From Thermoflexus hugenholtzii JAD2 (lineage in GTDB: Bacteria; Chloroflexota; UBA11872; UBA12225): a stretch of 64,000 nucleotides of DNA. The notes under the pieces are model-generated. The model worked only from the letters and a program-made list of their open reading frames with translations, did no database searches and had not been told where the DNA came from. The stretch spans positions 5,111 through 69,110 of the forward strand of contig CAMBEO010000003.1 in assembly GCA_945865725.1 (NCBI GenBank), written 5' to 3'. Both the position numbers and the translations under genes were made by a program. Positions 1 through 64,000 of this stretch are shown here, one piece after another; position 1 is the first letter of the stretch; each line of letters opens with the position of its first letter.

Positions 1-830
1 ACGAGGACACGCTCACGATCGCGATGCCCAGCACCCGCGTGGACGCCTTCAACGTGCATCTCGCTGGCCTGGTCGAGCGGGGACGCCGGTCCGGCATCAC
101 CTTCGCCCCCGAAGCCGGCACCGAGCGCATGCGCGACGTCATCCACAAGGGCGTCTCGGAGTCGGACACCCTCCATGCCGCCGACCTTGCCTTCAGCCGG
201 GGGTGGCAGACCCTGAAGCTCTACTTCATGATCGGCCTGCCGACGGAGACGGACGAGGACGTGGCGGGCATCAGCCACCTCGCGCAGGCGGTGCTAGACG
301 TCGGGCGCAGGCATCACGGCCGCCGCGCGCGGGTCACGGTCGGCGTGTCCACGATGGTCCCGAAGGCCCACACCCCCTTCCAGTGGGCCGCGCAGGCACG
401 CCGGGACGAGATCACGCACAAGGTGTCCATCCTTCATCGCACCATGCGTGACCGCGGCGTGCGCATGAGCTGGCACGACCCGGAGAGCACGATCGTGGAG
501 GGCATCCTCTCCCGCGGCGACCGGCGTGTCGGCACCGCGATCCTTGGCGCCTGGCGCCGGGGCGCGCGCTTCGACGCGTGGAACCGGCACCTGCGGTTTG
601 ACGCCTGGCAGGCCGGGATGGCCGACGCCGGCCTCGACATCGAGTCGTACGGGACGGCGGCCCGGGACGTGCGCGCCGCCCTGCCGTGGGACCATGTCGA
701 CGTCGGGGTCGCGAAGTGGCACCTGGCGGCGCAGTGGAACCGCGCGCGGGGCCTCGAGCCCGAGCCCCGGCAGCGCGAACGCTTCGTCCTCCTCCACGGC
801 GAGGAAGCGCCGACCGACCCATCACCGTAA
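1..830 (+). CDS. Radical SAM protein (TIGR03960-like family), C-terminal part; 5' end lies outside the window
   Basis: ORF is open back to position 1 in the same frame as 24..830. Translation (VDAFNVHLAG...IGLPTETDEDV...) resembles the C-terminal region of uncharacterised radical-SAM enzymes. Confidence 0.75.
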   Translation, partial: EDTLTIAMPSTRVDAFNVHLAGLVERGRRSGITFAPEAGTERMRDVIHKGVSESDTLHAADLAFSRGWQTLKLYFMIGLPTETDEDVAGISHLAQAVLDVGRRHHGRRARVTVGVSTMVPKAHTPFQWAAQARRDEITHKVSILHRTMRDRGVRMSWHDPESTIVEGILSRGDRRVGTAILGAWRRGARFDAWNRHLRFDAWQAGMADAGLDIESYGTAARDVRAALPWDHVDVGVAKWHLAAQWNRARGLEPEPRQRERFVLLHGEEAPTDPSP

Positions 831-851
831 GGCCGGGGCAAGAGTATTCCG

Positions 852-1331
852 ATGGCGAAACGATACGAGGACGAGATCCGCGAGCTTCTTGACCGGATGG
901 AAGGCTTTCCCGGTGAAGGGCGTCGCAGAACTCGACCCGCCCGGCGGTATCCACTGGCCACCTGGCTCGCCTCGTTGCGCGATGACCCTCGCCGCTTGAT
1001 GGGAGGGGCCCTCCTCCTCACCTTGTGCGCATGGGTGCTAGGGGCCCCGTGGTCACGGTCCTTCCCCATCCTCGTCGCGATCTCCGGATGGACGCAACTC
1101 ATCGGTCTCGCGCTCTTTGTCGTCGCGTTCTGGATGCTGTACCGCCGGGGTGCCTTTGCCTCCTCCCCCGGCATAGGCTCGACCGGGTCAGCGACGCGCT
1201 GGCGCGGCCAAGTGATCGAGATGCCCCGCAGGGGAGGCCTTCTTGCCACGACGATGTCCTTGGTTAGGCATTGGTGGCGCCTCGCCACGAACCGAGGCGG
1301 CGGACCACGGATCCCCCCACGTCGTCGGTGA
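852..1331 (+). CDS. Hypothetical membrane protein
   Basis: 159-aa ORF starting 22 nt after the upstream stop, with two hydrophobic segments. No recognisable motif. Confidence 0.35.
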   Translation: MAKRYEDEIRELLDRMEGFPGEGRRRTRPARRYPLATWLASLRDDPRRLMGGALLLTLCAWVLGAPWSRSFPILVAISGWTQLIGLALFVVAFWMLYRRGAFASSPGIGSTGSATRWRGQVIEMPRRGGLLATTMSLVRHWWRLATNRGGGPRIPPRRR

Positions 1332-1371
1332 CAAGGGTCAGCACGACCGTTTGCTACACTCTTCGCGCCCC

Positions 1372-1443
1372 GGCCCTCTAGCTCAATGGCAGAGCAGTTG
1401 ACTCTTAATCAATTGGTTCAGGGTTCAAGTCCCTGGGGGGCCA
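1372..1443 (+). tRNA. tRNA-Lys (anticodon CTT)
   Basis: Cloverleaf folded by hand: acceptor GGCCCTC/GGGGGCC, D arm GCTC/GAGC, anticodon stem GTTGA/TCAAT with loop CTCTTAA (U33, CTT, A37), T arm CAGGG-TTCAAGT-CCCTG, discriminator A. CCA is not encoded. Confidence 0.85.
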
Positions 1444-1462
1444 CCCAAGTTCCTTGATTAGA

Positions 1463-1499
1463 CCGCCTCGGAAACGTCGAGTTTCCGGGGCGGTTTTTC
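1463..1499 (+). terminator. Rho-independent terminator after tRNA-Lys
   Basis: GC-rich hairpin CCGCCTCGGAAAC-GTCGA-GTTTCCGGGGCGG followed by TTTTT. Confidence 0.6.
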
Positions 1500-1681
1500 G
1501 TTCACGTGCCTTCCCGGTCGGCAACGCACCCAGACTGGGATCAAGGACTGCCCGCACCGCAGGGGTTCCGCCTCCCCATGTTCGTTCCATCCCGCGAACG
1601 ACCGCGCGAAGTTCGCCCACGGGCCGTTAGGACAGGTGACGGGGGCGACGACCTCGCGCGCCCCGCCCCGGGAGGCATCAC

Positions 1682-2287
1682 GTGAACTGCCCCACGTGCG
1701 GGCTGCCGCTTCCCAACGTCTACAAGCCCTGTCCCCAATGCGCGGCCCGCTCAGGCATCGCGCCCGCTTCGCCCGCAACCGCTCGCCCCATGATCGCGAA
1801 AAAGGTCCTCGCGCCGGTCATGGCGACGTTGGTCGTGGTCACCCTCGGGACCATCGTCCTGGCCAGTTACGCGGGAGGGGCCTCGTCAGCCGGCGGCGCG
1901 CGATCACAATGGACCCCCACGCCCTCGACCGCGGAAGGGATCACGGCGGATGCCTTACAGGCCTACGCCCGCGCCAACTTCGGCTCGGCAGGCGCGAAGG
2001 GCGGCGTGGCTCTTTGGTGGCCGACGGTCACGGGGATGGACGTCCGCGCCGGATATGCGATCGCGCATACCACCCTTCACGACACCGCCAAGGACATCCG
2101 AATGGCAATCGACGTTTGCGTCGCCCTCGTCTACTTTGCAAACGACAAGGGCCGCAAGGGCATGAAGTTGACGCACGTGAAGGTCACTGGCGTCGACGGC
2201 CTCGTCCTTATCGACACGACCGCGGACGCGAGCGAAACCGACCCGTGCCAGTCATTCCGGGCGCGACCGACCCGCGCCCGCGATTGA
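1682..2287 (+). CDS. Zinc-ribbon (CxxC...CxxC) membrane-anchored hypothetical protein
   Basis: GTG start preceded by GGGAGG 7 nt upstream. N-terminus has CPTCG...CPQC, then a TM helix and a Gly/Ala-rich domain. Confidence 0.5.
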   Translation: MNCPTCGLPLPNVYKPCPQCAARSGIAPASPATARPMIAKKVLAPVMATLVVVTLGTIVLASYAGGASSAGGARSQWTPTPSTAEGITADALQAYARANFGSAGAKGGVALWWPTVTGMDVRAGYAIAHTTLHDTAKDIRMAIDVCVALVYFANDKGRKGMKLTHVKVTGVDGLVLIDTTADASETDPCQSFRARPTRARD

Positions 2288-2411
2288 CGCCCCTTGCCCC
2301 GTGACCGTCGTACGACGAGACCGGCCCGGGACGCAGGCACCCTGCCGACACCACCGGCAGCGCTCGGGGGCTTCCGTGGCGGAGCCCCCCAGCGTGGTAG
2401 CCGCTGCGCGC

Positions 2412-3353
2412 CTACTCGACCAGCCCGGTCCGGTCGATCGACTCCACGAAGAAGCGCTGCGTGAAGAGGTAGATTGACAGCGGCGGCACGATCACCAGGA
2501 AGACCGCTGCCATGACCAGGGCCTCGTTGAACAACTCGCTTGCCTGACCGCCGGTCGCCGTATCCAACGAGGGCGACAGGACCGACAGTCGCATCGGCAA
2601 CGTGAAGTATTCCATCCGGTTCAAGTAGATGAACGGCTCGAAGAAGTCGTTCCAGTGCCAGACCACGCTGAACAGGAAGACCACCACGACGGCCGGCATC
2701 GCGAGCGGCACCATGATCCGCCACCACGTGCCGAAGGCGCTCGCACCGTCGATGCGCGCCGCCTCCTCGAGCTCCCACGGCAGGGTCTTGAAGAACTGCC
2801 GGAAGACCACGACGAACAGCGCCCCCTTGAGGCCGTGTCCGAAGAAGCTTGGCACCACGAACGGGTTGTACGTGTTGATCCACCCGAGGTTCTTGTACAG
2901 GATGAACAGCGGCACGATGATCGTCTGGGGCGGCACGAGGAACGTGAACAGCACCAGGGCGAACAAGGCGTCACGCCCCGGGAACCGGATGCGCGCGAAC
3001 CCGTAGCCGACAAATGCGCAACTGACCGTCTGCCCGACGGCTGACCCCAGCGAAATATACAGGCTGTTCGAGAGCGACTTGACGTACGCCATCGAGAAGA
3101 ACGCCAACGGGTAGTTGATCCAGAAGAACCCGGACGGGATCCACACGATGGTCGGGTCGCTGAGGTCCTGCGACGTCTTCAGCGACGTGGCCATGATGTA
3201 GAAGATCGGCACGAGAAACACGAACGCGATATCAATCAGTACGAGGTACGTGAACGCCCGCTGCAGGAACGTGATCGACCGGCGGCGAACGATCTGGGGA
3301 TCGCGGTACCACTTCGGGCGCGCGATGAGAAACGGCGTGATCGTGGACGTCAC
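2412..3353 (-). CDS. Carbohydrate ABC transporter permease (MalG-like, CUT1)
   Basis: EAA-loop motif LEEAARIDGASAFGTWWRIMVPLAMP. GTG start at 3353, 1 nt after the upstream permease stop. The 5' part of the longer ORF would overlap the upstream gene. Confidence 0.75.
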   Translation of the reverse strand: MTSTITPFLIARPKWYRDPQIVRRRSITFLQRAFTYLVLIDIAFVFLVPIFYIMATSLKTSQDLSDPTIVWIPSGFFWINYPLAFFSMAYVKSLSNSLYISLGSAVGQTVSCAFVGYGFARIRFPGRDALFALVLFTFLVPPQTIIVPLFILYKNLGWINTYNPFVVPSFFGHGLKGALFVVVFRQFFKTLPWELEEAARIDGASAFGTWWRIMVPLAMPAVVVVFLFSVVWHWNDFFEPFIYLNRMEYFTLPMRLSVLSPSLDTATGGQASELFNEALVMAAVFLVIVPPLSIYLFTQRFFVESIDRTGLVE

Positions 3354-3354
3354 A

Positions 3355-4281
3355 CTAGCCACTGCGGTCCCCCGCGTAAAACACGTACCGGTTCGTGATC
3401 CGCACGACCACGAACAGGATGGCGAAGACGACGATGAAGTAGATCCAGCCAAGCGCCGCGGCGTACCCAAGGCGGAACCCGCCCGCGAACGCCGTCATCT
3501 GGATGTACTCGAGCACGCTATTGAACGTGTCCGTGAAGCTGTCCACGATCGTGTAGACGAGGTTGACCAGGATCACGGGCGACAGCAGGGGCAGCGTCAC
3601 CTTCCAGAACCGGTCCCAGTCTGTCGCGCCGTCGACGCGTGCCGCCTCGTAGAGGACCGGCGACACGCTGTTCAGGCCCGCAAGGAAGATGAGCATCTGC
3701 ACGCCGGTCTTCCAGAGGACGAACAGCAGGCGGTTCAGGAGGTCCGACACCCCCGCCGCGGCATCCGGGCCGATGTACTCGAAGACCAGCTCCTGGATGT
3801 TCACGCCTTGCGAGAGCGTGGCCCCGCCCACTCCCTGCGCGAACAGCTGCTTGATCACTTGCGCGGACCCGATCACCAGCGGCAGGAAGAACACCGCCCG
3901 GAACCCGATCACCCCCTTGATCTTCTGGTTCGCGAGGATTGCCGAGAACAAGCTGAAGATCATGATCACCGGCACGTCGAGCAGGTTGTTCCGCAACGTC
4001 TCCCAGAGGCGCGGCAGGAAGCGCGCGTCGATGACGAACGCCTCCTTGTAATTGTCGATGCCCTTCCACTTCAGGTCGGTCAGGCTTGTCGCCTGCAATT
4101 CATTGAAGCTCAAGAACAAGCTTTGGAACAACGGCCATGCCAGGAACACGAGGAAGCCGATCACCCACGGACTCACGAAGAAGTAGCCTTCAAGCGTGCG
4201 TTGGGTCGTCAAGGACATGCGGCGCCGCCGTGGACCCGCCCCCGCCAGCGCCTCGCTCGTTCGAGCGACCGCGATCCTCAT
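3355..4281 (-). CDS. Carbohydrate ABC transporter permease (MalF/UgpA-like)
   Basis: Six TM segments and EAA motif LYEAARVDGATDWDRFWKVTLP. ATG at 4281 with GGAAGG upstream; ATGA overlap with the upstream GH-like gene. Confidence 0.8.
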   Translation of the reverse strand: MRIAVARTSEALAGAGPRRRRMSLTTQRTLEGYFFVSPWVIGFLVFLAWPLFQSLFLSFNELQATSLTDLKWKGIDNYKEAFVIDARFLPRLWETLRNNLLDVPVIMIFSLFSAILANQKIKGVIGFRAVFFLPLVIGSAQVIKQLFAQGVGGATLSQGVNIQELVFEYIGPDAAAGVSDLLNRLLFVLWKTGVQMLIFLAGLNSVSPVLYEAARVDGATDWDRFWKVTLPLLSPVILVNLVYTIVDSFTDTFNSVLEYIQMTAFAGGFRLGYAAALGWIYFIVVFAILFVVVRITNRYVFYAGDRSG

Positions 4282-6596
4282 CGCCCGCCTGCCTTCCGTT
4301 CAAGGGCATACCCGTACCCGCGCACTTCCGCCCCGTCGGGCGTCCGCCTCGGCTCCGGGTTGTAGTTGACGTACAGGCGCGTGCCGTCCGCGTACGTCAC
4401 GCGGTTGAACTCGCGCGCCAGGATCTCGTGGTTCGTGATCGCCTGTCCCGCGAGAAACCCGAAGGTCTCCCGCATGAAGCGGTACTCGTTCGCCGCCGGT
4501 TCCAACCAGTCGTCGACCTGGCTCGAGTACAGGATGTTGTAGTCCGTTCGGATCAGGTCCGAAGACGGTGCCCAGGTGAGCTGGTACACCGGTTGCAACC
4601 CCCACTCGTACTGGCGGAGCAGCTCCGTCTTCGGGTCGTTCCGGAGGTTCGCCCGCACCGTGTGGCGCACCACCAGGCCCTGCGTCGCGATGTGGTACAC
4701 GGGCACGGCCACGTCGCCGAACGCGTCCAGCGACGCCACCGGCGCGTCGTACACCCGGTCGGTCCGACCGAGGACGTACGCGTTCGGACCCGACACGATC
4801 GCCCCGCCCAGGACCTCGCGCTCCCGGTCCGCCATCTTCATCCAGGTCTCGGCAACCTCCTGGCGCGAGAGCGGGTACCGGTCGTTGGTGTCCGACATGA
4901 CCATCGAGCCCATCTGGCGAAGGTTCACGCCATCGATGCCCATCGCCCGGTGCGTCGGCAAGTCGCGTTCGAGGTAATTGTTGCGGGCGATCACCGGGTT
5001 CAGGAGGTAGATGCCGCCCGACCCCTCGAAGACCGGCAGCTTGTTCACGCCCCGGACGGTGTCCCAGCGCGAGTTGAAGCCGTAGCTCCAGTTCGGCCAG
5101 ATGTTCCGCAGGCCGGGGATCTGCCCGATGATCCCGCCCGACGAGAACGTGTACCCGAACATGTAGTCGTCTTCCAGGATGACCCGCACGCCCAGCTCGT
5201 GCGCCGCCTTGATGAAGGCACGGAGGCCGTCATCCCCGCCCAGGCCGCTCTCGGCCGGGTACCTGCGCGGCCACCGGCCCCGGAAGCCGTCGTCCGCCCA
5301 GCCGATCAGGTGGACGTCGAAGTCCTTCACCCCGCGGTCGATGAACTGCCGGAGGATCGTGACCCCCTGCTCGAACGTCGTCGTCGGCACGAAGTCCTCG
5401 CGGAACGACGTGAGGCGCGTGATGCCCATGAACAGGTCGAGCATCGGGCGCGGCGGGTCGGCCGACACGGGCTTGAGGCCCTTGGCGGTCATGAGGTAGT
5501 CGCGGTAGGCGCGTGCCATCCCCGCGTAGCTGGAGTCATCGCCGGTCAGCAGGACGTACCGGACTTGCCGGTCGCCAGGCAGGCGTTCCTCCTCGATCTT
5601 GTTGACGAACACGCTGCGCCGGCGCGGGATGCTCGCCTGGCGACGGTAGAGGAACTCGGCCGACCCGCGGTTCGCGTTCATGATGTAACCGGCCAGGTAC
5701 GCGTTCACGTTGGCCTGGAACTCGCCTTGGGTCACGATCCCGGCGTAGGCCCCATCCGCGTGCTTCAACCCCCACAGGGGCATCGTGGGGCGCGTGACGA
5801 CCATCCCCGGCCGCCTGGAACCGCCACCGCCCGCGCCGAAGAGGTTGGACGCCACGTCCGGGCCGAAGATCTGGGCGGAGTACCGTTGCCGGTACTGCGG
5901 GTAATCGGGCTTGAACTCGACGATCGCCCCGGCGCCGTCCGGGACCATGACGTAGCCCTTCTCGCCGATGCGTGCCGCGCCGAAGAGGGGAAGCACCTCG
6001 AGTGTCACGACCTTGAAGCAGGTGCCGCTCGTCACCAGCGAGCAGTCGCCGTACTCCTCGATCCCCTTGTCGGGGATGGTGACCTCGAGGAACGGGATGG
6101 GCCGCCCGTCCGGCGCGCGGTCCTCCTTGATCGCGTAATCGACGGCGAGCCGGGTCTTGAACTTGCCGACGTCGTAGGTCGCCCGGAAGCCTCCCGGGCG
6201 TGGCACCACCGTGATCACGGGCTTCTCGGAGTTCCAGGTGAGCAGGTTCGTCATCTGGCGCTTGGCGTTGGTCACGCTCAGCAGGAAGAGCGCGTCCTCC
6301 TGCGAGGCCTTCTGCGCCGCGAGGGGCTCCAGCGGGTTGCTTGCCCACTGCTTCCCGGACCGCCGGTCCTCCACGACGAACCGCGAGTCGGTCACGTTCA
6401 CGTGCAGCCGCAGCGTCGCGGTCTCGGCAACCTGCTCGAAGCCGGCGGGGATCGGGGCGGGCGCGACCGACGATGCCACCTCGGCCCGTGCGGGGAGCGC
6501 AGGCAGCGCCCCGGTCGCGAGGACGGTCACCACCGCCAGCGCGCGCCACGCCACGCGGATCGCGGCCGTTCGTGCCACCCCTGAAAACGTCGTCAT
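4278..6596 (-). CDS. Secreted putative glycoside hydrolase-like protein (TIM-barrel-type; family not resolved)
   Basis: Internal ATG at 6596 with AGAGGA 7 nt upstream gives a clean signal peptide (MTTFSGVARTAAIRVAWRALAVVTVLATGALPALPARA). Upstream 248 codons of the long ORF are Arg/Gly/Pro-rich junk. Co-operonic with sugar permeases. Confidence 0.55.
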   Translation of the reverse strand: MTTFSGVARTAAIRVAWRALAVVTVLATGALPALPARAEVASSVAPAPIPAGFEQVAETATLRLHVNVTDSRFVVEDRRSGKQWASNPLEPLAAQKASQEDALFLLSVTNAKRQMTNLLTWNSEKPVITVVPRPGGFRATYDVGKFKTRLAVDYAIKEDRAPDGRPIPFLEVTIPDKGIEEYGDCSLVTSGTCFKVVTLEVLPLFGAARIGEKGYVMVPDGAGAIVEFKPDYPQYRQRYSAQIFGPDVASNLFGAGGGGSRRPGMVVTRPTMPLWGLKHADGAYAGIVTQGEFQANVNAYLAGYIMNANRGSAEFLYRRQASIPRRRSVFVNKIEEERLPGDRQVRYVLLTGDDSSYAGMARAYRDYLMTAKGLKPVSADPPRPMLDLFMGITRLTSFREDFVPTTTFEQGVTILRQFIDRGVKDFDVHLIGWADDGFRGRWPRRYPAESGLGGDDGLRAFIKAAHELGVRVILEDDYMFGYTFSSGGIIGQIPGLRNIWPNWSYGFNSRWDTVRGVNKLPVFEGSGGIYLLNPVIARNNYLERDLPTHRAMGIDGVNLRQMGSMVMSDTNDRYPLSRQEVAETWMKMADREREVLGGAIVSGPNAYVLGRTDRVYDAPVASLDAFGDVAVPVYHIATQGLVVRHTVRANLRNDPKTELLRQYEWGLQPVYQLTWAPSSDLIRTDYNILYSSQVDDWLEPAANEYRFMRETFGFLAGQAITNHEILAREFNRVTYADGTRLYVNYNPEPRRTPDGAEVRGYGYALERKAGGR

Positions 6597-6643
6597 GGTC
6601 GGGTCCTCTGCCTGGGTACGGGGGAGCGGGACTTGGCTACCTG

Positions 6644-7336
6644 CTAGCGCGTGGTGATCTCGTAGAAGACCTGGTAGAAGAACTCCCAGGTGTTGCTCGA
6701 CAGCGCGAAGACCAGCGAGGCCAGCGCCCAGATGACGATCACCGTCGCCGCGCTGATCGCGTAGGTCGCCATGGTCCGAGCCGCCGAGAAGTCGTGGATG
6801 ACCCGCACGTGCGTGTAGAAGAGGTACGCGACCCAGAACCGGACCCCCGATCCCAGGACCATGAACAGCCCCCGCTCCGGCAAGGTCATCACGTTGGTCA
6901 TGACCAGCACGAGCAGCGGTGCGAGGATGATGTACGGCCCGAAGCTGAAGGCAGCGGTAACGCAAATGTCGCGGAACGACCCCTCGCCGAACAGGATCAT
7001 CGAGACCGCGTAGTGCGCCAAGCACCACGTCACGAACGGGATGACGATGCGCACCCCCTCCTGGAGGATGGAGGTGTCCTCGGGGTTCCCGCCGTACAGG
7101 AACTGGGCCATGCCGAAGGTGAGGGTCCGCGTCACGAGGTCCATCGCCCGCTCGACGGACCACGTCGCCTGGTCGATCGCGAAGAAGGTGAAGTGGAACC
7201 CCATGGTCGCCATCACCAGGCCGCGCGCCGCGATAAGTAACGAGACCACGAACGCGACCGACCACCAGTCCCCGGAGCGCTTCAGCTCCCAGAACCCGTC
7301 CTCGGGATGCAGCGCGACGAACACCATCTGGCGCAT
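6644..7336 (-). CDS. Yip1-domain family integral membrane protein
   Basis: Five hydrophobic helices with a Yip1-like arrangement. ATG at 7336 chosen; an earlier GTG near 7531 would place a repeat element in frame, which is not excluded. Confidence 0.5.
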   Translation of the reverse strand: MRQMVFVALHPEDGFWELKRSGDWWSVAFVVSLLIAARGLVMATMGFHFTFFAIDQATWSVERAMDLVTRTLTFGMAQFLYGGNPEDTSILQEGVRIVIPFVTWCLAHYAVSMILFGEGSFRDICVTAAFSFGPYIILAPLLVLVMTNVMTLPERGLFMVLGSGVRFWVAYLFYTHVRVIHDFSAARTMATYAISAATVIVIWALASLVFALSSNTWEFFYQVFYEITTR

Positions 7337-7449
7337 CCACTTCGTGGAATACCAGCGCGCATCATCGACCGCCCGGCGCCACCCCGTCAGCTCCGTCCGC
7401 CGGTCGGAGGCCCGGTGCACCGGGAACCGCGCCGGATAGTAGGGGACGG

Positions 7450-7500
7450 TGGTGCTTCCCTCTCCCGCCGCAGCGGGGGAGGGACTGAGGGTGGGGGCGC
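7450..7500 (+). repeat. Mosaic GC-rich repeat, module A (CTTCCCTCTCCCGCCGCAGCGGGGGAGGGACTGAGGGTGGGGG)
   Basis: Exact copy of the 42-nt hairpin module that recurs across the window. Confidence 0.9.
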
Positions 7501-7527
7501 TTCCCGTCTCGGCGAAAGTCTCGATCG

Positions 7528-9039
7528 TCACTGGATGCCCCCGCGGTCGTCGAAGCGCATCGACATGAGCGCGGCCCCGATCCGCCGCCCGCCCCACGTG
7601 ACGAGCACGATCAGGCCGATGGCGGCGGGCAGCACCCAGCCAAACTCCTCGCGGATGAAGTCGTGCCTCAACTCGCCGAACGCGAGCGACCAGCCATCAC
7701 GATTGCGGGCGACCTCGTACTCCTGCATCGCCGCCACGTACTCCCCGCGCTTGAAGAAGGCCTTCGCGAGGCCCACGTGCGCCAGCTCGAAGTTGCTGTC
7801 CCGGCGCAAGACCTCGCGCCAGATCGCCTCCGCCTCCTGGTACTTGCCGTCGAAGTGCAGGCGGCTACCTCGGTGCAGCAGCTCCGCGAACTCGGTCGGG
7901 CGGAACGCCTGCACGTTGTTGCGGTTCGCATCCAGGACGTAGATCCGGCCGTTCGGACCGACCGCCAGGCTCTGGGGCAGCTCGAACTTCCCGCGCTGCG
8001 CCCCCCGCCCGCCGAAGATCGCCAGCAAGTTCGCGGACTGGTCGTACTGGTAGACGCGCCCGCTGTTGAAGTCGAGCGCCGACACCATCCCCTGCGAGTC
8101 GGTCGTGACGTCCACGAATTGCGGCTTGACCTGCTGCCCGGCGCGCCACTCGACCTCGCCGTACTTCCGGTTCCCCGTGGTGTACACGTCGTTGCCGATC
8201 GAGTTCAGCTTCTTGATCTGGTCGACGGCACCCAGCGGCGACACGGTGTAGATGAACCCCCGCTCGTCCACGAACATGTTGGCGTGATGCGTCGGCAAGG
8301 TCTTCGAGATCTGCTTCTTCTGCACCTCCGTCGTGAAGATGCGGATCAACAGGCGGCCAAGGTCGAACGTCAGGCGGTTCGCCCCGAAGAAGCCACGGAA
8401 GGTGCCCTCGCCGTCCAAGAGGAAGATCCCCCGGAAGTCACCGCCCCCGTTCAGCACGTAGAGGTATCCCCGACGATCGATCACCACCTTGTTCGGCTGG
8501 TAGACCTGGTCGTCGACGAGGAGCCGGGAGGACGGCTTCCCGAACTGCTTGACAAATTCGCCCGACGGGGTGAACAGGACGACCCGGCCATTGCCCCGGT
8601 CGGCGATCCACACGTCCCCCTGATGGGTGACGAAGACCCCCTCGGGCGCGTTCAGCTTCGCCGGTCCGTCAGGGGTGCCGAACTGCATGACGAACGTGCC
8701 GTCCGCATTGAACTTCAGTACGCGGTTGTTCCCGGTGTCCGCGATCCAGACGAACCCGAGCGAGTCGATGAAGATGTCGGCCGGGTTCTTGAACGTCCCC
8801 GACTTCTGGTACATCCCGTCTATTTCGAAGTCGTAGATGTATGGCAGCGGCGACGCGAGCGAACGGCTGTCCTTGTCGAGCGTCCACGAGTACTCGCGAT
8901 CCGCCGACGCGACGGGTGCGAGGCCCGGGGCCAGGGCAAGGCAGATCGCTGCGAGCGCACCGCCGACCGCCGCGCCCCAAGCACGAAGCCTCGGTGCGTG
9001 GCGAGGGGGCGCCAGAGGGCGTTGTCGCTGCCCGGTCAC
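7528..9039 (-). CDS. NHL-repeat beta-propeller protein with C-terminal TPR-like segment and TM anchor
   Basis: Repeated NHL-like blades (...GFVWIADTGNNRVLKF..., ...GDVWIADRGNGRVVLF..., ...GRIYVLDANRNNVQAF...). GTG start at 9039 forms a GTGA overlap with the upstream permease stop; a signal-peptide-like segment follows. Confidence 0.7.
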   Translation of the reverse strand: MTGQRQRPLAPPRHAPRLRAWGAAVGGALAAICLALAPGLAPVASADREYSWTLDKDSRSLASPLPYIYDFEIDGMYQKSGTFKNPADIFIDSLGFVWIADTGNNRVLKFNADGTFVMQFGTPDGPAKLNAPEGVFVTHQGDVWIADRGNGRVVLFTPSGEFVKQFGKPSSRLLVDDQVYQPNKVVIDRRGYLYVLNGGGDFRGIFLLDGEGTFRGFFGANRLTFDLGRLLIRIFTTEVQKKQISKTLPTHHANMFVDERGFIYTVSPLGAVDQIKKLNSIGNDVYTTGNRKYGEVEWRAGQQVKPQFVDVTTDSQGMVSALDFNSGRVYQYDQSANLLAIFGGRGAQRGKFELPQSLAVGPNGRIYVLDANRNNVQAFRPTEFAELLHRGSRLHFDGKYQEAEAIWREVLRRDSNFELAHVGLAKAFFKRGEYVAAMQEYEVARNRDGWSLAFGELRHDFIREEFGWVLPAAIGLIVLVTWGGRRIGAALMSMRFDDRGGIQ

Positions 9040-9944
9040 GCCTTGATTCCCGAATGTGCCATCGTCTGGATCACCTTCGCCTGCCGGAGGAGGAACACCG
9101 TGATGGTCGGCGCCGTCATGAGGAAGGCCGCCGCCGCTTGAGCGCCCTGCCGGGCGATCGTCGCCGGGCCGTTCGTCAGGCCGATCATCGCCACGCTCAC
9201 CGTCTTCATCGCCTCGCTCCGCGTGAACACGAGCGGGCTGAAGCTGTCGTTCCACAACTGGATGAACCCAAAGATGAGCAACGTGTTCCATGCCGGCGCC
9301 ACGTTCGGCATGACGATCCGCCAGAAGATCGTCCACTCCTGCGCGCCATCGACGCGCGCCGCCTCGATCAACTCGTTCGGCACCGCGTTGTCCATGAACT
9401 GCTTCATCATGAAGAGGCCGTACGACCAAGCGAGCGACGGCAGGATCAGCGCACCGTAGGTGTCGATCAATCCGAGCTTCTGGACGACCAGGTACTGCGG
9501 GATCCGGGTGACCTGCGGCGCAAACATCAGGGCCGCGACGATCGCGCCGAAGATCAGGTTGCGCCCCGGCAGCACCCGCGCCTTCGATAGCGGGTAGGCG
9601 CACATCGAGCACATCACCACTTGCAGCATGACCGTGCAGAGCACGACGAACACGCTGTTGAAGAGGTAGCGCGTGAACGGCACCGACAGCGCGTTCGTCG
9701 CGAAGAGCAAGTCCTGGAAGTTGTCGAGGGTCGGGCGCCGCACAAGGAACGGCGGCGGGAAGAGCAGCAGCTCCTCGAGCGGCTTGAATGCCGTCGAGAT
9801 CACGTACACGATCGGCAGCATCGAGAAGACGGCCATCGGCAGCAGGAAGAGGTACGACGGCGCCGGCGACGCACGGCGGATCGACCGCCAGAGGCGCGGC
9901 AGCGTGTCGTCGTATGCCACCCGTTGCTGGGCAATCGTGGCCAT
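9036..9944 (-). CDS. Carbohydrate ABC transporter permease (MalG-like)
   Basis: EAA motif IEAARVDGAQEWTIFWRIVMPNVAP; six TM segments. Confidence 0.85.
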   Translation of the reverse strand: MATIAQQRVAYDDTLPRLWRSIRRASPAPSYLFLLPMAVFSMLPIVYVISTAFKPLEELLLFPPPFLVRRPTLDNFQDLLFATNALSVPFTRYLFNSVFVVLCTVMLQVVMCSMCAYPLSKARVLPGRNLIFGAIVAALMFAPQVTRIPQYLVVQKLGLIDTYGALILPSLAWSYGLFMMKQFMDNAVPNELIEAARVDGAQEWTIFWRIVMPNVAPAWNTLLIFGFIQLWNDSFSPLVFTRSEAMKTVSVAMIGLTNGPATIARQGAQAAAAFLMTAPTITVFLLRQAKVIQTMAHSGIKA

Positions 9945-9964
9945 CGGTCATCCCTTCCTGCAAG

Positions 9965-10110
9965 TGATCTGGGGGTGGGGCGGTGGTGGTGACGGAGGGT
10001 GGGGGTGGTGCTTCCCTCTCCCGCCGCAGCGGGGGAGGGACTGAGGGTGGGGGTAAGGGTGGTGGTAAGGGTGGTGGTGACGGAGGGTGGGGGCAGTCCT
10101 TCGCTCGCCG
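9965..10110 (+). repeat. Mosaic repeat cluster (modules F-A-F plus 'cagtccttcgctcg' tail)
   Basis: GGTGGTGGTGACGGAGGGTGGGGG flanks module A on both sides. Lies between the two permease genes. Confidence 0.85.
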
Positions 10111-10119
10111 AAACCGACC

Positions 10120-11073
10120 CTAGTACTCGTTCTTGGATGAGAACATGCGCATCAGCAACCGCCCCATGCCGAACGTGAGGGCGAACAGGAAGACCGCCAC
10201 CGTCGTGGCGTACCCCATCTCAAATCGGATGAACGCGAAGTCATACATGTGCGCGACGATCGTGTGGCCGGCGTACAGCGGGCTCGGCAGCCCCGCCAGG
10301 CTCGTCGCAACCTCGAATACCGAGAACCCCGCCACCACCGCCATCACGCTGCCGAACAACAACTGCGGCTTGATCATCGGAAGCGTGATGTACCACACCT
10401 CCTGCAACGGGTTCTTGATGCCGTCCATCTTTCCCGCCTCGTACAGGTCGGTGGGAACCGTCTGCAACCCGGCGAGGAAGACCAGGAACCCCGTGCCCAT
10501 GCTCATCCACAAGGCGACGAACATGATCACCGGCATGATCGCCGCCTGCTCGGCGAGGAACATGTACGGCTCGTCGATCGCCCCGATCCCGAGCAACCAG
10601 TTGTTCAAGTACCCGTAGCGGTCGCCGGAGAAGACGATCTTCCACACCACGCCCATCGCCACCGCGCCGGTGATCGATGGCGCGTAGAAGCACAGGGCCA
10701 GCGGAGTCTTGAGCTTGAGCGGGTTGATCAGCCAGGCGAACATGAACGAGAGGAAGAACCCGATCGGGCCCGTGATGATCGCGAACGTCAGCGTGTTCCC
10801 GATCGCCGTGACGAAGACGTCGTCCTCAAGGAACAGCAACTTGTAGTTGCTCCACCCGATGAAGCGCGGCGCCTCGAGCACGTTGAAGTACGTGAAGCTC
10901 AGCGCCATCGCCGTCACGACCGGGGCGATCACGAAGACCACGAAAAAGGCGAGGAACGGCGCCATGAAGAAGTACGAGGTGCTGTACTTCCGCCACGCGA
11001 GCGCGAAACCAGCGGGCGCCTCCGCCCGTGCGGTCGAAAGCCGGGTTGCAAGCACTTCACTTCCCGTCGCCAT
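10120..11073 (-). CDS. Carbohydrate ABC transporter permease (MalF/UgpA-like)
   Basis: EAA motif LYEAGKMDGIKNPLQEVWYITLPMIKP; TM-rich. Confidence 0.85.
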   Translation of the reverse strand: MATGSEVLATRLSTARAEAPAGFALAWRKYSTSYFFMAPFLAFFVVFVIAPVVTAMALSFTYFNVLEAPRFIGWSNYKLLFLEDDVFVTAIGNTLTFAIITGPIGFFLSFMFAWLINPLKLKTPLALCFYAPSITGAVAMGVVWKIVFSGDRYGYLNNWLLGIGAIDEPYMFLAEQAAIMPVIMFVALWMSMGTGFLVFLAGLQTVPTDLYEAGKMDGIKNPLQEVWYITLPMIKPQLLFGSVMAVVAGFSVFEVATSLAGLPSPLYAGHTIVAHMYDFAFIRFEMGYATTVAVFLFALTFGMGRLLMRMFSSKNEY

Positions 11074-11153
11074 CGCTAGCCTCCCTTATCACCGGCGCAC
11101 CCCGCCGGGCCGCCCCGGGGGACGCGGTCGCCCGCGGACCAAACCCCACCGCC

Positions 11154-14100
11154 TTAGCCACGGCGGTACATCGACCGGTCGACCTTCACGCCGAACTCTT
11201 CCTGCTTCTTCGCGAGCTCCTTGTTGACGTCGTAGATCGCGTCTTCAAGCGCCTCGCGAGGGTTCATGCCCTGCAGGACCACCCGGTTCCACGCGTTCAG
11301 CACGTGTCGGCCGGTGAAGTACCCGCCCAGCACGACTGGTGGCTCCCGGAACCACTTCCACTGCTCCATGATGTTGGCGATGTCGCGCCGGGGCCACGGC
11401 AGTTCTTGCAGCGCCTCGAGGTTGGCGGTGTTCCAGCGGGCCTCGACCCCGATCAGGGCCTCCAGCTCGCCGCCGAAGCGCCGTTGCGCGTCCTTCGAGG
11501 ACCACCACTTGACGAACTCCCAACTTTCCGCCTTGTGCCTCGACTGCTCGAAGATCACCATGCTGGCGCCGGTGCCCCCGCTCGCGCGGATGATCGTCCC
11601 GTCCGGCACGGGCTTGCCGGTCTGGGTGTCGATGCACGGCACGATCGTCCCCATCGAGGTCGTCGACCCGCACCGGTGGCCCGGCATCGGGCGCATCTCC
11701 CACCGCCCGGTCAGCTCCGGCGCCGCGACCGACAAGCTGATGTAGATGCCGTACCCGGCCACGCCGATCGGCTGCTCGCCCGTCCGCATGCGCGTGAAGA
11801 AGTTCGCCTCGCGCGGGATCTTGTAGTTGCTGTAGAGGTCCGTCCACTCCTGGAAGCCCACGAGCGACTCCGGCGAGTCGAGCGCCGACCGGCAGGAGCC
11901 ATCCGTGCAACGGTAGTACTGCCCGCCGTTCTGGAACAGGAACGGCGTGAACCCGACCGCACCCTCGGTCACGGCAACGCCCGTCGGCGGCGGGTAGTAG
12001 AAGTCGAGGCCGGCCTGCTGCAATTTCAGCAGCGCCTCGTACAGGTCATCCCACGTGTCGGGCGGCTTGATCCCCAGTTCCGAAAGGATGTCCGTCCGGT
12101 AGAACGTCATCGCGAAGTCCTGGGTCTCCGGGATCGCCCAGTTCCCCTCCTCCAGCGTGAACGGGACCCGGTACCGGAAGGGGACCAGCGCGCCGTCCCG
12201 GAAGCGCTTCGCGACTTGCGGGTAGTCCGCGAACGTGGAGAGGTTCACCAGCCCCTTGCGGACGGCGAAGTCGACCGGCAGCTGGCTGGGCACGCCGACG
12301 GCGACGTCCGGCGCCTCGCCCGCGGTCGTCGCCAGGAGCAGGACGGACCCCGCGCCTTCCCCGAGGCTTGCGGGCGGGATGACGTGCACGTTCACCTTGA
12401 TCCCGGAGTTCGGCGTGAAGTCGTCCTCGATCATGTCCTTCATGATCTGGCCCCACTCCGTGCCGCGCCCGACCCACACGTCCAGCACGACCTCCTTGGA
12501 ATCCTTGGAGTAACTGCTGCCGAGGCCGGTGTAGTCGCGGGTGAACGACGACAGGAAGGTGGCGAGGCTGGCGTACGCCATCTCGAACATGTTGGCCTGC
12601 ACGCGTGGCAAGGGCGACCGCGCCGAGTGCACCATGAGCCACTCAACCGCGAGCGGATGGTTCTGCATGTGTAGCAGCCAACTGGCAAGGATGCCCTGGC
12701 TACGCAGGAAGTCCTCGAGCAGGCGGTGGATCTCGGCAGGCTTCTCGATCATGCGCTCGAGTTGCGCGCCGACCACCCGGAAGGCCGACGACGCGTCGTT
12801 CTTCGCCCGCCCGATCTCCTCCATGCGCGTCGCCTGCAAGTCCAGGCGGTCGCGCAGCTTGACGAGGCGAGGCACGAGGGTGGGGATCTTCTCGTGAAGG
12901 TCCCACTCCATGTTCACGTCGGGTTGCGAGCCGGTGACCATGAGCATCTCGCGGCTCATCTGGCTCATTTCCGAGAGCATCTGGTCAAGCTCGCGCATGG
13001 TCTCGGACATGAACCCGAGCGTCACCTCCATCTGGATGACGTTCGTGCCCTTTTTCAAGTGGAACAGGTAGGGCGCGCCGTCCGAGGACTGCTCCTCGCG
13101 GATCGTCTCGAGGCGCCAGTCGCGCTCCATCCGGAACAGGATCGCCCGCATCTCCCGGAACGGCATCTCGCCATTGACCCGGAGCGCCCGCAGGCGCGGG
13201 CGTCGTCCCGCCCAACCCTGCCAGATGTTGAAGCTCATCTGGTAGAGGCCCTCCTCGGGGACCTCCACCTCCCACCGCACCCATTGGCCAGGCAGGCGCC
13301 ACCGCCACCAGCCGAACGAGTTCAACGCGAACAGGCCGTCCGCGTACGGGCTTGCCAGCGCGTCGAAGTTCACCTCGCCACGGACGGTCGGGTCGGACTT
13401 GGTGAGCGTCTTCTCGGCCTCGACGCGAATGCCTTGCTTCAGCTCGACCTCGCGGAGGCCCTGTGCCTTCCATGCCTTGAGGCGGTCCGCGTACGTCGGC
13501 ACCACGACCGGGGAATGGATCGTGATGGACCCGAGGGCGATCGTCTCGCGCACGGTCTGGAAGCGAAGCACCTGCACGCCCTTTTCGAACAGGAACTGGA
13601 ACGGCGCGTCATACCTGCCGTCCGCGTCCTCGATCGTCTTGGTCTCCCAGCGCGGCGCTTCAATCTGGGGGGGGCGGACGTCGTTCCCCTGGTTGTCCTT
13701 CTTCGCCTCGGCGGAATCGCGCCAGACGCGATGGAAGACGACCCGTTTCGCTTCCCGGAACGGCAACTTTCCATTGATAAGGAGGTCACGTTGTACGGAT
13801 GCGCGCTTTCCCTTGATCGGGAAGTATTCGACCGTGATTTCGTAGAGGCCCGTCTCCGGGACGGGAACCTTCCACTCGACCCACCCGTCATCCTCCGCCC
13901 AGATGAGGGTCGGGCCTTTCCTGCCCTCGAAGTCCTGCTCGACGCGCAAGCCCTCGTTGCCCCCGCTGGCGGCGAAATCGACGGCGCGGATCTCGATGCG
14001 CTGGCCGGTAGTCGCCTTGTGCTGACGGTCCCAGTCGGCCTTCTGGTCCTGGTAGATCGGCTGGCCCGCGAGGTCCTCGGGAAGCATGTCCTCGAAGAGC

Positions 14101-14348
14101 TTGTCGCTCGGCGGGCGAGCCGCTGGCGCGGCCGGCGGCTGGGCCTGCGACGTCAGCTTGCCTCCCGGCGCCGTGCCGTTCATCGCGGCCGCCCCACGGG
14201 CATCCACGAGCGGCGCCAGCGACGCGCCGACGATCACGATCGCCAGCGCACGGCGCACCCACCCGCTCGCGCGCGCCCCATGCCTCGCCCTTCGACCATG
14301 GATGGCCGAGGCAGCCTGAAGCGCGTCCACGGTGCCGGAATCCTGCAT
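11154..14348 (-). CDS. Giant extracellular solute-binding protein (ABC, family 1) with N-terminal tandem carbohydrate-binding-like beta-sandwich repeats and a coiled-coil segment
   Basis: ATG at 14348 with GGGAGA 6 nt upstream, then a signal/TM segment. Two paralogous repeats (WVEWKVPVPETGLYEITVEYFPIKG...LINGKLPFREAKR and WVRWEVEVPEEGLYQMSFNIWQG...RVNGEMPFREMRA). The C-terminal 450 aa resemble a family-1 SBP. Upstream 290 codons of the long ORF are antisense-like junk. Confidence 0.7.
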   Translation of the reverse strand: MQDSGTVDALQAASAIHGRRARHGARASGWVRRALAIVIVGASLAPLVDARGAAAMNGTAPGGKLTSQAQPPAAPAARPPSDKLFEDMLPEDLAGQPIYQDQKADWDRQHKATTGQRIEIRAVDFAASGGNEGLRVEQDFEGRKGPTLIWAEDDGWVEWKVPVPETGLYEITVEYFPIKGKRASVQRDLLINGKLPFREAKRVVFHRVWRDSAEAKKDNQGNDVRPPQIEAPRWETKTIEDADGRYDAPFQFLFEKGVQVLRFQTVRETIALGSITIHSPVVVPTYADRLKAWKAQGLREVELKQGIRVEAEKTLTKSDPTVRGEVNFDALASPYADGLFALNSFGWWRWRLPGQWVRWEVEVPEEGLYQMSFNIWQGWAGRRPRLRALRVNGEMPFREMRAILFRMERDWRLETIREEQSSDGAPYLFHLKKGTNVIQMEVTLGFMSETMRELDQMLSEMSQMSREMLMVTGSQPDVNMEWDLHEKIPTLVPRLVKLRDRLDLQATRMEEIGRAKNDASSAFRVVGAQLERMIEKPAEIHRLLEDFLRSQGILASWLLHMQNHPLAVEWLMVHSARSPLPRVQANMFEMAYASLATFLSSFTRDYTGLGSSYSKDSKEVVLDVWVGRGTEWGQIMKDMIEDDFTPNSGIKVNVHVIPPASLGEGAGSVLLLATTAGEAPDVAVGVPSQLPVDFAVRKGLVNLSTFADYPQVAKRFRDGALVPFRYRVPFTLEEGNWAIPETQDFAMTFYRTDILSELGIKPPDTWDDLYEALLKLQQAGLDFYYPPPTGVAVTEGAVGFTPFLFQNGGQYYRCTDGSCRSALDSPESLVGFQEWTDLYSNYKIPREANFFTRMRTGEQPIGVAGYGIYISLSVAAPELTGRWEMRPMPGHRCGSTTSMGTIVPCIDTQTGKPVPDGTIIRASGGTGASMVIFEQSRHKAESWEFVKWWSSKDAQRRFGGELEALIGVEARWNTANLEALQELPWPRRDIANIMEQWKWFREPPVVLGGYFTGRHVLNAWNRVVLQGMNPREALEDAIYDVNKELAKKQEEFGVKVDRSMYRRG

Positions 14349-14612
14349 CGCGTCTCCCTGCGGGCGCGGAGCCCCGTACCGGGCGCTCCCCTGGACCTTG
14401 TCCCTGCCCGCTGCAAGCGGCGCCGAGTATAGCGGTGCCCGCCGATGCGCAAGGCGTGACCGCGCGTTCCCGCCCCGCGGCGAACGGGTCGCTATACTGG
14501 CCGTTGGCGCGAATCTATGCGTTCGTGGGCCGGCGTGCAACCTTTCGACGGGACGGCACGCCACCCCGAAACCTCCCTGCCTCGCCGGTCGGCGTTCGCC
14601 CAAGGGGGCGCG

Positions 14613-15185
14613 ATGGTACTTAGCGATCGGTCCATCCGCGCGCTCCTCGCCTCCGGGCGACTGGCCATCGACCCGTTCGACCCTGGCTCCATCCAGCCGT
14701 CGAGCATCGACTTGCGCCTTGACGCGCGCTTCCGCGTGTTCCGCAGCACGCGGTACACGCATATCGACCCGCGCGCCGACCAACCCGACCTTACCGAGCT
14801 GCTGGTCCTGGACGACGCGCACCCGTTCGTCCTGCAGCCCGGGCAGTTCTGCCTCGGCAACACGTTCGAGGAGCTCAGCCTCCCGGACGACGTGGTCGGG
14901 CGCCTCGAGGGCAAGAGCTCGCTCGGCCGTCTCGGTCTCGTCATCCACTCGACGGCCGGGTATGTCGACCCTGGCTTCCGCGGGCGGCTCACGCTCGAAC
15001 TGAGCAACGCCGCCGCCCTTCCCATCCTCCTCTACCCCGGCATGAAGATCGGCCAGCTGTCGCTGATCCAGATGACGACGCCTGCCGACAGCCCGTACGG
15101 GTCCCGGTCCCTCGGCAGCAAGTACCAGGGGCAGGACGAGCCCACCGCAAGTCGCAGCCACCTCGACTTCCGCGACCTTCCCTGA
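14613..15185 (+). CDS. dcd: dCTP deaminase
   Basis: ATG with AGGGGG 5 nt upstream. Full-length similarity to dCTP deaminase (…QPSSIDLRL…[14 protein letters not shown]…). Confidence 0.9.
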
Positions 15186-15246
15186 CGTGGTCGGGCGCCT
15201 CGAGGGCCAGGCCGGCACGGCGCCGACCCTGCGCTATAGTCGGTCA

Positions 15247-16899
15247 ATGCCCTTGCGCGACCGCATCTCGCGACGCCACGCCGGTCGGGCCGTCGTTGCC
15301 GCCAGCGGTGGCCTCCTCGTCGCTTGCCAGACGACCCCGTTCTCCCAGACTTCGGACGACCAGCCGCTCCGGACGTTCCTATGGGATTTCGACACCCTTG
15401 ACCCGGCGTTTACCGCTGGGGCCATCGAGGCCGAGTACGTCGTCCACCTGTTCGCCGGCCTGACAAGCCTGAACGAGAAGCTCGAGGCCGTGCCCGACCT
15501 CGCCGAGAAGTGGGCGGTGTCGAGCGACGGGCGCACCTACACCTTCACTTTGAGGCGCGGCGCCAAGTTCCATGATGGTCGGCCGATCGTCGCCGCCGAC
15601 GTGAAGTTCAGCCTCGAGCGCGCCGCTGACCCTGCGATCGCTTCCCCGGTCGCCCTGACCTACCTCGGCGACATCCAGGGCTTCGCCGCCCGCCAGTCCG
15701 GGCGCGCGCCTTCCGTCTCCGGCATCAAGGTGCGTGACGACGCGACCATCGAAATCGTCCTCGACGAGCCGCGGACCTACTTCCCGTCGAAGTTGACGTA
15801 CCCCGTGAGTTACGTCGTCGACGAACGTGACGTCGCGCGGGGCGCCCGCTGGTGGCTCACGCCCAATGGTTCGGGACCGTTCAAGGTCGCCAGCCTCATC
15901 CCGGGCGAGCGCTTCTCGCTGGTGCGCCACGAGGGGTACCACGGGACCAAGCCCGCCCTCGTTGGCGTCGACTACCTTGCCGTGCCCCCCGTCGAGGCGT
16001 ACGAGCACGGGATGATCGACATCGCGGCCGTCGACCTCGCCGACATCGACCGGGTCACCGACAAGAGCGACCCGCTAAATCGCGAGTTGCGCGTCCGTAC
16101 CGACCTCGACATCCAGTACCTCGCGCTAAACGTCACCGCCAAGCCGTTTGACGACCCGAAGGTGCGGCAGGCGTTCAATCACGCCCTTGATCGCGACCGC
16201 ATCGCCACGGTCACCCTGAAGCGCACGGTGATCAAGGCCGACGGGATCCTGCCCCCCGGCATGCCCGGGCGTGGCGACCGCGTACGTGGCCTGGACTACG
16301 ACGTCTCGCGCGCTCGGCAGCTCGTCGCCGAGTCCAGCTATCGCGACGTGCGGAACTTCCCAGAGATCTCGCTCACCGTCATGGGCTCGCGTACCGCACC
16401 CGCGCCCGAGGTGAACGCGATCATCGCCACCTATCGCCAGAGCCTCGGGGTTGACGTGCGCGTGCGCCAGCTCGACCGGGACGCGTTCCTGGCGGCGACG
16501 CAACGCGAACGCGACCGGCCCCAGATGTTCATGACCGGGTGGATCGCCGACTACGCCGATCCCCAGAACTTCCTCGACATCCTCTTCCATAGCCGCAGCC
16601 GCGAAAACGTCTCGCGCTACGCCAGCCCCGACGTCGATCGCGACCTCGAACGGGCGCGTGCCGACCGGGACAATGCCTCGCGGATGCGCGTCTACCAGGA
16701 CGTCGAGGCGCGCATCTTGCAAGACGCGCCATGGGTGCCGCTGTGGCACAACAAGCGCTACGTCCTCGTCAAGCCCTGGGTGCAAGGCTATGCCGCGCCC
16801 GCGATCATCCAGCCTTGGCTGAAGGCGGTCTCGCTCAAGGGACGCCCGCCGCTCGTCGCACCCGCTGCACCCACCCCGACCGCACCTCGCCGCGCCTGA
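15247..16899 (+). CDS. ABC transporter substrate-binding lipoprotein, family 5 (peptide/nickel type)
   Basis: Lipobox LLVAC after the ATG at 15247. Family-5 SBP fold-level similarity over the full length. No cognate permeases adjacent. Confidence 0.8.
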   Translation: MPLRDRISRRHAGRAVVAASGGLLVACQTTPFSQTSDDQPLRTFLWDFDTLDPAFTAGAIEAEYVVHLFAGLTSLNEKLEAVPDLAEKWAVSSDGRTYTFTLRRGAKFHDGRPIVAADVKFSLERAADPAIASPVALTYLGDIQGFAARQSGRAPSVSGIKVRDDATIEIVLDEPRTYFPSKLTYPVSYVVDERDVARGARWWLTPNGSGPFKVASLIPGERFSLVRHEGYHGTKPALVGVDYLAVPPVEAYEHGMIDIAAVDLADIDRVTDKSDPLNRELRVRTDLDIQYLALNVTAKPFDDPKVRQAFNHALDRDRIATVTLKRTVIKADGILPPGMPGRGDRVRGLDYDVSRARQLVAESSYRDVRNFPEISLTVMGSRTAPAPEVNAIIATYRQSLGVDVRVRQLDRDAFLAATQRERDRPQMFMTGWIADYADPQNFLDILFHSRSRENVSRYASPDVDRDLERARADRDNASRMRVYQDVEARILQDAPWVPLWHNKRYVLVKPWVQGYAAPAIIQPWLKAVSLKGRPPLVAPAAPTPTAPRRA

Positions 16900-16982
16900 G
16901 CGGCGGGACTTGGATCGCCGGCGTCCGCGCAGGCGCCACCACTGGGAGCGCCGGCACCCCGTCGGCCTCGAAAGGACCTGCC

Positions 16983-17714
16983 ATGGCCCGTGTTGACGGC
17001 CGCGCGCCCGACGCCCTGAGGATCACGCGGATCACTCCGGGCGTGCTTGACCACGCCGAGGGCTCGGCCATGATCGAGGTGGGCGGCACGCGCGTCCTCT
17101 GCGCGGCCAGCGTCGAGGAGTCGCAGCCCCCCCACCTCAAGGGCACCGACGGGGGTTGGGTCACGGCCGAGTACGCGATGTTGCCCCGCTCCACCCACAC
17201 TCGCAGGCAGCGCGACGCCACCCGGGGCCGGATTGACGGGAGGACCCACGAGATCCAGCGCCTGATCGGGCGGTCGCTGCGCGCATCGATGGACCTGTCC
17301 CGACTCGGGCCGCGTTCGATCTACATCGACTGCGACGTGATCCAGGCGGACGGTGGCACCCGCACCGCCGCGATCACGGGCGGCTATGTCGCACTCGCAC
17401 TCGCTGTCGAGTGGGTCATGCGCCGCCGGCATCTCAACAAGTCGCCTCTGGTCACCCAGGTCGCTTCCGTCAGCGCCGGGATCGTCGGCGGTGACCCGGC
17501 CCTCGACCTCTCGTATGAAGAGGACTCGCGAGCCGACCTAGACTTCAACGTCGTCATGACCGCTGCTGGCGAGTTCATCGAGGTCCAGGGCACGGCCGAA
17601 CGTCGCTCCTTCGATCGCGCGGGCCTGGCCTCCATCCTTGACCTTGCCGAGGGCGGGATACGGACGCTGTTCGCGATGCAACGCGACGCCATCGCTGCCG
17701 GTCGCCCGCGGTAG
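16983..17714 (+). CDS. rph: Ribonuclease PH
   Basis: MARVDGRAPDALR...DCDVIQADGGTRTAAITG, the canonical RNase PH core; AAAGGA RBS. Confidence 0.9.
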   Translation: MARVDGRAPDALRITRITPGVLDHAEGSAMIEVGGTRVLCAASVEESQPPHLKGTDGGWVTAEYAMLPRSTHTRRQRDATRGRIDGRTHEIQRLIGRSLRASMDLSRLGPRSIYIDCDVIQADGGTRTAAITGGYVALALAVEWVMRRRHLNKSPLVTQVASVSAGIVGGDPALDLSYEEDSRADLDFNVVMTAAGEFIEVQGTAERRSFDRAGLASILDLAEGGIRTLFAMQRDAIAAGRPR

Positions 17715-17715
17715 G

Positions 17716-17960
17716 CGCGGGGACGGTGGTGCTTCCCTCTCCCGCCGCAGCGGGGGAGGGACTGAGGGTGGGGGCCGTCCCGTCCAGGGGGTGAGGGACT
17801 GAGGGCGGTGGTGCTTCCCTCTCCCGCCGCAGCGGGGGAGGGACTGAGGGTGGGGGCCACCCGGGTGCCGCCGGGGTGGGGGGCTTGGTCCGCGGGCATC
17901 CCTGCCCGCCGGGGTGGGGCCTGAGTTCGTCGCCCCGGGCGGGGAACCGTCTAGCCTCAC
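17716..17960 (+). repeat. Mosaic repeat cluster: tandem module A x2 plus module B (TTGGTCCGCGGGCATCCCTGCCCGCCGGGGTGGGG)
   Basis: Two near-identical module A copies 78 nt apart, then module B. Intergenic between convergent rph and murD. Confidence 0.9.
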
Positions 17961-17961
17961 G

Positions 17962-19329
17962 TCACCCCAGGCCGCGGACGAGCGCGTTGAACTGGTCCCC
18001 GCGATCGAACTCGTTCCTGAACATCCCGAACGAGGCGCAACCCGGCGACAGCAGGACGGCGCCCCCAGCGACCGCAAGCGCTGACGCCTGGGTGACCGCG
18101 TCCGCGAGCCGTGCGTGCCGGCCACGCACCAGGCCGTGCCCGGCGTGTGCCACGAGCCGATCCGTCGCGGAACCCTCGAGCAGTACGACGTCGGTGACCG
18201 GGCCTCCCGTTCGCGACAGCGCGGCGCCAAGTCCCGCGAACTCAAGGCCCTTGTCGGCTCCCCCCGCGATCAGCACGATCGGCCCCGGTATCGACGCGAG
18301 GGCCGCCAATGTCGCGTCAGGGGTCGTTGCCGCCGTGTCGTTCACGTACCGGACGCCCCGGAGCACGCGCACGAGCTCCTGCCGGTAGGCGACCCCGCCG
18401 AACGTGCGCATCGTGGCCTCAATCGCCTCCTCGCTGGCACCGACCTCCCGAGCGAGCGTTGCCGCGCAGCGCGCGTTCGCGAGGTTGTGCGGCCCGGCCC
18501 AGCCGCGGGCGTTGTCAGTGAAGCCGGGCACGGGCGTCTCCGGTCCGAACCACGCCACGGCGCCCTGCACGCCGCGAGCAAGGTCGACACTCCGTTCGTC
18601 CTCCCGGTTCAACGCCACCACGCCTTCCTTGCCCTGGTACATGAAGGCCCGTCGTTTCGCGTCGACGTATGCCTCCATCGACACGTACCGGTTCAGGTGG
18701 TCTGGCATCAGATTTGTCACCGCCGTCACTCGCGGGCTTTGTTCGATCGCGTCAAGACCCTCCAACTGGAAGCTGGAAAGTTCCAATACGACCGTCGTGC
18801 CCGTCCCGATCCGGTCGATCTGGTCGAGCGCCGAAATGCGAAGGTTTCCGGCGACGACCACGTCCACGCCAGCCGCGCGCAGGATCTCCCCGACAAGGGT
18901 CGTCGTCGTCGTCTTCCCCTTCGTCCCGGTAATCCCGATCACATGGCGCGACGGGCAGGCGACGAGGAAGAGCGACATCTCCATGTGAACGGGGATTCCT
19001 CGCGCCTGCGCCTCGCGCACGAACGGCGATTCACGAGGCACTGCGGGGTTCCGCACGACCAGGTCGACGCCGTCGAGGTCCGCCTCGTCGTGGCGACCGA
19101 GGGTGTACGCGACGTCGAGTCCTCGGAGCGACTCCAGCGAACCTTGGAGGCGATCAGAGGGTTGCAGGTCAGTGACGCGCACCGAGGCGCCTGACCGGGC
19201 GAGGAAGCGCGCCACCCCAGCACCGCCCCCATGGACCCCTAGCCCGACGACAAGGGCGCGCTTGCCGGCAAACGTCTGCGAAGCGGGCGGCTTGGCGCGT
19301 TGGCCCGGCGCATCCGCGATCAGGTCCAT
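17962..19329 (-). CDS. murD: UDP-N-acetylmuramoyl-L-alanine--D-glutamate ligase
   Basis: N-terminal Rossmann segment (GKRALVVGLGVHGGG), ATP-binding motif GITGTKGKTTTT, and C-terminal Mur-ligase domain ending SPGCASFGMFRNEFDRG. ATG at 19329 with GGGAGG upstream. Confidence 0.85.
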   Translation of the reverse strand: MDLIADAPGQRAKPPASQTFAGKRALVVGLGVHGGGAGVARFLARSGASVRVTDLQPSDRLQGSLESLRGLDVAYTLGRHDEADLDGVDLVVRNPAVPRESPFVREAQARGIPVHMEMSLFLVACPSRHVIGITGTKGKTTTTTLVGEILRAAGVDVVVAGNLRISALDQIDRIGTGTTVVLELSSFQLEGLDAIEQSPRVTAVTNLMPDHLNRYVSMEAYVDAKRRAFMYQGKEGVVALNREDERSVDLARGVQGAVAWFGPETPVPGFTDNARGWAGPHNLANARCAATLAREVGASEEAIEATMRTFGGVAYRQELVRVLRGVRYVNDTAATTPDATLAALASIPGPIVLIAGGADKGLEFAGLGAALSRTGGPVTDVVLLEGSATDRLVAHAGHGLVRGRHARLADAVTQASALAVAGGAVLLSPGCASFGMFRNEFDRGDQFNALVRGLG

Positions 19330-19548
19330 CAGGCCTCCCGGCCGCCGCATCCCGACCGCCGGACGTCGTGGGTCTCCCTGGAGGCCGGTCGATGGGAGAC
19401 TTGCGCCATTCAGGTGCGAGACGGCAGTCCCTGGCCCGACACGCCGTCGGCGCGGGAGTATACTTCTACCCCTGCGCGCGACATTGGCGCGACTGCCCGC
19501 GTGGCGCCGCCAAGGTGACGCGCAACTCGACGGGGCCGCATCGCCAGC

Positions 19549-20128
19549 GATGGACGACTACCACCCAGCCGACCGCCCGTACCCGAGTCCTGCGACGCAG
19601 CGACGCACGGGAGAGATCTGGAAGGCTCGCCTTGGCCTCGGGTTCGTCAGCGCGCTGACGCTCGTGAGCGCCGCCGTGATGTTTCGCCTCGCCGGGCTCG
19701 GGATCGGGGCGGCGGTGAGCCCGTTCCAGTCGGCGGCCCCGACCTCCACGACGGTGGGCGGGGCTCGCGGAACCGTGCTCGCATCGTCAGCCTCGTTGAC
19801 CGCAACGCCGGGTCCGGGCGCGACCTTCGCTCCCGCCGGGGCATCGCCTTCGCCTTCCCCGAACCGGACCCTCGTACCCGGCCAGTCGACCACGCCGGTG
19901 CCCGGCCAGTCGAATCCGATCACCCCCCAGGTGACCGGAACGCCGATGCGGTCGCCCACGGCCACGCTAGTCACGGTCGCCACGCGTGAACACGCGGTCG
20001 CCTCGGGTGACACCCTCGGCGCGATCGCCGTCCGGTATGGAACGACCGTCGACACGATCGTCCGCTTGAACGACTACAAGGACCGGAACCAGACGCTGAA
20101 CATCGGGCAGAAGGTCAAGGTGCCGTAG
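19549..20128 (+). CDS. LysM-domain peptidoglycan-binding protein with N-terminal TM segment
   Basis: C-terminal LysM (VASGDTLGAIAVRYGTTVDTIVRLNDY...LNIGQKVKVP) after a Pro/Thr/Ser-rich linker. Start is uncertain (ATG 19549, weak RBS). Confidence 0.5.
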
Positions 20129-20279
20129 GCGCACCAATCGGGTCGCGTGTCGCTGGTACCCTCCTCCGAAGCCGGTCGTACGCGTCCGAGTGATCGCCTC
20201 TAACCCGAGCATCCTTCCTTCCCGTTCGGACGGTCTGACCGACGTCCCGCGCGGGGCACGCCCGACAGGAGACCCCACC

Positions 20280-21179
20280 ATGAGCGCAACGCGTGCCGGT
20301 TTCATCGGCCTCGGCAAGATGGGTCGCCCGATGGCCCTCAACATCCACAAGGCCGGGTTCCCGTTGACCGTTGCTAATCGCAGCCAGGCGGTCGTCGCTG
20401 ACCTCGCCTCCCACGGTGCGACGGCCGCTGCGACCCCCGCGGAAGTAGCCGCGCACGCCGACCTCATCTGCCTGTGCCTGCCGATGCCGGCACATGTCGA
20501 GGAAGTCGTCCTCGGCCCGAACGGCGTGATCGAAGGCATCCGTCCCGGCGCCATCGTGGTCGACTTCAGCACGATCGGCCCGTCTACCTGCCGTCTCGTC
20601 GCCGAGCGGCTAAAAGCCAAGGGTGCTCAGTACATCGACGCCCCGGTGTCCGGAGGGACCACCGGTGCCGTGGCCGGAACCCTGACCGTCATGGTCGGCG
20701 GTGACCAAGACGCGTACGACCGCGCCCTGCCTCTCCTGCAGTCGGTCGGACGGAAGATCGTCCATGCCGGGCCGGTCGGCGCAGGCGCTGTCGTCAAGCT
20801 CATGAACCAGCTCCTGGTCGCGATCAACCTCGCCGGCGCCGCCGAGGCAATGGTCCTCGGCACGAAGGCCGGCGTCGACCCGACACTCCTGTACGAGACG
20901 ATCGCGTCGGCCACTGGGAACAGCTTCCAGATGGCCCGCAACTTCCCCGACCTGATCCTCAAGGGCAAGTTCGATCCCATGTTCTCGGTGAACCTCCTCC
21001 ACAAGGACGTCGCCCTCGCCGTGGACGTCGGCCGGGAACAGCACGTGCGTCTCCTGCTTTCAGCCCTGGTCCAGCAGATCTTCGCCGAGGCCAGGGACGC
21101 CGGACACGGGGACGAGGACATCGCCGCGGTGATCCGTCCCCTTGAGAAGCTGGCGGGCACCGAGGTGCGCGCGCGCTAG
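20280..21179 (+). CDS. NAD(P)-dependent oxidoreductase, 3-hydroxyisobutyrate dehydrogenase / tartronate-semialdehyde reductase family
   Basis: GFIGLGKMG Rossmann motif and a HIBADH-type C-terminal domain. AGGAGA RBS 9 nt upstream of the ATG. Confidence 0.85.
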   Translation: MSATRAGFIGLGKMGRPMALNIHKAGFPLTVANRSQAVVADLASHGATAAATPAEVAAHADLICLCLPMPAHVEEVVLGPNGVIEGIRPGAIVVDFSTIGPSTCRLVAERLKAKGAQYIDAPVSGGTTGAVAGTLTVMVGGDQDAYDRALPLLQSVGRKIVHAGPVGAGAVVKLMNQLLVAINLAGAAEAMVLGTKAGVDPTLLYETIASATGNSFQMARNFPDLILKGKFDPMFSVNLLHKDVALAVDVGREQHVRLLLSALVQQIFAEARDAGHGDEDIAAVIRPLEKLAGTEVRAR

Positions 21180-21204
21180 GCGCCTGGCCGCGCGAGGGCG
21201 GGCG

Positions 21205-22443
21205 ATGCGGTTGCGCCACCTTGCCCTCGCGCACTTCCGGCGCTTCGCCGCCTTCGACCACGCCTTCGCTCCCGGCCCGACCATCATCTGGGGCGACAAC
21301 GGCGCCGGCAAGTCCAACCTCGTCGAGGCGGCATACCTCCTCGCGACGAGCCGGTCGCCATACTCCTCGTCCGAACGCGACTTGATCGCTTGGGACTGCC
21401 CCCACCGGCCCGCGTTCGCACGCACGATCGGCGACTGCGAGAGCCATTCTCGCCCCGTCCGAATCGAGATTCGCCTCGTCGAACCCGGGGGCAACCACTC
21501 CCTAGCCGACCCGGGTGCGGCGCCTGGTCCGGACGAGCCGTACCACCCGCCGTCGGTGCGGCGCCGCGCCCTGATTGACGGGCAGCCGAAGGCGATCGGC
21601 GAGATCCTGGGCCACTTGAACGCCGTTCATTTCTCGCCCGAGGAGGTCGAACTCGTCGCCGGCCCGGGGGAGAGGCGCCGACGCTTCCTTGACATCGCCC
21701 TCTCGCAACTCGATCGCGCCTACGTGCGTTCGCTGCGCCGCTTCCAGAGGGCGATCGTCCAGCGAAACGCCATGTTGCGGCGTCTCCGGGACGATCCCGC
21801 ATTGCCCCGGACGCAGCTCGACCCATGGGACGCGGAGGCCGTCGCGCACGGCGCGGTCGTCATCGCGTGTCGCCTCCGCGCCGTCAGCCGACTGAACGAG
21901 GCCCTGGCCAGCCTTGACGGCACCGCACCAGGGGCGGCGCCGATCCGGGCCGACTACGTGCCCTCAGTCGACCTGCGCGCGATCAACGTGCCCGACGGGC
22001 CGTACATCCGAGGATGGGACGAAGGTGACCCACAGGTCGTGGCTGTCGCAAGTGCCATGGCTCGCGCCATGACGGCTTCCCGCGGGCGCGACCTGGGCGC
22101 CGGAACCACGCTCGTTGGACCGCACCGCGACGACCTCGTGGTCCGGGCCGCCGGGATCGATCAGCGCCTATACGGTTCGCGCGGACAGCAGCGCACCGCG
22201 GCCCTCGCCATGAAGGTCGCGGAGGCGCACCTCATGGCTGAGGTGACCGGCGAAAAGCCGGTCCTCCTCCTTGACGACGTGATGTCCGAACTCGATCCGG
22301 GTCGCCGGCAGTTCGTCGAGGCGCTCGCGATCGATACCGACCAGGCAATCGTCACCGGCACTGAGGCCGCCGTGTTCAGCGACCGATTTCGCGGCGCCGC
22401 ATCGACCTACCGCCTCCAACACGGGAATCTCGTCCGGGCATGA
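21205..22443 (+). CDS. recF: DNA replication and repair protein RecF
   Basis: Walker A GDNGAGKSNLVEA, signature SGGQQRTAALAMKVAE, Walker B LLLDDVMSELD. Confidence 0.85.
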   Translation: MRLRHLALAHFRRFAAFDHAFAPGPTIIWGDNGAGKSNLVEAAYLLATSRSPYSSSERDLIAWDCPHRPAFARTIGDCESHSRPVRIEIRLVEPGGNHSLADPGAAPGPDEPYHPPSVRRRALIDGQPKAIGEILGHLNAVHFSPEEVELVAGPGERRRRFLDIALSQLDRAYVRSLRRFQRAIVQRNAMLRRLRDDPALPRTQLDPWDAEAVAHGAVVIACRLRAVSRLNEALASLDGTAPGAAPIRADYVPSVDLRAINVPDGPYIRGWDEGDPQVVAVASAMARAMTASRGRDLGAGTTLVGPHRDDLVVRAAGIDQRLYGSRGQQRTAALAMKVAEAHLMAEVTGEKPVLLLDDVMSELDPGRRQFVEALAIDTDQAIVTGTEAAVFSDRFRGAASTYRLQHGNLVRA

Positions 22444-22530
22444 CCCGATAACGAGTGCGCCTGAGGAGACCTGGGATGGTTTCGTCAGGGTGGTACGCTG
22501 GCCCACGGGGCATGGGTTGGCCCCGAGGAT

Positions 22531-23196
22531 TTGCCCGCCCGTGAGGACGCCTCCCCTGTGACCACCGCGCGCACTTCCACGACCAGGAGCCGCGCCACAT
22601 CCGCCCGGCTCGGCCGAGAGGCATCCCTCGCCTCCCAGCGAGACGCGCGCCTGCGCAGTCGTCGCCGGCGCCTGGTCACCTACTGGGCGTTCGGTGGAGC
22701 CACCCTCATCGCTATCGTGGGGTTGGTCGTGTGGGTCTCGACTCCCCAATCCACCGCCATCGGCGAATTGCAGGACTTCCCGATCCAAGGACGCACGCAC
22801 ATCCAGCGAGGGCAGAACCACCCCGCCTACAACAGCGTTCCTCCTACCTCCGGATGGCATTACGCCGACCAGGTCGCGACCGCAGGCGTCCATGTCGATC
22901 CCATCCCGAACGAAGTGCAAGCGCACAATCTCGAGCATGGCGAGGTGATGGTTCAGTACGATTGCCCGACGGGATGCCCGGAAATGGTGTCGGCTCTGGA
23001 ACGAATTGTCCGCACGTATCCCCGGAAGGTCGTCCTGGCGCCTTACCCGGGAATAGGTCGGCCCATCGCCCTGACGAGCTGGGGACGCTTGAAATACCTT
23101 GACCGTCCCGACGAGGCGGCAATTCGCTCGTTCGTGGCAGCCTTCAAGGACAAGGGTCCCGAGGTCTTCCCCGACGAACCGATGGCCACGCCGTGA
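22531..23196 (+). CDS. DUF3105-like membrane-anchored protein
   Basis: TM helix followed by a conserved HNLEHGEVMVQYDCPTGCPE region. Alternative (TTG) start, so start is uncertain. Confidence 0.45.
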   Translation: MPAREDASPVTTARTSTTRSRATSARLGREASLASQRDARLRSRRRRLVTYWAFGGATLIAIVGLVVWVSTPQSTAIGELQDFPIQGRTHIQRGQNHPAYNSVPPTSGWHYADQVATAGVHVDPIPNEVQAHNLEHGEVMVQYDCPTGCPEMVSALERIVRTYPRKVVLAPYPGIGRPIALTSWGRLKYLDRPDEAAIRSFVAAFKDKGPEVFPDEPMATP

Positions 23197-23732
23197 GCAG
23201 TGACATCCCATCGGCTAGCCTGTCAAGCGCCGACCACGACCCTGGCACCTACCGGGTCGCACCGCCCGACCCGGTTTTGGTCGGGGGATCCACCAGGCCA
23301 CTCGTACGTCGGCATCGCGACCCGCGCACGACCTTTCTCGTGGTCGTCGGGTTGATCACGGTCCTGTACGTCGCCACCTTCGTGCGCGGCCTCTGGTGGC
23401 AGTGGAAGGGCATCATCCTGGCGCAGCCAGCCACCGCCCCGGTCGTGGCTGGTGCGCCGCGGAGCGCGGCGGCACGCCCGGTCGGCGCCGCGCCCGGCAA
23501 CGCCGCCGCACGGAAGCCCCTCACCCGCACCGACGCGCCGGCGCCCCGCAACGTCACTGACGAGCGCGGTGTGACGTACGACGCGAACGGCGTCGCGGTC
23601 ATGGGAATCGATGCCGACCCGAGCGGCGTATACAACGTGCCCCCGGGGCGCCAGCTCCGCATCGGCGGTCCCGAAGGCGCGCTCTTCGATGTCGGCGACG
23701 GCGGGCGCCTGGTGCCCGCCGCGAAGCGCTAG
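23193..23732 (+). CDS. Hypothetical membrane protein
   Basis: GTGA overlap with the upstream stop; a single TM helix. Confidence 0.35.
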   Translation: MSSDIPSASLSSADHDPGTYRVAPPDPVLVGGSTRPLVRRHRDPRTTFLVVVGLITVLYVATFVRGLWWQWKGIILAQPATAPVVAGAPRSAAARPVGAAPGNAAARKPLTRTDAPAPRNVTDERGVTYDANGVAVMGIDADPSGVYNVPPGRQLRIGGPEGALFDVGDGGRLVPAAKR

Positions 23733-23879
23733 TAGCCGGTCGCGCCACGCACCACGCCGGTTCCTCAGAGGATTCTGATCCCGCCTGCCCGGCGGGCATC
23801 CCTATACTCGCGCCAAGGGGAGGATCGCGCCGCGTAGTGCGCGTGCGGTTCCGTCAATCCCCGCGGAAAGGCTGTCCTC

Positions 23880-26429
23880 ATGGGCGCCCTCGAGAAAATC
23901 GCCGCCATCATCGGGCGACGGTGGCGATCGCTTCTGGTCCTCCTCGTCCTCGGCGCGGCCTTCTTCCTGTGGTTCGTGCCGAACTACGACACTGCGATGC
24001 CATACGTCCTGTACGGGGCGTACCTCCTCTTCCAGCTGTTGTTCGCCGTCCTGTTCATGATCCTCCAGTTCGCCGCCCTGTTCTGGTTCCTCGGGCGCGG
24101 GCGAACCTACTGGGTCATGCCGGGCGAGACCGGCATCGGCTTCAAGGACTACCGGGGCCAGAACGACGTCCTCGAGACCGCCGAACGATGGGTCACCCTC
24201 CTTCGCGGCGTGAAGGAGTTCAAGCGCATGGGCGGGGAGGTCAGTCGGGGACTCCTCCTCGTCGGGCCTCCCGGTACCGGCAAGTCGTACCTCGCGCAAG
24301 CGATCGCGACCGAGGCGGGCGTGCCGTTCGGCTACACCTCCGCCTCTTCGTTCCGTGCCATGTTCATGGGCATGGACGTCCTCATCGTCTGGCGCCTCTA
24401 CCGCAAGGCCCGCAACCTCGCGAGGAAGCACGGCGCCTGCATCCTGTTCATCGACGAGATCGACTCCATCGGCGCCGCCCGGACCGCCGGGATGATGGGC
24501 GGCGGCGGGATGATGGGCGGTCTCATGGGTGGGGGTGGTGCCCTCAACCAGCTGCTCATGGAGATGGACCCGCCCCGCCTCAGCGAGGGGTGGAAGGAAC
24601 GCCTCCTGCGGCGCCTCGGCATCCTCCGCCGTCCCGTCATCCGGCCCAACGTCGTGACCATGGGCGCGACGAACATCGTCGAGACCCTCGACCAGGCCCT
24701 CCTCCGCGCCGGGCGCTTTGATCGCCAGCTCACCATCGACCCGCCCGACTCCGAGGGGCGCAAGGACATCATCGAGTACTACTTGTCGAAGGTCCGCCAC
24801 GAGGACATGCCGATCGACCGCATGGCCGGCGACACCATCGGCTACACGCCCGTCACGATCAAGTACATCGTCAACGAGGCGACCGTCGTGGCCCACTTCA
24901 ACGGGCGCGACGCCATCACCTACTTCGACTTCACCGAGGCGCGCGAGGCCCACGAATGGGGCATCAAGCAGCCGATCCGGGGCATGAAGCTCGAGGAGAA
25001 GCGTCGCCTCGCCTACCATGAGGCGGGCCATGCCTTCGCCATGGCGATCCTCCAGCGAGACCAGTTCCGCGTGTCAAAGGTCACGATCCAGCGCCACGGG
25101 CGCGCCCTCGGCTTCGCGGCGCCAAAGCCCGTCGAGGAGCGCTACACGCAGACGAATGACGAGGTCCTCTCCGAGATTCAGGTTTGCCTCGCAAGTCGCG
25201 CCGCCGAGGAGCTCTTCCTCGACACGCAACTCACCGGCGTGACCAGCGACCTGCAACACGCCACGCGCCTCGCCTTGGCCTACCTGGGCATCTATGGCAT
25301 GGGGGGCAGCTTCTACTCGCACCTCGTTGGCGGCAACATGATGGGGAGCGTCCCCGAGAAGCGCCGCGCCGAGCAGCTCCTCGACGAGCAGTACACCCGC
25401 GTCAAGACCCTGCTGTCCGTCCACTCCGACACCGTCCATGCCATCGCCCAAGCCTTGGTCCAGCGAGGCGAGCTGATCGGCGACGACATCCAGCGGATCA
25501 TCGACGAGAAGGAGCGGGAACGGCAGAGCCAGGACTTGACGCTCCGCGAGGACACCCGGCGCATTGCCTACCACGAGGCGGGCCACGCGGTCGCCCAGGC
25601 AATCCTCCTTCGCCGGCAGGACATCGGACGCGTCTCCATCGTCAGCACCACCGAACCGCAGACGTTCAACGAGCTTCGCCCCCTCACCAGTCAGCAGTCG
25701 TACTCACGCGACGAAGTCCTCGCCGAGATCCAGGTCCGCCTCGCCAGTCGGGCCGCCGAGGAGCTCTTCCTGGACCTCGTCCTTGATAACTCCGCGACCG
25801 ATATCAAGCGGGCACGCGACCTTGCGCGCTACGTCATTACCTACATGAACCCGTCGGACGTCCTGTTCGTCTACGAGCCGGAAACGCCCCAGGAGGAGGA
25901 GCGCCAAGGTGGGGACGGCAGTCCGGACACCTCGACGACCACGACTGGCACCGCAGACCCTGCCGCAGCGTCCGTCACCCCTCGCACTCGACGGCCGGCC
26001 ACGGGTGGTGACGCGCGTGTCCGCCGCGAGGTCGACTCCCTTCTGCGTGCGCAATACGACACCGTCAAGGCCCTGTTGCGCGACTGCGAGGTGGAGGTGC
26101 ATCGCCTCGCACGTGCCCTCGCCGAGAAGGGCGAGCTATCAGGCACGGACGTTCGCCGCATCCTCAACGGCAAGTTGGGGGGACGCTCCTCGGCGGCCGT
26201 GATCGCGACCGCCCAGGCGATCGCGAAAGGCCTCGGCGACGATCCTGTCTCGGCGGCGATTGGCCAGGTGACGCACGGCCCCGCTGCCGGCGTTCCAGCG
26301 GTCCACGCGTCGTCCGCGGTGACGGATGGCCCAACCTCGCCGATCACCGGCGGGACGTCGGCGCTCCCAGTCCCTGCCCATCCGGACGCCGTCACGCCGC
26401 CACTGCCGATGGACGGCACGACCACCTAG
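23880..26429 (+). CDS. FtsH-like AAA+ zinc metalloprotease with tandem duplicated M41 peptidase domains
   Basis: Two N-terminal TM helices with no periplasmic domain. Walker A GPPGTGKS and Walker B ILFIDEID. Gly/Met-rich insertion (MMGGGGMMGGLMGGGG). Two HEAGH motifs (AYHEAGHAFAMAIL and AYHEAGHAVAQAIL), each with a downstream Asp (SDLQHAT and ATDIKRA). Confidence 0.85.
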   Translation: MGALEKIAAIIGRRWRSLLVLLVLGAAFFLWFVPNYDTAMPYVLYGAYLLFQLLFAVLFMILQFAALFWFLGRGRTYWVMPGETGIGFKDYRGQNDVLETAERWVTLLRGVKEFKRMGGEVSRGLLLVGPPGTGKSYLAQAIATEAGVPFGYTSASSFRAMFMGMDVLIVWRLYRKARNLARKHGACILFIDEIDSIGAARTAGMMGGGGMMGGLMGGGGALNQLLMEMDPPRLSEGWKERLLRRLGILRRPVIRPNVVTMGATNIVETLDQALLRAGRFDRQLTIDPPDSEGRKDIIEYYLSKVRHEDMPIDRMAGDTIGYTPVTIKYIVNEATVVAHFNGRDAITYFDFTEAREAHEWGIKQPIRGMKLEEKRRLAYHEAGHAFAMAILQRDQFRVSKVTIQRHGRALGFAAPKPVEERYTQTNDEVLSEIQVCLASRAAEELFLDTQLTGVTSDLQHATRLALAYLGIYGMGGSFYSHLVGGNMMGSVPEKRRAEQLLDEQYTRVKTLLSVHSDTVHAIAQALVQRGELIGDDIQRIIDEKERERQSQDLTLREDTRRIAYHEAGHAVAQAILLRRQDIGRVSIVSTTEPQTFNELRPLTSQQSYSRDEVLAEIQVRLASRAAEELFLDLVLDNSATDIKRARDLARYVITYMNPSDVLFVYEPETPQEEERQGGDGSPDTSTTTTGTADPAAASVTPRTRRPATGGDARVRREVDSLLRAQYDTVKALLRDCEVEVHRLARALAEKGELSGTDVRRILNGKLGGRSSAAVIATAQAIAKGLGDDPVSAAIGQVTHGPAAGVPAVHASSAVTDGPTSPITGGTSALPVPAHPDAVTPPLPMDGTTT

Positions 26430-26444
26430 CGTCCCTACCCCCTC

Positions 26445-26500
26445 TCCCGCGCCAGCGGGGGAGGGGGTAGGGGTGGGGGTATTCCCCCCGCTCCCGAGCC
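26445..26500 (+). repeat. Mosaic repeat, variant of module A (CCCTCTCCCGCGCCAGCGGGGGAGGGGGTAGGGGTGGGGG)
   Basis: Hairpin-forming variant between the convergent ftsH-like and rsmG genes. Confidence 0.8.
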
Positions 26501-26519
26501 CGCATCGGGCGCGTCCGAC

Positions 26520-27287
26520 CTACCTCCGGCGCGGCTCCCGTTCCGTTCCCGACCCCAGCGGCCATCGCGCGGGCACGCCGGGACGCCTCGGATACCCCGG
26601 TGGCACGTCTCCCGTCCGGACCATCGTCACGACCGCACGGTTCGGCAGCACATCCTCCGGGATCACCACCACCCGCGACACCATCCCGCCGACCAGGTCG
26701 AGGGCGCGTTCCGCGGACGCAATCTCGTCATCGACGCCGGTCGCGGTCTTCAAGGCAATCGCGATTCCACCCGGGCGCAGGAGCGGGATGGCCATCTCCG
26801 CGATCGCGGCCAAGGAGGCGATCGCTCGCGCCGTGGCGACCCCGAACTGGCCACGCCACCCGGGATCGTGGCCAAGGTCCTCGGCCCGACCCGCGACGCC
26901 CCAGGCATTGGCGATGCCGGCGGCACGCACCGCACCGTCGACCCAGGCGGCCTTCCGCGCGGTCGCGTCGAGAAGGGTCACACCGGCCTCGGGCATCATC
27001 ACCGCGAGAGGCACGCCGGGAAAGCCTGCCCCGGTCCCGATGTCGATGATCCGCTCGCCCGCCGCCAGCGGCGCCGGCAGTCCCAGCATCGCGGTCAACG
27101 AGTCAAGGAAGAGCTTGTCGGCAACATCCTCCGGACCGGTAATCGTCGTGAGGTTTAGCCGGCTCCGCCCCTCCTCAAGGAGCGCGGCAAACGCCTCGAA
27201 CCGGTCAAGGTGCTGATCCTCGAGGGCGATCCCGAGGTTTGCGGCCCCGTCGGCCAGGCGACGTCGTGCCAGCGCCGGGGCGGTCAC
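26520..27287 (-). CDS. rsmG: 16S rRNA (guanine527-N7)-methyltransferase RsmG
   Basis: SAM-binding DIGTGAGFPGVPLA plus GidB-family conservation. GTG start in a GTGA overlap with the lepB stop. Confidence 0.8.
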   Translation of the reverse strand: MTAPALARRRLADGAANLGIALEDQHLDRFEAFAALLEEGRSRLNLTTITGPEDVADKLFLDSLTAMLGLPAPLAAGERIIDIGTGAGFPGVPLAVMMPEAGVTLLDATARKAAWVDGAVRAAGIANAWGVAGRAEDLGHDPGWRGQFGVATARAIASLAAIAEMAIPLLRPGGIAIALKTATGVDDEIASAERALDLVGGMVSRVVVIPEDVLPNRAVVTMVRTGDVPPGYPRRPGVPARWPLGSGTEREPRRR

Positions 27288-27907
27288 TCCCCGGGGCGCG
27301 CCGGGGCGCCCGCCGACGCGTCCGCGAATGCCACGCGGACGCCAGCGACCCGGGCAGGCGCCTCCGACTTCGCCAATCCGACTGCCGGATGGTCGATCAC
27401 CCCGGCGTACTGCCATGGCCAATAGGTCAGGCGAGCCTTGCCGATGATGTATTCGCGCGGCAGCCAGTCCCAGATGTGCGAGTCGTGACTGTTGTCCCGG
27501 TTGTCGCCGAGGACGTAGAAGTGGTTCTCCGGAACCAGCTTCCGCTCGTACCGGTAGTTTGCCGGCACCCGGATGTACGGCTCGTCAAGCACGTTCCCGT
27601 CCACCAGCACCCTCCGGTCGCGCACCTCAATCATCTCTCCCGGGAGCGCGATGATCCGCTTCACGAAGTCGCGCCTGGGATCGAGGGGGAATCGGATGAC
27701 AACGACGTCCCCGCGCTCGGGGTCGCCGATTCGGTACGCAACCTTGTCGACCAGAATGTACTGGCCGGTATGCAGGTTGGGCTCCATGCTGAACCCCTCC
27801 ACCCGGTAGTTCTGGAGGGTCAGGCGCACGCCAAGGAAGATGGCCAAGGTCAGGAGCGCGGTCTCGAGGACCTCGCGGATCGCGGCTTTGAACGGGAACG
27901 ACGTCAC
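27284..27907 (-). CDS. lepB: Signal peptidase I
   Basis: S26 motifs GFSMEPNL (catalytic Ser), KRIIALPGE (Lys) and GDNRDNSHDS. Confidence 0.85.
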   Translation of the reverse strand: MTSFPFKAAIREVLETALLTLAIFLGVRLTLQNYRVEGFSMEPNLHTGQYILVDKVAYRIGDPERGDVVVIRFPLDPRRDFVKRIIALPGEMIEVRDRRVLVDGNVLDEPYIRVPANYRYERKLVPENHFYVLGDNRDNSHDSHIWDWLPREYIIGKARLTYWPWQYAGVIDHPAVGLAKSEAPARVAGVRVAFADASAGAPARPGE

Positions 27908-27949
27908 GAAGGAACCCCTGAAATGGTAGCAGCGGCGCGCCGCGTTCGT

Positions 27950-28010
27950 TCACTCCCCTCACCCGCGCAACGTGGGAGTATTCAGCAGGGGGTGGGGGTC
28001 GTGGCGCTTC
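27950..28010 (+). repeat. Mosaic repeat, module C (CCCCTC(A/T)CCCGC...GTGGGAGT(A/T)TTCAGCAGGGGG)
   Basis: Same module recurs at 36668 and 58690. Confidence 0.8.
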
Positions 28011-28016
28011 CCCGGC

Positions 28017-29438
28017 CTAGACGCTGCCCGCCTCGATCGCGCGGCGCACGTCACGGAGGAACGCCCCGCCGGGTGCCCCATCGACGATGCGATGGTCGAT
28101 CGTCAACGAAAGCGTCACCATCGATCGCACGGCAAGCGCGTCGCCGACGACGGCCGGACGCTTGGCGATCCGACCCACTCCGAGGATCGCCGCCTGTGGC
28201 GGGTTCAGGATCGGGGTGAACGCATCGACTTCCATCTGGCCGAGGTTGGTGACCGTGAACGTGCCTCCCTGCAAGGAATCCGCGTCCAGGCGCCCGGCGC
28301 GGGCCGCCTCGGCAAGCGCCGCGACCTCCTGTGAGATCGCCTGGAGTGGCTTGCGGTCGGCGTCCCGGATCACCGGGACCACGAGCCCGTGGTCAAGGGC
28401 GACGGCCACGCCGACGTTGATCTCCTGCCACTCCGCAACCTCCAAGGCTCCCCCATCGGCCGTGGCAAGGCTGCTGTTGAGGCGCGGGTGGTCGCGAAGG
28501 ATGCGGGCGACGATGGACACGATCAGGTCGGTATAGGTCGGAGGACGGTGGCCGTACACCTTCGCCGCCACGACGAGCATGTCCCGCAACGCCACGAGGG
28601 CGGTCGCGTCGACGTCTGCGATGAGGGTCAGTTGCGCCGTGTCGCGCAGGCTTGCGGTCATGCGATCGGCAATGATCCGGCGCATCGCGTCAAACCGGTG
28701 CGTCGCCCGGCGCGTCAATGACGTCGCCGAGGTGCGCGGCGCGGGGGTCGATGCGACCGCCGCGAGGGTGCTGACAGGCGCAATCCGCGCGCCAATCGCG
28801 CCGTCGACGTCACGTTCGACAATCCGCCCGCCTGGTCCGGTACCGGGGACGGTCGCCAGGTCGATGCCGGCCTCGCGGGCGCGTCTTCGCGCCAACGGGG
28901 AGGCGAGAACCCAACTGTCGGTACCCGCCACGGGTGCCGCGACGTGGGCGCGCACGTCCTCCTCGATCACCCGACCGGCCGGCCCGCTGCCTCGAACGTG
29001 CGCGAGGTCGATCCCAAGCTCGCGTGCGAGGCGCCGGGCAAGCGGCGATGCGCGCACTTCGCTCTCGACTGGCGCCATGTCCGGGAGCGCCGACGTCCCG
29101 CCGCCACCTGCGACCACCGTCGTCCCGGCCGCCACCGCGGGTGCCTTCCGGGCAGCGACGGGTGCCACTAGCGCCGCCTCGATGGCCGCCTCCGGCTCGT
29201 CAATCGCGCCGATGACCGCCATCGCCTGCATCACCCGGATCGTGCCGCCAACGGGCGCGACGATCCGGCGAAGCACGCCAGTCGCGTTCGCCGTGACCTC
29301 CTGGCTGAGCTTGTCCGTCTCGATGTTCGCGAGAGGGTCGCCGCGCTCGACGCGGTCCCCCACCTCCTTCAACCACGCGACGACGGTCGCCTCGATCATG
29401 GTGACCCCGAACTGCGGAAGCTTGACGAGGGTCGCCAT
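28017..29438 (-). CDS. pdhC: Dihydrolipoamide acyltransferase (E2) of a 2-oxoacid (pyruvate) dehydrogenase complex
   Basis: Lipoyl domain (ETDK), two E3-binding domains (ASPLARRLARELGIDL and ASPLARRRAREAGIDL) and a catalytic domain with DHRIVDGA. Confidence 0.9.
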   Translation of the reverse strand: MATLVKLPQFGVTMIEATVVAWLKEVGDRVERGDPLANIETDKLSQEVTANATGVLRRIVAPVGGTIRVMQAMAVIGAIDEPEAAIEAALVAPVAARKAPAVAAGTTVVAGGGGTSALPDMAPVESEVRASPLARRLARELGIDLAHVRGSGPAGRVIEEDVRAHVAAPVAGTDSWVLASPLARRRAREAGIDLATVPGTGPGGRIVERDVDGAIGARIAPVSTLAAVASTPAPRTSATSLTRRATHRFDAMRRIIADRMTASLRDTAQLTLIADVDATALVALRDMLVVAAKVYGHRPPTYTDLIVSIVARILRDHPRLNSSLATADGGALEVAEWQEINVGVAVALDHGLVVPVIRDADRKPLQAISQEVAALAEAARAGRLDADSLQGGTFTVTNLGQMEVDAFTPILNPPQAAILGVGRIAKRPAVVGDALAVRSMVTLSLTIDHRIVDGAPGGAFLRDVRRAIEAGSV

Positions 29439-29440
29439 GC

Positions 29441-30409
29441 CTACCTCATCAGGCCGCGAACGGCCTGCACGACCTGCGCGGCGGAGGGGATCGACAACTC
29501 CTCCAGGGTGCGATTGAACGGGGTCGGCACGTTCGGGTTCGCCACCCGAATCGGCGGCGCGTCGAGGTAGTCGAACGCGTGTTGGACGATCTGCGCGACA
29601 AGTTCCGCGCCAAACCCGACGCGTTCGTGTGCCTCGTGCACGATCACCACCCGATGCGTCTTGCGGACCGACTTGACGATCGAATCAAGGTCAAGGGGCA
29701 CGATCGTGCGCGGGTCGATCACCTCGGCCTCGATGCCGATCTCCGCCAGCTCGTCGGCCGCCTCGAGCGCGATCTCGTTCATCCGCTGCAAGGCGACGAT
29801 CGTCACGTCCGTCCCGGCCCGCCGTATCGCCGCCTGGCCGAACGGGATGGTGTAGTCCGTCGACGGCACCTCGCCACGGGTCGTCGCGTACTGCACCTTG
29901 TTTTCGATGAAGATCACCGGGTTGTCGTCCCGGATCGACGTCTTGAGCAGTCCCTTCGCGTCGTAGGGCGTCGTCGGCATGACGATCTTGAGGCCGGGCA
30001 CGTGCGCGAACCACGCCTCCAGCGACTGCGTGTGCTGTGCCGCGTTCGCCCGGCCGGCGCCCGCCATCGTCCGGTAGACGATCGGGAGGACCGCCTTGCC
30101 GCCGAACATGTACTTCGACTTCGCCGCCTGGTTCACGACCTGGTCCATGGCGCACATCATGAACGTCATGTACATGAACTCGGCGACCGGCCGGAGGCCG
30201 ACGGAGGCCGCGCCAAGGACGGCGCCCGCGATCGCCGCCTCGGAGATCGGGGTACCAATGACCCGCTTGTGGCCATAGGTATCCCACAAGCCCTTGGTAA
30301 TGCCGTACGTGCTGTCCTTGATGTCCTCGCCGATGAGGAAGACACGCTCGTCCCGCGCCATTTCCTCGTGAAGGGCCATGTTCAGGGCCTGCGACATCGT
30401 CACGACTGC
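29441..30409 (-). CDS. pdhB: Pyruvate/2-oxoacid dehydrogenase E1 component, beta subunit
   Basis: Transketolase-like pyrimidine and C-terminal domains. GTG start with AGGAG 7 nt upstream. Confidence 0.9.
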   Translation of the reverse strand, partial: AVVTMSQALNMALHEEMARDERVFLIGEDIKDSTYGITKGLWDTYGHKRVIGTPISEAAIAGAVLGAASVGLRPVAEFMYMTFMMCAMDQVVNQAAKSKYMFGGKAVLPIVYRTMAGAGRANAAQHTQSLEAWFAHVPGLKIVMPTTPYDAKGLLKTSIRDDNPVIFIENKVQYATTRGEVPSTDYTIPFGQAAIRRAGTDVTIVALQRMNEIALEAADELAEIGIEAEVIDPRTIVPLDLDSIVKSVRKTHRVVIVHEAHERVGFGAELVAQIVQHAFDYLDAPPIRVANPNVPTPFNRTLEELSIPSAAQVVQAVRGLMR

Positions 30410-30513
30410 CACGTGGAAGCTCCTTGGGTCCGGCGCACCGGCGGCAAGCCGCGCCGGGGGATGCATATGGCGACGCGAGCCGACGGCACGCGCGACCGCC
30501 TGGGTCCGGCCGA

Positions 30514-31578
30514 CTAGCTGGCTCGTCCGTGCTCGTCGGCACCAGTGAAGATGTCGGTGAGCAGGACGCTTGCAGGCGGCTCCGGGCTGCTCTCGCCGAA
30601 CTCGATTGCCCGTTCCATCTCGTCGTCGATCTGCACGTGGATCGCCTGCAGGTCCTCCGCCGTCGCGACGCCAAGTTCCTGCAACTGCGCGCCGAACAAT
30701 TTCAGGGGGTCACGCGTCGCACGCGCGGCCGCCACCTCGGCTCGGGTCCGGTACGGCTCCGGGTCACCCAGGAAGTGGCCCTCGAAGCGATAGGTCTTCG
30801 CCTCGATCAGGGTCGGCCCGTCGCCCGCGCGCGCCCGGCGGACCGCCTCCTTGACTGCGCCGTACACGTCGAGCACGTCCTCGCCCTGCACGATCACGCC
30901 GGGGATGCCGTAGGAGATTGCCCGCGTCGCCACATGCTCGATCGGCAGGTCCTGCTTCACCGACTGGAACTGCGCGTACCCGTTGTTCTCGCAGATGAAG
31001 ACGACCGGGAGCTTGAGGCCGGCCGCAAAGTTGATGCCCTCGTGGAACGCGCCTTGGTTGGCCGCCCCGTCACCGAAGAAGCAGAGGGCCACGTTCGGCC
31101 GCTCTTGGATCCAAAATCCGAGCGCCGCCCCCGTGCTGATCGGGATGCCAGCGCCGACGATCCCGTTCGCACCGAGCATGCCGTGGTCCAGGCTGGCGAT
31201 GTGCATCGACCCGCCCTTGCCGTGGTTGTACCCCGTGACCTTCCCCATCAGCTCGGCCATCATCGGGCCGGTCTCCAACCCCATCGCGATGCAGTGGCCG
31301 TGGCCGCGATGGGTCGAACTGATGACGTCGCCGTCGCCGATCGCCTTGCACGCCGCGGTCGCGACTGCCTCCTCGCCGATGTAGAGGTGCACGCTGCCGT
31401 ACAGGCGCGCCTCCAGGAACAGGTCCTTCACCCGCTCCTCGAACCGACGGATCCGGAGCATCGTCCGGTACACGTCGATCAGGTCGCGATCAGTGAGGTC
31501 ATGGCGGTCGAGTGCCCCAGGCGCCGTGCCGAGGGACGGGGCGATTGCGGGTTCGATTGGCGAGACGATGGTGGCCAT
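30514..31578 (-). CDS. pdhA: Pyruvate/2-oxoacid dehydrogenase E1 component, alpha subunit
   Basis: Thiamine-diphosphate motif GDGAANQG...ENNGYA. ATG at 31578 sits directly after TATAGT with no SD, suggesting a leaderless transcript. Upstream 78 codons of the long ORF are junk. Confidence 0.9.
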   Translation of the reverse strand: MATIVSPIEPAIAPSLGTAPGALDRHDLTDRDLIDVYRTMLRIRRFEERVKDLFLEARLYGSVHLYIGEEAVATAACKAIGDGDVISSTHRGHGHCIAMGLETGPMMAELMGKVTGYNHGKGGSMHIASLDHGMLGANGIVGAGIPISTGAALGFWIQERPNVALCFFGDGAANQGAFHEGINFAAGLKLPVVFICENNGYAQFQSVKQDLPIEHVATRAISYGIPGVIVQGEDVLDVYGAVKEAVRRARAGDGPTLIEAKTYRFEGHFLGDPEPYRTRAEVAAARATRDPLKLFGAQLQELGVATAEDLQAIHVQIDDEMERAIEFGESSPEPPASVLLTDIFTGADEHGRAS

Positions 31579-31609
31579 GCGCGTACTATAGGCATCGGCC
31601 CCGGGAGCG

Positions 31610-32116
31610 TCAAAGTCGCTCGCCCGAAGGGGCCTGCGGATCCGTCGCACAGAGCCGCAGTGCAGCCTCCGCCCACGAGGCCACCTCCGGGGTGAGCCCC
31701 AAGTCCGACCACTCGCTCGGCCCGAACCATCCGGGGCGACCCCCACCCTCCACGTCTCGCGGCGACGCGTCGGCACCGGGCGCGACCCGTGCCGCGTACA
31801 CGAAATCGACATGCTGGTGGGCCGGGTTCCCCGGGCGCCCGGGAATGTCCTCGAGTTGGATCCCGATCGGCCCGGGCAACCGCGGGGGCACTCCCCCTGG
31901 CCGGGGCACGTCGCGGTAGAGCGCCGTCACCGCGTCAACGATGACTACCTGGACGCCCGTCTCCTCGAGCGTCTCCCGGACGGCCGCCGCGTCCGGGAGC
32001 TCGTCCGCGTCAACATGGCCTCCGGGCGGAAGCCAGCGTCCGAGCTTCTGGTGGAAGTGCAGGAGTACGGCACCCTCATGCGCGACCAGGACCGCAACGG
32101 CGTACTCGCGTCGCAA
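31610..32116 (-). CDS. NUDIX hydrolase
   Basis: Nudix box GGHVDADELPDAAAVRETLEETGV. Confidence 0.8.
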   Translation of the reverse strand: MRREYAVAVLVAHEGAVLLHFHQKLGRWLPPGGHVDADELPDAAAVRETLEETGVQVVIVDAVTALYRDVPRPGGVPPRLPGPIGIQLEDIPGRPGNPAHQHVDFVYAARVAPGADASPRDVEGGGRPGWFGPSEWSDLGLTPEVASWAEAALRLCATDPQAPSGERL

Positions 32117-32143
32117 GGAACTACCTCCGGTGACGCCGCCGAG

Positions 32144-32608
32144 CTACTCGCGCGACCCCAAGCGGAACACGAGCGCCAGACAGATGCCAGTCATCACCAG
32201 CGTCGAGATGGCAGTGAGCACCGCCGCCCCGATCCACCCGCCGCCAAGCCCGAGCCACAGGATGATGACATGCGTCGCCATGCTGAATGCGCCGGCTCCG
32301 GAGGCCAACGCCCACGGCACGACACCCTTCCGCCGCGCGACCGCCCATCGCCGTCCGATCGTGAGCGGGCCAAGCGCCTCACCGAGAAGCTCCGGCATCC
32401 GTCGGCGAAGCGCCTCGAGCCCTCGCATGTCCTGGGACGACAACCCCGGGCCGCGTGCCACGCCGAAGTACCGTGCGGCGAGCGACGCGCGCCGTTCCCA
32501 CGCGGGCAGGACCCGTACCGCCCGGCGCGCCGGCACCATGCGGACGGCCACGACGAGGGTCGCGAGAAATGCGACGGTGACGATGCCGCCCGCTAGCGCA
32601 CTGTCCAT
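32144..32608 (-). CDS. Hypothetical membrane protein
   Basis: Three hydrophobic helices; no motif. Confidence 0.35.
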   Translation of the reverse strand: MDSALAGGIVTVAFLATLVVAVRMVPARRAVRVLPAWERRASLAARYFGVARGPGLSSQDMRGLEALRRRMPELLGEALGPLTIGRRWAVARRKGVVPWALASGAGAFSMATHVIILWLGLGGGWIGAAVLTAISTLVMTGICLALVFRLGSRE

Positions 32609-32624
32609 CAGTCGTTGTGCTTCC

Positions 32625-32835
32625 CCCTACCGTTGGTCCGCGGGCATCCTTGCCCGCCCGGGGGAGGGGTAGTGGTGCTTCCCTCTCCCGCCGCAGCGGG
32701 GGAGGGACTGAGGGTGGGGGTAAGGGTGGTGGTGACGGAGGGGAGGGGCAGTCCTTCCCTCTCTCGTTGGTCCGCGGGCATCCTTGCCCGCCCGGGGGTG
32801 AGGGGAGGGGCAGTCCTTCGCTCGACGACACGAAC
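32625..32835 (+). repeat. Mosaic repeat cluster (modules B-A-F-B)
   Basis: TTGGTCCGCGGGCATCCTTGCCCGCC twice, module A once and GGTGGTGACGGAGGGG once. Lies between a divergent membrane-protein gene and mgtC. Confidence 0.9.
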
Positions 32836-32898
32836 TCTAGCAGTGACCGAGTCGCGTACGATCGCAAGGCGCGATGCCTTCCATCGCCGGACAGACTT

Positions 32899-33387
32899 AT
32901 GATCGAGTTCCTGCCGTCATGGCTTCTCCTTGAGATCGAGCTCGCCTTTCGACTGGCGTGCGCATGCGCCCTCGCCTACGTCATCGGGTGGGATCGCGAG
33001 GCACATCGCCGCCCTGCCGGGTTGCGAACCCACTTGCTCGTCGCGCTCGGTGCCTGCGCCTTCACGGTCGCCGGGATCATCCTTGGCGGCACGACCCTTG
33101 ACCGGGCCAGGCTCGCGGCGCAGGTCGTGACGGGCATCGGCTTCCTCGGGGCAGGCGTGATCTGGAAGTCGCCCGAGGAGCGGTTCGTCCACGGCCTGAC
33201 CACGGCAGCTAGCCTTTGGCTCGTCGCCGCGATCGGCGTACTCGTCGGCGTCGGTTCCTACGTCATCGCCGCCCTCGCCGCGGCCCTCGGGTTCGGCATC
33301 CTGCGCTTGCGTCGCCCTCCAGGTGAAACGGCCGACCAATCGCTCGCCGACCGCATGCCCGTGGACTCGTTCGGACACGACGAATGA
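32899..33387 (+). CDS. MgtC/SapB family membrane protein
   Basis: Four TM helices with the MgtC-type conserved core (…LVALGACAFTV…GIGFLGAGVI…). Confidence 0.7.
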   Translation: MIEFLPSWLLLEIELAFRLACACALAYVIGWDREAHRRPAGLRTHLLVALGACAFTVAGIILGGTTLDRARLAAQVVTGIGFLGAGVIWKSPEERFVHGLTTAASLWLVAAIGVLVGVGSYVIAALAAALGFGILRLRRPPGETADQSLADRMPVDSFGHDE

Positions 33388-34394
33388 ATACGACTACGCG
33401 CGGACGCCAGCCGGGTTCCACGGTCGATCGGCCGAACGCTCGCGATCCAGGTCACGCCAGTCGCCCGGCGCCCGTCGAGATCGACCTGCACGTCCACTCC
33501 GTCGCGTCGGCGTGCGGGTACCTCAGTCCCGAGGAGCTCGTCGCGATCACCCGCGCCGCCGGGCGCCAGGTCCTCGCCGTCTCCGACCATGACACCGCCG
33601 CCGGTGGCCTTGCCGTGCGCGACATCGTCGCCCGTACCGGGGACGACATCCTCGTCCTCGTCGGGATGGAGCTTTCCACCAGCGACGCAGGCCACGTGCT
33701 CGTCTATGGGGATGGCGTCGAGGGCGACTGGGGGTGGCGGCGAGGAAGCCCGATGCCACGCCACCTCCCGGACGGGTGGGTGGCGATCAAGGCGCACCCG
33801 TTCCGTGACGTCGTGAAGGTTGCGCCCCCCGGACCCATTCCCGACCGGTTGCCAGACCTCCCCGGGTCGATTGACGCGGTCGAGCAATGGAATGGGAACG
33901 ACTTGCTCGTCAAGGCCCCGCACCGCCGCGCGGACCTCGACGTCGCGTCGCGGAACTACGTCGCGCGCCAAGGCAAGGTCGCCATCGCGGCCTCGGACGC
34001 CCACCGCGCGTCGAGCCTCCATGCCTACCACGCGGTCTTCGCTCGACCGGTCGCTTCGGTCGCGGACGCCGTCGATCAGGTCCGCGGCGGTGAGGTCCGA
34101 CCGGGTTCGCTACCGGAGCCGGAGCTCGAGGCTCGCCGAGGTGCGTGGCGCCGCCGTCGCGTCGTGGGTTGGTACGTGGAGGGCCGCGACTGGCGCGCTG
34201 ACGCGCGGGACGCCCAGCTCGACGAGTGCGAGGCCGAGGAGGTGGTCGCCTGTTTCAAGGGGGTTCGCCGCCTCGCGCGCTCCGGCGCAACGGTGGCCGA
34301 CGTCGTTCGGGACGCAGGCCTCGACGCCATCGCCGCGATCGATTTCCTCGCGATCGTGCGTGAGGAGGCCCTGCAACCACCTCGGGTGCGCTGA
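33384..34394 (+). CDS. PHP-domain phosphoesterase
   Basis: HVHS...SDHD metal-binding motifs typical of PHP domains. ATGA overlap with mgtC. Confidence 0.65.
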   Translation: MNTTTRGRQPGSTVDRPNARDPGHASRPAPVEIDLHVHSVASACGYLSPEELVAITRAAGRQVLAVSDHDTAAGGLAVRDIVARTGDDILVLVGMELSTSDAGHVLVYGDGVEGDWGWRRGSPMPRHLPDGWVAIKAHPFRDVVKVAPPGPIPDRLPDLPGSIDAVEQWNGNDLLVKAPHRRADLDVASRNYVARQGKVAIAASDAHRASSLHAYHAVFARPVASVADAVDQVRGGEVRPGSLPEPELEARRGAWRRRRVVGWYVEGRDWRADARDAQLDECEAEEVVACFKGVRRLARSGATVADVVRDAGLDAIAAIDFLAIVREEALQPPRVR

Positions 34395-34443
34395 CCGCGC
34401 CGCGCGCACCGACGTCCTGATCGGGGGCCGTGCACCCCGGCCG

Positions 34444-35280
34444 CTAGCGGAGGCCCAGCTCCCTCTCGAGCGAGACGAACAGGGTGCGCATCGCGACGAT
34501 GCAACTCGGGATGTCGCGTGCCACGCCCACAGGGCCGTCAACGGGCCGCAGGTCGACGTACTCGATCGCGAACTTGCCGTAGTAGCCGACGTCGTGCAGG
34601 CGCGACGCGACTTGGCCGAAGTCGATGTCGCCGTATCCCGGAGCCATCTGGAGGGACAACGGCAGCAATCGCGCGTCACGCAAGGTCACGTGCCTGACAT
34701 GCGGGAGCACTTGCCAGAAGGGCTCCCCCTCGTTCGCGCCAACCACATAGTGGCTCGCCTCAAGGGTGAGGCCCAGGTCAGGCACCGACTCGCACAAGCG
34801 CACCGCGTCATCCGGCATCTCGCCAATGAGGCCCCGGTGGGTCTTCATGCAGGTGACGAGGCCGCGTTCCGCGTGCAACGCCCGGATCGCCTTGAGCCGA
34901 TCCACCGCCGCGTCGAACGGCGTGCCGGTCATCGACCCCAGGACGGTGACCAGGGGCACTCCGAGGGCGGCGGCGAGGTCGGCGACGGCTGCCTGGCGCC
35001 GGAGTTCCTCCGCGAGCGGGGTCCCTGCATCACCAGCACCGGTGTACATCGTGGAGACCTGCCGCACCCCGTGCTCGGCCATGAGGTCGCGAACGCGTGC
35101 CGCGGTGGCCGCGACCTCCGCCGCCCCTCCATCGGCCAGCACCTTTGGCCTGATGCCCCCGTAGGCCTGGAACACTGCGAGTTCGGCCTGGGACATCTCA
35201 AGCGCCCCGATGCCAGCAAAGGCAGCGTCCAGCGACTTGCCACCCCACCCCAGTGTTGAAACGGTCACGTGGTTCGGCAT
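34444..35280 (-). CDS. Sugar phosphate isomerase/epimerase (xylose isomerase-like TIM barrel)
   Basis: AP-endonuclease-2 / xylose-isomerase-like TIM-barrel pattern. ATG at 35280. Confidence 0.75.
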   Translation of the reverse strand: MPNHVTVSTLGWGGKSLDAAFAGIGALEMSQAELAVFQAYGGIRPKVLADGGAAEVAATAARVRDLMAEHGVRQVSTMYTGAGDAGTPLAEELRRQAAVADLAAALGVPLVTVLGSMTGTPFDAAVDRLKAIRALHAERGLVTCMKTHRGLIGEMPDDAVRLCESVPDLGLTLEASHYVVGANEGEPFWQVLPHVRHVTLRDARLLPLSLQMAPGYGDIDFGQVASRLHDVGYYGKFAIEYVDLRPVDGPVGVARDIPSCIVAMRTLFVSLERELGLR

Positions 35281-35491
35281 CAGTCCCCAACTAGTCTCAG
35301 GTTGCAATCTGGCGGCCGACATGCCGCGCAGATGGATGCTACCGTGTCACACATGGTCGTGCAGCGCACCGTGCGAGCCGACCCGTCAACTATCGCCCAT
35401 CGCGTTTCGCGGCTCGCCACCGGTTGCCGATCAGAACCGGTACACATGAGGCGCGCCAACAAAGGTCGGCCGCACGCGTCGGAGCCTCACC

Positions 35492-35776
35492 ATGCCAGAT
35501 GACCTGCCCAAGCCCGCGACCGAGGTGGTCGTCATTCAGCCGTGGCAGCTCCTCCCGTTCCTCGACACCTTGCGCAGCCACGGTCACGCGACAGTCGGAT
35601 GGGGCCGCGAGACGATTGACGTCGCCGAGGCGATCGAACGGGCACGAGGCCTCTCGCCGACCGCGACGGTCGTCGTCGACGGCACCACGATCTACGCGGG
35701 TGAACCTGATCACTCCGCTGACGACCCGGCCCTTCACCGCGGTCCGGTCGCGTTCGTCAAGCGCCGTCCGCAGTAG
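35492..35776 (+). CDS. Hypothetical protein
   Basis: 94-aa ORF; nothing recognisable. Confidence 0.3.
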   Translation: MPDDLPKPATEVVVIQPWQLLPFLDTLRSHGHATVGWGRETIDVAEAIERARGLSPTATVVVDGTTIYAGEPDHSADDPALHRGPVAFVKRRPQ

Positions 35777-35826
35777 GATCGTCCGGCTTCCGGGCTGGTG
35801 TTGCCCGGCGCGGAAGGAGGCATTGC

Positions 35827-36193
35827 GATGAAGGTGTACGGCCGGATGGTCGACTTGCGCGACGACCCGGAACGAGTGGAGGCGTACGTCCGCTACCACG
35901 CCGAGGTCTGGCCCGAGGTCCTTGAGGGCTTGCGCCAGGACGGCGTGACCGACATGAAGATCTTCCTGCGCGGGCGCCGCATGTTCATGTACATGACGGC
36001 GACGGATGACTACGTGCCGGGGGGTCGCCCGGGCGCGCCGGCGCATCATCCGCGCGTCTTCGAGTGGGACCGCCTCATGCGCACGCTGCAGACGCCGTCC
36101 CCTGAGGCGACGGCGGACGAGTGGTGGGCCGACATGGAACTCGTCTTCGACCTGCACTGGCCGCAGCACCTGCCCGACCTTGCCGGTCACTGA
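35827..36193 (+). CDS. L-rhamnose mutarotase family protein
   Basis: GAAGGAGG RBS 7 nt upstream. RhaM-like fold length with conserved YHAEVWPEV...MKIF segments. Confidence 0.7.
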
Positions 36194-36194
36194 C

Positions 36195-36250
36195 GGCGAC
36201 GCCGCCGTGGGGCAACCCCTTTTTTTTGGGGGAACCCCACGGGCTACGGG
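36195..36250. terminator. Bidirectional rho-independent terminator between convergent genes
   Basis: Palindrome CCGTGGGGCAACCCC-TTTTTTTT-GGGGGAACCCCACGG. An 8-T tract is rare in this GC-rich sequence. Confidence 0.6.
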
Positions 36251-36265
36251 CGTCAGCCGCGCGCG

Positions 36266-36538
36266 TCACGCCTCGGTGGCGGCGAACCCCTTGGAGATGA
36301 GGAAGGCCTCGACTTCGGTGCCCGCGACGTCCGCAAGCATCTCACCGTCAATCTCGACGCACGGCGACAACGGTTGCCCGCTCTTCCGCACCATCTCGCT
36401 GTAGTTGCTGCGATCGTTGATGATGTCGCGATCCTCGTACGGCAACTCGTACTTGCTCAATACCGCGCGCACGCTGTTGCTCCACCCGCAGACGGGCTTC
36501 AGGTACGCGACGATCGTAGGCGTCGAACGTTCGGACAT
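36266..36538 (-). CDS. Glutaredoxin-like protein (CxxS type)
   Basis: Thioredoxin-fold start IVAYLKPVCGWSNSV. GGAGGAGG RBS upstream of the ATG at 36538. Confidence 0.6.
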   Translation of the reverse strand: MSERSTPTIVAYLKPVCGWSNSVRAVLSKYELPYEDRDIINDRSNYSEMVRKSGQPLSPCVEIDGEMLADVAGTEVEAFLISKGFAATEA

Positions 36539-36659
36539 GGCTTGCCTCCTCCGGGTCGCGCCCGCGACCACCAAGGCCAACGGCGCGAGCGATGACACAG
36601 TGTAGCCGGGCAGGTGCGCCCCCCCCGATGTCGCCCATTGGTGGGAGCCTTGCCGGGAT

Positions 36660-36800
36660 CGCCGGCGCACCTCGCTCCCCTCTCCCGCCGGCGTGGGAGT
36701 TTTCAGCAGGGGGCGGTGCTTCCCTCTCCCGCCGCAGCGGGGGAGGGATCGCGTACGCGGATAACGATGGTGGGGGTCGTATTGGGGCAGGGGGTGGGGG
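36660..36800 (+). repeat. Mosaic repeat cluster (modules C-A-D)
   Basis: Module C, a truncated module A, then module D (CGCGTACGCGGATAACGATGGTGGGGG). Confidence 0.85.
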
Positions 36801-36845
36801 CCTCGCCGATCACGACTGGCCCGGCGCGCCCTCTCCCGACCAGTG

Positions 36846-37581
36846 CCGCGTCGGCGACATCGTGGTGGACGTGATCGGTGATCCAGTCGGCGTCGTCGAT
36901 ACCATCATCCGGCCGGCATCCGGGCCACGGCTGATCATGGTGGTCGCGGAAGCCGAGCGTTCCCGCGCACGGTATGTCGTCTGCCCGGAATCTGATGCCG
37001 TGCCGGCGACTTGTCAACCATTCGGAGGCGCCGCGCGCCGCGCCCTTGCCGTCCCGCGCGAGGCCGTTCTCGCCTCCGGATCCTATCGTCGCGAGATGGG
37101 CCGCCTCGTGCGCGACCAGTCCCAGGTCGACATGTTCCGATGCAGGGCCGGCTCAGGATGGCGCGATGCCGACGCGCGGACACGGGACGAGATCCGCGCC
37201 GACTTTGAGCGAGCGATCCTGACCACCGGTCAGCCGGTCGATATCGAGGTCTGGCACGGCGTCGCCCACCTCCACGGACGGATCGCGACGGATGCCGGCG
37301 TCATCGAGGCGCTCTACATCTCACGCGCCAACGCCGGGACTTGGCACGCCATCTCGTCACTCATCAGCGACGAGGCCCTCGTCGCCCAGATGCGACGGCA
37401 GGTCCGCGCCTCCGCTGTGGCGGCGGCCGTCGCCGCGGTCGGGGTCTCGCGGGGCGTCGCCACCGTCACCCTTGCCCACGGCGCGACGATCAAACCGGCC
37501 ATCCTCGCGGCGTGGCAGGACGCCGTGCCCGGCCTCGTCAAGATCAGGGCGATGCCACCGGGCGGCGCCGCGAGGGAATGA
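36846..37581 (+). CDS. Hypothetical protein, PRC-barrel-like N-terminus with BON-like C-terminal repeats
   Basis: VGDIVVDVIGDPVGVVDTII resembles a PRC barrel. Start is uncertain; the upstream part of the ORF runs through the repeat cluster. Confidence 0.35.
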
Positions 37582-37632
37582 CCGCAGCCCATGGCCAGGG
37601 GGACGACGACGCTCGGTCGCGCGACCCGGTTG

Positions 37633-39114
37633 CTACGCCCCGAGCAACTTGAGCGCCCGGTCGAGGACAGGGTCCTTCCCGGCCGCAAGTTCCTCGCGGG
37701 AGACTTCGACAACCTCGTCCGGCTCGAGACCGACCCGGTTCAGCTCTTCTCCCGCCGGACCAGACAGCTTCCGGGTCGTGACCGACACCGCCGACCCGTC
37801 AGGCAACCCGTACCGCGACCCGATGCCGACGCATCCGGCGGTCCGCGTCCCGACGACCTTGCCGATCCCGTACCGCTTCACGGCGGCACTGAACGCCTCG
37901 GCCGCGGACGCGGTGCTGTCGCTGACGAGGACCACGAGGGGCACCTTCAGGCCCGCGTACGATCCGTCGGGTCCAAGCGCGATCCGGTCGCCCTTCCGAC
38001 TGGTTTCGTACCCGAATGGCCCGTCCTTCAGGAACTTGCTCAGGAACGACAGGAACACGTTCAGGTCGCCCCCCCCGTTCGTGCGCAAGTCCAGGATCAC
38101 GCCTTTCGTCGCTTTCGCCTGCAGCGACCCGATCGCCGCCAATGCCTGGTCTTGGGCGGTAGCCGAGAACCCGTTCACGCGCACGAGCGCCACGCGGTCG
38201 CCTCCGACCAGCCGGGACTCGACGACCTTCTCGCTGATCGCGACCCGGGCGATTGACACGGTCCGGGGCGCCTTCTCGCCAGGGTGCTGGATGGCGACCT
38301 GCACCGACGTCCCTTCCTTGCCCCGGATGCGGGCGGCGATGTCGTCCAGGTCCAGGTCGACCAGCGATGTTCCATCGACGGCCATGAGCGCATCCCCGGG
38401 CTTGATCCCCGCCTTGCCCGCGGACCCGCCGGGGATCAATTCGTACACGATCGCCGGTTCGCCCTTCTTCCGCTTGATGCGTACGCCGATGCCCGCGAAG
38501 CGCAACACGCCTTCCTGGCGCTGGTTCGCCTCCGCGAGTTGCGCGGGAGTCGAGAAGCCGGTGTGGCAGTCACCGATCGCCTTCACCATCGCGCGGATCG
38601 CGGCGTATGCGGCGACGGAATGCGCGGTCGAGGGGCCGGGCGTGGTTCGCGACGCCTCGAGATAGGCCGCCTCAAACGCGTCGATGTCAGCCTGGGGATC
38701 GACACCCCTGATGACGGGCGCCGGGACCGTGGCCCCGCTCGTGGCGGTTTCGAACCCGTTCCACGCCGCGCGCAGGAGCGCTCCGGGATCGAGCGGTTCG
38801 ACGTACTCGTTGGCGAACAGCAGCCACGCGTTCGCGATGAGCTGGACGCCCTGTTCCGCCAGGATCGGCTTCAGGTTCGCGTCGACCGCCGTCGTAGGGG
38901 CGACGCTCGGCGCCGGCACGACCGTGGGACTGCCGGCGACGTCCGACGAAATTCTGGGGGTGAACGCGTCCGCCGGCGTGCAGCCTGCGATGACAGTGGC
39001 GGCAACGCCAATGGCAACGATGGCTCGCGCCACCGTTTCGCGCAAGTGCCAAGGCGTTCGCGCTTCTGGGGCTCGCCTCGTGAACGCGGATAGCCCGTGT
39101 CGGAACGGCATTGC
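37633..39114 (-). CDS. S41 family C-terminal processing peptidase
   Basis: PDZ domain (GIKPGDALMAVDG) and S41 catalytic region (LVVLVSDSTASAAEAFSAAVKRYGIGKVVGTRTAG). N-terminal lipoprotein-like signal. Confidence 0.8.
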   Translation of the reverse strand, partial: AMPFRHGLSAFTRRAPEARTPWHLRETVARAIVAIGVAATVIAGCTPADAFTPRISSDVAGSPTVVPAPSVAPTTAVDANLKPILAEQGVQLIANAWLLFANEYVEPLDPGALLRAAWNGFETATSGATVPAPVIRGVDPQADIDAFEAAYLEASRTTPGPSTAHSVAAYAAIRAMVKAIGDCHTGFSTPAQLAEANQRQEGVLRFAGIGVRIKRKKGEPAIVYELIPGGSAGKAGIKPGDALMAVDGTSLVDLDLDDIAARIRGKEGTSVQVAIQHPGEKAPRTVSIARVAISEKVVESRLVGGDRVALVRVNGFSATAQDQALAAIGSLQAKATKGVILDLRTNGGGDLNVFLSFLSKFLKDGPFGYETSRKGDRIALGPDGSYAGLKVPLVVLVSDSTASAAEAFSAAVKRYGIGKVVGTRTAGCVGIGSRYGLPDGSAVSVTTRKLSGPAGEELNRVGLEPDEVVEVSREELAAGKDPVLDRALKLLGA

Positions 39115-39183
39115 CGGGATCATACCGGCGGGGAAGTCAGTTCCAGCAATGGGGCGACGGCTGTCGCCCCGGCCCATTCGGGA

Positions 39184-39297
39184 CTACCCGCTACGCCGGC
39201 CGCCGGTCGTCGCCTGGCGGGCGGTGCGTTCCTTCAGGCGGGCCTTCTCACGGGTCTTGCGGCGCTTCACTCGGGCCACGCGTCGACGCTTGTTCAT
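39184..39297 (-). CDS. Small, extremely basic 37-aa ORF (MNKRRRVARVKRRKTREKARLKERTARQATTGGRRSG)
   Basis: Hand-translated ATG...TAG ORF below the 60-aa cutoff of the ORF track; intergenic between the S41 peptidase gene and the serine hydrolase gene. Composition is ribosomal-protein-like. No family assigned. Confidence 0.3.
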   Translation of the reverse strand: MNKRRRVARVKRRKTREKARLKERTARQATTGGRRSG

Positions 39298-39338
39298 CGT
39301 CGTGGATTGTACAGTGCGCCCGCCACGTTTCAGGAACG

Positions 39339-40436
39339 ATGACCGGTACCAGCGCCCCCAAGGGATCGCGCGGCTTCGACGCCCTCGACCGCATCGTCGA
39401 TCGCGCGGTGGCCGGAGGCATCTCCGCCGTCGCTGGCGCCGTCGGTGATCGTGACGGTACCCGCTGGCGGCGCTTGGCCGGGCACGTCCGCGCGCAACCA
39501 GGAGCTGCGCCTCTCTCCCCGGTGGATCGTTTCGACCTCGCTTCGCTGACGAAGGTGCTCGTCGCGATGCCCCTGGTCCTCCGCCTCGTCGAGTCAGGCG
39601 ACCTGCATCTCGGGAAAAAGGTTGCCGACCTCGTCCCGGAGTTTGCGGGTGACGGCAAGGGCGACATCACGGTGGCGCACTTGCTGACCCACGCCTCCGG
39701 ATTGCCGGCGCACGTGCCATTCTGGCGCGAACGCAGTGACGTGGCGTCGGTGCGCGCCCGTGTCCTCGCGACCCCTCTCGTCGCGCCACCCGCGACCGCG
39801 ATCACGTACTCCGACCTCGGCTACATGATCCTTGGGTTCCTCATCGAACGCATCCACGGACGGCCCCTCGATGAGGTTGCCCGGAAGGAGGCCTTCGCAC
39901 CCCTCGGCCTCGAAGGTGCGACCTTTCGCCCGAAGGACGCAGGCTTGCCCTACGTCGCAACTGAGGTCGTCGAGGAACGTGGTGGCCTTGTCGCGGGCGA
40001 GGTCCACGACGAGAACGCGATGGCGCTAGGCGGGATTGCCGGGCACGCCGGCCTGTTCGGGACGCTCGACGATGTCGTGCGGGTCGCGCGCTTCTGGGCC
40101 GGTGGGGGCACCACCACCGGCGCGCGATGGCTTTCTGGCGCGTCGATGGCCGCGGCGATGGCTGACCAGACCTCGAGCATCGACCCATCCGCCGCGCGGG
40201 GCCTGGCGTGGGTTCGAACCCCGAACCCGTTCGCGATCCCGAACGACCTTGCCTCCCCGCACGCCGTCAGCCACACCGGGTTCACCGGCACGTCAATCAT
40301 GGTCGACCCGACCTGGGGAACCTGGGCAGTCCTCCTGACCAACCGCGTGCACCCGACCCGACACGGCGACAGCCCGGCACGGATCCGCGAGACGCGCGCG
40401 ACCTTTCACGGCGCGGCTTGGGCAGCGCTTACGTAG
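39339..40436 (+). CDS. Serine hydrolase, beta-lactamase / PBP-like family
   Basis: SxxK motif (SLTK) near the N-terminus and class-C / DD-peptidase-like length. Confidence 0.8.
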   Translation: MTGTSAPKGSRGFDALDRIVDRAVAGGISAVAGAVGDRDGTRWRRLAGHVRAQPGAAPLSPVDRFDLASLTKVLVAMPLVLRLVESGDLHLGKKVADLVPEFAGDGKGDITVAHLLTHASGLPAHVPFWRERSDVASVRARVLATPLVAPPATAITYSDLGYMILGFLIERIHGRPLDEVARKEAFAPLGLEGATFRPKDAGLPYVATEVVEERGGLVAGEVHDENAMALGGIAGHAGLFGTLDDVVRVARFWAGGGTTTGARWLSGASMAAAMADQTSSIDPSAARGLAWVRTPNPFAIPNDLASPHAVSHTGFTGTSIMVDPTWGTWAVLLTNRVHPTRHGDSPARIRETRATFHGAAWAALT

Positions 40437-40516
40437 GCCGGTGCCGTAACTGGGAGCGACGGCCCCCATCTCCCCCTCTACCAAGAAGCGGCGGAGTGTG
40501 GAGCGTCTGACAGGCG

Positions 40517-41740
40517 TCAGGCGGGTCGGCGCGCCGTGCGGCGCAAGCGCTCCATCTGGGCCGCCGGGCGGGTCAAATATCGCTGCGACAACGGGTCGTC
40601 CTTGGGCCAGTCGAATCCGCCCGCGAGGAGCACTGAAGTCGCCTGCAGGAGGGCCGCGCACCCGCGCAGGTCATCGACGTGAACGTACTCGGCGGCGATC
40701 CCGCCCGTGGGTGCCTGGTTGTGGTAGTTCCCGAGGGGCACGCACACGGCCCCGGTCACGTATCCGGCGGCCGTGTAGGTGGTCCCCTCGCACACCCCAC
40801 CGCTCATCAGTTGCCGCTGTACTCGCGCCCCCGGATCCTCGCGCCGCATCGCGTCGCGCGCCGCCCGCAGGAGCGCGTCGCCCGCAGGATGGAAGGTCGT
40901 CGCCGCGTCGCCGACGCGGATCACCGGCCCCTCGCCGATGATTGCGCCCGGCAATTCCCGGCTTGCCTCGATCGACACCACGAGCGCATCGTCCGGCAGG
41001 CCTCGACGGGAGGCCAAGGCCGCCGCGCCAACGAGGCCGACCTCCTCCGCGCGCGTGAACACGCCACCTGAATCGGCGCCCACGCCGTCGCGCACGCAAC
41101 GTGCCAGCCACGCGAGCACGATCGCGCATCCGGCGAGATCGTCCGCCGCCGTCAGGTGGAGGCACCCTGTTGCGGGATCGTGCCGGACCGGGCCGAAGTC
41201 GAACGTGCCGAACGCACCCACCGGCACGTCCGCCTCCGACTCGAGGTCGAGTGCCACCCTCGCGTCAGGGTCGCCCGCAAGCGGCGCGGCGCCGATGACC
41301 CGGCCGGTCGCATCCTGCCACCGACCCCCACTCGCCGCCGCCCTTTCGTCATCGCGGGAAGGGTCAGCCTCCCTCCAGAAGAGGCGTACCGGCACCGGGT
41401 CGACGAACGACTCGGGGCGGATGCTGCCGAGGAGCCTCGCGCGGAGCGGCGCGACATTGGTGATTTCGAGTGCCGGGTGATCCATGTGGGCACTGACCGC
41501 GATCGAGCGGTGTGCCGACCCGCCTGGTCCGCGATGCCAGACCTGGAGGTTGCCGTCGTCGTCCGCCTCGACCGCGAGGCCAATCGTCGCGGCGAAGGCA
41601 TGAACGCAGGCGGCGATCCCGTCCTCGTGATACGCCGCCGTCGGTACCGAGCCAAGCCATGCAAGGATGTCGGCAGGATCCGCCACGTCCCCGAGGAACG
41701 CCGGTGGCTTGTCGAGGGCGGCGGCGATCTGGATGCTCAT
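40517..41740 (-). CDS. M42/M28-like metallo-aminopeptidase family protein
   Basis: Metal-binding segments SAHMDHPAL and TRAEEVGLVGA. ATG at 41740 follows GATACT with no SD (leaderless-like). Upstream part of the ORF is repeat-derived. Confidence 0.65.
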   Translation of the reverse strand: MSIQIAAALDKPPAFLGDVADPADILAWLGSVPTAAYHEDGIAACVHAFAATIGLAVEADDDGNLQVWHRGPGGSAHRSIAVSAHMDHPALEITNVAPLRARLLGSIRPESFVDPVPVRLFWREADPSRDDERAAASGGRWQDATGRVIGAAPLAGDPDARVALDLESEADVPVGAFGTFDFGPVRHDPATGCLHLTAADDLAGCAIVLAWLARCVRDGVGADSGGVFTRAEEVGLVGAAALASRRGLPDDALVVSIEASRELPGAIIGEGPVIRVGDAATTFHPAGDALLRAARDAMRREDPGARVQRQLMSGGVCEGTTYTAAGYVTGAVCVPLGNYHNQAPTGGIAAEYVHVDDLRGCAALLQATSVLLAGGFDWPKDDPLSQRYLTRPAAQMERLRRTARRPA

Positions 41741-41749
41741 CGGCGCGCA

Positions 41750-41990
41750 GTATCGCACCGGGGGAGGCCCTTCCCTCTCCCGCCTCGGCGTTGGGGGTGC
41801 TCGTGGCGCCCCCACCATCGTTATCCGCGTAGGCGACCCCTCTCCCGCCGTAGCGTCGGCAGGCACTAATCGCAGCAGATGGGAGGGGTGGGTGGTGCTT
41901 CCCTCTCCCGCCGCAGCGGGGGAGGGATTGAGGGTGGGGGCCGTCCTGCTCCCCTCTCCCGCCGGCGCGTGCGGGCGCGCATCCGGGTCG
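41750..41990 (+). repeat. Mosaic repeat cluster (modules A-D-C'-A-A')
   Basis: Four hairpin modules, including a near-perfect module A at about 41893 and the reverse of module D (CCACCATCGTTATCCGCGTA). Confidence 0.85.
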
Positions 41991-42047
41991 CTAGACTGCC
42001 AGTAGGCCCTTCGCCTCAAGGATCAATGCGGGAGGCACCCGAGTCGC

Positions 42048-43328
42048 ATGGAACCAATGGCGGGCATGCACACGGGGCGGGGCGGGCGTAGGTCCGCGCT
42101 CGCCGGAGGCATCGCGCTCGCAGGCACGGCCGCCTTTCGCGCGACGGGACCCGCCCGCGCCCAAGGCACCTCTCGCGCCACCTGCACCCTTGCTGACGGC
42201 GAGGACACGGCGGCGCCCGTCGATTGCTCCGGTGACGACGCGGCGCGTGCAGGCATCGCGGCATCGCTCGTCGCCCGTGCCGACGCCCTCGCCCAAGGGG
42301 ACCGTGACGCGTTCCTCGCGACGCTTGACCTACGCAACCCGACCTGGCGACGCATCCAGACCGACTATTTCGCGGCGCGTGGCGCCAGCGTCCGGCGGGT
42401 GACCTTGCGCGGCACGCCTCGCGCACTGCAAGCAAAACCGCGTGGCTACGTGCGTGCGACGATCGAGTTCGCTCCGCCCGGCGCGAGCGCGACCGAGCCG
42501 GGTGCCGGCTCCAGCCGCGCCTCATGGGTCTTCTCGCGCGGTGACGATGGCACGTGGCGCCACGCCGAGCCGCTCAACGAGGAACTTGGCCCGCGACGAA
42601 CTGATGATCGGGGCCTGTTCGTGCTCTCCTACTACGACTGGGACGCCGACGTCCTCGATCGCGTCGCCGCCGTCGCGCGCACCGCATGGGCGAAGGTCGG
42701 CCAGTCGCTTCCCTTGCCGGTCGACGTCCGCCCGACGATCTCGCTCAATCCGACATACGCCTCGCACTCCGGCCTTCGCGGGTCCACCACCTGGGCGGCG
42801 TACCTCCCTGGTTCGCGGGGCACGGTCCTCCTCCGGTCGCCCGACTCGTACGGAGCCGGAACCGTGCCCATCGGCGAGTCACCTGACGACCAGTTGCTCG
42901 TGCCCCTCGCGCATGAGATGACGCACCTCGTCAATGACGCGATCATCTCGATCGTACGCATCCCGCAGTGGATGTCCGAGGGCCTTGCCGAACACGTGGC
43001 CGAGCACCTTCGTGCTGGTGATATGGCGGGGGCCGTGCGGAGCGGTCGCACGTGGACCCTTGACAAGGCGAGCGACGTGATCGAATGGGGCGCCGACCCC
43101 GCTCGCGACTACACCCCTTCCGACGTCTCGCTCGCCTACGCCCACGCTGCGCACGGCGTGCACTACTTCGTCGAGCGGTTCGGGATGGCGTCGTTCTGGG
43201 ATCTCGCGCGCGAGTTCGCCACGTCTCGTTCGTGGGACCGCTCCTTCGTGTCAGCCACCGGCACTTCGTGGGAAGCCTTTGGCGCCGACTGGGGGGCGTG
43301 GCTCGCGGATCGCTACGGGCGCAGCTGA
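42048..43328 (+). CDS. Secreted HExxH zinc-metallopeptidase-like protein (peptidase MA-like)
   Basis: HEMTH motif. N-terminus GRRSALAGGIALAGTAAF suggests a Tat or Sec signal. Confidence 0.55.
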   Translation: MEPMAGMHTGRGGRRSALAGGIALAGTAAFRATGPARAQGTSRATCTLADGEDTAAPVDCSGDDAARAGIAASLVARADALAQGDRDAFLATLDLRNPTWRRIQTDYFAARGASVRRVTLRGTPRALQAKPRGYVRATIEFAPPGASATEPGAGSSRASWVFSRGDDGTWRHAEPLNEELGPRRTDDRGLFVLSYYDWDADVLDRVAAVARTAWAKVGQSLPLPVDVRPTISLNPTYASHSGLRGSTTWAAYLPGSRGTVLLRSPDSYGAGTVPIGESPDDQLLVPLAHEMTHLVNDAIISIVRIPQWMSEGLAEHVAEHLRAGDMAGAVRSGRTWTLDKASDVIEWGADPARDYTPSDVSLAYAHAAHGVHYFVERFGMASFWDLAREFATSRSWDRSFVSATGTSWEAFGADWGAWLADRYGRS

Positions 43329-43329
43329 G

Positions 43330-43440
43330 AGAACTGGGAGCGTTCCCCTTCGCGTCCCCCGGCCGTCCCTACTGGGGAGCGCTGGCGCCTTGCCGCCGGC
43401 GCGACGCCCCAATGCCTCCCCGTCCCCCGGCCGTCCCTAC
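43330..43440 (+). repeat. Mosaic repeat, module E x2 (TCCCCCGGCCGTCCCTACTGGG)
   Basis: Direct duplication 75 nt apart, between the convergent metallopeptidase and folD genes. Confidence 0.85.
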
Positions 43441-43462
43441 TGGGAATGTCGGCGTCCGTTCG

Positions 43463-44326
43463 CTACAACGAACCCCCAGCGACGGCCCGGGCGGCGGTGA
43501 CGACGTTGCGCAACAGGACGGCGGTCGTCATCGGCAACGTCCCCCCGGGCACTGGCGACACCCACGCGGCGACTTGCGACACGCTTGCGAAGTCAACGTC
43601 GCCGTGCATCTGGCCATGCGCGTCGACCGTCGTGCCGAAGTCAACGACGACGGCGCCGGGAGCGACCATGTCGCCGCTGATGAGGCCCCGTCGCCCGGCG
43701 GCAACGAATAGCAATTCGGCGTCGAGGCAGGCCTCTTTCAGGTTTCGTGTCGCGGTGTGGCACACCGTCACCGTCGCGCCCGCCGTGATCAGCAGTAGCG
43801 CAAGTGGCCTCCCGATCACGACACTTCGCCCGACCACCGTCGCACGCGCGCCCCGGACTTCGAGGCCGTGATGGCGGAGCAGTTCCAGGCCACCGAGCGG
43901 CGTTGCCGGGACGAGGCCCGGGCGACCCGTCGCGAGCAGGCCGGCCGACTCCGGGGTGACCCCGTCGACATCCTTGCGCGGCGAGAGCGTCGCCCCGACC
44001 GCGGCGACCGAGAACGTCGCCGGGAGCGGCATCTGCACGATCACCCCGTGCACCTCATCATCCGCGTTCAGGCGCTCAAGGCATGCGACAAGGTCGTGAT
44101 CAGTCCCGTCGGCGGGGACTTCGACCAGGCGTGCCTCGATACCGACCCGGCCGCACGCCCGGGAGATTGCCCGGGCGTATGCGCCCGATGACGCGTCCCC
44201 TGGGACGATGACCGTCGCCAAGCACGGGGGCCGCCGAAGGACTGCGGTGATCGCAGCCGCTTCGCGCGCAACCGCCTGCCGGATCGCCGCCGACGCGGCC
44301 GACCCATCAAGGAGTTGCGCGGTCAT
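43463..44326 (-). CDS. folD: Bifunctional methylenetetrahydrofolate dehydrogenase / methenyl-THF cyclohydrolase
   Basis: Canonical FolD organisation (...GRSVVIGRPLALLL...PVPGGTLPMTTAVLL). Confidence 0.9.
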   Translation of the reverse strand: MTAQLLDGSAASAAIRQAVAREAAAITAVLRRPPCLATVIVPGDASSGAYARAISRACGRVGIEARLVEVPADGTDHDLVACLERLNADDEVHGVIVQMPLPATFSVAAVGATLSPRKDVDGVTPESAGLLATGRPGLVPATPLGGLELLRHHGLEVRGARATVVGRSVVIGRPLALLLITAGATVTVCHTATRNLKEACLDAELLFVAAGRRGLISGDMVAPGAVVVDFGTTVDAHGQMHGDVDFASVSQVAAWVSPVPGGTLPMTTAVLLRNVVTAARAVAGGSL

Positions 44327-44387
44327 TCGGGCCTCCACGCGGTCGGGTCCCGACCCGATGTTTCATCCGCTGCCAGGCCAGCGTGCA

Positions 44388-45245
44388 TCAAGCGTGCTGC
44401 ATCGCGTTCCAGGCGGCCAGGCACCGGCGCGTGCCTTCCTCCCCGCCCGCCGAAAACGCCGACCCACCGGGGCGTTTCACGAGTTCGTCGTCAAGCGCGC
44501 CGTGCACCCGGTAATGCGTCTCGAGGGAGACGAACCCGTCAAACCCGTCGCGGCGCAAAGTCTCGAGTTGTGCCGGGATCCCGACTGCGCCCTCGCCGAG
44601 GACCGTCGCCGCGTGCCCGCCATCCGGTGACGGCAGCGCATCCTTGACATGCACGTGCGCGACATGCCCGCGCACGCGTGCGTACCCGGCGCCAACCGCA
44701 TCCGCCTCGCCCGACCAGTACGCGTTGCACGGGTCCCACAACGCACGGACGGACGAGTTGCCGAGACGGTCGAGGAACGAGGCGATCTCGTGCGACGTCG
44801 CGACGTTGCACGTGTGTTCGTTCTCGATCACCAGCGTCAGCCCCGTCCCCTCCAGCACGCGGATCGCGACCGCGAAGTGGTCAGCGATCTCGCCTACCCG
44901 TGCCCCGGGGTCATCCGCACGCCAGAAGGTGAAGGCGCGGACGAGGCGGGTGTCGAGGGCATGCGCCGCTTCGATGCATCGCCGGAGGATGTCGAGGTGT
45001 TCTGCGACCTCCGCCGGGTCGTCCAGGTTGCACTTGAACACTGGCGAGGCCAAGCTGGCGACGACGAGGCCACGACCCGTGGCGGTATCCCGCACCCGCC
45101 GAAGCTGGTCCGGTGTCATGCGGTCGATCCGCACGTCCCAGGCCGTCCGAACCTCGATGCCGTCGAGGCCAAACGCACTGGCCATCTCTACCGCGACGTC
45201 GAGGTCCTGGGAGATCTCATCAGTAATGACTGCACGCCTGAACAT
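44388..45245 (-). CDS. Sugar phosphate isomerase/epimerase (xylose isomerase-like TIM barrel)
   Basis: TIM-barrel AP-endo-2 family pattern. ATG at 45245 follows CTACACT at -8 (leaderless-like). Confidence 0.75.
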   Translation of the reverse strand: MFRRAVITDEISQDLDVAVEMASAFGLDGIEVRTAWDVRIDRMTPDQLRRVRDTATGRGLVVASLASPVFKCNLDDPAEVAEHLDILRRCIEAAHALDTRLVRAFTFWRADDPGARVGEIADHFAVAIRVLEGTGLTLVIENEHTCNVATSHEIASFLDRLGNSSVRALWDPCNAYWSGEADAVGAGYARVRGHVAHVHVKDALPSPDGGHAATVLGEGAVGIPAQLETLRRDGFDGFVSLETHYRVHGALDDELVKRPGGSAFSAGGEEGTRRCLAAWNAMQHA

Positions 45246-45284
45246 GGCGGCCAGTGTAGCGGAGACACCCGTCGCTTCTGGCCC

Positions 45285-45425
45285 CGGGTCCGCCGGCATC
45301 CCTGCCCGCTCCGCCCACGTCGTGCCTCCCCCACTCGGGTTGGCGCGGGCCATGTCCGTCCCACTTCTCCACCCGTGAGAACTTTTCCGCAAGCGCCGGA
45401 CGACGCGTACGCGGATGACGAGGGA
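45285..45425 (+). repeat. Degenerate mosaic repeat fragments (B-like, E-like, D-like)
   Basis: GCCGGCATCCCTGCCCGC, CGGGTTGGCGCGGGC and CGCGTACGCGGATGACGAGGG match modules at other loci with mismatches. Confidence 0.6.
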
Positions 45426-45486
45426 ATTTTCGCTCCGACCTGCTCCGGAGCCGCGACGGTCGCCTATCGGGTCGACCGACTGAACG

Positions 45487-46092
45487 TCACCCGAACCCGA
45501 ACGGGTCCTGGCGGCGCACGATGATCGTGATGCCATGGTCGCGCGCGAGGGTGTCGACGAGGCGACGGTCACTTCCTGACAGCCCACCAGCGGAACCCGC
45601 ACCGCCGAAGGGGTCACGACCGCCCAGGCGGCGGTCAAGGATCACGACGACGACTGCCTCGTATCGCGTGGCGAGGAGGACCGCGTCCGCGATCGCCGCT
45701 TGCGCCGGTCGCGCGTCCTGCCTCAGGACACACAGCGTGACCGCGACGCCGCCGGCGGTCCGTAAAGGGCGCGGCCGCTGGGCGCCCCCGCCAAAAAGGT
45801 CGAGCGGCGCCTGATCGGTCGGCCGGGGCGCGTCGCCCGGCCGAAACGCCGCGAGGTCCGGCACGACCCGCATGCCCAGGAACCCGGCCCCTGGTGGGTC
45901 GGCACCCCCGTCGCCGGTGACCACCACCTCGGACCCGTCGCCCAAGGCCTCGCGAACCGCGCGCGCCGCATCCTCTCGCAGGTAAACCGGGCCGGCATGC
46001 TGCGGGTCGAACTCGCCAATCTCTAGCGCCTTCACGACGGCGGCCACTCGCTCGTCAATGTCGGCGGTGTCGTCCGCGCGGCGTGCTGCCAT
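45487..46092 (-). CDS. Hypothetical protein (possible Rossmann-like nucleotide-binding fold)
   Basis: ATG at 46092 follows TACGAT (leaderless-like). Upstream 188 codons of the long ORF are junk. Confidence 0.4.
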   Translation of the reverse strand: MAARRADDTADIDERVAAVVKALEIGEFDPQHAGPVYLREDAARAVREALGDGSEVVVTGDGGADPPGAGFLGMRVVPDLAAFRPGDAPRPTDQAPLDLFGGGAQRPRPLRTAGGVAVTLCVLRQDARPAQAAIADAVLLATRYEAVVVVILDRRLGGRDPFGGAGSAGGLSGSDRRLVDTLARDHGITIIVRRQDPFGFG

Positions 46093-46209
46093 GCTTCGAT
46101 CGTAGCGACGGCGACGATCAAGGGCAACCGCGCGGGGACCACCGATGGGGATCGGGATTCGGCGCCCCCTTCGTCCCCCTCCAGGCGTGGCGCGGCTACA
46201 CTTCGCTCG

Positions 46210-46446
46210 ATGGCCGAAGTCCTTTGCTCCAGATGCGGGCGGCACGCGCCCGGGCTCGATGAACCGCCGCTTGCCGGCGCGCGCGGCGCCACCGTCGTGG
46301 CGAGGGTCTGCGCCGCCTGCTGGGGTGAATGGGTCGAGGAGTCGAAGCTGCTGATCAACCACCACGGGATCGAGGTCGCCGACCCGCAGCAGCGCCAGCG
46401 CCTCTACCCGATCATGGCCGAATATCTCAAGATCCCCGGCCTCTGA
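46210..46446 (+). CDS. YggX-like Fe(2+)-trafficking / oxidative-damage protection protein
   Basis: 78 aa with an N-terminal CxxC and a YggX-like C-terminus (…LINHHGIEVADPQQRQRLYPIMAEYLK). CTACACT 7 nt before the ATG. Confidence 0.65.
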   Translation: MAEVLCSRCGRHAPGLDEPPLAGARGATVVARVCAACWGEWVEESKLLINHHGIEVADPQQRQRLYPIMAEYLKIPGL

Positions 46447-46622
46447 CGCGCAAACCTCCCGGTGACGTACACTTCGGGCCAATGCCCCGTGGGCCAGTCG
46501 TGTTCGCACGGTCGGCAGGCGGGATCCCTGATGCGGTCGCCCGGGCACGCGCGTGCCCGCACCCGCCATCGACCAGGCGGCGCGTGGGGCTGTCCCGACC
46601 GCTTCCTTCAAGGAGAATTCGC

Positions 46623-46940
46623 GTGCTGAGGATGCGTCTGACGCGCTTGGGAGCAAAGAAGCGCCCGAGCTACCGCGTGATCGTGACCGAGAGCGACTAC
46701 CCGCGCGAGGGCCGTCACGTCGAGATCCTCGGTCACTACGACCCGATGACCACGCCGGCGACGGTCAAGCTCAAGACTGATCGCGCCGTCACGTGGCTCC
46801 TGAACGGCGCGCAGCCGTCCGACCGCGTGCGGATCCTCCTCCGCCATGCGGGCGTCCTCAAGGCGTGGGAAGCCGCGCGGATTGCCGCCAAGAAGGCCCG
46901 CAAGGAAGCCGACGCCGCCGCGGCCGCGCAGTCCTCCTGA
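46623..46940 (+). CDS. rpsP: 30S ribosomal protein S16
   Basis: …LRMRLTRLGAKKRPSYRVIV…, the canonical bS16 N-terminus. GTG start with AAGGAGA 7 nt upstream. Confidence 0.9.
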   Translation: MLRMRLTRLGAKKRPSYRVIVTESDYPREGRHVEILGHYDPMTTPATVKLKTDRAVTWLLNGAQPSDRVRILLRHAGVLKAWEAARIAAKKARKEADAAAAAQSS

Positions 46941-46960
46941 CCCGTATCGGAGCGTCACCC

Positions 46961-47188
46961 ATGAAGCCGCTTGTCGAGTTCATCGCCCGCGGCCTCGTCG
47001 ACGAACCCGACGAGGTCGAAGTCCGGCAGCGCGAGAACGGCCGGATCCTCGTCGTCTCGCTCGCCTGCGCGCAGGCGGACACCGGCAAGGTCATCGGCAA
47101 GGAGGGCCGCGTCGCGAAGGCGATGCGCGCCATCCTCGCCACGGCGGCAAATCGCCGGCGCCGCCGCGCCATCCTCGAGATCGGCTGA
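46961..47188 (+). CDS. KH-domain RNA-binding protein (YlqC-like)
   Basis: KH motif VIGKEGRVAKAMRAIL; conserved position between rpsP and rimM. Confidence 0.85.
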   Translation: MKPLVEFIARGLVDEPDEVEVRQRENGRILVVSLACAQADTGKVIGKEGRVAKAMRAILATAANRRRRRAILEIG

Positions 47189-47838
47189 TGGCGGCGGCCC
47201 CTCGCCGCCTCGGCATGCCCGCGCGGCTTCGCATGGCCCCCAGCCTGGCCCGGGGTGCCCGTCGGCCCGTGGTCGAACGGGTTCCCGCCCCGCTGCCCGA
47301 GCCGCCCGCGCCATCCATCGTCCCGCCCGCCAACGGGCTTGACGGGTGCATCGCCGTCGGTCAGGTCATGGGTGCCTTCGGCCCGCGCGGCGACGTGCGC
47401 GTCCAGCCGTTCAGCGACCATCCCGAGCGGTTCAAGGCGATCAAGCGCCTCTTCATCGGTGACGCCCTCGTGCCTGCCCGCATCCTCGGGCGTGGCGTCC
47501 ACGGCCTTGGGATCACCCTGCGCCTCGACGGCATCACCACCCGGGAACATGCGAAGGGGCTCTTCGGCTCCCTCCTCTACGTCCCCGAGGAGGAAGCCGT
47601 GACGCTCCCTCCCGGCGAGTATTTCGTCCACCTCCTGATCGGGTCGGGGGTCGTCACCGACGAGGGCGAACACTTGGGTACCGTGACCGAGATCCTGCGC
47701 ACCGGCAGCAACGATGTCTACGTAATCGCCGGCCCGCGCGGCGAGGTCCTTGTCCCGGTGATCCCCGACGTGGTCAAGCGCGTCGATCTCGAGGCCCGGA
47801 CGATCCACGTCACCCTGATGCCCGGTCTCATCGACTGA
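47188..47838 (+). CDS. rimM: 16S rRNA processing protein RimM (with about 50-aa N-terminal extension)
   Basis: RimM core ([24 protein letters not shown]…) plus a PRC-barrel C-terminus. The start overlaps the KH-gene stop (TGATG). Confidence 0.8.
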
Positions 47839-47866
47839 CACCCGTGGGCGGGCCCGCCGACGACCG

Positions 47867-48640
47867 ATGCGGATCGACGTCCTGACCCTCTTCCCGGACA
47901 TGGTCCGCGACCCCCTGCGCCACAGCATCGTGGCCCGTGCGACGGCCGCCGGGATCGCCGAGGTCTGCGTCCATGACCTGCGCGACTGGACGACCGACCG
48001 GCGCCGCACCGCGGACGACACCCCGTACGGCGGTGGTGCCGGGATGGTGATGACCCCCGGCCCCCTGGTGAAGGCGATCCGCGCGGTGTCGGACGGCGCA
48101 AGCCCGGCCCCGCTCCGCGTCCTGCTGTGCCCGCAAGGCGAACCCTTGACCCAACGCCTGGTCGCCGAACTTGCCGCGCACCCGCGCCTCCTCCTCGCCT
48201 GCGGACATTACGAGGGCATCGATGAGCGGGTGCGGCAGACCGTCATCGACCGGGAGGTCTCGATCGGCGACTTCGTCCTCTCCGGCGGCGAACTCGCGGC
48301 CCTTGTCATCGTCGATGCCGTGGTCCGCCTCCTGCCGGGCGCTCTTGGTTCGCCCGAATCAGCCATCGACGAGAGCCATTCGGACGGCCTCCTCGAATAC
48401 CCGCAGTACACCCGCCCGCCGGCCTTCGAAGGGATCGACGTGCCCGACGTCCTCCTGTCCGGACATCATGGCCGCGTGGATGTCTGGCGGCGCGCGCAGT
48501 CGATTGCGCGTACGCGCGAGCGCCGGCCGGACCTCTACGCCCGCTGGTGGGTCGCCGACCGTGTCGACCGGGCGATGGCCCCACCACCGCGGAAACGGCG
48601 CCGTCGCACGCCCCCGTCCACGCCCATCGACGGGGCCTGA
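47867..48640 (+). CDS. trmD: tRNA (guanine37-N1)-methyltransferase
   Basis: [12 protein letters not shown]…YGGGAGMVM, typical of TrmD. Confidence 0.9.
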
Positions 48641-48756
48641 CTGGTAGACTTGCCATCTAGTGGGTCCGGCCGAGGCCGCGATCCGATCCTTGCACGCGCG
48701 GTGGCAGGCCATGTCACGCCGCCCCACGGTCACGTGCGCCCCCGGAGACTCCGACC

Positions 48757-49107
48757 ATGGCGAACGTCATCGACGAACTCAACCGCGAGCAGTTGCGCAC
48801 CGACGTCCCGCAGTTTGGGCCGGGCGACACCGTGCGCGTCCAGGTGAAGGTCACCGAAGGCACCCGCGAGCGCCTGCAGGCCTTCGAGGGCGTCTGCATG
48901 CGCTACAAGGGCGGCAGCGTGCTTACGCGCTTCACCGTCCGCAAGATCTCCTCGGGGATCGGCGTGGAGCGGACCTTCCTCCTGCACTCCCCGAAGATCG
49001 ACCGAATCGAGGTCGTCCGGCGAGGCAAGGTACGGCGCGCCCAGCTGTACTACCTGCGCGGCCTGACCGGCAAGGCGGCTCGGATCAAGGAACTGCGACG
49101 CCGCTGA
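48757..49107 (+). CDS. rplS: 50S ribosomal protein L19
   Basis: Full-length bL19 (…[13 protein letters not shown]…RAQLYYLR…). Confidence 0.95.
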
Positions 49108-49124
49108 TCCGTCGTCTCGGCGAC

Positions 49125-49892
49125 TTGCACCACGAGGTGGCCCTCCTCTCGGCGGGCCACCGTTCCCTTGTCGGCATCGACGAGGTCGGGCGCGGCGCCT
49201 GGGCAGGTCCGGTCGTCGCTGGTGCCGTCTCGGTCCCCCTAGCCGCCTACGCCGACCCCGCGATCCTTGCCGGCGTCGACGACTCGAAGCGCCTGTCCGC
49301 ATCGCGCCGCGAGCGTCTCGCGTCGGAAATCCGGGGTGTCGCCTCAGCCGCCGTCGGGTGGGTCGACCCACGCACGATGGATGCCCTCGGCGCGGGCGAG
49401 GCGACGCGCCTGGCGATGCGTGCCGCCCTCGCCGCCCTCGCCACGAGCGACCGGGATGGCGCCGTGGAAGGCCTCGGGTGGCATGCCCGCCGCGTGTCCG
49501 GTCCAGCCATCCTCGCCGACGTCGTCCTCGTCGACGGACATCCGATCGACGGCATCGCCGCCCCCCAGCGCGCCTTCATCAAGGGCGATCGCCTGTGCCT
49601 TGCCATCGCCGCGGCCAGCATCGTCGCGAAGGTCGCGCGCGACCGGTACATGACCGCCCTCGCCCACCCGTTCCCGGCGTACGGCTTCGACCGCCACGCG
49701 GGATACGGCACGCGCCAACACTTCACCGCCCTCCTCCGCCACGGGGTGACGCCCCAGCATCGCCGACGATTCCAGCCGGTACGCCACCTTGACCAGTGCG
49801 CCGCGACGTCTACCCGCGCCCTCCCGCCGGGCGCCGACCGGTCGCCGCGGATCCCGTTGCAAGGGCTTGCAGGGGCATGGACACCACGATGA
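49125..49892 (+). CDS. rnhB: Ribonuclease HII
   Basis: GIDEVGRGAWAGPVV and DDSKRLS motifs. TTG or GTG start just after the rplS stop. Confidence 0.8.
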   Translation: MHHEVALLSAGHRSLVGIDEVGRGAWAGPVVAGAVSVPLAAYADPAILAGVDDSKRLSASRRERLASEIRGVASAAVGWVDPRTMDALGAGEATRLAMRAALAALATSDRDGAVEGLGWHARRVSGPAILADVVLVDGHPIDGIAAPQRAFIKGDRLCLAIAAASIVAKVARDRYMTALAHPFPAYGFDRHAGYGTRQHFTALLRHGVTPQHRRRFQPVRHLDQCAATSTRALPPGADRSPRIPLQGLAGAWTPR

Positions 49893-50269
49893 CGGGCCGC
49901 CTGACGTCGCGGCAGCGCACGGGCCAGGCCGGCGAGGCCATCGCCGCGACGTACGCGCGCCAGCGAGGGTGGCAGGTCCTCGAGTCGAACGTGCGCCTGC
50001 CTTCCGGAGAGATCGACCTCGTGGTCCGCGACGGCGACGAAATCGCCCTCGTCGAGGTGCGGACCCGGCATTCGGACGCGTTCGGCACCGGAGCCGAGAG
50101 CCTCACGACGCGCAAGCGTGCCCGGATGGCGGCCTGTGCGTTCGAGTACCTCCTCGCGCGGGCGATCGACCCGGACACGGCGCGATGGCGCGTCGACCTG
50201 GTCGCCATCGTCCTCGTCGCGGGAGGCACGCCCCGCGTGGAGCATCTTCCGCATGTCCTCGCCGGATAG
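49889..50269 (+). CDS. yraN: YraN/UPF0102 family endonuclease
   Basis: ATGA overlap with the rnhB stop. GEIDLVVRDGDEIALVEVRTR core. Confidence 0.75.
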   Translation: MTGRLTSRQRTGQAGEAIAATYARQRGWQVLESNVRLPSGEIDLVVRDGDEIALVEVRTRHSDAFGTGAESLTTRKRARMAACAFEYLLARAIDPDTARWRVDLVAIVLVAGGTPRVEHLPHVLAG

Positions 50270-50541
50270 CCCGGTGCCGGGCACGCGCGTCGTCCGACGT
50301 CGCCCTCGGGGGGTCAGCGGCGAGCGCCGGTGGTTCCTGACCGCGATTCGCGGCCAGTTGGCCGGCGCGCGGATCCTCGGCTACGTCGCGATAGCGGTCG
50401 CCATTGGCGCCGGGGCGTGGTGGATCATTGGCACTACCGGGTCACCGGTCGTTGGCGCGGGTTTCATCGCCCTTGGCGCCGTCCTCGGGGCCGCGATCTG
50501 GTCATTCGCCGGGTTGATGCGGATGATCGGCGGGGCACCTG

Positions 50542-53307
50542 TCAGCGGGCGGTTGCCTGCAGTCCCGCCTGGAGTACCGGTCGCGCCATCGGCGCCGCCG
50601 CTTCCGCACCCCACCCGCCGAACTCCCTGAGCACGACGACCGCGACGCGCGGCGCATCCAACGGGGCAATCCCGACAAACCATGCGTGGTCGGGGCGCCC
50701 GGGCACGCTCTGCCCCGTGCCGGTCTTGCCCCCGACCCGGACCCCCGTGATCGCCCCGGCTCCCGAGAAGCCGTCATCCACGGCCAGGCCCATCATCGCC
50801 CGAACCGCGCCCGCCGTCGCCGGGGTGACCGCGCGCCCCAGCGAGGCCGGATGAGTGCGCCGAACCGTCGCCACGCCCCCATCGACCTGCGCGACGACCT
50901 CCGCGACGATCCACGGGCGAGGCACGTCACCGTCCCGAGCGATCGTCGCGGCGATTACCGCCACTTGGAGTGGGGACAGGAGCAGCTCGCCCTGGCCGAA
51001 CGCGGTCGACGCCAGCAGCGACGGCGGCATCGGGCTGGTCCTCCCGACGCTCGTCGCACTGGTGTCGATCCCGAGGGGCAGGGCAGTGCCGATGCCAAAT
51101 CTCCCGGCGTAATCGCGCAGGCGCGCCTCGCCAATCTTTCCACCCACCTCGGCGAACACGACGTTCGAGGACCATGCAAACGCGCGCGCGAAGTCGAACG
51201 TCGGACGCGGCGGGCGCATCGCGTCGGTGACCCGGAACCCGTCGATGGTCACCTCACCCGTCGGGTCGCTGGTGATGGTTGCCAGCGTCATCACGCCCGA
51301 GTCGATCGCCGCGGCCGCCGTCACGACCTTGAAGGTGCTGCCCGGCACGTACAAGCCCTGCGCGGCCCGGTTCACCAGCGGCTTGGCCGGATCAGCGAGC
51401 AGCGACGACCACCGGGCGTCGATCCCCTCCACCGGCAGGGGCGGGTTGCTTGCCATCGCCAGCACGGCACCCGTTCGCGTGTCGAGGGCAATGGCGGCGC
51501 CAGCGGCGTCGCCGAGGGCCGCAGCCGCCGCGGCCTGCACGTCCGGGTCGATCGTCAAGCCCACGTTCGCCCCGCGACCGGGCAATCGCGCCACCTGCCG
51601 CACGAGGTCGCCGTAGGAGAGCGGCGCGCCCGTCCCCGTCAAGGCGGCGTCCTCGGCGCGTTCGACCCCCGAGGTCCCGTAGCGTGCCGACCGGTAGCCG
51701 ACGACATGCCCCAGCGATGGCACCAGCAGGTGACGCGTGCCGTCCGCTCGCGATTCGACGACGACGTTCCCGTGCCGGTCGACGATCTGCCCTCGCATCG
51801 CATGCCGGCCGTCCTGGGCGAGGCGCGGGTTCTGGGGCGCGGCCGCGAGCGCGCCCGACGCGACCGCCTGCCAGTACCCCGCGAACGCCGCGAGCACGCC
51901 GAAGAGTGCGAGGAATAGCGTCCCGAGGCTTCGCGCGTGCGCCCCCATCGCGCCTGGCGACCCGGTGGTGGCTGCCCCGGGACGATCGCCCGCTTCCTCG
52001 TGGGACGCACGCAAGAGCAGGCCCAGCAACAGCCACGACGCGAGCATCGACGATCCGCCATAGCTGACGAACGGCAGCGTCACGCCGGTCAGGGGGATCA
52101 GCCGCACGTTTCCGCCGACGATCGTCACCACCTGGAAGGCGATGACCGCGGCCAGCCCGGCGGCGAGCAGCTGCCGGAACGGGTCGCGCGCGCGCATGGC
52201 GATCCCAAGCCCAGAGGCGACGAGGACCGCGTACGCCAGGACCAGTGCAAGGCTTCCCGCCAGCCCGGCCTCCTCGGCGAAGGCCACGAACGGGTAGTCC
52301 GTGTGGGCCGCCGGCACGTAGAGCGGGTAGCCGTTCCCGAGGCCCCGACCCGCGATCCCTCCCGACGCCATCGCATACATCGCCTGCACGATCTGGTACG
52401 ACCGTCCCAGCGGATCGACCCACGGGTCAAGCCACACCTCCACCCGCAAGCGCACGTGCGCGAACAGGCGGAAGCAGGCGTACGCGCCGACCCCGAAGAC
52501 CGCGACCGATCCGACGACGTATCGCGCCCGGCCGATCGCGACGTGGAGCATCGCGAGGAAGGTGGCGTAAAAGAGCAGCGCCGACCCGAGGTCCCGTTGC
52601 ACCACGAGCAGGACCAGGCACCCGCCCCACATCGCGACGAGCGGGATGAGCCAGGCGATGGGCGGCACCGGCACGCCCCACAGGCGCGATGGCGCGACGA
52701 GCAGCATCGCCCGCTTCTCGGTCAGGTAGCCCGCGAGGAACAGGACGAGCACGATCTTGAGGAGCTCGCTCGGCTGGAACACGTAGCCCAGGAGGCCGAG
52801 CCAGAGGCGGTCACCGCTGCCGTTCAGGTCACGCCCGGCGACGAGCGTCAGGGCGACCAGGGCGATCCCGGCCACGAGGATCGCGTACTTGAAGCGCTCG
52901 AGGTGGCGGGTCTCCCATGGCCCGGCGGCGACCACGACGGCCCCGGTCGCCCCGAGCGCGACCCACGTCGCCTGCCTCGCGGCGGCGTCCGGTACCAGCC
53001 GGGTCACGATCACGATCCCGACGCCCACGAGGCACGCCACGACCGGGAACGTCACCTGGTCGCCCCGGTTCCCGGTTGCCACGAGCATCAGGTGGGTAAC
53101 CACCAGCGTCGCCCCGACCGCGTACGCGGGCCAGAAGCGCGCGTCGTCAAGTGCGCGTTCCCACGTCACGGCAAGCGTCGCTACCCCGAGGGCGAGCACC
53201 ACCAGCGCGACCGCGAGCAGCCCGGTCTCCGTCCACCGGGCCGCCGGCCGAACGACGGGCATCCATCCGGCACGTCGCACCTGCCTGCGAGGACCCTGCC
53301 CGATCAT
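50542..53307 (-). CDS. Fused SEDS glycosyltransferase (RodA/FtsW) and class B penicillin-binding protein (transpeptidase)
   Basis: N-terminal 470 aa: 10 TM helices with SEDS hallmarks (…FQPSELLKI…, …LIPLTGVTLPFVSYGGSSM). C-terminal 450 aa: PBP dimerisation region plus transpeptidase motifs STFK, SSN-like and KTGT. ATG at 53307 in an ATGA overlap with the fhaB stop. Confidence 0.85.
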   Translation of the reverse strand: MIGQGPRRQVRRAGWMPVVRPAARWTETGLLAVALVVLALGVATLAVTWERALDDARFWPAYAVGATLVVTHLMLVATGNRGDQVTFPVVACLVGVGIVIVTRLVPDAAARQATWVALGATGAVVVAAGPWETRHLERFKYAILVAGIALVALTLVAGRDLNGSGDRLWLGLLGYVFQPSELLKIVLVLFLAGYLTEKRAMLLVAPSRLWGVPVPPIAWLIPLVAMWGGCLVLLVVQRDLGSALLFYATFLAMLHVAIGRARYVVGSVAVFGVGAYACFRLFAHVRLRVEVWLDPWVDPLGRSYQIVQAMYAMASGGIAGRGLGNGYPLYVPAAHTDYPFVAFAEEAGLAGSLALVLAYAVLVASGLGIAMRARDPFRQLLAAGLAAVIAFQVVTIVGGNVRLIPLTGVTLPFVSYGGSSMLASWLLLGLLLRASHEEAGDRPGAATTGSPGAMGAHARSLGTLFLALFGVLAAFAGYWQAVASGALAAAPQNPRLAQDGRHAMRGQIVDRHGNVVVESRADGTRHLLVPSLGHVVGYRSARYGTSGVERAEDAALTGTGAPLSYGDLVRQVARLPGRGANVGLTIDPDVQAAAAAALGDAAGAAIALDTRTGAVLAMASNPPLPVEGIDARWSSLLADPAKPLVNRAAQGLYVPGSTFKVVTAAAAIDSGVMTLATITSDPTGEVTIDGFRVTDAMRPPRPTFDFARAFAWSSNVVFAEVGGKIGEARLRDYAGRFGIGTALPLGIDTSATSVGRTSPMPPSLLASTAFGQGELLLSPLQVAVIAATIARDGDVPRPWIVAEVVAQVDGGVATVRRTHPASLGRAVTPATAGAVRAMMGLAVDDGFSGAGAITGVRVGGKTGTGQSVPGRPDHAWFVGIAPLDAPRVAVVVLREFGGWGAEAAAPMARPVLQAGLQATAR

Positions 53308-53768
53308 CGCTGGCCCGCTGGCCGCGGCGCCAATGCCTCGTACCGCCACGCCAGGCCACCGGTCCGGATCGTGTCGCCATGGCGGAGGCGCACGGGCGCG
53401 TCGACCGACCGGCCGTTGACCGTCGTCCCGTTCCGGCTCCCGACGTCAGACACCTGCCAGCCATCGCCTGACGCCTCAAGGCGCAGGTGGTGTGACGACA
53501 CGCCGTCGTCGCGCACCACGATGTCGTTCGCCGGTCCGCGGCCGAGCGTGGAGGCACGTCCGACCAGCGGCACCGCGCGACCGGCGTCATCACCGCCATC
53601 GCCCGCCTCGACAAGCACGAGGCGCGACACCCCGCGCACGGGTGGGGCCGCGCCAGCGAGCGCCCGGCGAAGGGCGAGGAGCGCGACTGCGACGAACACG
53701 TACAGCGAGACCGCGAACGCCAGCCGCAGGATGAGGACGAGCGCTTCCGCGCCGGCCAGCCCGGTCAC
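53304..53768 (-). CDS. FhaB/FipA-like protein (N-terminal TM helix plus C-terminal FHA domain)
   Basis: FHA domain (…TLGRGPANDIVVRDDGVSSHHLRL…NGTTVNGRSVDAPVRLRHGDTIRTG). GTG at 53768 chosen because the upstream part of the ORF is repeat sequence. Confidence 0.55.
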   Translation of the reverse strand: MTGLAGAEALVLILRLAFAVSLYVFVAVALLALRRALAGAAPPVRGVSRLVLVEAGDGGDDAGRAVPLVGRASTLGRGPANDIVVRDDGVSSHHLRLEASGDGWQVSDVGSRNGTTVNGRSVDAPVRLRHGDTIRTGGLAWRYEALAPRPAGQR

Positions 53769-53789
53769 GAGCGACGTCTCGCGCCCTGG

Positions 53790-54010
53790 TGCCGGCCAGT
53801 GCCTCCCTCTCCCGTTGGTCCGCGGGCATCCTTGCCCGCCGGGGTGGGGTCTGGGTGCTTCCCTCTCCCGCCGCAGCGCGGGAGTGGATGGGGGGTGGCG
53901 CTTCCCTCTCCCGCCGCAGCGGGGGAGGGACTGAGGGTGGGGGCTAGGGACTGAGGGTGGGGGTCCTTCTCCCCTCTCTCGCCGCAGCGTTGGGGGGGCG
54001 CTTCTTGCGG
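53790..54010 (+). repeat. Mosaic repeat cluster (modules B-A-A plus 'GGGACTGAGGGTGGGGG' duplication)
   Basis: Lies between fhaB and fhaA inside the cell-division gene cluster. Confidence 0.9.
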
Positions 54011-54045
54011 CAGATGGAAGGGGGCCTCCGCCCTTGCGAGAAAAG

Positions 54046-54843
54046 TCACGATCGGTCGCCCTCACCGACCCGCATGGACACGTCACCGAACTGCACCAGG
54101 CCCCCCGGGCGCACGACCGCGTGTCGGACCCGTCGACCATCGACCACCGTCCCGTTTGTGCTGTCCAGGTCCTCGATCTCAAGCGCCGGCCCAGTGCTCG
54201 CCACTTCAGTCCAGGCGACCGTCGCGTGCCGTCGCGAGACGCTCCCATCCTCGAGCACGACGTGGCACGCGCGGTCCCGCCCGACGTCCAGGCGCGTGCC
54301 GCGGGCGACCTGCCACGTGGCACCATCGAGCGCCGAAAGCGTGAGGGATCCCGCCACTGGGGCTGGCACGCGGCCGCTTGCGGGGCGCGCCTCCACGACC
54401 GGCATCACGCGCGTCGCACCCGGTGCCTCGCCCGGCGGGGGCGCCTCGTGCGTCGCGACGACCGTCGCCCGGCCCGACGGGTGCCCCGCGGCGACGCCGA
54501 TGACCACGCGCGGCGCGCCGGCGAGGCGGTAGCCTCGACCCGACGCCTCCGTCTCGACAAACCGTTCGAACTCGCGTTGCAACGCGTCCACGATGCCCGC
54601 CATCGCGGCGTGGTCGGCCTCCGCCACGGTGACCTCGTACCGGTTCGGCGCGAGCGGGCGGTCCCCCGTCACCAGGATCGCGTCGTCCATCGCGACCACC
54701 AGTCGGCGCGCGATCTCCACTGGTTGGACGCGTTGGCCGGTCAGCCAGCGGGCGGGGCCCTCGACGGCCGCCTGCAGCCAGGATTCCAGTCTCGTGAGCG
54801 CGCTCACCCTTCCTGTCCCCTTCGCGCGTGCGCGCGTCCGCAC
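54046..54843 (-). CDS. FhaA-like protein (DUF3662 N-terminal domain plus C-terminal FHA domain)
   Basis: DUF3662-like N-terminus (…LESWLQAAVEG…VQPVEIARRL…) and an FHA domain (GRDRACHVVLEDGSVSRRHATV…NGTVVDGRRV). Confidence 0.7.
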   Translation of the reverse strand: MRTRARAKGTGRVSALTRLESWLQAAVEGPARWLTGQRVQPVEIARRLVVAMDDAILVTGDRPLAPNRYEVTVAEADHAAMAGIVDALQREFERFVETEASGRGYRLAGAPRVVIGVAAGHPSGRATVVATHEAPPPGEAPGATRVMPVVEARPASGRVPAPVAGSLTLSALDGATWQVARGTRLDVGRDRACHVVLEDGSVSRRHATVAWTEVASTGPALEIEDLDSTNGTVVDGRRVRHAVVRPGGLVQFGDVSMRVGEGDRS

Positions 54844-54943
54844 CCTCGAACGGGCGGGGCATCACGCGGGGCGACGCGACCGTGTCCTGCCTCCGGCGCC
54901 TCCCGTCGGCCATGTGGGAACATGTGTGCAGTGGGAGACATGA

Positions 54944-55243
54944 GTGGAGTGGCTTGGCGCGACGCGTGACGTCGTCATCATCGCAGTCGCCTTGACCTCG
55001 CTGGCCGCCAACGTCGCCCTCATCGTCCTCGCGTGGCGGATGTGGGTCCTCGTCAAGTCGCTTCGCGAGGAAGTGGCGCCGATCCTCGAATCGGTCAGGC
55101 GCACCAGCGAGACCGTCCGGGGCACCAGCACCGTCGTCGGCGATGCCGTGATCCGGCCGGTGGCCCGGCTCGCGGGCATGGCGGCGGCCGCGCGGACCTT
55201 TTCCGTCAACATGGGCACCATCCTGCGCGGAGGCTTGCGATGA
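54944..55243 (+). CDS. DUF948-like small membrane protein
   Basis: One TM helix followed by an amphipathic coil, typical of DUF948. Confidence 0.4.
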   Translation: MEWLGATRDVVIIAVALTSLAANVALIVLAWRMWVLVKSLREEVAPILESVRRTSETVRGTSTVVGDAVIRPVARLAGMAAAARTFSVNMGTILRGGLR

Positions 55244-55488
55244 GCGGTCGCGACCCCTGGTTCGCCGCCGGTCTCCTCGCCGGCGCCCTCGTCGCGATCG
55301 CCATCGTCTGGCTGTTTGCCCCGGAAGCCGGGCGAGCCCTCGTCGCCCGGTTGAAGCACGAGGTCCGCCGGACCCGCGACGAGGCCCGCGTCGCCGGCAA
55401 GCGCACCGAGGCCGAGATCCTCGACCGCTATCGCGACGTGCGTGCGCGGGCGACCGAGCCGATCTCCCCGATGCCGATCCGCGCGTGA
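55240..55488 (+). CDS. YtxH-like small membrane protein
   Basis: FAAGLLAGALVAIAIVWLFAPEAGRALVARLKHEV matches the YtxH consensus. ATGA overlap with the previous gene. Confidence 0.5.
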   Translation: MSGRDPWFAAGLLAGALVAIAIVWLFAPEAGRALVARLKHEVRRTRDEARVAGKRTEAEILDRYRDVRARATEPISPMPIRA

Positions 55489-55495
55489 GTTCACG

Positions 55496-56008
55496 GTGAG
55501 GCAACTCGTCATCTGGGTCGCCGGCGCCGTCGGCGGCACCTTCATCGCCAGCATCGCCATCGGCATCGCCGCCGTGGAACTCGGCGGGCGCGACGCCGTC
55601 ATCATCGGCCGCGACCTCGGGGTATTCCTGATCGCCCTCATGACGTGGATCGCCGCGGTGGTCGGGTTTGCCATCTGGTTCGGCCTCGCCGCCGGAACCG
55701 GAGCGGCCACCGGGCCTCTCGTGCGCGCCCTTCGCCGGGCCGGGGCCAAGGCGCGCGACGCCGACGAGGCGATCTCCCGGGGCCTCGAGCGTTTCGTCGT
55801 CCGCCCCCTCGCGATCGGCGCCGGTGCCGCCACGACGATTGCCGAGGCGCAACGCACCGCGCGAACGCGATCAGGCGACGCCTTCAGGGCGGCGGTGCGT
55901 GCCGTCCGGGACGCCTTCGCTGAACTCCGCGAGCATGCGTCATCGTTCCGGCCAACCAGCAAGGTCAACGTCCGCACTGGGGTGCCTCCCCCGCCGGACG
56001 TGCCCTGA
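55496..56008 (+). CDS. Hypothetical membrane protein
   Basis: GTG start. Two TM helices followed by an Ala/Arg-rich helical tail. Confidence 0.35.
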   Translation: MRQLVIWVAGAVGGTFIASIAIGIAAVELGGRDAVIIGRDLGVFLIALMTWIAAVVGFAIWFGLAAGTGAATGPLVRALRRAGAKARDADEAISRGLERFVVRPLAIGAGAATTIAEAQRTARTRSGDAFRAAVRAVRDAFAELREHASSFRPTSKVNVRTGVPPPPDVP

Positions 56009-56029
56009 CCGAGAGCGCTCGCGCGCCTA

Positions 56030-56160
56030 CTGGGTTGGCGCGGGCACGGGGACGGCCCCCTTCCATTGGCCGCAAGCGCCCCGCGCTGCGGCGGGAGAGG
56101 GAAGCACGGCCCCCACCTTAGTTACCCGAGTACTCGGTCCCTCCCCGCCAGGGGGGACGC
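56030..56160 (+). repeat. Mosaic repeat cluster (modules E'-G-A(rev)-D(rev))
   Basis: ATTGGCCGCAAGCGCCCCGCGCTGCGGCGGGAGAGGGAAGCAC and TTAGTTACCCGAGTACTCGGTCCCTCC. Overlaps the 3' end of glf. Confidence 0.85.
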
Positions 56161-57291
56161 CGGTCGTCCTGCCCGGGCCATCGCGATCTCACCAAACACG
56201 GTCAACGCTTGCCCGACGACTTGGTGCATGTCGTAGTACTGGTACGTCGCAAGCCGCCCGGCAAAGAACGTGTCGGGGGTCTGTTGCGCGAGTTCCCGGT
56301 ACTTCCGGTACAGGGCGGCATTCTCCGGGCGCGGCACCGGGTAGTAGGGGTCGCCTGTCGCGCGCGGGAACTCGTAGACGACCGACGTCCGTGCGTGGGC
56401 CTGCCCCGTCAGGTGCTTGAACTCGGTCCGGCGAGTGTAGTCGTGGTCGTTCGGGAAGTTCACGACCGCAACCGGTTGCACGCGATCCACCGGCAACGTC
56501 TCGTGCCGGAACTCCAGCGAACGGTATGGCAGCTTGCCGAACTGCATCCCGAAGAACTCGTCGATTGGCCCCGTGTAGACCATCGTCTGGAACGGTACGA
56601 CGCCGATCAGCTCGCGATAGTCGACCCCCAGGCGAACGGTGATGTTCGGGTGCGCCAGGATCCGCTCGAACATCGCCGTGTAACCGTCGCGCGGCATCGC
56701 CTGGAAGCTGTCGGTGAAATACCGTACGTCGTCATTGGTGCGAGGCGCGATCCGGGCCAGGACGCTCGCGTCGAGCTCCGAGGGGTCGAGGCCCCACTGC
56801 TTGCGCGTGTAGTTGCGGACGAACTTCTCGTAGAGGGCGCGCCCCACCTTGGAGACGACGATGTCTTCCGAGTTGCGCACCTGGGCCACTGGTTCCGCGA
56901 CCGACGCAAACCACGCCGCGCACGCCGCCTCGTCCGGCAGTTCCAGGCCATACAACTGGTTCACCGTCGCCCGGCTGATCGGCACGGGCAAGAGTCTCCC
57001 GTCCACCTGCGCAAGCACGCGGTGCTCGTACGGGCGCCATTCGGTGAACTGGCTCAAGTACGCGACGACGCGCGCCGCGCTCGTGTGGAATATGTGGGGC
57101 CCGTACTGGTGGACGAGGATCCCCGCCTCGTCAAGGTGGTCATGTGCATTGCCGGCGACGTGCGGGCGCCGGTCGCAGACGAGGACGCGCTTCCCCGCTT
57201 GGCTCGCCAGGCGCTCGGCGATGACGGCCCCCGCGAACCCCGCCCCGACGACGAGGACGTCGACCCCCCTGACCTGTCCGACGCGCGGCAC
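56122..57291 (-). CDS. glf: UDP-galactopyranose mutase
   Basis: FAD motif VLVVGAGFAGAV and full-length UGM similarity (…HQYGPHIFHT…YYPVPRPENAALY…). GTG at 57291 directly abuts the repeat cluster. Confidence 0.85.
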   Translation of the reverse strand: MPRVGQVRGVDVLVVGAGFAGAVIAERLASQAGKRVLVCDRRPHVAGNAHDHLDEAGILVHQYGPHIFHTSAARVVAYLSQFTEWRPYEHRVLAQVDGRLLPVPISRATVNQLYGLELPDEAACAAWFASVAEPVAQVRNSEDIVVSKVGRALYEKFVRNYTRKQWGLDPSELDASVLARIAPRTNDDVRYFTDSFQAMPRDGYTAMFERILAHPNITVRLGVDYRELIGVVPFQTMVYTGPIDEFFGMQFGKLPYRSLEFRHETLPVDRVQPVAVVNFPNDHDYTRRTEFKHLTGQAHARTSVVYEFPRATGDPYYPVPRPENAALYRKYRELAQQTPDTFFAGRLATYQYYDMHQVVGQALTVFGEIAMARAGRPASPLAGRDRVLG

Positions 57292-57480
57292 CGACCACGG
57301 GACGGCCCCCACCCTCGTTATCCGAGTACTCGGTCCCTCCCCCGCTGCGGCGGGAGAGGGAAGCACCACCGCCCCTCCCCCGGGGGACGTGGTTGCCCGC
57401 GGACCAACGGGAGAGGGAAGCACTTCCCCCACCCTCAGTCCCTCCCCCGCTGCGGCGGGAGAGGGAAGCACCACCGCACG
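57292..57480 (+). repeat. Mosaic repeat cluster (reverse-orientation modules D-A-B-A)
   Basis: Three GGGAGAGGGAAGCAC cores in reverse orientation plus TTGCCCGCGGACCAACGGG. Overlaps the stop region of the glycosyltransferase. Confidence 0.9.
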
Positions 57481-58637
57481 TCCGCGAACGCGGCGTCCAT
57501 CTCGCGATCCATCGCGCCGGCGATCGCGTCCCACGAATGGGCGCGCAACACCGCTTCCTCGCGGTCGATCCGCGCGCGGCGCTGGTCAGGTTCCTCGACG
57601 AGTGCCCGGTCGATCGCATCGACAAACGCATCCGCATCACGCGCGATCGTCACGACCTCCCCAAAGGCGCGCACGACGTCCGTGACCGGCGTCGAGACGA
57701 TCGGACGGTGCGCGGCCATGTATTCGAGGGTCTTGGTGGGCGAGATGAATCGCGTCGCGTCGTTCAAGGCGAACGGCATCATGCAGGCGGCGAACTCCTT
57801 CAAGTAGGCGGGAAGCGTCGCGTATGCCTTCTGCCCGAGGTACGCGATGTTCGGCGCGACCGGCAAGTCCGCCCGGTCGACCTTGACCACTGGCCCGACC
57901 ATGGCCCATGTCACCCCCGGCCGGCGCGCCGCCACCTCGCGGAGGAGGTCGTAGTCGATCCGCTCGTCGATCACGCCGACGTAACCGACGCGTGGCACGG
58001 GCCAGGCCTCCAAGTCGCGTGGCACGGGCAAGGCTGGCGACAACGCCTTTCGGAAGTGGTCGACCTCGACGCCGCTCGAAAATGTCCGGACGCGTGCGTG
58101 GCGCCGTGCCTTCGCCTCACCAAGGCTCGCGCCACCAGCAAACGTGATCGCCGCCCGGCGAAGGAGCGACGCTTCACGGTCTGCCAGCCCCGCCGGCGCA
58201 AACCGGAACAGCGTCAACTCGTCCATCGCGTCGTACGCGATGCGAACGTTGCGCAACCGGTCGATGGCCGGCAGGAGCATCGGCGTGTAGAACCACGCGA
58301 CCGGATCCTCGAGGCCCTCGTCGTCAACGAGGGCCTCGACGAGGCGCGCGTACGCCGCGTCCAGGACGGGCCCGCCGCCGGGACCGGGATCCTGGCAGAC
58401 CGGACGCACGACCGTGACCCCGCTAGAGGCAGTCGCCCGGGGCGATCCGGATGGTGCGCGGTCGAACCGTAGCGCCGCGCCGTCCGGTGCCGGACCCGCC
58501 GCGTCCTCGAAGACTGGTTCCTCGATGAAGTAGACGCGCCGGTCGCGCGCAAACCTCGTCATCAACTGCTGGGGCCGTTGCCAGACGAAGTCCCAACGCA
58601 AGTGCGAGAAGCACAGGATCGGCGGACGCGGTCCCAC
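57435..58637 (-). CDS. Glycosyltransferase (GT1-like), putative galactofuranosyl transferase partner of glf
   Basis: GT-B fold-level similarity. GTG start with GGAG 7 nt upstream. The last 12 codons (…RWCFPLPPQRGRD) are encoded by the repeat cluster. Confidence 0.7.
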   Translation of the reverse strand: MGPRPPILCFSHLRWDFVWQRPQQLMTRFARDRRVYFIEEPVFEDAAGPAPDGAALRFDRAPSGSPRATASSGVTVVRPVCQDPGPGGGPVLDAAYARLVEALVDDEGLEDPVAWFYTPMLLPAIDRLRNVRIAYDAMDELTLFRFAPAGLADREASLLRRAAITFAGGASLGEAKARRHARVRTFSSGVEVDHFRKALSPALPVPRDLEAWPVPRVGYVGVIDERIDYDLLREVAARRPGVTWAMVGPVVKVDRADLPVAPNIAYLGQKAYATLPAYLKEFAACMMPFALNDATRFISPTKTLEYMAAHRPIVSTPVTDVVRAFGEVVTIARDADAFVDAIDRALVEEPDQRRARIDREEAVLRAHSWDAIAGAMDREMDAAFADVRWCFPLPPQRGRD

Positions 58638-58669
58638 GGTGCGCTCCGTTCCGCGCCGCGGTGGCGGGC

Positions 58670-58730
58670 ATCGGCCAATCCCCTCCCTCGCGAAGCGCGG
58701 GAGTTTTCAGCAGGGGGTGATGGGCGGGCA
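58670..58730 (+). repeat. Mosaic repeat, module C variant
   Basis: CCCTCCCTCGCGAAGCGCGGGAGTTTTCAGCAGGGGG. Confidence 0.8.
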
Positions 58731-58873
58731 TCGCCGACCCCCGTGGCCCCACAATATAGCGAGGCCCGCGCCGTGACTGGCACGCCGCCTGCCGTCGCCC
58801 GTGATCGCGGCGCGAACGAGGACGCCGCGCGCCGCCACCGGTGGTGCGCCCACGCACTGACGGGCCGCCCGCC

Positions 58874-59633
58874 GATGAACGAACGCGACGTGCGCGCCCT
58901 CCTCGACGGCGTCGCCCGGGGCGACATGCCCGTGGACGACGCGGTCCGGCGCTTGCGCGCCCTCGACACGGCTGACCTGGGCTTCGCGCGGGTCGACCGC
59001 CATCGCGCCCTTCGCCGGGGCTTTCCTGAGGTCATCTTTGCCCAAGGAAAGACTCCCGACCAGATCGCGTCCATCGCCCGAAGCCTGTACGACAGCGGTT
59101 CGCCCGTCCTTGCGACACGATGCGACCCGGACGGTGCCGCCGCCTTGGTCGCGGCGATCCCTGGTGCCACGTACGACCCGGTCTCGCGTTGCGCCGTCGC
59201 CGTGCCCCACCCGATCGATCCGGTCCCCGGGCGCGTCGTCGTCGCCACCGGTGGCACGACCGACATCCCGGTCGCCGAGGAGGCCGCGATCACTGCCTCC
59301 CTCACCGGCGTCGCCGTCGACCGCCTGTGGGACGTTGGCGTCGGCGGCATCCACCGCATGCTGGCGAATGTCTCGCTCTTTGATGACGCCGATGCGATCA
59401 TCGCCGTCGCAGGCATGGAGGGTGCCTTGCCGAGCGTCATCGCCGGCCTCGTCGCCTGCCCGGTGATCGCCGTCCCCACCAGCGTCGGGTACGGCGCGGC
59501 CTTCAACGGCCTCGCGCCGCTCCTCGGCATGCTCACCGCCTGCTCGCCCGGCGTGGCCGTGGTGAACATCGACAACGGCTTCGGCGCCGGCTACCTCGCC
59601 GGGACGATCGCCCGCCGCCTGGCCCGCCCCTGA
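58874..59633 (+). CDS. larB: Nickel-pincer cofactor biosynthesis protein LarB (PurE-like carboxylase/hydrolase)
   Basis: PurE-like core (…VVVATGGTTDIPVAEEAAITASLTG…AVAGMEGALPSVIAGLVACPVIAVPTSVGYGA…). Start is uncertain: ATG 58874 chosen, with GTG 58767 as the alternative. Confidence 0.65.
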
Positions 59634-59669
59634 CCGGTGGCGCGCCCCTTCCCGACGGGAGCCCAGACC

Positions 59670-61229
59670 ATGCGCGACTCGACCGACCCTGCGACGCCCG
59701 TGATGGCGTATTTCGAGTGCTTCTCCGGCGCGAGCGGCGACATGATCCTCGGGGCCCTCGTCGATGCCGGATGGCCCGTTGCGGCCATGCGCGCCACCTT
59801 CGAGGCAGTCGGTCTCGGCGGTTGGGCCCTCGATGTCGCCCCCACCAAGAAGGGCGCCCTTCGAGCGACCCGCGTCACCATCCGCGTGACCGAACCCCAA
59901 CCCGAGCGGTCCGTTCGCGAGATCGTTCCCATGATCGAGGCAAGCACCCTCGCCGCGACCGTCAAGGCGACAGCCATCGCCCTCTTCCGCGAGCTTGCCG
60001 ACGTGGAGGCACTACAGCACGCGGACGAGCCGGAGAACGTGCACTTCCACGAGGTCGGAGCCGTCGACTCGATCCTTGACATCATCGGCGCGGTCGCCGG
60101 CCTCGAAGCCCTGGGCGTCAATCGCGTTCGCGTGTCGCCGATGAACGTCGGCGGGGGCTTGGTGAACACGCGCGACGGCATCCTTCCCGTCCCCGGGCCA
60201 GCCACCATCGAGGTCCTGCGGCGACGCGGCATCCCGATCTACTCGACGGAGTACGGACCCGAGTTCCTCACCCCCACGGGCGCCCTCGTCCTCGCGTGCC
60301 TCGCCGACGACAGCGGCCCCTTCCCCGCGATGACCGTCACGCGCATCGGCTACGGCGCCGGCCAGAAGGACTTCCGGATCCCGAACGTCCTGCGGGTCTC
60401 CATCGGTCCTGCCCTCCCCGGTCCCGACCCGGTCGGACGCGTCCGCGCGGCCCTTGCCGCCATCGACCCGGTTCGCGCCAGTGCGGACCACGGCCCGCAT
60501 GAGCCTCAAGCGGTGCCTGACGTCGGGTTGGATGACCACGGGCACGACCACGGGCACGGGCACGACCACGGGCACGGGCACGGGCACGGGCACGACCACG
60601 GGCACGGGCACGACCACGGGCACGGGCACGGGCACGACGGCGAACACGGGCAGGGCGCCTCTTTAAATTGGCCGCAAGCGCCCCGCGCTGCGGCGGGAGA
60701 GGGGAGAACCGCCCCCTCTCACTTCCGAGGTGTCGCACCGGTGACGAGTTCCGTGGACGCCGAACGCCTCGGGTACCTCGAGGACGAGGTGGTCCAACTC
60801 GAGACGAACGTCGACGACATGAGCGGCGAGTGGTTCGGTTACCTCTCCGAGACCTTGATGGCCCGGGGTGCCCTCGACGTCACCATGCTCCCGGCGACGA
60901 TGAAGAAGGGGCGACCTGCGACGGTGATTTCCGTCCTCGTGCGCCCCGAACGGGCTGAAGAGGCGATCACCGCCCTGTTCCGCGAGACGACTACCTTAGG
61001 CGTGCGCGTGGGTTCAACCAGGCGACTGATGCTTCCCCGGCGGTCCGACGTGATAGAGACCGAGTACGGCACGATCCGCGTCAAGGTCGCGTTGCACGGA
61101 ACGGTCGTCCGCGGCATCGCACCCGAGTACGAGGACTGCCGGGCCGCGGCCTCCCGCGCCGACGTGCCCCTTCAAGTTGTCATGGCCGCCGCGTCCGACG
61201 AGTGGCGACGCCGGCTCCGCACGGCCTGA
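59670..61229 (+). CDS. larC: Nickel insertion protein LarC (DUF111/TIGR00299 family) with His-rich linker
   Basis: N-terminal YFECFSGASGDM motif and a His-rich tract (HGHDHGHGHDHGHGHGHGHDHGHGHDHGHGHGHD). A mosaic repeat is inserted in frame after it. The C-terminal domain is intact. ATG at 59670 has a GGGAG RBS; a GTG at 59637 is also possible. Confidence 0.8.
   Translation: MRDSTDPATPVMAYFECFSGASGDMILGALVDAGWPVAAMRATFEAVGLGGWALDVAPTKKGALRATRVTIRVTEPQPERSVREIVPMIEASTLAATVKATAIALFRELADVEALQHADEPENVHFHEVGAVDSILDIIGAVAGLEALGVNRVRVSPMNVGGGLVNTRDGILPVPGPATIEVLRRRGIPIYSTEYGPEFLTPTGALVLACLADDSGPFPAMTVTRIGYGAGQKDFRIPNVLRVSIGPALPGPDPVGRVRAALAAIDPVRASADHGPHEPQAVPDVGLDDHGHDHGHGHDHGHGHGHGHDHGHGHDHGHGHGHDGEHGQGASLNWPQAPRAAAGEGRTAPSHFRGVAPVTSSVDAERLGYLEDEVVQLETNVDDMSGEWFGYLSETLMARGALDVTMLPATMKKGRPATVISVLVRPERAEEAITALFRETTTLGVRVGSTRRLMLPRRSDVIETEYGTIRVKVALHGTVVRGIAPEYEDCRAAASRADVPLQVVMAAASDEWRRRLRTA
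60655..60725 (+). repeat. Mosaic repeat module G located inside the larC reading frame
   Basis: AATTGGCCGCAAGCGCCCCGCGCTGCGGCGGGAGAGG is identical to the copy at about 56045. Translated in frame as ...SLNWPQAPRAAAGEGRTAPSHF... Confidence 0.85.
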
Positions 61230-61243
61230 CGACACCGCCGGGC

Positions 61244-61903
61244 CTACTGTTGGGGGATGGTCCGGTGCAAGAGGCGCGCCATGAACGAGACCGGGTCAGC
61301 CGGGTTAGGGTTCCGCCTGATGAACTGCGCGACCACGGCGGACGGGTGGAGGCGTAGCAGGTCGATCACCGTGTCGCCACTCAAGTCCCCGAAGCGGTAC
61401 TGGGCTAGCACGACGGCGTGGTCGGCGTGTGCCCTCATCGCCGCGTGGCTCGCCGCCTCGTAGCGCAGGATTGCCTCGGCTTCACCCGGCCCGCCGTACC
61501 AGTGCATGTCGACCAGGATCCGGACGCGCCCGGACGTCCTCATGTCGCATGAATCAGTCAGGTGGCGCGCAACCAGCCGGTACGGGTCAAACGTGCCCTG
61601 TCCGACGGTACGTGCCGGGCCGATGTCATCGAAGCGAAGGCGCCCGGACTCGAATGCCTGGTCAGGGTCGATCCCCTCGCCATCCAGGTACTCAAGCAGT
61701 CCCGGTGCCTCCGGCACGAGTGCAACGCAGCGATCACCCGCCCGCAGCCCGTCACGCACGAAAGCGCGCGCCGTCGCTTCCGCATCGTGCGTCGTTGTCG
61801 CCAACTGGCACGCATGCGCCGCTACCTCTACGGTGGCGCGCCGCCCTCCCGCCTCCAACACGATCATCCGCCCAACCCCCACCCCGACCGCAACCCGCCG
61901 CAC
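61244..61903 (-). CDS. MEDS-domain-like protein
   Basis: …CVALVPEAPGLL…ILVDMHWYGG… resembles the MEDS (DcmR-type) sensory domain. Confidence 0.4.
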   Translation of the reverse strand: MRRVAVGVGVGRMIVLEAGGRRATVEVAAHACQLATTTHDAEATARAFVRDGLRAGDRCVALVPEAPGLLEYLDGEGIDPDQAFESGRLRFDDIGPARTVGQGTFDPYRLVARHLTDSCDMRTSGRVRILVDMHWYGGPGEAEAILRYEAASHAAMRAHADHAVVLAQYRFGDLSGDTVIDLLRLHPSAVVAQFIRRNPNPADPVSFMARLLHRTIPQQ

Positions 61904-61968
61904 GGCGGGACGTAGACTCCCTCGCCAGCGTATCGCGCCCCGAGGACGCGACGGACGAGGACGAGCCC

Positions 61969-62439
61969 ATGGCCACCCGCACCATCGAACCTGGCGGCAC
62001 CATCGCGATGCCCGCCGAAGCCTATCGCCTTACGACACCTCCCGGCACCAGCATCGACCTGGCCGGTGTCGCCCTGCAAAGCCTGGATGCGTCCGTCGCG
62101 ACGATGGACCGCAGTGCCGTCGGCCGCCTGCACGGCAAGCGAGCGACCCTGCGATTCAGCGCCGTGGCCACCGCCATCACTCGCACCCTTGAAGCCAACT
62201 GGTCGTCCTTCGGCGCCGCGATCGCTGGAAAGGTCGAAGGCAGGTTCCTGGCCGCCCAGTGGCTGATCGGAGGGGTCGTCAACGTCGACACCATCTACGC
62301 CGTGGTCGTCGTCTCACCGCGCGTCACGGGCAACATCCGCGCGGTCATGGGGTTTCGCGGCGCCCTTGGCCTTGGCCTCGGCCTCGGGATCTCGTCAGTC
62401 GTCGCCCGGTGGGTGCGCGACCGCACCCGCCGGGCATGA
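61969..62439 (+). CDS. Hypothetical protein
   Basis: 156-aa ORF from an internal ATG; the upstream part of the long ORF is Pro/Arg-rich junk. Gly-Leu repeat tail. Confidence 0.35.
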   Translation: MATRTIEPGGTIAMPAEAYRLTTPPGTSIDLAGVALQSLDASVATMDRSAVGRLHGKRATLRFSAVATAITRTLEANWSSFGAAIAGKVEGRFLAAQWLIGGVVNVDTIYAVVVVSPRVTGNIRAVMGFRGALGLGLGLGISSVVARWVRDRTRRA

Positions 62440-62459
62440 CCACCGCCGCCTGCGGTCCC

Positions 62460-63572
<1,113 letters not shown>

Positions 63573-63926
63573 GCCGTGTCCTCACGCTAAGTGGACCGTG
63601 CCGGATGGGACGCGCCGCCAAGGGGCGACACGCCGCGCACGCGGCTGGTCTGGATGACGATCATGCCGTCCGGCAGCGCCTGAACCTTTCGGCCATCGGC
63701 CGCGCGCCACCGGCGTGTCTCGTTGCGCCTGCCTGACGCCTGGCCTCGGTAGCGGGGCCGTGGAGTCTCGACAAGGCGAGCGCCGGGCGGCGCGCTTGGC
63801 TCCTGCGTGGCCACTCCCTTGCCCGGGACAGGCAACCCCACTCTGGTCCCGGCGGCGCCCGAGTGTAGCATCGCCCTCGAAGCCGCGGGACGTCGACCGG
63901 CGTGCCGTTGCCCGGAGGTATCCCCG

Positions 63927-64000
63927 GTGTTGATGAGTTGCTCGATCGCGATCGCCGCGGGCCTGAACCCGTACGTCACGACCCTTTTCGTCGCCGCCCT
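63927..64000 (+). CDS. Hypothetical membrane protein, 5' fragment (continues past the window end)
   Basis: GTG with GGAGGT 7 nt upstream. The hydrophobic N-terminus runs off the window. Confidence 0.3.
   Translation, partial: MLMSCSIAIAAGLNPYVTTLFVAA

Follow-up and report, generated by a model that had tools for sequence, protein, structure and literature searches.

A conserved eight-gene cassette with two CUT1-type permease pairs, an NHL-Yip1 membrane protein and a DUF5696 protein

Do carbohydrate-transporter genes that enclose genes for an NHL-repeat propeller, a Yip1-family membrane protein and a secreted enzyme-like protein form one system, or did unrelated parts come to lie side by side? 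The question is raised by a minus-strand locus in the window, the 64,000-nucleotide stretch of Thermoflexus hugenholtzii JAD2 DNA analyzed here. The initial annotation had described this locus as a composite one and left the role of its NHL and Yip1 proteins open.

The locus is a block of eight closely spaced genes

Open reading frames and domain searches placed eight closely spaced genes on the minus strand, running from 14348 to 2412, and a second gene caller, run independently on the source contig, recovered all eight, which confirmed the coordinates and order given in the initial annotation. We refer to them as A (giant SBP), B (MalF-like), C (MalG-like), D (NHL), E (Yip1), F (DUF5696), G (second MalF-like), and H (second MalG-like). 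The locus is limited on one side by a divergent dcd gene, identified by DCD Pfam families in the gene call and located on the plus strand from ~14615, and on the other by a stable hairpin. The minus-strand region between dcd and A (14349 to 14614) is the presumed promoter and 5′ untranslated region of the operon; a sigma-70 consensus and an Rfam element were both sought in it, and neither was found. RNA folding predicted the hairpin cluster directly 3′ of the H stop codon (2340 to 2411, minus strand; −47.7 kcal/mol, z = −3.2), which lacks a U-tract and probably marks the 3′ terminus of the transcript; the gene downstream of H is convergent.

As had been proposed, the D start is coupled to the C stop by a GTGA overlap that is present in the sequence. 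A second GTGA joins D and E, provided that E starts at 7531, an ATGA contains both the stop of F and the start of G, and G and H overlap by 8 nt. The 175-nt spacer between B and C (9945 to 10119, minus strand) holds a REP-like palindromic element at ~9994 to 10106; another REP-like element is located at 7438 to 7518, within the N-terminal tail of gene E. The presence of SBP_bac_1 and of four BPD_transp_1 permeases, together with the overlapping start and stop codons, supports the earlier assignment of the locus as a CUT1-type carbohydrate ABC operon.

The same gene order recurs in at least five phyla

We compared the locus with 77 related loci, which were found through DUF5696. The families of the full order A-B-C-D-(E)-F-G-H were present in 56, with 52 in the canonical order and 4 arranged as D-F-G-H-A-B-C; another 18 were cut by contig ends yet consistent, and 3 deviated. 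The permuted arrangement was seen in six loci in total, four of them complete and two cut by contig ends. A seven- or eight-gene order was kept in Chloroflexota, Bacillota, Dictyoglomota, Spirochaetota, and Mycoplasmatota, and seeding on the NHL protein instead of DUF5696 (three seeds) led to the same cassette. In the related loci, A was always immediately 5′ of B-C, and D(E)-F was always immediately 5′ of G-H, including in the permuted loci. Because the same order is found in 56 of the 77 loci and in several phyla, the arrangement is far beyond chance. The eight genes are one ancient, uncharacterized cassette that occurs in five bacterial phyla or more.

NHL and Yip1 belong to a single protein

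Gene D (7528 to 9039, minus strand) has a GTG start and encodes a 503-aa protein composed of a signal peptide or N-terminal TM segment, a six-bladed NHL β-propeller (Pfam NHL, 65 bits; cutoff, 20), a TPR-like helical stalk at ~aa 384 to 460 (Pfam TPR_16 and TPR_19), and a C-terminal TM helix at aa 466 to 484, before which lies a highly conserved juxtamembrane motif. Gene E (6644 to 7531, minus strand) encodes a Yip1-domain membrane protein (42.6 bits; cutoff, 28.6) of 295 aa, counted from the GTG at 7531, with four to five TM helices; other possible starts are ~7421 and the ATG at 7336. In at least 33 loci, which belong to many lineages, the NHL-TPR-TM and Yip1 parts form a single ORF of ~700 aa; they are separate genes in 37 loci, this one among them, and many database proteins of ~680 to 720 aa combine PF04893 with PF01436. 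D therefore corresponds to the N-terminal half, and E to the C-terminal half, of one protein. The initial annotation had set NHL and Yip1 outside the standard CUT1 components; in this cassette, they are a core part and not add-ons.

The AF2 model of a fused homologue (P0136) had a pLDDT of 90. By Foldseek, the best matches of its propeller were the NHL propellers of TRIM71, Thin, Brat, and Pizza; binding-type NHL domains resemble it, and enzymes appeared only far down the list.

The DUF5696 protein is a putative secreted glycosidase

Gene F (4278 to 6596, minus strand) encodes a 772-aa protein with a signal peptide that matches DUF5696 (PF18952, E = 3.5e-132), an identity that the earlier reading had missed. 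Its description there as a secreted GH-like enzyme is supported by structure and profile searches, which agree on GH129 as the best match. The AF2 model (pLDDT 87.6, pTM 0.89) consists of an N-terminal β-sandwich, a (β/α)8 barrel, and a C-terminal β domain. In Foldseek searches against the PDB, it matched the GH129 structures 5opq (E = 2.6e-33) and NagBb 5wzr (E = 4.8e-29), followed by GH101, GH31, and GH36. A profile search against PDB sequences also found GH129, at E = 5.5e-15 and 1e-13, and the HMMER alignment of F with GH129 is confined to the N-terminal half plus the C-terminal end, with the GH129 catalytic pair outside it. Conserved acids in F are E181, D220, D569, D613, and E664; D569 is present in 88% and E664 in 99% of 156 DUF5696 representatives. 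The orthologues that were inspected have extracytoplasmic targeting signals, in the form of signal peptides, anchors, or lipoboxes. DUF5696 comprises ~3,900 clusters at 50% identity, and no mention of it was found in the literature searched. On the strength of the models, F is a putative secreted, distantly GH129-like glycosidase, most likely a retaining α-glycosidase or transglycosidase of the GH129/GH101/GH31 type.

The giant SBP, the permeases, and a distant ATPase

Gene A (11154 to 14348, minus strand) encodes a 1,064-aa protein in which the Pfam match to SBP_bac_1 is limited to aa 630 to 955. A hydrophobic segment at aa 30 to 48 forms an N-terminal signal or anchor. Profile searches against the PDB then identified two CBM35-like domains, at ~aa 117 to 285 (nt 14000 to 13494) and ~aa 300 to 470 (nt 13451 to 12939), and a helical or coiled-coil region at ~aa 474 to 615 that matches coiled-coil proteins; the CUT1 SBP domain (aa 620 to 1064) has a distant likeness to Lin1841 and TMBP. 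The best CBM35 matches of the extension were those of CITase (5x7g, E = 1.4e-7) and 2w47 (4e-4). That the extra 600 aa consist of two CBM35-like domains and a helical region had previously gone unnoticed. The N-terminal 500 aa of the giant SBP are kept in all related loci. An ordinary-size SBP adjoins the cassette in at least 31 loci, and does so in many Bacillota, and this window has one local SBP for two translocators.

Translocator 1 consists of B (MalF/UgpA-like; 10120 to 11073; 317 aa, six TM helices; EAA loop YEAGKMDG) and C (MalG/UgpE-like; 9036 to 9944; 302 aa; IEAARVDG), and translocator 2 of G (MalF/UgpA-like; 3355 to 4281; 308 aa; YEAARVDG) and H (MalG/UgpE-like; 2412 to 3362; 316 aa; EEAARIDG), all on the minus strand. 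All four match BPD_transp_1, and their EAA loops are intact and conserved across 63 to 72 orthologues per family (63 for B). Because B and G score 57 bits against each other and C and H 100 bits, sequence comparison identifies the two pairs as ancient paralogues and excludes a recent duplication.

There is no ATPase gene within the eight-gene locus, and a MalK/MsiK/MsmX-type ABC ATPase of 370 aa, recognized from its ORF and sequence, is encoded 48 kb off at 62460 to 63572 (minus strand), as the initial annotation had stated in placing a MalK-like gene at 62.5 kb. In five related loci, an orthologue of this ATPase (375 to 411 bits) immediately precedes the giant SBP gene and is itself the first gene of the cassette, and OB_MalK and TOBE_2 domains occur among cassette neighbors. 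We regard it as the candidate energizer of both translocators.

A proposed import machine and its alternatives

Taken together, sequence, models, and synteny make it reasonably probable that the eight genes encode one integrated CUT1-type carbohydrate-import machine, which would capture a glycan at the cell surface, cleave it, and import the products through two translocators, with the propeller-Yip1 protein as a scaffold. It would act on the outer side of the cytoplasmic membrane in single-membrane bacteria. The membrane-tethered giant SBP would bind a polymeric or large oligomeric glycan through its two CBM35-like domains, which the helical stalk would hold off the membrane, and the secreted DUF5696 protein would cleave the captured glycan extracellularly. 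The SBP domain of A would pass products to translocator B-C. Translocator G-H may import a second product, with either the flanking ordinary SBP, as in many Bacillota, or A again as its partner. The NHL propeller and TPR stalk, together with a Yip1 domain of ~6 TM helices, may be a non-enzymatic scaffold or assembly factor that keeps both translocators in contact with the enzyme and the binding protein; this role and that of the second translocator are conjecture. In favor of a scaffold are the likeness of the propeller to binding-type NHL domains and the precedent of YknW, a Yip1 protein with a comparable part in the YknXYZ ABC exporter. Both translocators would run on a shared MalK/MsiK-type ATPase.

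A composite locus, with two independent CUT1 transporters and unrelated NHL, Yip1, and enzyme genes that form no functional unit, is favored by the presence of two whole permease pairs beside one SBP, and the six permuted loci do show two separable modules. The families nevertheless stay together in the same order in most loci of several phyla and likewise in the NHL-seeded loci, the start and stop codon overlaps span the supposed module borders, and the two permease pairs, which are old paralogues, fall into separate orthologous groups. Synteny effectively refutes this reading, which we consider extremely improbable, and the label "composite" does not hold. Very unlikely, too, is a DUF5696 protein that serves as a non-enzymatic glycan-binding receptor and stands in for the SBP of translocator G-H. 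D(E)-F fill the usual slot of an SBP gene before G-H, in permuted loci as well, F overlaps G, the GH129 catalytic pair falls outside the alignment with F, and the window has no second SBP. However, type I ABC importers are known to hydrolyze ATP only when triggered by an SBP of a class-specific fold; moreover, the protein has the full GH129-like three-domain architecture with near-invariant acids in the barrel, and an ordinary SBP is at hand beside many of the cassettes.

The genomic neighborhood bears on the substrate and on regulation. Chloroflexota loci, this window included, have housekeeping flanks (dcd, IleRS, radical SAM, FtsK, and RNase J), and neither other GH genes near the cassette nor, among the neighboring genes examined, a regulator was found in them. 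Such surroundings would suit a cassette that turns over or remodels a glycan on the surface of its own cell (exopolysaccharide, S-layer, or wall glycan), re-imports the fragments, and does not forage on external polysaccharides. We consider this unlikely, since foraging-type genes are neighbors elsewhere (GH43, GH32, GH3, GH5, GH95, GH127, sugar kinases, and LacI-type and AraC-type regulators, in Bacillota and other phyla) and since wall-less Mycoplasmatota (L064, L068, and L071) have the cassette. The neighboring GH families vary between lineages. The lack of a local transcriptional regulator in Chloroflexota would also fit an NHL-TPR-Yip1 protein that is a sensor or regulator, its extracellular propeller sensing glycan in the manner of the NHL sensor domain of the kinase PknD and gating the transporters or the ATPase through the Yip1 membrane domain; the conserved juxtamembrane motif points the same way, as do structural neighbors such as the Pizza propellers, which derive from PknD, and further NHL domains that bind ligands. 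But in none of the loci was NHL-Yip1 fused or adjacent to a kinase, cyclase, or DNA-binding output domain, and many Bacillota loci already have an adjoining LacI-type or AraC-type regulator, which leaves the sensor role a rather doubtful possibility.

Comparison with known systems

Read as an integrated import machine, the cassette is closest in its transport parts to CUT1 importers (MalEFGK2/UgpBAEC, TC 3.A.1.1; MsmX/MsiK in trans), with which it shares SBP_bac_1, MalF/MalG-like permeases, and EAA loops, and its MalK-type ATPase with an OB/TOBE tail is encoded elsewhere, as in the MsmX/MsiK Gram-positive systems. It differs from them in having two permease pairs in one operon, an SBP of ~1,000 aa with two CBM35-like domains and a helical stalk, and an obligatory NHL-TPR-Yip1 membrane protein and DUF5696 enzyme.

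DUF5696 has the same three-domain architecture as the GH129 and GH129-like glycosidases NagBb, an α-N-acetylgalactosaminidase, and ZgGH129/DagB, an α-1,3-(3,6-anhydro)-D-galactosidase (Foldseek TM 0.62/0.72); in DagB, it comprises an N-terminal β-sandwich, a (β/α)8 barrel, and a C-terminal β domain (PMC5698469). Unlike these enzymes, DUF5696 is a separate Pfam family, secreted and in every case encoded within the transporter cassette, with 14 to 16% identity to GH129 and a second barrel half that is not alignable by sequence.

A Yip1-family membrane protein encoded with an ABC transporter is also seen in Bacillus, where YknW modulates assembly of the YknWXYZ transporter (PMC4887032). However, YknWXYZ is an exporter of the MacB type that includes a membrane-fusion protein, YknW is without a propeller or TPR ectodomain, and the cassette is a predicted type I importer. 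Also similar are the polysaccharide utilization loci (PULs) of Gram-positive bacteria and, as a functional analogue, the SusCD utilisome of Bacteroidota, in which proteins that bind glycan at the surface are likewise encoded alongside an extracellular glycosidase and a dedicated transporter; the cassette is without SusC/D and an outer membrane, has no regulator in this locus, and is fixed in composition across phyla, whereas typical PULs are highly variable. Finally, the D propeller is six-bladed and has no obvious catalytic site, as in the extracellular NHL sensor propeller of the kinase PknD and the binding-type NHL domains of TRIM71 and Brat, but it sits on a TPR stalk and Yip1 domain instead of being part of a kinase or RING/B-box protein.

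Gene layout and borders of the operon

ORF listing, translation and scans with Pfam and NCBIfam identified eight consecutive genes on the minus strand of the window, here called A to H in the order of transcription. They encode a giant SBP of 1064 aa (A, 11154-14348; ORF translation and Pfam), a MalF/UgpA-like permease (B, 10120-11073), a MalG/UgpE-like permease (C, 9036-9944), a protein with NHL repeats, a TPR-like segment and a C-terminal TM helix (D, 7528-9039; Pfam), a Yip1-domain protein (E, 6644-7531; Pfam), a DUF5696 protein (F, 4278-6596; Pfam) and a second pair of MalF/UgpA-like and MalG/UgpE-like permeases (G, 3355-4281, and H, 2412-3362). The four permeases were assigned with Pfam/NCBIfam, and no NCBIfam model matched A, E or F. 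An independent gene caller returned the same eight genes on the 92.7-kb metagenome contig k141_925993 (ENA ERZ27280224), which contains the window, so that the gene order of the initial annotation stands. Its proposal that the NHL gene is coupled through GTGA to the first permease pair also held, as the C stop and the D start overlap in this way. A second GTGA joins the D stop to the called start of E, an ATGA joins the F stop to the G start, and the ends of G and H share 8 nt; spacers of 80, 175 and 47 nt separate A from B, B from C and E from F, respectively.

At its 5′ border, the operon is separated from dcd by a divergent spacer of 266 nt. RNA folding placed a stable hairpin cluster (-47.7 kcal/mol, z = -3.2) at the 3′ border, with a convergent gene beyond it. 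A sigma-70 promoter scan returned 0 sites, a terminator scan gave fewer hits than in shuffled controls, and Rfam detected no RNA element within the operon or its leader. From dcd to the convergent downstream gene, the window holds no co-localised transcriptional regulator of the kind by which a Gram-positive PUL is recognised.

Several other features of the window were recorded. A REP/MITE-like palindromic element with the core CTTCCCTCTCCCGCCGCAGCGGGGGAGGGA occurs in 11 copies in 64 kb, where 0 are expected, at 7455, 10011, 17732, 17814, 32678, 36719, 41898, 53858 and 53901 on the plus strand and at 57334 and 57439 on the minus strand. Two copies fall within the operon, one in the B-C spacer and the other in frame in the part of the Yip1 ORF that encodes its N-terminal tail, provided that this ORF starts at GTG 7531. 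A tRNA gene (1372-1443, plus strand; Rfam 69 bits) lies ∼1 kb past the 3′ end of the operon, and just past dcd, on the strand opposite to the operon and outside the conserved cassette, is a gene for a binding protein of the SBP_bac_5 (peptide/oligosaccharide) type (15187-16899, plus strand). A His-rich insert, (DHGHGH)n, is specified at 60525-60662 by the tandem 12/18-nt repeat (CACGGGCACGAC)n. It lies in an ORF at 59637-61229 (plus strand), whose product we take from its N-terminal sequence to be a LarC/DUF111-like protein. Two 66-nt direct repeats (25158-25223 and 25710-25775), 552 nt apart and 88% identical, may be an internal duplication within a coding region.

Conservation of the cassette across genomes

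We scanned one genome per GTDB species with the DUF5696 alignment as query and searched six-frame ORFs of the 77 resulting loci with the eight window proteins. The order A-B-C-D-(E)-F-G-H on one strand was found in 52 of the 77 loci and the circular permutation D-F-G-H-A-B-C in 4, while 18 loci cut by contig ends were compatible with one or the other of these orders. Only three loci deviated, one with F alone (L073), one without G-H (L070) and one without A-B-C nearby (L053). The locus, which the initial annotation had described as composite, is thus a conserved cassette. Carriers within the Chloroflexota are Thermoflexus-like relatives (79-83% identity), Anaerolineae and Caldilineaceae; those in the Bacillota include many Paenibacillus as well as Clostridia, Lachnospiraceae and Oscillospiraceae, and Dictyoglomaceae, Spirochaetaceae and Mycoplasmatota (Izimaplasma and Acholeplasma) extend the spread to at least five phyla. 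When distant NHL homologues replaced DUF5696 as the seed, 3 of 3 look-ups reached the same cassette. In a long-read metagenome contig (L083:12411-16161), two genes, those for DUF5696 and for the second MalG-like permease, are each broken into a pair of ORFs, from either frameshift error or cassette decay.

A always lies immediately 5′ of B-C, and D(E)-F always immediately 5′ of G-H. Since these adjacencies are kept even in the permuted loci, the cassette consists of two modules that travel together. We found no description of it in the searchable literature, and nothing relevant that combined Yip1, NHL, SBP and ABC; subscription journals lay outside this coverage, and an earlier description is possible.

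Two permease pairs and a MalK-type ATPase

The MalF-like plus MalG-like pair with EAA loops that marks CUT1 importers occurs twice in the cassette, as B/C and as G/H. All four permeases carry the EAA loop, with E in 93-98%, G in 97-100% and P in 95-98% of sequences at the key positions (63-72 orthologues per family). Within the window, B scores only 57 bits against G and C only 100 bits against H, and each of the four has its own orthologue at the matching position in other loci. This indicates that the pairs are ancient paralogues; a recent tandem duplication of one permease pair was rejected on the same scores.

As the initial annotation had noted, no ATPase gene is local to the operon, and a MalK-type ATPase of 370 aa is encoded at 62460-63572, 48 kb away. 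In five loci, however, a MalK-type ATPase gene in the same orientation lies directly 5′ of the giant SBP gene, giving a nine-gene cassette (L041, L042, L048, L049 and L058, with the ATPase at ∼1500-2840 in each). These loci come from Paenibacillus foliorum, P. tarimensis (two loci), P. piri and a Spirochaetaceae MAG, and their ATPases match the window MalK with 375-411 bits. An ATPase gene can thus be part of the cassette. In the loci other than these five, the window included, the ATPase would be supplied in trans, the usual arrangement among Gram-positive CUT1 systems.

The giant SBP and the putative DUF5696 enzyme

Protein A matches SBP_bac_1 (E 2.9e-21; only at aa 630-955) and SBP_bac_8 (4e-12) within aa 630-958, as a CUT1 family-1 SBP does, and the nearest solved relatives of this domain are CUT1 oligosaccharide SBPs, distantly Lin1841 and TMBP. 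A 500-aa extension is kept in every locus. Pfam gave no CBM match in A, but profile searches resolved two tandem domains of ∼170 aa each in the extension that match CBM35 modules (the CITase CBM35 5x7g, E 1.4e-7; 2w47, 4e-4; 2vzp, 0.011), followed by a region of ∼130 aa that matches coiled-coil proteins only.

Protein F matches Pfam DUF5696 (PF18952) over its full length (E 3.5e-132; 442 bits, gathering cutoff 25.6; model positions 9-612 of 612). Its AF2 model, built with 47 homologues (pLDDT 87.6, pTM 0.89), has the three-domain fold of GH129 with a central (beta/alpha)8 barrel. In Foldseek searches against the PDB, the top matches of this model were 5opq and 5wzr, with GH101, GH31 and GH36 lower; 5opq is the Zobellia GH129-like 3,6-anhydro-D-galactosidase (E 2.6e-33, TM 0.62/0.72). 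The DUF5696 sequence profile likewise reached GH129 structures (E 5.5e-15 and 1e-13), and the secondary structure of the model follows the domain order described for DagB (PMC5698469), in which a beta-sandwich precedes a TIM barrel and an Ig-like domain. Signal peptides, signal anchors or lipoboxes are present in the orthologues inspected. The structure and profile searches support the earlier reading of F as a secreted, GH-like enzyme.

With HMMER, profile positions 64-462 and 689-744 aligned to ZgGH129 and 332-523 to NagBb. Identity to GH129 is 14-16%, the second half of the barrel has no sequence alignment, and similarity at the family level does not extend over the catalytic domain. DUF5696 therefore shares the GH129 fold but is not a member of GH129, and it is a candidate for a new GH family. 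The catalytic Asp of GH129 is D435 in NagBb, equivalent to D486 in DagB (PMC5698469). Candidate acids in F, across 156 diverse representatives, are D569 (D/E in 88%), D613 (73%) and E664 (99%); the sequence alignments gave no residue-level match to D435/D486. The family comprises 3,880 clusters (50% identity, E <= 1e-30), and no paper on DUF5696, PF18952 or IPR043751 was found in the searchable literature, which excludes subscription journals.

The NHL-Yip1 protein

The NHL-TPR-TM and Yip1 parts form a single ORF of ∼700-720 aa in at least 33 loci and two adjacent genes in 37, which include the window locus and those of close relatives. Many database entries 680-720 aa long combine PF01436 with PF04893; NHL and Yip1 are one protein. 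In the window, D scores 65 bits for NHL (cutoff 20), and E, with 4-5 hydrophobic segments, scores 42.6 bits for Yip1 (PF04893; gathering cutoff 28.6), which places it in the Yip1 family. A start of E at ATG 7336, suggested by the upstream REP-like element, was dropped as the sole choice because close relatives keep the motif PYYPARFP upstream of it; the start is ambiguous between 7531, ∼7421 and 7336.

We modelled a fused homologue from Limnochordia (P0136, 45% identical to D) with AF2 (pLDDT 90, pTM 0.78). The model shows an N-terminal helix, a six-bladed NHL propeller (32-360), five stalk helices (362-443), a long TM helix (445-471) and a helical Yip1 membrane domain (helices 509-683). Hydropathy assigns the propeller and stalk of D to the extracellular side, with an N-terminal signal or anchor before them and the TM helix (aa 466-484) after them. 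The best structural matches of the propeller were the ligand- or protein-binding NHL domains of TRIM71, Thin, Brat and the PknD-derived Pizza, with TM-scores of 0.75-0.79 to the TRIM71, Thin and Brat targets. The first enzyme, Vgb lyase, ranked 45th, far below these binding-type domains, and matches to SGL and Vgb_lyase in Pfam were sub-threshold fragments; an enzymatic role of the propeller, as lactonase or lyase, was therefore rejected.

Neighbours of the cassette

Of the 77 loci, 28 have an ordinary SBP of ∼460 aa beside the cassette, as do all 3 NHL-seeded loci; the Chloroflexota loci lack this SBP, and the window contains no homologue of it. This protein may serve the translocator G-H, or, by analogy with the CuaD system (PMC10384115), may be a sensor SBP. 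Among the 103 immediate neighbours examined, 17 were SBPs and only 2 histidine kinases; GH43 (7/103), GH32 (7/103), GH3, GH5, GH95 and GH127 recurred. LacI-type or AraC-type regulators adjoin some Bacillota cassettes, and housekeeping genes surround those of the Chloroflexota. The neighbouring GH families vary by lineage, so no substrate can be named, and an assignment from neighbours was rejected. In Pseudogracilibacillus auburnensis (L082:428-2447 and 18039-21482), an aldose epimerase, GH43, GH127 and an FGGY kinase flank the cassette, a hint that the glycan used in that lineage contains arabinose; in several Lachnospiraceae loci, multiple GH32 genes are found instead.

Proposed mechanism and alternatives

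Taken together, these data make it very probable that the cassette encodes one integrated carbohydrate ABC import system. The tethered SBP would capture a glycan through its CBM35-like domains, the secreted GH129-like enzyme would cleave it extracellularly, and two MalFG-type translocators, both energised by the same MalK-type ATPase, would import the products. The propeller-TPR-Yip1 protein might hold these parts together, for which the Yip1 protein YknW offers a precedent, as it modulates how the YknXYZ ABC exporter is assembled (PMC4887032). This specific role as a scaffold is possible but rather doubtful; the account of an integrated importer with a scaffold is, as a whole, somewhat probable.

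Other explanations bear on single parts or on the whole. The NHL-Yip1 protein could be a sensor or gating device, a reading to which its extracellular, binding-type propeller is relevant and which we consider unlikely. We hold it improbable that the cassette serves turnover of the cell's own surface glycan; its Chloroflexota neighbours are housekeeping genes, and elsewhere GH genes recur beside it. DUF5696 as a non-catalytic receptor would fit the lack of an alignment to the GH129 catalytic pair, and is very improbable beside the near-invariant E664 and the glycosidase fold of the model. A chance composite is scarcely credible with an order kept in most loci. The integrated importer remains our preferred reading.

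Comparison with known importers

The usual description of a type I ABC sugar importer comprises an SBP, two permeases and two ATPases. The fixed cassette extends this set by a second translocator, an SBP fused to CBM35-like domains, a putative extracellular enzyme and a Yip1-propeller protein. We regard it as a serious possibility, short of probable, that it represents an undescribed class of multi-component type I ABC importers, a fixed “utilisome” of single-membrane bacteria in which the propeller-TPR-Yip1 protein physically couples the CBM-bearing SBP and DUF5696, the founder of a new GH family, to two co-operating translocators, the second perhaps fed by the enzyme and scaffold without a classical SBP. 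Working this out would assign a function to DUF5696, which could then become the founder of a new glycoside hydrolase family, and a second, testable role with ABC transporters to bacterial Yip1 proteins, and it would become clearer how bacteria without an outer membrane organise the capture, cleavage and uptake of polysaccharides. The presence of the cassette in cultivable Paenibacillus species opens this question to direct tests. The cassette has the sequence-level features of a CUT1 importer; it differs from CUT1 in its second translocator, its SBP of ∼1,000 aa with fused CBM35-like domains and two further proteins that are obligatory.

Follow-up and report, generated by a model that had tools for sequence, protein, structure and literature searches.

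A dense Chloroflexota version of the BoxC or intrastrand-triplex repeats, probably selfish, in Thermoflexus hugenholtzii JAD2

Background

Repeats termed BoxC, PIT or TM_ECO occur in E. coli and other Proteobacteria (Bachellier; Hoyne and Maher 2000, 2002; Holder et al. 2015, PMC4666352) and are themselves poorly understood. They carry on one strand a pyrimidine arm, a loop, a purine arm, a 3-nt loop and a mirror G-rich arm (class II), an order shared by the family described here. In-vivo DMS footprinting in E. coli did not show a stable triplex (PMC4666352). Kaplan et al. 2016 (PMC5100583) described the same elements as the HPGQ "G-quadruplex-hairpin-duplex switch", in which a G4 motif has a C-rich partner on its 5′ side. 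Repetitive PQS beside a C-rich tract in the Methanomicrobiaceae, and repeats in Deinococcus, resemble the present family in being intergenic, lineage-restricted and near-identical, and in combining a GC hairpin with an antiparallel G-rich third strand, or a G4 (PMC8044849). REP / BIME elements and MITEs share with it a short, dispersed, hairpin-forming and intergenic nature, mosaic clustering and a tendency to break assemblies. For REPs, mRNA stabilisation at 3′ ends or within operons has been proposed. Rickettsia palindromic elements (RPE) occasionally have in-frame copies within genuine genes.

The window considered here is a whole stretch of 64,000 nt on one contig of the Chloroflexota genome of T. 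hugenholtzii JAD2. Its repeats are real and form a very dense Chloroflexota version of the E. coli BoxC or "intrastrand triplex" repeats. The basic unit, module A, matches the BoxC / PIT / TM_ECO class II intrastrand-triplex motif and also reads as a canonical G4 motif (PMC4666352, PMC5100583, PMC8044849). The first-pass annotation had not recognised the module set. The match to a known repeat family is partial: the kind has been described (PMC4666352) and the Chloroflexota variant appears to be new, no match being found in Rfam, nor does any such annotated library hold it. Since the repeats are very dense here and missing from close relatives, the genome is useful for studying how BoxC-type repeats spread.

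Copies and loci

Modules A to G were searched in the window with up to 3 mismatches, against 100 dinucleotide shuffles as control. Of the 8 copies of module A, 7 are exact over 43 nt; B has 4, D and F have 3 each, E and G have 2 each, and C has one exact and two diverged copies (27946, 58671). All lie at the loci listed by the first-pass annotation, and the shuffles gave 0 matches. The copy search and the folds bear out its picture of a dispersed, mosaic, hairpin-forming, GC-rich family in both orientations, as well as its remark that the family yields spurious ORF translations. Its roughly seven separate modules do recur, but mostly as one scaffold with different loop inserts: B and G can be read as hairpins nested inside loop 1 of the A scaffold, D as one nested inside loop 2, F as additional third-arm copies and C as a degenerate unit whose arms have decayed, while E is a doubtful member. 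The locus list stands for the most part, with E at 43.3 kb and the remnants at 45.3 kb doubtful.

The loci are as follows (Y, C-rich arm; R, purine arm; H, third arm; >< marks convergent genes):

7446..7512 (+): single unit A with leader GGTGGTGCTT, Y arm TCCCTCTCCC (7457-7466), loop 1 GCCGCAGC (7467-7474), R arm GGGGGAGGGA (7475-7484), loop 2 CTG (7485-7487), third (H) arm AGGGTGGGGG (7488-7497) and a final partial Y arm CGCTTCCCGTC; between the NHL stop (7528) and yip1, within the called yip1 5′ end.
9973..10110 (+): array F - A - F, the full unit (10011-10053) flanked on both sides by G-rich third-arm copies, with a partial Y arm CAGTCCTTCGCTCGCC at the 3′ end; between two - strand ABC permease genes.
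17715..17948 (+): two full units (17732-17774, 17814-17856) separated by a degenerate R/H, then a B hairpin (17885-17914), making up the array A - degenerate R/H - A - B; convergent gap RNase PH >< MurD.
26435..26487 (+): one variant unit, with GCGCCAGC as loop 1 and GGTA as loop 2; convergent gap FtsH >< GidB.
27946..28012 (+): C-type degenerate unit of Y arm, hairpin, TATTCAGCA and GGGGGTGGGGG; between the E2 stop and S26 start, both genes on -.
32617..32833 (+): array B - A - F - B and a partial Y arm; divergent gap hyp154 / MgtC.
36672..36802 (+): C unit (36677-36713), then an A unit with nested D hairpin CGCGTACGCG in loop 2 (36714-36776) and a G-rich tail; divergent gap Grx / hyp.
41745..41987 (mixed): degenerate + unit (41768-41808), inverted D-type piece (41809-41835, -), full A unit (41898-41940, +), partial Y arm and another hairpin; divergent gap M42 / MA_2.
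43355..43444 (+): two E copies flanking a GC hairpin; convergent gap MA_2 >< FolD; doubtful member, because this two-copy local repeat lacks the three-arm architecture and has copies nowhere else.
45285..45424 (+): doubtful member consisting of remnants alone, a hairpin resembling B (45287-45309) and a piece resembling D, CGCGTACGCGGATGACGAGG (45404-45423).
53799..54036 (+): array of about 5 head-to-tail units, B-type, degenerate A, full A (53901-53943) with duplicated R/H tail, and two degenerate units; between fhaA and an FHA gene, both on -.
56055..56150 (-): G-type unit, Y arm and a different loop-1 hairpin, then a D-type piece; convergent gap, touching the glf 3′ end.
57297..57478 (-): minority-orientation array A/D - B - A containing two full units (57306-57365, 57426-57468); between a glycosyltransferase gene and glf, with the called glf start and GT stop inside the array.
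58671..58737 (+): C-type degenerate unit; divergent gap GT / larB.
60657..60730 (-): G-type unit in frame inside larC, in a variable linker after a His-rich repeat.

Searching with a covariance model built on unit A gives 12 strong copies in the window (10 on +, 2 on -). The family is not unique to the window, as the model picks up 9 further copies in the 9.5 kb that follow on this contig. Strong units thus come at roughly one per 3.5 kb, and up to about 5 units may stand head to tail in an array.

Architecture of the unit

The basic unit spans about 50 nt of one strand and opens with the leader GGTGGTGCTT. Module A, TCCCTCTCCC-GCCGCAGC-GGGGGAGGGA-CTG-AGGGTGGGGG, runs from a C-rich arm through a loop to the complementary purine arm, and through a short loop to a G-rich mirror of the purine arm, in which T or A faces that arm's A. 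When single-stranded, the unit can adopt a 12-bp hairpin. The stem-loop proposed at first reading is stable, but it makes up two thirds of the unit; the third G-rich arm had been overlooked. Beyond the hairpin, the unit could form a purine-motif (class II) intrastrand triplex or a G-quadruplex of four G-runs, two outcomes that would look alike in sequence. A scan for triplex motifs (9 triads, at most 1 mismatch) finds 12 in the window, where arms reach 10 triads, and 0 in 20 dinucleotide shuffles. The G-rich half of the A unit, G5-A-G3-ACTGA-G3-T-G5, fits G3+N1-7 x4, and the repeats contain 11 of the 22 canonical G4 motifs while occupying 3.9% of the window.

The mirror relation holds across two subfamilies. 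Purine arms with one A go with third arms carrying one A/T (81 cases) and AGA arms with WGW arms (25 cases), against 14 discordant cases (Fisher p = 1.5e-13, the copies not being independent); the third-arm base facing A is nearly always A or T, with C in 1 of 73 aligned copies. A T.G mismatch is fixed in the Watson-Crick arm, while purine and third arms match perfectly. A compensatory change is seen in the nested D hairpin, which reads CGCGTACGCG in four copies and CGAGTACTCG in four. Covariation in the hairpin itself is weak because the arms hardly vary, so that their identity could be due to a recent origin or to recognition by a protein and not to structure. Folded as RNA the units have predicted energies of -23 to -32 kcal/mol, and folded as DNA of -12 to -14, with z-scores of a modest -1.3 to -2.7 because the composition is extreme.

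Comparison with known repeats

Beyond the order of arms, the family has in common with BoxC / PIT / TM_ECO the Y arm CCCTCTCCC, one tolerated mismatch at the same Watson-Crick position with purine and third arms matched (comparable to the E. coli "mm" types), near-identical and mostly intergenic multiple copies in transposase-free surroundings, inverted pairs of two subtypes (here in MAG loci), deletions between arms, and copy numbers sharply unequal among close relatives. The strict TM_ECO pattern gives 0 matches in the window. Loop 1 here has 8 nt and is structured (a GC clamp plus CGCA), the third arm is GGGTGGGGG where TM_ECO has GGGNGAGGG, a 10-nt leader is conserved, and the loops carry the nested hairpins B, D and G. 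Head-to-tail arrays, a density far above the 23 per 4.6 Mb in E. coli, a strong strand bias (+ and - are about equal in E. coli) and the phylum Chloroflexota also set the family apart. Loops and G-tract lengths differ from those of HPGQ, the present variant being known from its sequence. The archaeal central loop variant CTGAC resembles ACTGA here, but archaeal units belong to another domain of life and place the C-rich tract 3′ of the G-rich part (class I order; PMC8044849).

The resemblance to BIME/REP-type and MITE-like elements noted by the first-pass annotation does not extend to identity. REP / BIME identity is rejected: there is no consistent GTAG or CGTC tag (hits in 3 of 19 are incidental), orientation does not alternate, no RAYT occurs among the called genes of an 86-kb contig, and REPs have no counterpart to the third mirror arm. 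MITE identity is rejected as well, with no target-site duplication in a flank-permutation test and no terminal inverted repeats.

Gene context and strand

Placement was checked with genes called on a 99.99% identical 86.6-kb contig. As first described, the loci are mostly intergenic: 4 occupy convergent gaps, 4 divergent and 6 co-directional ones, and 1 lies in frame inside larC. Of the copies said to sit in or against coding sequence, the larC copy does so, but some other overlaps are only apparent and result from over-extended gene calls. The GLF domain begins at residue 58 of the called glf protein, and the ORF at 36628, extended across the 36672..36802 repeat, has 317 aa versus 260 aa in orthologues.

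Both orientations occur among the units, yet 19 of 21 in the window and the next 9.5 kb are on the strand whose GC skew is negative (binomial p about 2e-4). The bias holds in all five convergent or divergent gaps with a strong unit; the association with GC skew is weak outside the window's contig.

Distribution and instability

No motif or covariance-model match was found at three relative loci syntenic over 21 kb (E2 identity 77%, 77% and 66%) or at a fourth, non-syntenic one (54%). The units are thus missing from the gaps of syntenic relatives, in the orthologous-locus comparison proposed at the outset. Those gaps measure 26-176 nt, compared with 109-290 nt here (26-27 nt in relatives for RNase PH >< MurD; 125-176 versus 290 nt for hyp154 / MgtC). 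The exception is GidB >< FtsH, similar in length, where relatives carry ordinary GC hairpins. The family was probably gained recently in the source lineage, a reading that the identity of seven of the eight A copies over 43 nt also supports. In a related MAG (L050) the E2/S26 gap holds two BoxC-type units. The 26-nt core, loop included, recurs without a mismatch in at least 75 contigs, most of them Chloroflexota MAGs, and in one Neisseriaceae genome, and a metagenome contig of 51% GC has the same arms and loop 2. MAG loci also include inverted pairs of two subtypes, and in one MAG subtype AAAG and TT border the hairpin.

Judged from their flanks, there is a difference of about 44 nt between the paralogues L039 and L058, as expected from a deletion between the direct CCCCTCTCCC repeats in an inverted pair. 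An orthologous gap holds different unit subtypes in L021 and L051. Other assemblies break at units, one ending at 10053 (L084) and another starting at 41921 (L081).

Origin and alternative explanations

We consider it somewhat probable that BoxC / PIT / TM-type repeats expanded specifically in this genome to give the family, which is probably selfish. It would be a structure-forming, recombination-prone and probably selfish repeat of recent expansion. Non-coding units may have entered the lineage once it had split from its closest sampled relatives, filling gaps between genes and now and then landing in frame in tolerant coding linkers, spreading without transposon-like ends. Head-to-tail arrays would have grown later, with units reshuffled or deleted as their own arms slipped or recombined with one another. 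The strong strand bias points to an effect of G-rich-strand folding, at replication, on where copies appear or persist. Since no mobilising gene, defined ends or empty-versus-filled site at nucleotide resolution was found, we infer selfishness and mobility from the distribution.

An unlikely alternative is an RNA-level role kept by selection, with the GC-rich hairpins acting as terminators that lack a U-tract or as stabilisers of mRNA at 3′ ends and within operons. MAG units lie mainly at gene 3′ ends, in 22 convergent versus 3 divergent gaps, with the upstream neighbour on the same strand in 45 versus 13 cases and the downstream neighbour on the opposite strand in 43 versus 16. This preference could mean either that the units work at the 3′ ends of genes or simply that purifying selection removes those that hit promoters. 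The predicted RNA folds, the AAAG and TT bordering the MAG-subtype hairpin, a scarcity of canonical terminators at 17-37 kb (2 found, 5.8 expected) and the unit filling the GidB >< FtsH gap, where some of the relatives' hairpins are followed by T-runs, all speak for such a role. However, the window units have no U-tract on either strand, 4 of 14 loci are in divergent promoter gaps, and relatives manage without units. A terminator needs no third arm mirroring the purine arm, RNA does not form purine-motif triplexes (PMC4666352), and E. coli PIT elements showed no terminator or promoter activity (Hoyne and Maher 2002, cited in PMC4666352).

Slightly less likely again are selected DNA-level elements, whether hairpin/triplex/G4 switches or sites for nucleoid or replication proteins, with polymerase pausing, organisation of supercoiling or deliberately raised local variability as possible roles. 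The conserved mirror rule and A/T-only position, the strand bias and the identity of the core across distant lineages, which suggests sequence-specific recognition, would agree with this, as would E. coli and archaeal analogues that in vitro form a triplex and switch between G4 and hairpin with the ion (PMC4666352, PMC5100583, PMC8044849). Against it, close relatives of the same gene order lack the units, which are therefore dispensable; in-frame copies in coding linkers seem accidental, and the E. coli units have neither an associated gene class nor an in-vivo triplex footprint (PMC4666352).

Least probable is a REP/REPIN- or MITE-like nature, with a RAYT, an IS200/IS605-type HUH enzyme or a DDE transposase encoded elsewhere in the genome mobilising the units in trans: the burst of identical copies, patchy phylogenetic distribution, mosaic clustering, inverted pairs in MAGs, a strand bias resembling single-strand transposition and GTAG-type REPs reported in Chloroflexi (PMC3733652) are outweighed by the absence of a consistent tag, TSD and TIR, head-to-tail arrays, the lack of any transposase family among the called genes of the 86-kb contig or of transposase or integrase remnants near E. 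coli TMs (PMC4666352), and only 3 matches in 2.9 million viral contigs.

Copies within genes

With RPE the probably selfish family shares in-frame copies, here in the larC linker and in mfd of L093, although sequence and architecture are unrelated and coding copies are exceptional here. Aligned LarC homologues (73-74% identical) have gaps facing about 24 residues of the 60657..60730 unit (ASLNWPQAPRAAAGEGRTAPSHF). The mfd gene of L093 contains an inverted pair of units.

Copies and gene context

The first-pass annotation described a family of seven short modules, A to G, recurring at dispersed loci. All seven are present at those loci, against none in 100 dinucleotide shuffles. Module A has eight copies in the window, seven of them identical over 43 nt, followed by B (four), D and F (three each) and E and G (two each); module C is represented by one exact copy and two diverged ones. 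The window is 63-73% GC with a plus-strand GC skew that is negative throughout. An 86.6-kb metagenome contig that is 99.99% identical (ENA ERZ27280310) also encodes the window's proteins, as do shorter contigs from other runs, and the named homologues of these proteins belong to Chloroflexota.

Repeat loci relative to called genes (window coordinates)
Convergent gaps (n = 4): 17.7, 26.4, 43.3 and 56.0 kb
Divergent gaps (n = 4): 32.6, 36.7, 41.8 and 58.7 kb
Co-directional gaps (n = 6): 7.4, 10.0, 27.9, 45.3, 53.8 and 57.3 kb
Within a gene (n = 1): 60.7 kb, in larC

Several apparent overlaps of units with coding sequence are gene-calling artefacts. The UDP-galactopyranose mutase domain begins only at residue 58 of the called protein, and the ORF at 36628 has 317 aa versus 260 aa in its orthologues. 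The called start of yip1 (6644-7531, minus strand) overlaps the stop of an NHL gene, which places a unit A in frame within the first 30 codons (..PSPAAAGEGSTT..); a possible alternative start, an in-frame GTG, lies at ~7423, downstream of the unit.

Anatomy of the unit

Module A goes beyond a hairpin, with a third arm present too. Its parts are, in order:

Leader: GGTGGTGCTT
Pyrimidine (Y) arm: TCCCTCTCCC
Loop 1: GCCGCAGC, 2 bp and a CGCA tetraloop
Purine (R) arm: GGGGGAGGGA
Loop 2: CTG
Third, G-rich (H) arm: AGGGTGGGGG

This third arm mirrors the R arm exactly, with the internal A opposed by T. The predicted fold of the sense strand is a 12-bp hairpin with one G.U or G.T pair, in place of which the antisense strand has an A.C mismatch. 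Apart from E, the remaining modules follow this scaffold too. B (GCGGGCA-TCCT-TGCCCGC) and G each insert a hairpin after the Y arm, ahead of the G-rich arms; in D, loop 2 holds a palindrome; F consists of additional copies of the third arm, and in C the purine arm is split or degenerate. The D palindrome reads CGCGTACGCG in four copies and CGAGTACTCG in four, which is a compensatory change. Clusters are head-to-tail arrays that typically terminate in a partial Y arm. Covariation in the hairpin says little given nearly invariant arms; it comprises 18 double-change cells, most of which involve the closing pair.

Module E has no trace of the Y-R-H scaffold, unlike B, C, D, F and G, and family membership could be demonstrated neither for it nor for the 45.3-kb locus. 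It consists of two identical 22-nt copies on either side of a GC hairpin (43355-43444), with a reverse complement that starts CCCAGTAGGG, GTAG included. A search for further copies found none, and E may represent either a local duplication or a distinct palindromic repeat of GTAG type.

Relation to class II triplex repeats

E. coli has been known from the 1990s onwards to carry BoxC, PIT or TM repeats, which are present in hundreds of genomes. The E. coli BoxC later received the names PIT element and TM_ECO, and its pattern is that of a class II purine-motif intrastrand triplex (Holder et al. 2015, PMC4666352). TM_ECO has 3610 occurrences in 262 proteobacterial genomes, is intergenic and forms a triplex in vitro; no transposase is found nearby and local genomic instability is associated with it (PMC4666352). 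Kaplan et al. 2016 read the same elements as a switch between G4, hairpin and duplex (PMC5100583), and analogous repeats occur in Methanomicrobiaceae and Deinococcus (PMC8044849).

In their arms, the window units conform to the broad, ITxF-style class II definition, in which Y, R and H lie in this order on one strand, R is the Watson-Crick complement of Y and H repeats R in mirror order, each G facing G and each A facing A or T, in stems of 6-15 nt with at most one mismatch. A purpose-written scanner requiring nine triads with at most one mismatch per pairing finds 12 motifs in the window versus none in 20 shuffles and one in a reversed-order control, and the arms of these motifs are extendable to 10 triads. 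Against the ITxF loop limit of 1-6 nt, loop 2 measures 3 nt (arms set at 10 nt) and the internally paired loop 1 measures 8 nt; in D-type units loop 2 reaches 20 nt. The units share with TM_ECO the Y arm, the order of the blocks, the 3-nt second loop and, in the Watson-Crick pairing, the site at which a mismatch is tolerated. They depart from the strict TM_ECO consensus, CCCTCNCCC N3-6 GGGNGAGGG N3 GGGNGAGGG, which as a regular expression has no match in the window and one each in L023 and in L093, a metagenome contig of 51% GC. A BLAST search of E. coli genomes with a consensus unit, a query too short and low in complexity, found no match.

Like BoxC, PIT or TM elements, the units are multi-copy, near-identical and mainly intergenic, with no link to a transposon, phage or plasmid. 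Their density in the window is about 50 times that of BoxC / PIT / TM in E. coli. Potential G-quadruplexes (G3+ N1-7 G3+ N1-7 G3+ N1-7 G3+) are concentrated in them as well, with 11 of the 22 such regions falling within repeat loci, which cover 3.9% of the sequence. The repeats are best described as a putative new, modular, array-forming and very dense Chloroflexota variant of BoxC / PIT / TM.

The resemblance to REP/BIME or MITE-like elements proposed in the first-pass annotation extends to the behaviour of the repeats but not to their architecture, which has a third mirror arm and lacks the GTAG or CGTC tag, target-site duplications and terminal inverted repeats. The REP/BIME tag occurs as an incidental match in three of 19 units, the conserved leader being GGTGGTGCTT instead. 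A REP system is further defined by a RAYT gene of its own (a Y1 transposase), usually with REPs on either side, and no RAYT or other transposase family is found among the called genes of the 86-kb contig. For a MITE, terminal inverted repeats are missing and the internal hairpin is the only inverted repeat. The target-site duplications suggested as a check did not materialize either: for duplications 3-8 nt long at offsets from 0 to 9 nt, counts were near those of permuted flanks. Canonical intrinsic terminators combine a GC hairpin with a T-run that is absent from the unit sequences, and a scan of 17-37 kb found no terminator-like site at any unit. CRISPR or simple tandem repeats do not fit units that are dispersed, heterogeneous and without intervening unique spacers.

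An Rfam scan at gathering and permissive thresholds passed only a tRNA-Lys and nothing relevant to the units; sub-threshold matches are chance hairpins. Canonical hairpin-plus-T-run terminators are fewer than expected in window 17001-37000 (two found versus 5.8 from shuffles).

Occurrence elsewhere and the mirror rule

The 26-nt hairpin core occurs exactly in at least 75 contigs of a species-representative genome collection. The matches listed come almost entirely from Chloroflexota MAGs with the label Ktedonobacterales, Thermomicrobiales or Sphaerobacterales, and one is from a Neisseriaceae genome. The consensus among core-bearing contigs is AAAG-CCCCTCTCCC-GCCGCAGC-GGGGGAGGGG-TT-GGGG[A/T]GGGGG. 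The third-arm base facing A is almost always A or T, both of which are permitted in purine-motif triads, and C in one copy. A second subfamily with R arm GGAGAGGGG and third arm GGGGTGAGG is likewise mirrored and is often the inverted partner of the first, a pairing also seen in E. coli. Arm patterns are concordant in 81 + 25 cases versus 14 discordant ones, in copies that are related by descent and are not independent events. A scan of JGI metagenomes with a window-specific half-unit returned one contig, from an unrelated organism of 51% GC, and thus no genome-wide copy count for the organism of the window. This contig carries TGCTTCCCTCTCCC-TGC-GGGGGAGGGACTGAGGGTGGGGG, in which the arms and second loop are those of the window and the first loop has 3 nt.

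Probable recent gain

Three loci of relatives (GC 61-62%) are syntenic with the window over 21 kb, their E2 proteins being 77%, 77% and 66% identical. They have no triplex motif, no covariance-model match and at most one arm 9-mer. The gaps holding units in the window are correspondingly short in these relatives or hold other sequence:

Convergent RNase PH / MurD gap: 26-27 nt in relatives, 247 nt in the window
MgtC / hyp154 gap: 125-176 nt in relatives, 290 nt in the window
Convergent GidB / FtsH gap: ordinary GC hairpins in relatives, a unit in the window

Two units lie in the E2-S26 gap of L050, a more distantly related MAG, where the window too has a unit, and in two Ktedonobacterales-labelled MAGs units of different subtypes form an inverted pair in one orthologous gap. 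Taken with the identical copies, the comparison of gaps points to a recent expansion with turnover and not to a set of ancient conserved sites. Presence/absence polymorphism, also proposed for checking, was not seen among near-identical contigs from other samples.

The window genome has ~69% GC, and its difference from these relatives is a large compositional shift for so short an evolutionary distance. A partial duplication within ftsH is suggested by a 66-nt direct repeat that is 88% identical (25158-25223 and 25710-25775), by two Peptidase_M41 stretches (Pfam) and by a protein length of 849 aa, where relatives have 813-814 aa.

Orientation

The covariance model places 10 units on the plus strand of the window and two on the minus strand. 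In the adjacent 9.5 kb it finds nine more, all oriented like the plus-strand ones and located in or just downstream of the atp operon. The pooled orientation is 19 versus 2 (binomial p ~2e-4), and the majority strand has C > G. Wherever a strong unit lies in a convergent or divergent gap (five gaps), it has this majority orientation, so the direction of transcription alone is an insufficient explanation. A link with replication might account for the bias. The association with GC skew in 8-kb MAG loci is weak, with a sign test that is not significant and a t-test p of 0.007. Units in MAG loci lie in 22 convergent versus three divergent gaps.

On the contig beyond the window end (L085, 1-9572), units occupy three atp operon gaps (atpH-atpA, atpA-atpG and atpG-atpD) and the atpC-EPSP synthase and EPSP synthase-mreB gaps, all antisense to transcription.

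Mobility and instability

The window presents the BoxC / PIT / TM architecture in a different phylum, with nested loop hairpins, tandem arrays, a nearly single-strand distribution and absence from syntenic relatives. Combined, these traits offer a comparative system in which gain and loss can be dated and strand rules tested against replication, and unit-rich and unit-free genomes can be compared in search of a mobilising factor. Single strands of the units would fold in vivo, and their spread may be selfish. A scan of viral contigs gave only three matches and thus no sign of a phage vector. A bolder and rather improbable proposal is that BoxC-type units form a mobile DNA class of their own, without terminal repeats or target duplications, copied through folding of one strand (as hairpin, triplex or G4) at the replication fork with an unrecognised host or element-encoded enzyme, and crossing phylum boundaries. 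If true, a recent burst beside unit-free syntenic sisters would make the mobilising factor findable by comparison of gene content.

Judged by their flanks, two paralogous loci of a single MAG differ by ~44 nt. Such a difference would result from deletion between the direct CCCCTCTCCC repeats in an inverted pair, and it agrees with the instability described for E. coli. In high-GC MAGs the units have a practical cost in fragmented assemblies and in over-extended or chimeric gene calls. Three contigs of the same population in other assemblies (L084, L083 and L081) end at window 10053, 9995 and 41921, within or at the edge of units, which fits a high-copy family that breaks short-read assemblies.

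Units also occur within coding sequence. The G-type unit at 60657-60730 is in frame in larC, in a variable linker of LarC after a His-rich repeat, and ~24 of the residues it encodes face gaps in aligned homologues of 73-74% identity. An inverted BoxC-type pair lies in frame within a 1209-aa Mfd-like ORF of L093 (2190-2260; ...SLAPSPLAPLPLGEGKIDSLSLRERVGVRE...). The larB gene (58773-59633) is just upstream of larC. The HGHD-type His-rich linker of LarC is encoded by a tandem 12/18-nt repeat (CACGGGCACGAC...) at 60525-60662, and its length and composition vary widely among homologues.

Follow-up and report, generated by a model that had tools for sequence, protein, structure and literature searches.

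In the usual picture of ABC sugar import by monoderm bacteria, a small lipoprotein collects oligosaccharides that have been freed by free or wall-bound enzymes, and the CUT1 solute-binding proteins (SBPs) of Gram-positives are usually lipoproteins. In Bacteroidota, SusE and SusF carry tandem CBM-like beta-sandwiches, are tethered to the membrane and are proposed to hold polymers at the cell surface; their partner is a TonB-dependent outer-membrane transporter of these diderms. Here we describe a gene in a 64,000-nucleotide stretch of Thermoflexus hugenholtzii JAD2 DNA (hereafter, the window) whose product departs from the usual picture in that the binding protein itself carries two CBM35-like domains and a helical insert. 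The likeness to SusE/SusF is one of concept only: a CBM-like tandem is encoded beside a transporter and a putative glycosidase, and there is no known sequence relationship. Another difference is that the CBM-like domains here belong to the same polypeptide as an ABC binding protein, in mostly monoderm lineages.

The gene is read from the minus strand without internal stops, and its 1064 codons make the protein about twice as long as known CUT1 SBPs (~400–450 aa), as the first-pass annotation had remarked. An RBS-like GGGAGA lies just 5' of the ATG at 14348. A longer open reading frame reaching to 15218 was rejected because it overlaps the divergent dCTP deaminase gene at 14517–15185 (+). The annotation had also considered that the true start might lie much further downstream. 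Homologue alignments begin at approximately aa 95, and the homologues carry their own N-terminal hydrophobic segment; therefore, the start is not far downstream.

A search for homologues with the same architecture, one of the checks suggested at the outset, showed that the protein belongs to a large family. We aligned 71 full-length homologues with 30–84% identity. At least 1,911 protein clusters (50% identity) matched the N-terminal module at E ≤ 1e-3, 810 of them at E ≤ 1e-30, and nearly all of the best 150 cluster matches are ~940–1050 aa long and carry the module at the N-terminus. Relatives were confirmed at no fewer than 476 places in a collection with one genome per species. Family members are named only "extracellular solute-binding protein" in databases, Pfam offers no model for the 620-aa N-terminal module, and we found no ligand in the literature for any of them.

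Structure prediction, the other suggested check that we ran, gave an AlphaFold2 model of the full-length protein with pLDDT 87.3 and pTM 0.82, and of aa 95–612 with pLDDT 93.4 and pTM 0.89. The models place two all-beta domains (~117–278 and ~307–442) and four long helices ahead of an SBP fold (621–1064). DNA of 65–70% GC, as here, yields many long spurious frames, and the long frame might have been a false fusion or an over-extension of a normal SBP gene, taking in either a separate upstream gene or non-coding sequence that is open by chance. However, the 950–1100 aa architecture recurs in the aligned full-length homologues, including those of low-GC Firmicutes, and across the 1,911 clusters, and AlphaFold2 is confident over the entire length. 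These results refute an artefact, whose probability we regard as negligible. The 1064-aa gene is thus genuine, as first proposed, and its product is a multi-domain CUT1-family solute-binding protein, predicted to be exported and called the giant SBP below.

Table 1. Features of the giant SBP gene, its cassette and the stand-alone ATPase gene, in window positions.
Feature	Residues	Position	Strand	Evidence
Whole gene, giant CUT1 solute-binding protein	1–1064	11154..14348	-	Translation, GGGAGA, 71 homologues
Stop codon of giant SBP gene		11154..11156	-	
N-terminal hydrophobic helix, membrane anchor or Sec signal, without lipobox	25–43	14220..14276	-	AF2 helix
Disordered Pro/Ala-rich tether (~50 aa)	45–91	14076..14216	-	pLDDT <50
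R1, complete CBM35/6-like beta-sandwich	112–282	13503..14015	-	DSSP strands 117–278
R2 core, CBM35/6-like beta-sandwich minus last strand	300–446	13011..13451	-	BLASTP, AF2, Foldseek, profiles
Four-helix insertion within R2 (~115 aa)	447–562	12663..13010	-	AF2 helices
R2 last beta-strand, resuming after helical insertion	563–578	12615..12662	-	Homologous to R1 last strand
Connector helix and linker	579–620	12489..12614	-	AF2 helix 587–601, pLDDT ~78–90
CUT1 / family-1 solute-binding domain, predicted	621–1064	11157..12488	-	Pfam, PDB profile, Foldseek
REP-like 48-nt hairpin element, gap between permeases A and B		10004..10051	-	
Permease A, UgpA/MalF type		10120..11073	-	NCBIfam UgpA-like E 1.5e-17; 80/80 loci
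Permease B, UgpE/MalG type		9036..9944	-	Pfam, NCBIfam; 79/80 loci
Secreted NHL beta-propeller and TPR protein, C-terminal hydrophobic segment		7528..9039	-	Pfam NHL E 3.7e-18, TPR; 76/80 loci
REP-like hairpin, second cassette copy, gap from NHL stop to Yip1 start		7448..7495	-	
Yip1-family multi-pass membrane protein		6644..7336	-	Pfam Yip1 E 7.9e-11
Secreted DUF5696 protein, putative remote GH129 glycosidase relative		4278..6596	-	Pfam DUF5696 E 3.4e-132
Permease C, MalF type		3355..4281	-	Pfam; 76/80 loci
Permease D, MalG type, start codon uncertain		2412..3362	-	Pfam; 77/80 loci
Stand-alone UgpC/MsmK-type ABC ATPase		62460..63572	-	NCBIfam UgpC subfamily, 473 bits vs cut-off 432

An Arg-rich segment precedes the N-terminal helix, and membrane tethering through this helix is probable. 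No lipobox was found in the giant SBP, and in the family alignment a convincing one is absent from most N-termini. The sequence of the tether that follows is unconserved among family members.

The family-1 SBP domain that had been recognized at the C-terminus is borne out by Pfam SBP_bac_1 (PF01547), which matches aa 630–955 only (77.2 bits, cut-off 26; E 2.9e-21); PF13416 scores 46.9 bits. The domain is predicted to be an oligosaccharide-type CUT1 SBP. By profile it matched the beta-1,2-glucooligosaccharide SBP Lin1841 (5ysb) at E 6e-33, and Foldseek recovered 5ysb, 6dtr, 7bvt and 5ci5 with target-normalised TM scores of 0.70–0.83 (E 1e-20 to 1e-16), as expected of a two-lobed alpha/beta (Venus-flytrap) fold. 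The domain shares only 15–21% identity with any solved SBP, too little for a ligand to be transferred. We compared the protein with Lin1841 of Listeria innocua, the beta-glycosides-binding protein (7c6x series) and the cycloisomaltooligosaccharide SBP 9xf5. Its C-terminal 444 aa share the SBP_bac_1 domain, the two-lobed fold and MalF/MalG-type permease neighbours with these CUT1 SBPs, whereas the 620-aa extension, which has no lipobox, sets it apart.

Two paralogous segments of roughly 60 aa had been noted upstream of this domain. Their paralogy was upheld: BLASTP aligned aa 150–264 of R1 with 350–441 of R2 (29% identity, 55.8 bits, E 1e-14), and hhalign matched the two family profiles with 99.7% probability (E 1.8e-25) in an alignment running through the last strand. 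The size was not, as the repeats are whole domains of ~170 and ~160 aa. The predicted CBM-like beta-sandwich fold was also recovered. Foldseek matched the repeats to 2cdp, 2w1w, 5fui and 2vzp with probability 1.00 and TM scores of 0.62–0.76 (CBM-normalised). A spliced R2 profile found the CBM35 of 5x7g, a cycloisomaltooligosaccharide glucanotransferase (E 2.2e-8), as well as 2w47 (E 2.9e-4), and the alignment reaches the strand that follows the helices, which aligns with the CBM35 last strand (INLD in 5x7g, NVDY in 2w47). The R1 family profile matched the CBM35 domains 2vzp (E 9e-4) and 2w47 (E 1.6e-3). Pfam detected no domain in aa 1–620 and no CBM model even at E ≤ 1, and the giant SBP falls short of the CBM_35 and CBM_6 gathering scores; among 47 relatives, sub-threshold matches were to CBM_35 (five), CBM_6 (two) and Golvesin_C (14). 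By profile and predicted fold, R1 and R2 are remote relatives of CBM35/CBM6.

We then compared the repeats with the CBM35 domains of Paenibacillus/Bacillus cycloisomaltooligosaccharide glucanotransferase (5x7g, 3wnk), Clostridium thermocellum Rhe-CBM35 (2w47) and CsxA (2vzp), and with an agarase CBM6 (2cdp). They share the beta-sandwich, remote homology over the whole module, the last-strand pattern x-[ILV]-D-[YW]-[IL] and a Trp of region A. The differences are that the repeats score below the Pfam threshold, the Asn of region C is replaced, R2 is interrupted by the helical insertion and R1 carries a conserved loop of ~22 aa (DNxGNDxRPxQVExPxW) with no counterpart in R2; moreover, the repeats belong to the binding protein of a transporter and not to an enzyme. 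W411 of R2 (kept in 58 of the 71 sequences) aligns with the Trp of GAW / PSW in 2w47 and 5x7g, and W209 (67/71) is its counterpart in R1. From this alignment and the spacing to the Asn position, we read both as the putative sugar-stacking Trp of region A in the CBM6/35 binding-site signature (PMC9843283). Neither repeat retains the invariant Asn of region C, and in the giant SBP both have Ala there. R2 column 567, which lies opposite the Asn of INLD and NVDY, holds A19 E14 Q11 T5 D5 across the family, and the corresponding R1 position is Ala271 (48/71). A precedent for this loss is BT0996-C of Bacteroides thetaiotaomicron (7zvo, Foldseek rank 19), whose CBM35/6-like fold likewise carries Ala where region C would have Asn. 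It differs from our repeats in lacking the region A Trp as well; its ligand, polygalacturonate, is bound by a Lys-rich patch (PMC9843283). Because a CBM35-like module can lack both signatures and still bind pectate (PMC9843283), the loss of a signature residue says little about binding.

The Met/Glu/Leu-rich stretch described earlier as a coiled coil has the stated composition, with Met making up 23% of aa 446–475 vs 3% of the whole protein. It is, however, the first of four helices (447–472, 491–513, 518–535 and 537–562) inserted between the penultimate and last strands of the R2 sandwich. Because the helices have 18–26 residues each and are joined by short loops, they are more likely to form a compact antiparallel bundle than a long coiled coil. 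The sole sequence match of the insertion is a weak, compositional one to the designed antiparallel four-helix coiled coil 8a3k (E 4e-7). CBM-like beta-rolls also alternate with helical bundles in the C-terminal region of Cry1-type protoxins (4w8j, 8w7n), to which Foldseek gave long alignments with E 5e-8 to 4e-7 at an RMSD of ~26 Å. There is therefore no global superposition, and the likeness is one of parts, without functional implication.

As the first-pass annotation had it, the gene heads an ABC operon: it is the first of an eight-gene cassette, with MalF/MalG-type permeases immediately downstream. The order giant SBP, permease A, permease B, NHL/TPR, Yip1, DUF5696, permease C, permease D is kept in ~76 of 80 loci from Chloroflexota, Bacillota and Spirochaetaceae. 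Permease A scores 21.5 bits with Pfam BPD_transp_1, under the curated cut-off of 26.4. Yip1 is a gene of its own in 67 of the 80 loci and elsewhere is fused to the NHL protein, as checked in three loci. The DUF5696 protein is a remote relative of GH129 glycosidases, as judged by profile comparison: profile positions 73–471 match 5opq (E 1.1e-10) and 8rzg (E 1e-10) and positions 342–501 match 5wzn (E 4.7e-10), with aligned regions that end before the parts expected to hold catalytic residues. Its invariant acidic residues in the family alignment are D220, D569, D628 and E664. Our literature search found no paper on DUF5696 or on the cassette. The cassette contains no ATPase gene, and we therefore propose the orphan ATPase gene listed in Table 1 as a candidate energiser. 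The Chloroflexota cassette described here has two permease pairs and a single SBP, and most Firmicute cassettes have an extra SBP of normal size, giving nine genes in total; the pairing of SBP and translocator is ambiguous for this reason. Neighbouring genes in the window are dcd, a gene for an SBP_bac_5 protein and an RNase PH-like gene. The REP-like element found in two cassette gaps occurs in eight copies in the window vs 0 expected, and its hairpin has a predicted energy of -23 kcal/mol.

The explanation we favour, with some reserve, is that the giant SBP works on the outer face of the membrane as a CUT1 binding protein whose CBM-like module keeps the binding domain at or on its glycan substrate. 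The C-terminal domain would take up an oligosaccharide and pass it to the permease A/B translocator, powered by a stand-alone MsmK/UgpC-type ATPase, possibly that at 62460–63572. Joined by the NHL/TPR-Yip1 pair and by DUF5696, the secreted GH129-like protein, the giant SBP could form a surface assembly in which cleavage products are captured at the site of production. On this evidence, the N-terminal module may plausibly capture glycan. The module may instead have lost sugar binding and serve as a rigid pedestal or docking platform that holds the SBP domain at a distance from the membrane and engages protein partners such as NHL/TPR-Yip1, DUF5696 or the permease loops, leaving carbohydrate contacts to the C-terminal domain. 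Both repeats lack the region C Asn, Foldseek found nothing comparable to the helical insertion among known CBMs, and many residues of R1 and R2, including those of the R1 loop, stay unchanged between Chloroflexota and Paenibacillus paralogues; the cassette partners are just as invariant. Across the family, columns conserved at 90% or more number 78 of 444 in the SBP domain and 37 in the repeats, a pattern easier to reconcile with one shared ligand or shared protein partners than with glycan capture that has diversified. The pTM of 0.82–0.89 predicts fixed packing between domains, and a scaffold or docking role would account for this value and for the invariant residues equally well. Nevertheless, the region A Trp is kept in most sequences of both repeats, and signature-less CBM35-like modules can bind polysaccharide (PMC9843283), so we consider a purely structural module unlikely, though well worth weighing.

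The cassette might also handle the cell's own surface glycopolymer rather than nutrients, for example in turnover or recycling of an exopolysaccharide or secondary cell-wall polymer, with the giant SBP recognising a common polymer. This would suit the very high conservation of the SBP domain and DUF5696 across phyla, the membrane-embedded accessories (Yip1 and the anchored NHL/TPR protein), which are unusual for simple sugar importers, and the absence of a glycoside hydrolase or sugar regulator alongside the Chloroflexota copies, the one in the window having housekeeping neighbours. By contrast, paralogous cassettes occur in two to four copies in some Paenibacillus genomes, and Firmicute cassettes adjoin genes for plant-polysaccharide hydrolases (GH5, GH10, GH30 and GH43-CBM6) and AraC/LacI-type regulators, as is typical of nutrient loci. 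We judge a role in envelope maintenance to be quite improbable.

The cassette as a whole is a more interesting object than the giant SBP alone. As a tentative extension of nutrient capture, it may be an undescribed multi-protein machine for polysaccharide capture, cleavage and import at the cell surface, found mostly in monoderms. The giant SBP would then act as SusD/E/F-like binder and transporter SBP in one, feeding two ABC translocators from a fixed assembly with DUF5696 and the membrane-anchored NHL/TPR-Yip1 pair, with its helix bundle as the docking element that keeps the parts together. If the module does capture polymer, the system would be a Gram-positive/Chloroflexota counterpart of the Bacteroidota Sus paradigm and would give both DUF5696 and the Yip1 proteins of bacteria a function. 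Several copies of the cassette lie beside hemicellulase genes in some Paenibacillus and Cohnella genomes, and these copies give it relevance to plant-biomass degradation.

Our analysis shows that the giant solute-binding protein (SBP) is genuine: an exported CUT1 binding protein built of several domains. The gene is translated without internal stops and GGGAGA precedes its ATG at 14348, which bears out the 1064-residue gene proposed in the first-pass annotation. A mechanical ORF runs upstream to 15218, but this extension overlaps the divergent dCTP deaminase gene dcd and was rejected; the start at 14348 is therefore sensible. The reading of the gene as a false fusion or spurious ORF was ruled out by family-wide conservation. 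Pfam matched SBP_bac_1/SBP_bac_8 alone (aa 630-958) and no domain in the first 620 residues, and an NCBIfam scan of the protein matched no family.

Coordinates of the features discussed (window positions, residues of the giant SBP, or positions within cassette loci compared across genomes)
Feature	Position	Strand	Remark
Giant SBP gene	11154-14348	-	1064 aa
Permease A	10120-11073	-	downstream of giant SBP
Permease B	9036-9944	-	
NHL propeller + TPR protein	7528-9039	-	secreted
Yip1 membrane protein	6644-7336	-	
DUF5696 protein	4278-6596	-	secreted; E 3.4e-132
Permease C	3355-4281	-	
Permease D	2412-3362	-	
dCTP deaminase (dcd)	14517-15185	+	Pfam DCD, E 5e-49
UgpC/MsmK-type sugar ABC ATPase	62460-63572	-	stand-alone
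REP-like copies	7448-7495, 10004-10051, 17725-17772, 17807-17854, 32671-32718, 41891-41938, 53894-53941	-	
REP-like copy	57428-57475	+	
Hydrophobic helix	aa 25-43		preceded by Arg-rich segment
Pro/Ala-rich linker	aa 45-91		disordered
Domain R1	aa ~117-278		all-beta
Short helix	aa 286-295		
Domain R2	aa ~307-442		all-beta
Four long helices	aa 447-472, 491-513, 518-535, 537-562		
Beta-strand	aa 566-574		
Helix	aa 587-601		
SBP fold	aa 621-1064		
NHL/TPR-Yip1 fusion ORFs	L005:3398-5716, L013:16172-18223, L014:14789-16843		
Small SBP examples	L047:8489-9910, L008:9839-11263, L017:21130-22575		

The paralogous internal repeat noticed from the sequence is real: BLASTP self-alignment matched aa 150-264 to aa 350-441 (29% identity, 55.8 bits, E 1e-14), and profiles of the two copies, R1 and R2, match each other in hhalign. 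AlphaFold2 modeled the full-length protein with a pLDDT of 87.3 and a pTM of 0.82 from a 71-sequence alignment, and aa 95-612 more confidently (pLDDT 93.4, pTM 0.89). The prediction contains two all-beta domains, in keeping with the CBM-like patterns that had been described. A Foldseek search of the PDB with the N-terminal model returned CBM6 and CBM35 modules with probability 1.00 (target-normalised TM 0.62-0.76 for 2cdp, 2w1w, 5fui and 2vzp), together with the tandem-CBM35 enzymes 5x7o, 3wnk and 5x7g. The R1 profile matches the CsxA CBM35 (2vzp, E 9e-4), and sub-threshold Pfam matches among 47 relatives were to Golvesin_C in 14, CBM_35 in five and CBM_6 in two.

The helices after R2 had been read as a Met/Glu/Leu-rich coiled coil. 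The Met-rich stretch was confirmed (Met accounts for 23% of aa 446-475 versus 3% of the protein overall), but the short loops between the four modeled helices suggest a compact bundle over a long coiled coil. The strand that follows them (P-L-A-V-E-W-L-M-V-H-S-A) mirrors the pattern of the last strand of R1, and the two share the family consensus P-h-A-I-x-x-I-x-h-H-S-P. For 14 family members, aa 300-446 were joined directly to aa 563-578; the profile of this spliced R2 aligned with the R1 profile through the last strand (hhalign probability 99.7%, E 1.8e-25). It also aligned end to end with CBM35 modules, last strand included, and its matches comprise the CBM35 region of cycloisomaltooligosaccharide glucanotransferase 5x7g (E 2.2e-8) and the C. 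thermocellum Rhe-CBM35 2w47 (E 2.9e-4). Because alignment extends through the last strand, the helical region is an insertion of ~115 residues within R2 and not a separate linker. Compared to R2, R1 has an additional conserved loop of ~22 residues (DNxGNDxRPxQVExPxW). Together, these results show that the giant SBP carries tandem CBM35/6-like domains with a helical insertion in the second.

The C-terminal domain is a standard oligosaccharide-type CUT1 SBP. A PDB profile search matched it to the beta-1,2-glucooligosaccharide SBP Lin1841 (E 6e-33), and Foldseek gave TM scores of 0.70-0.83 against SBPs for beta-glycosides, sophoro-oligosaccharides, cycloisomalto-oligosaccharides and maltodextrins. 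Identity to these Foldseek-matched proteins is just 15-21%, so no ligand is transferable to the giant SBP. The domain also contains two Cys pairs, at aa 814/819 (YYRCTDGSCRS) and aa 899/911 (HRCGSTTSMGTIVPC), which may form disulfides; the second stretch falls in gaps in most relatives in the family alignment and therefore looks like a lineage-specific insertion.

Homologues with the same architecture are numerous. Searching 1.84 billion cluster representatives with aa 82-620 (phmmer) yielded 1,911 proteins at E <= 1e-3, of which 810 reach E <= 1e-30; among the best 150 of the 1,911, almost all are 940-1050 aa long with the module N-terminal. A one-genome-per-species scan with an 11-sequence query alignment confirmed at least 476 relatives. 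Named members, all labeled "extracellular solute-binding protein", belong to Chloroflexota, Paenibacillus, Cohnella, Halalkalibacter, Cellulosilyticaceae, Clostridium and Treponema. Among the matches listed, the nearest relative is in a Thermoflexus hugenholtzii MAG (83%), followed by one in a Chloroflexota TK10 bin (82%). At the N-terminus, most of the family has a hydrophobic segment without a convincing lipobox. Three members, P0130 (1260 aa), P0230 (1289 aa) and P0093 (1129 aa), are 100-250 aa longer N-terminally and may carry extra copies of the CBM-like repeat; in P0130 and P0230, two stretches each match the module. A scan of these longer members for additional Pfam domains hinting at substrate found none.

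The giant SBP heads a cassette that is conserved across phyla. Its eight genes keep one order in ~76 of 80 loci from Chloroflexota, many Bacillota and one Spirochaetaceae MAG. In Caldilineaceae the halves are swapped, with NHL-DUF5696-permease C-permease D preceding giant SBP-permease A-permease B. A single ORF of 684-773 aa encodes both NHL/TPR and Yip1 in some cassettes of Caldilineaceae and Paenibacillus; these fusions argue that the two proteins act together, and by this Rosetta-stone link the separate proteins of the window may form a complex. Most Firmicute cassettes have an extra SBP of normal size (~470 aa, SBP_bac_1), which stands either immediately upstream of the giant SBP or immediately downstream of permease D. 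This small SBP is missing from the window and from the other Chloroflexota loci, which have two permease pairs for one SBP. The placements of the small SBP suggest two units, namely giant SBP with permeases A/B, and NHL-Yip1-DUF5696 with permeases C/D and, where present, the small SBP. With 21.5 bits, permease A falls short of the 26.4-bit gathering cut-off of Pfam BPD_transp_1, yet it is clearly UgpA/MalF-like by NCBIfam (E 1.5e-17) and is conserved in 80/80 loci; it represents a divergent permease subfamily. A promoter and terminator scan of window 2000-15000 gave nothing beyond shuffled expectation.

DUF5696 is a Pfam family of unknown function. Its family profile matches the GH129 enzymes 3,6-anhydro-D-galactosidase (5opq, E 1.1e-10) and alpha-N-acetylgalactosaminidase (5wzn, E 4.7e-10), and D220, D569, D628 and E664 are its invariant acidic residues. 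The family is thus, at the level of sequence profiles, a probable remote relative of GH129 glycosidases. The window protein begins with a signal-like segment.

We propose that the C-terminal domain of the giant SBP would hand oligosaccharide to permeases A/B, and that the N-terminal module would hold the SBP domain on or near a glycan and close to the GH129-like enzyme. The principal alternative is that this module is a protein-docking scaffold, which is favored by its rigid packing in the predicted model and by the many residues invariant family-wide (columns at least 90% conserved number 37 in the repeats and 78/444 in the SBP domain). CBM6/35 binding sites have two signatures, a Trp in region A and an invariant Asn in region C (PMC9843283), which bear on the same question. 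In HMM alignments W411 sits at the region A position (conserved in 58/71 sequences); its R1 equivalent is W209 (67/71). The region C Asn (INLD/NVDY) aligns to a variable column that is Ala567 in this protein, and R1 has Ala271; the missing Asn also favors a scaffold. However, BT0996-C (7zvo), which is itself among the Foldseek matches of the N-terminal model, lacks both signatures yet binds polygalacturonate (PMC9843283), so this test is indecisive for sugar binding. Less probably, the Chloroflexota copies, which lie among housekeeping genes, would have a role in turning over a surface polymer made by the cell itself. Firmicute copies are flanked by AraC-type response regulators, histidine kinases, LacI, GH5, GH10, GH30 and GH43-CBM6.

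CUT1 SBPs and the CBM35/6-like fold are known kinds. Searches of open-access papers and bioRxiv preprints found nothing on DUF5696, the cassette, or SBPs fused to CBM35-like domains; within this literature the fusion of a CUT1 SBP to the CBM35/6-like fold, the helical insertion inside a CBM-like domain, and the constant association with NHL/TPR, Yip1 and DUF5696 are not described. What PMC5898192 says on Yip1 relates to archaeal cassettes unrelated to this one. The whole cassette is a more interesting lead than the giant SBP alone.

The cassette has no ATPase gene. Elsewhere in the window, a sugar ABC ATPase with no adjoining permease or SBP belongs to the NCBIfam UgpC subfamily (473 bits versus a cut-off of 432) and is a candidate shared energiser. 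The window also contains eight copies, with at most one mismatch (0 expected), of a REP-like element of 48 nt, CCCACCCTCAGTCCCTCCCCCGCTGCGGCGGGAGAGGGAAGCACCACC, which folds into a stable hairpin (-23 kcal/mol). A GTG start for Yip1 at 7531 would translate through this repeat, and the ATG at 7336 was therefore preferred. Copies occupy the intergenic gaps between permeases A and B (10004-10051) and between NHL/TPR and Yip1 (7448-7495), and could there influence the stability of the mRNA or the stoichiometry of the subunits.
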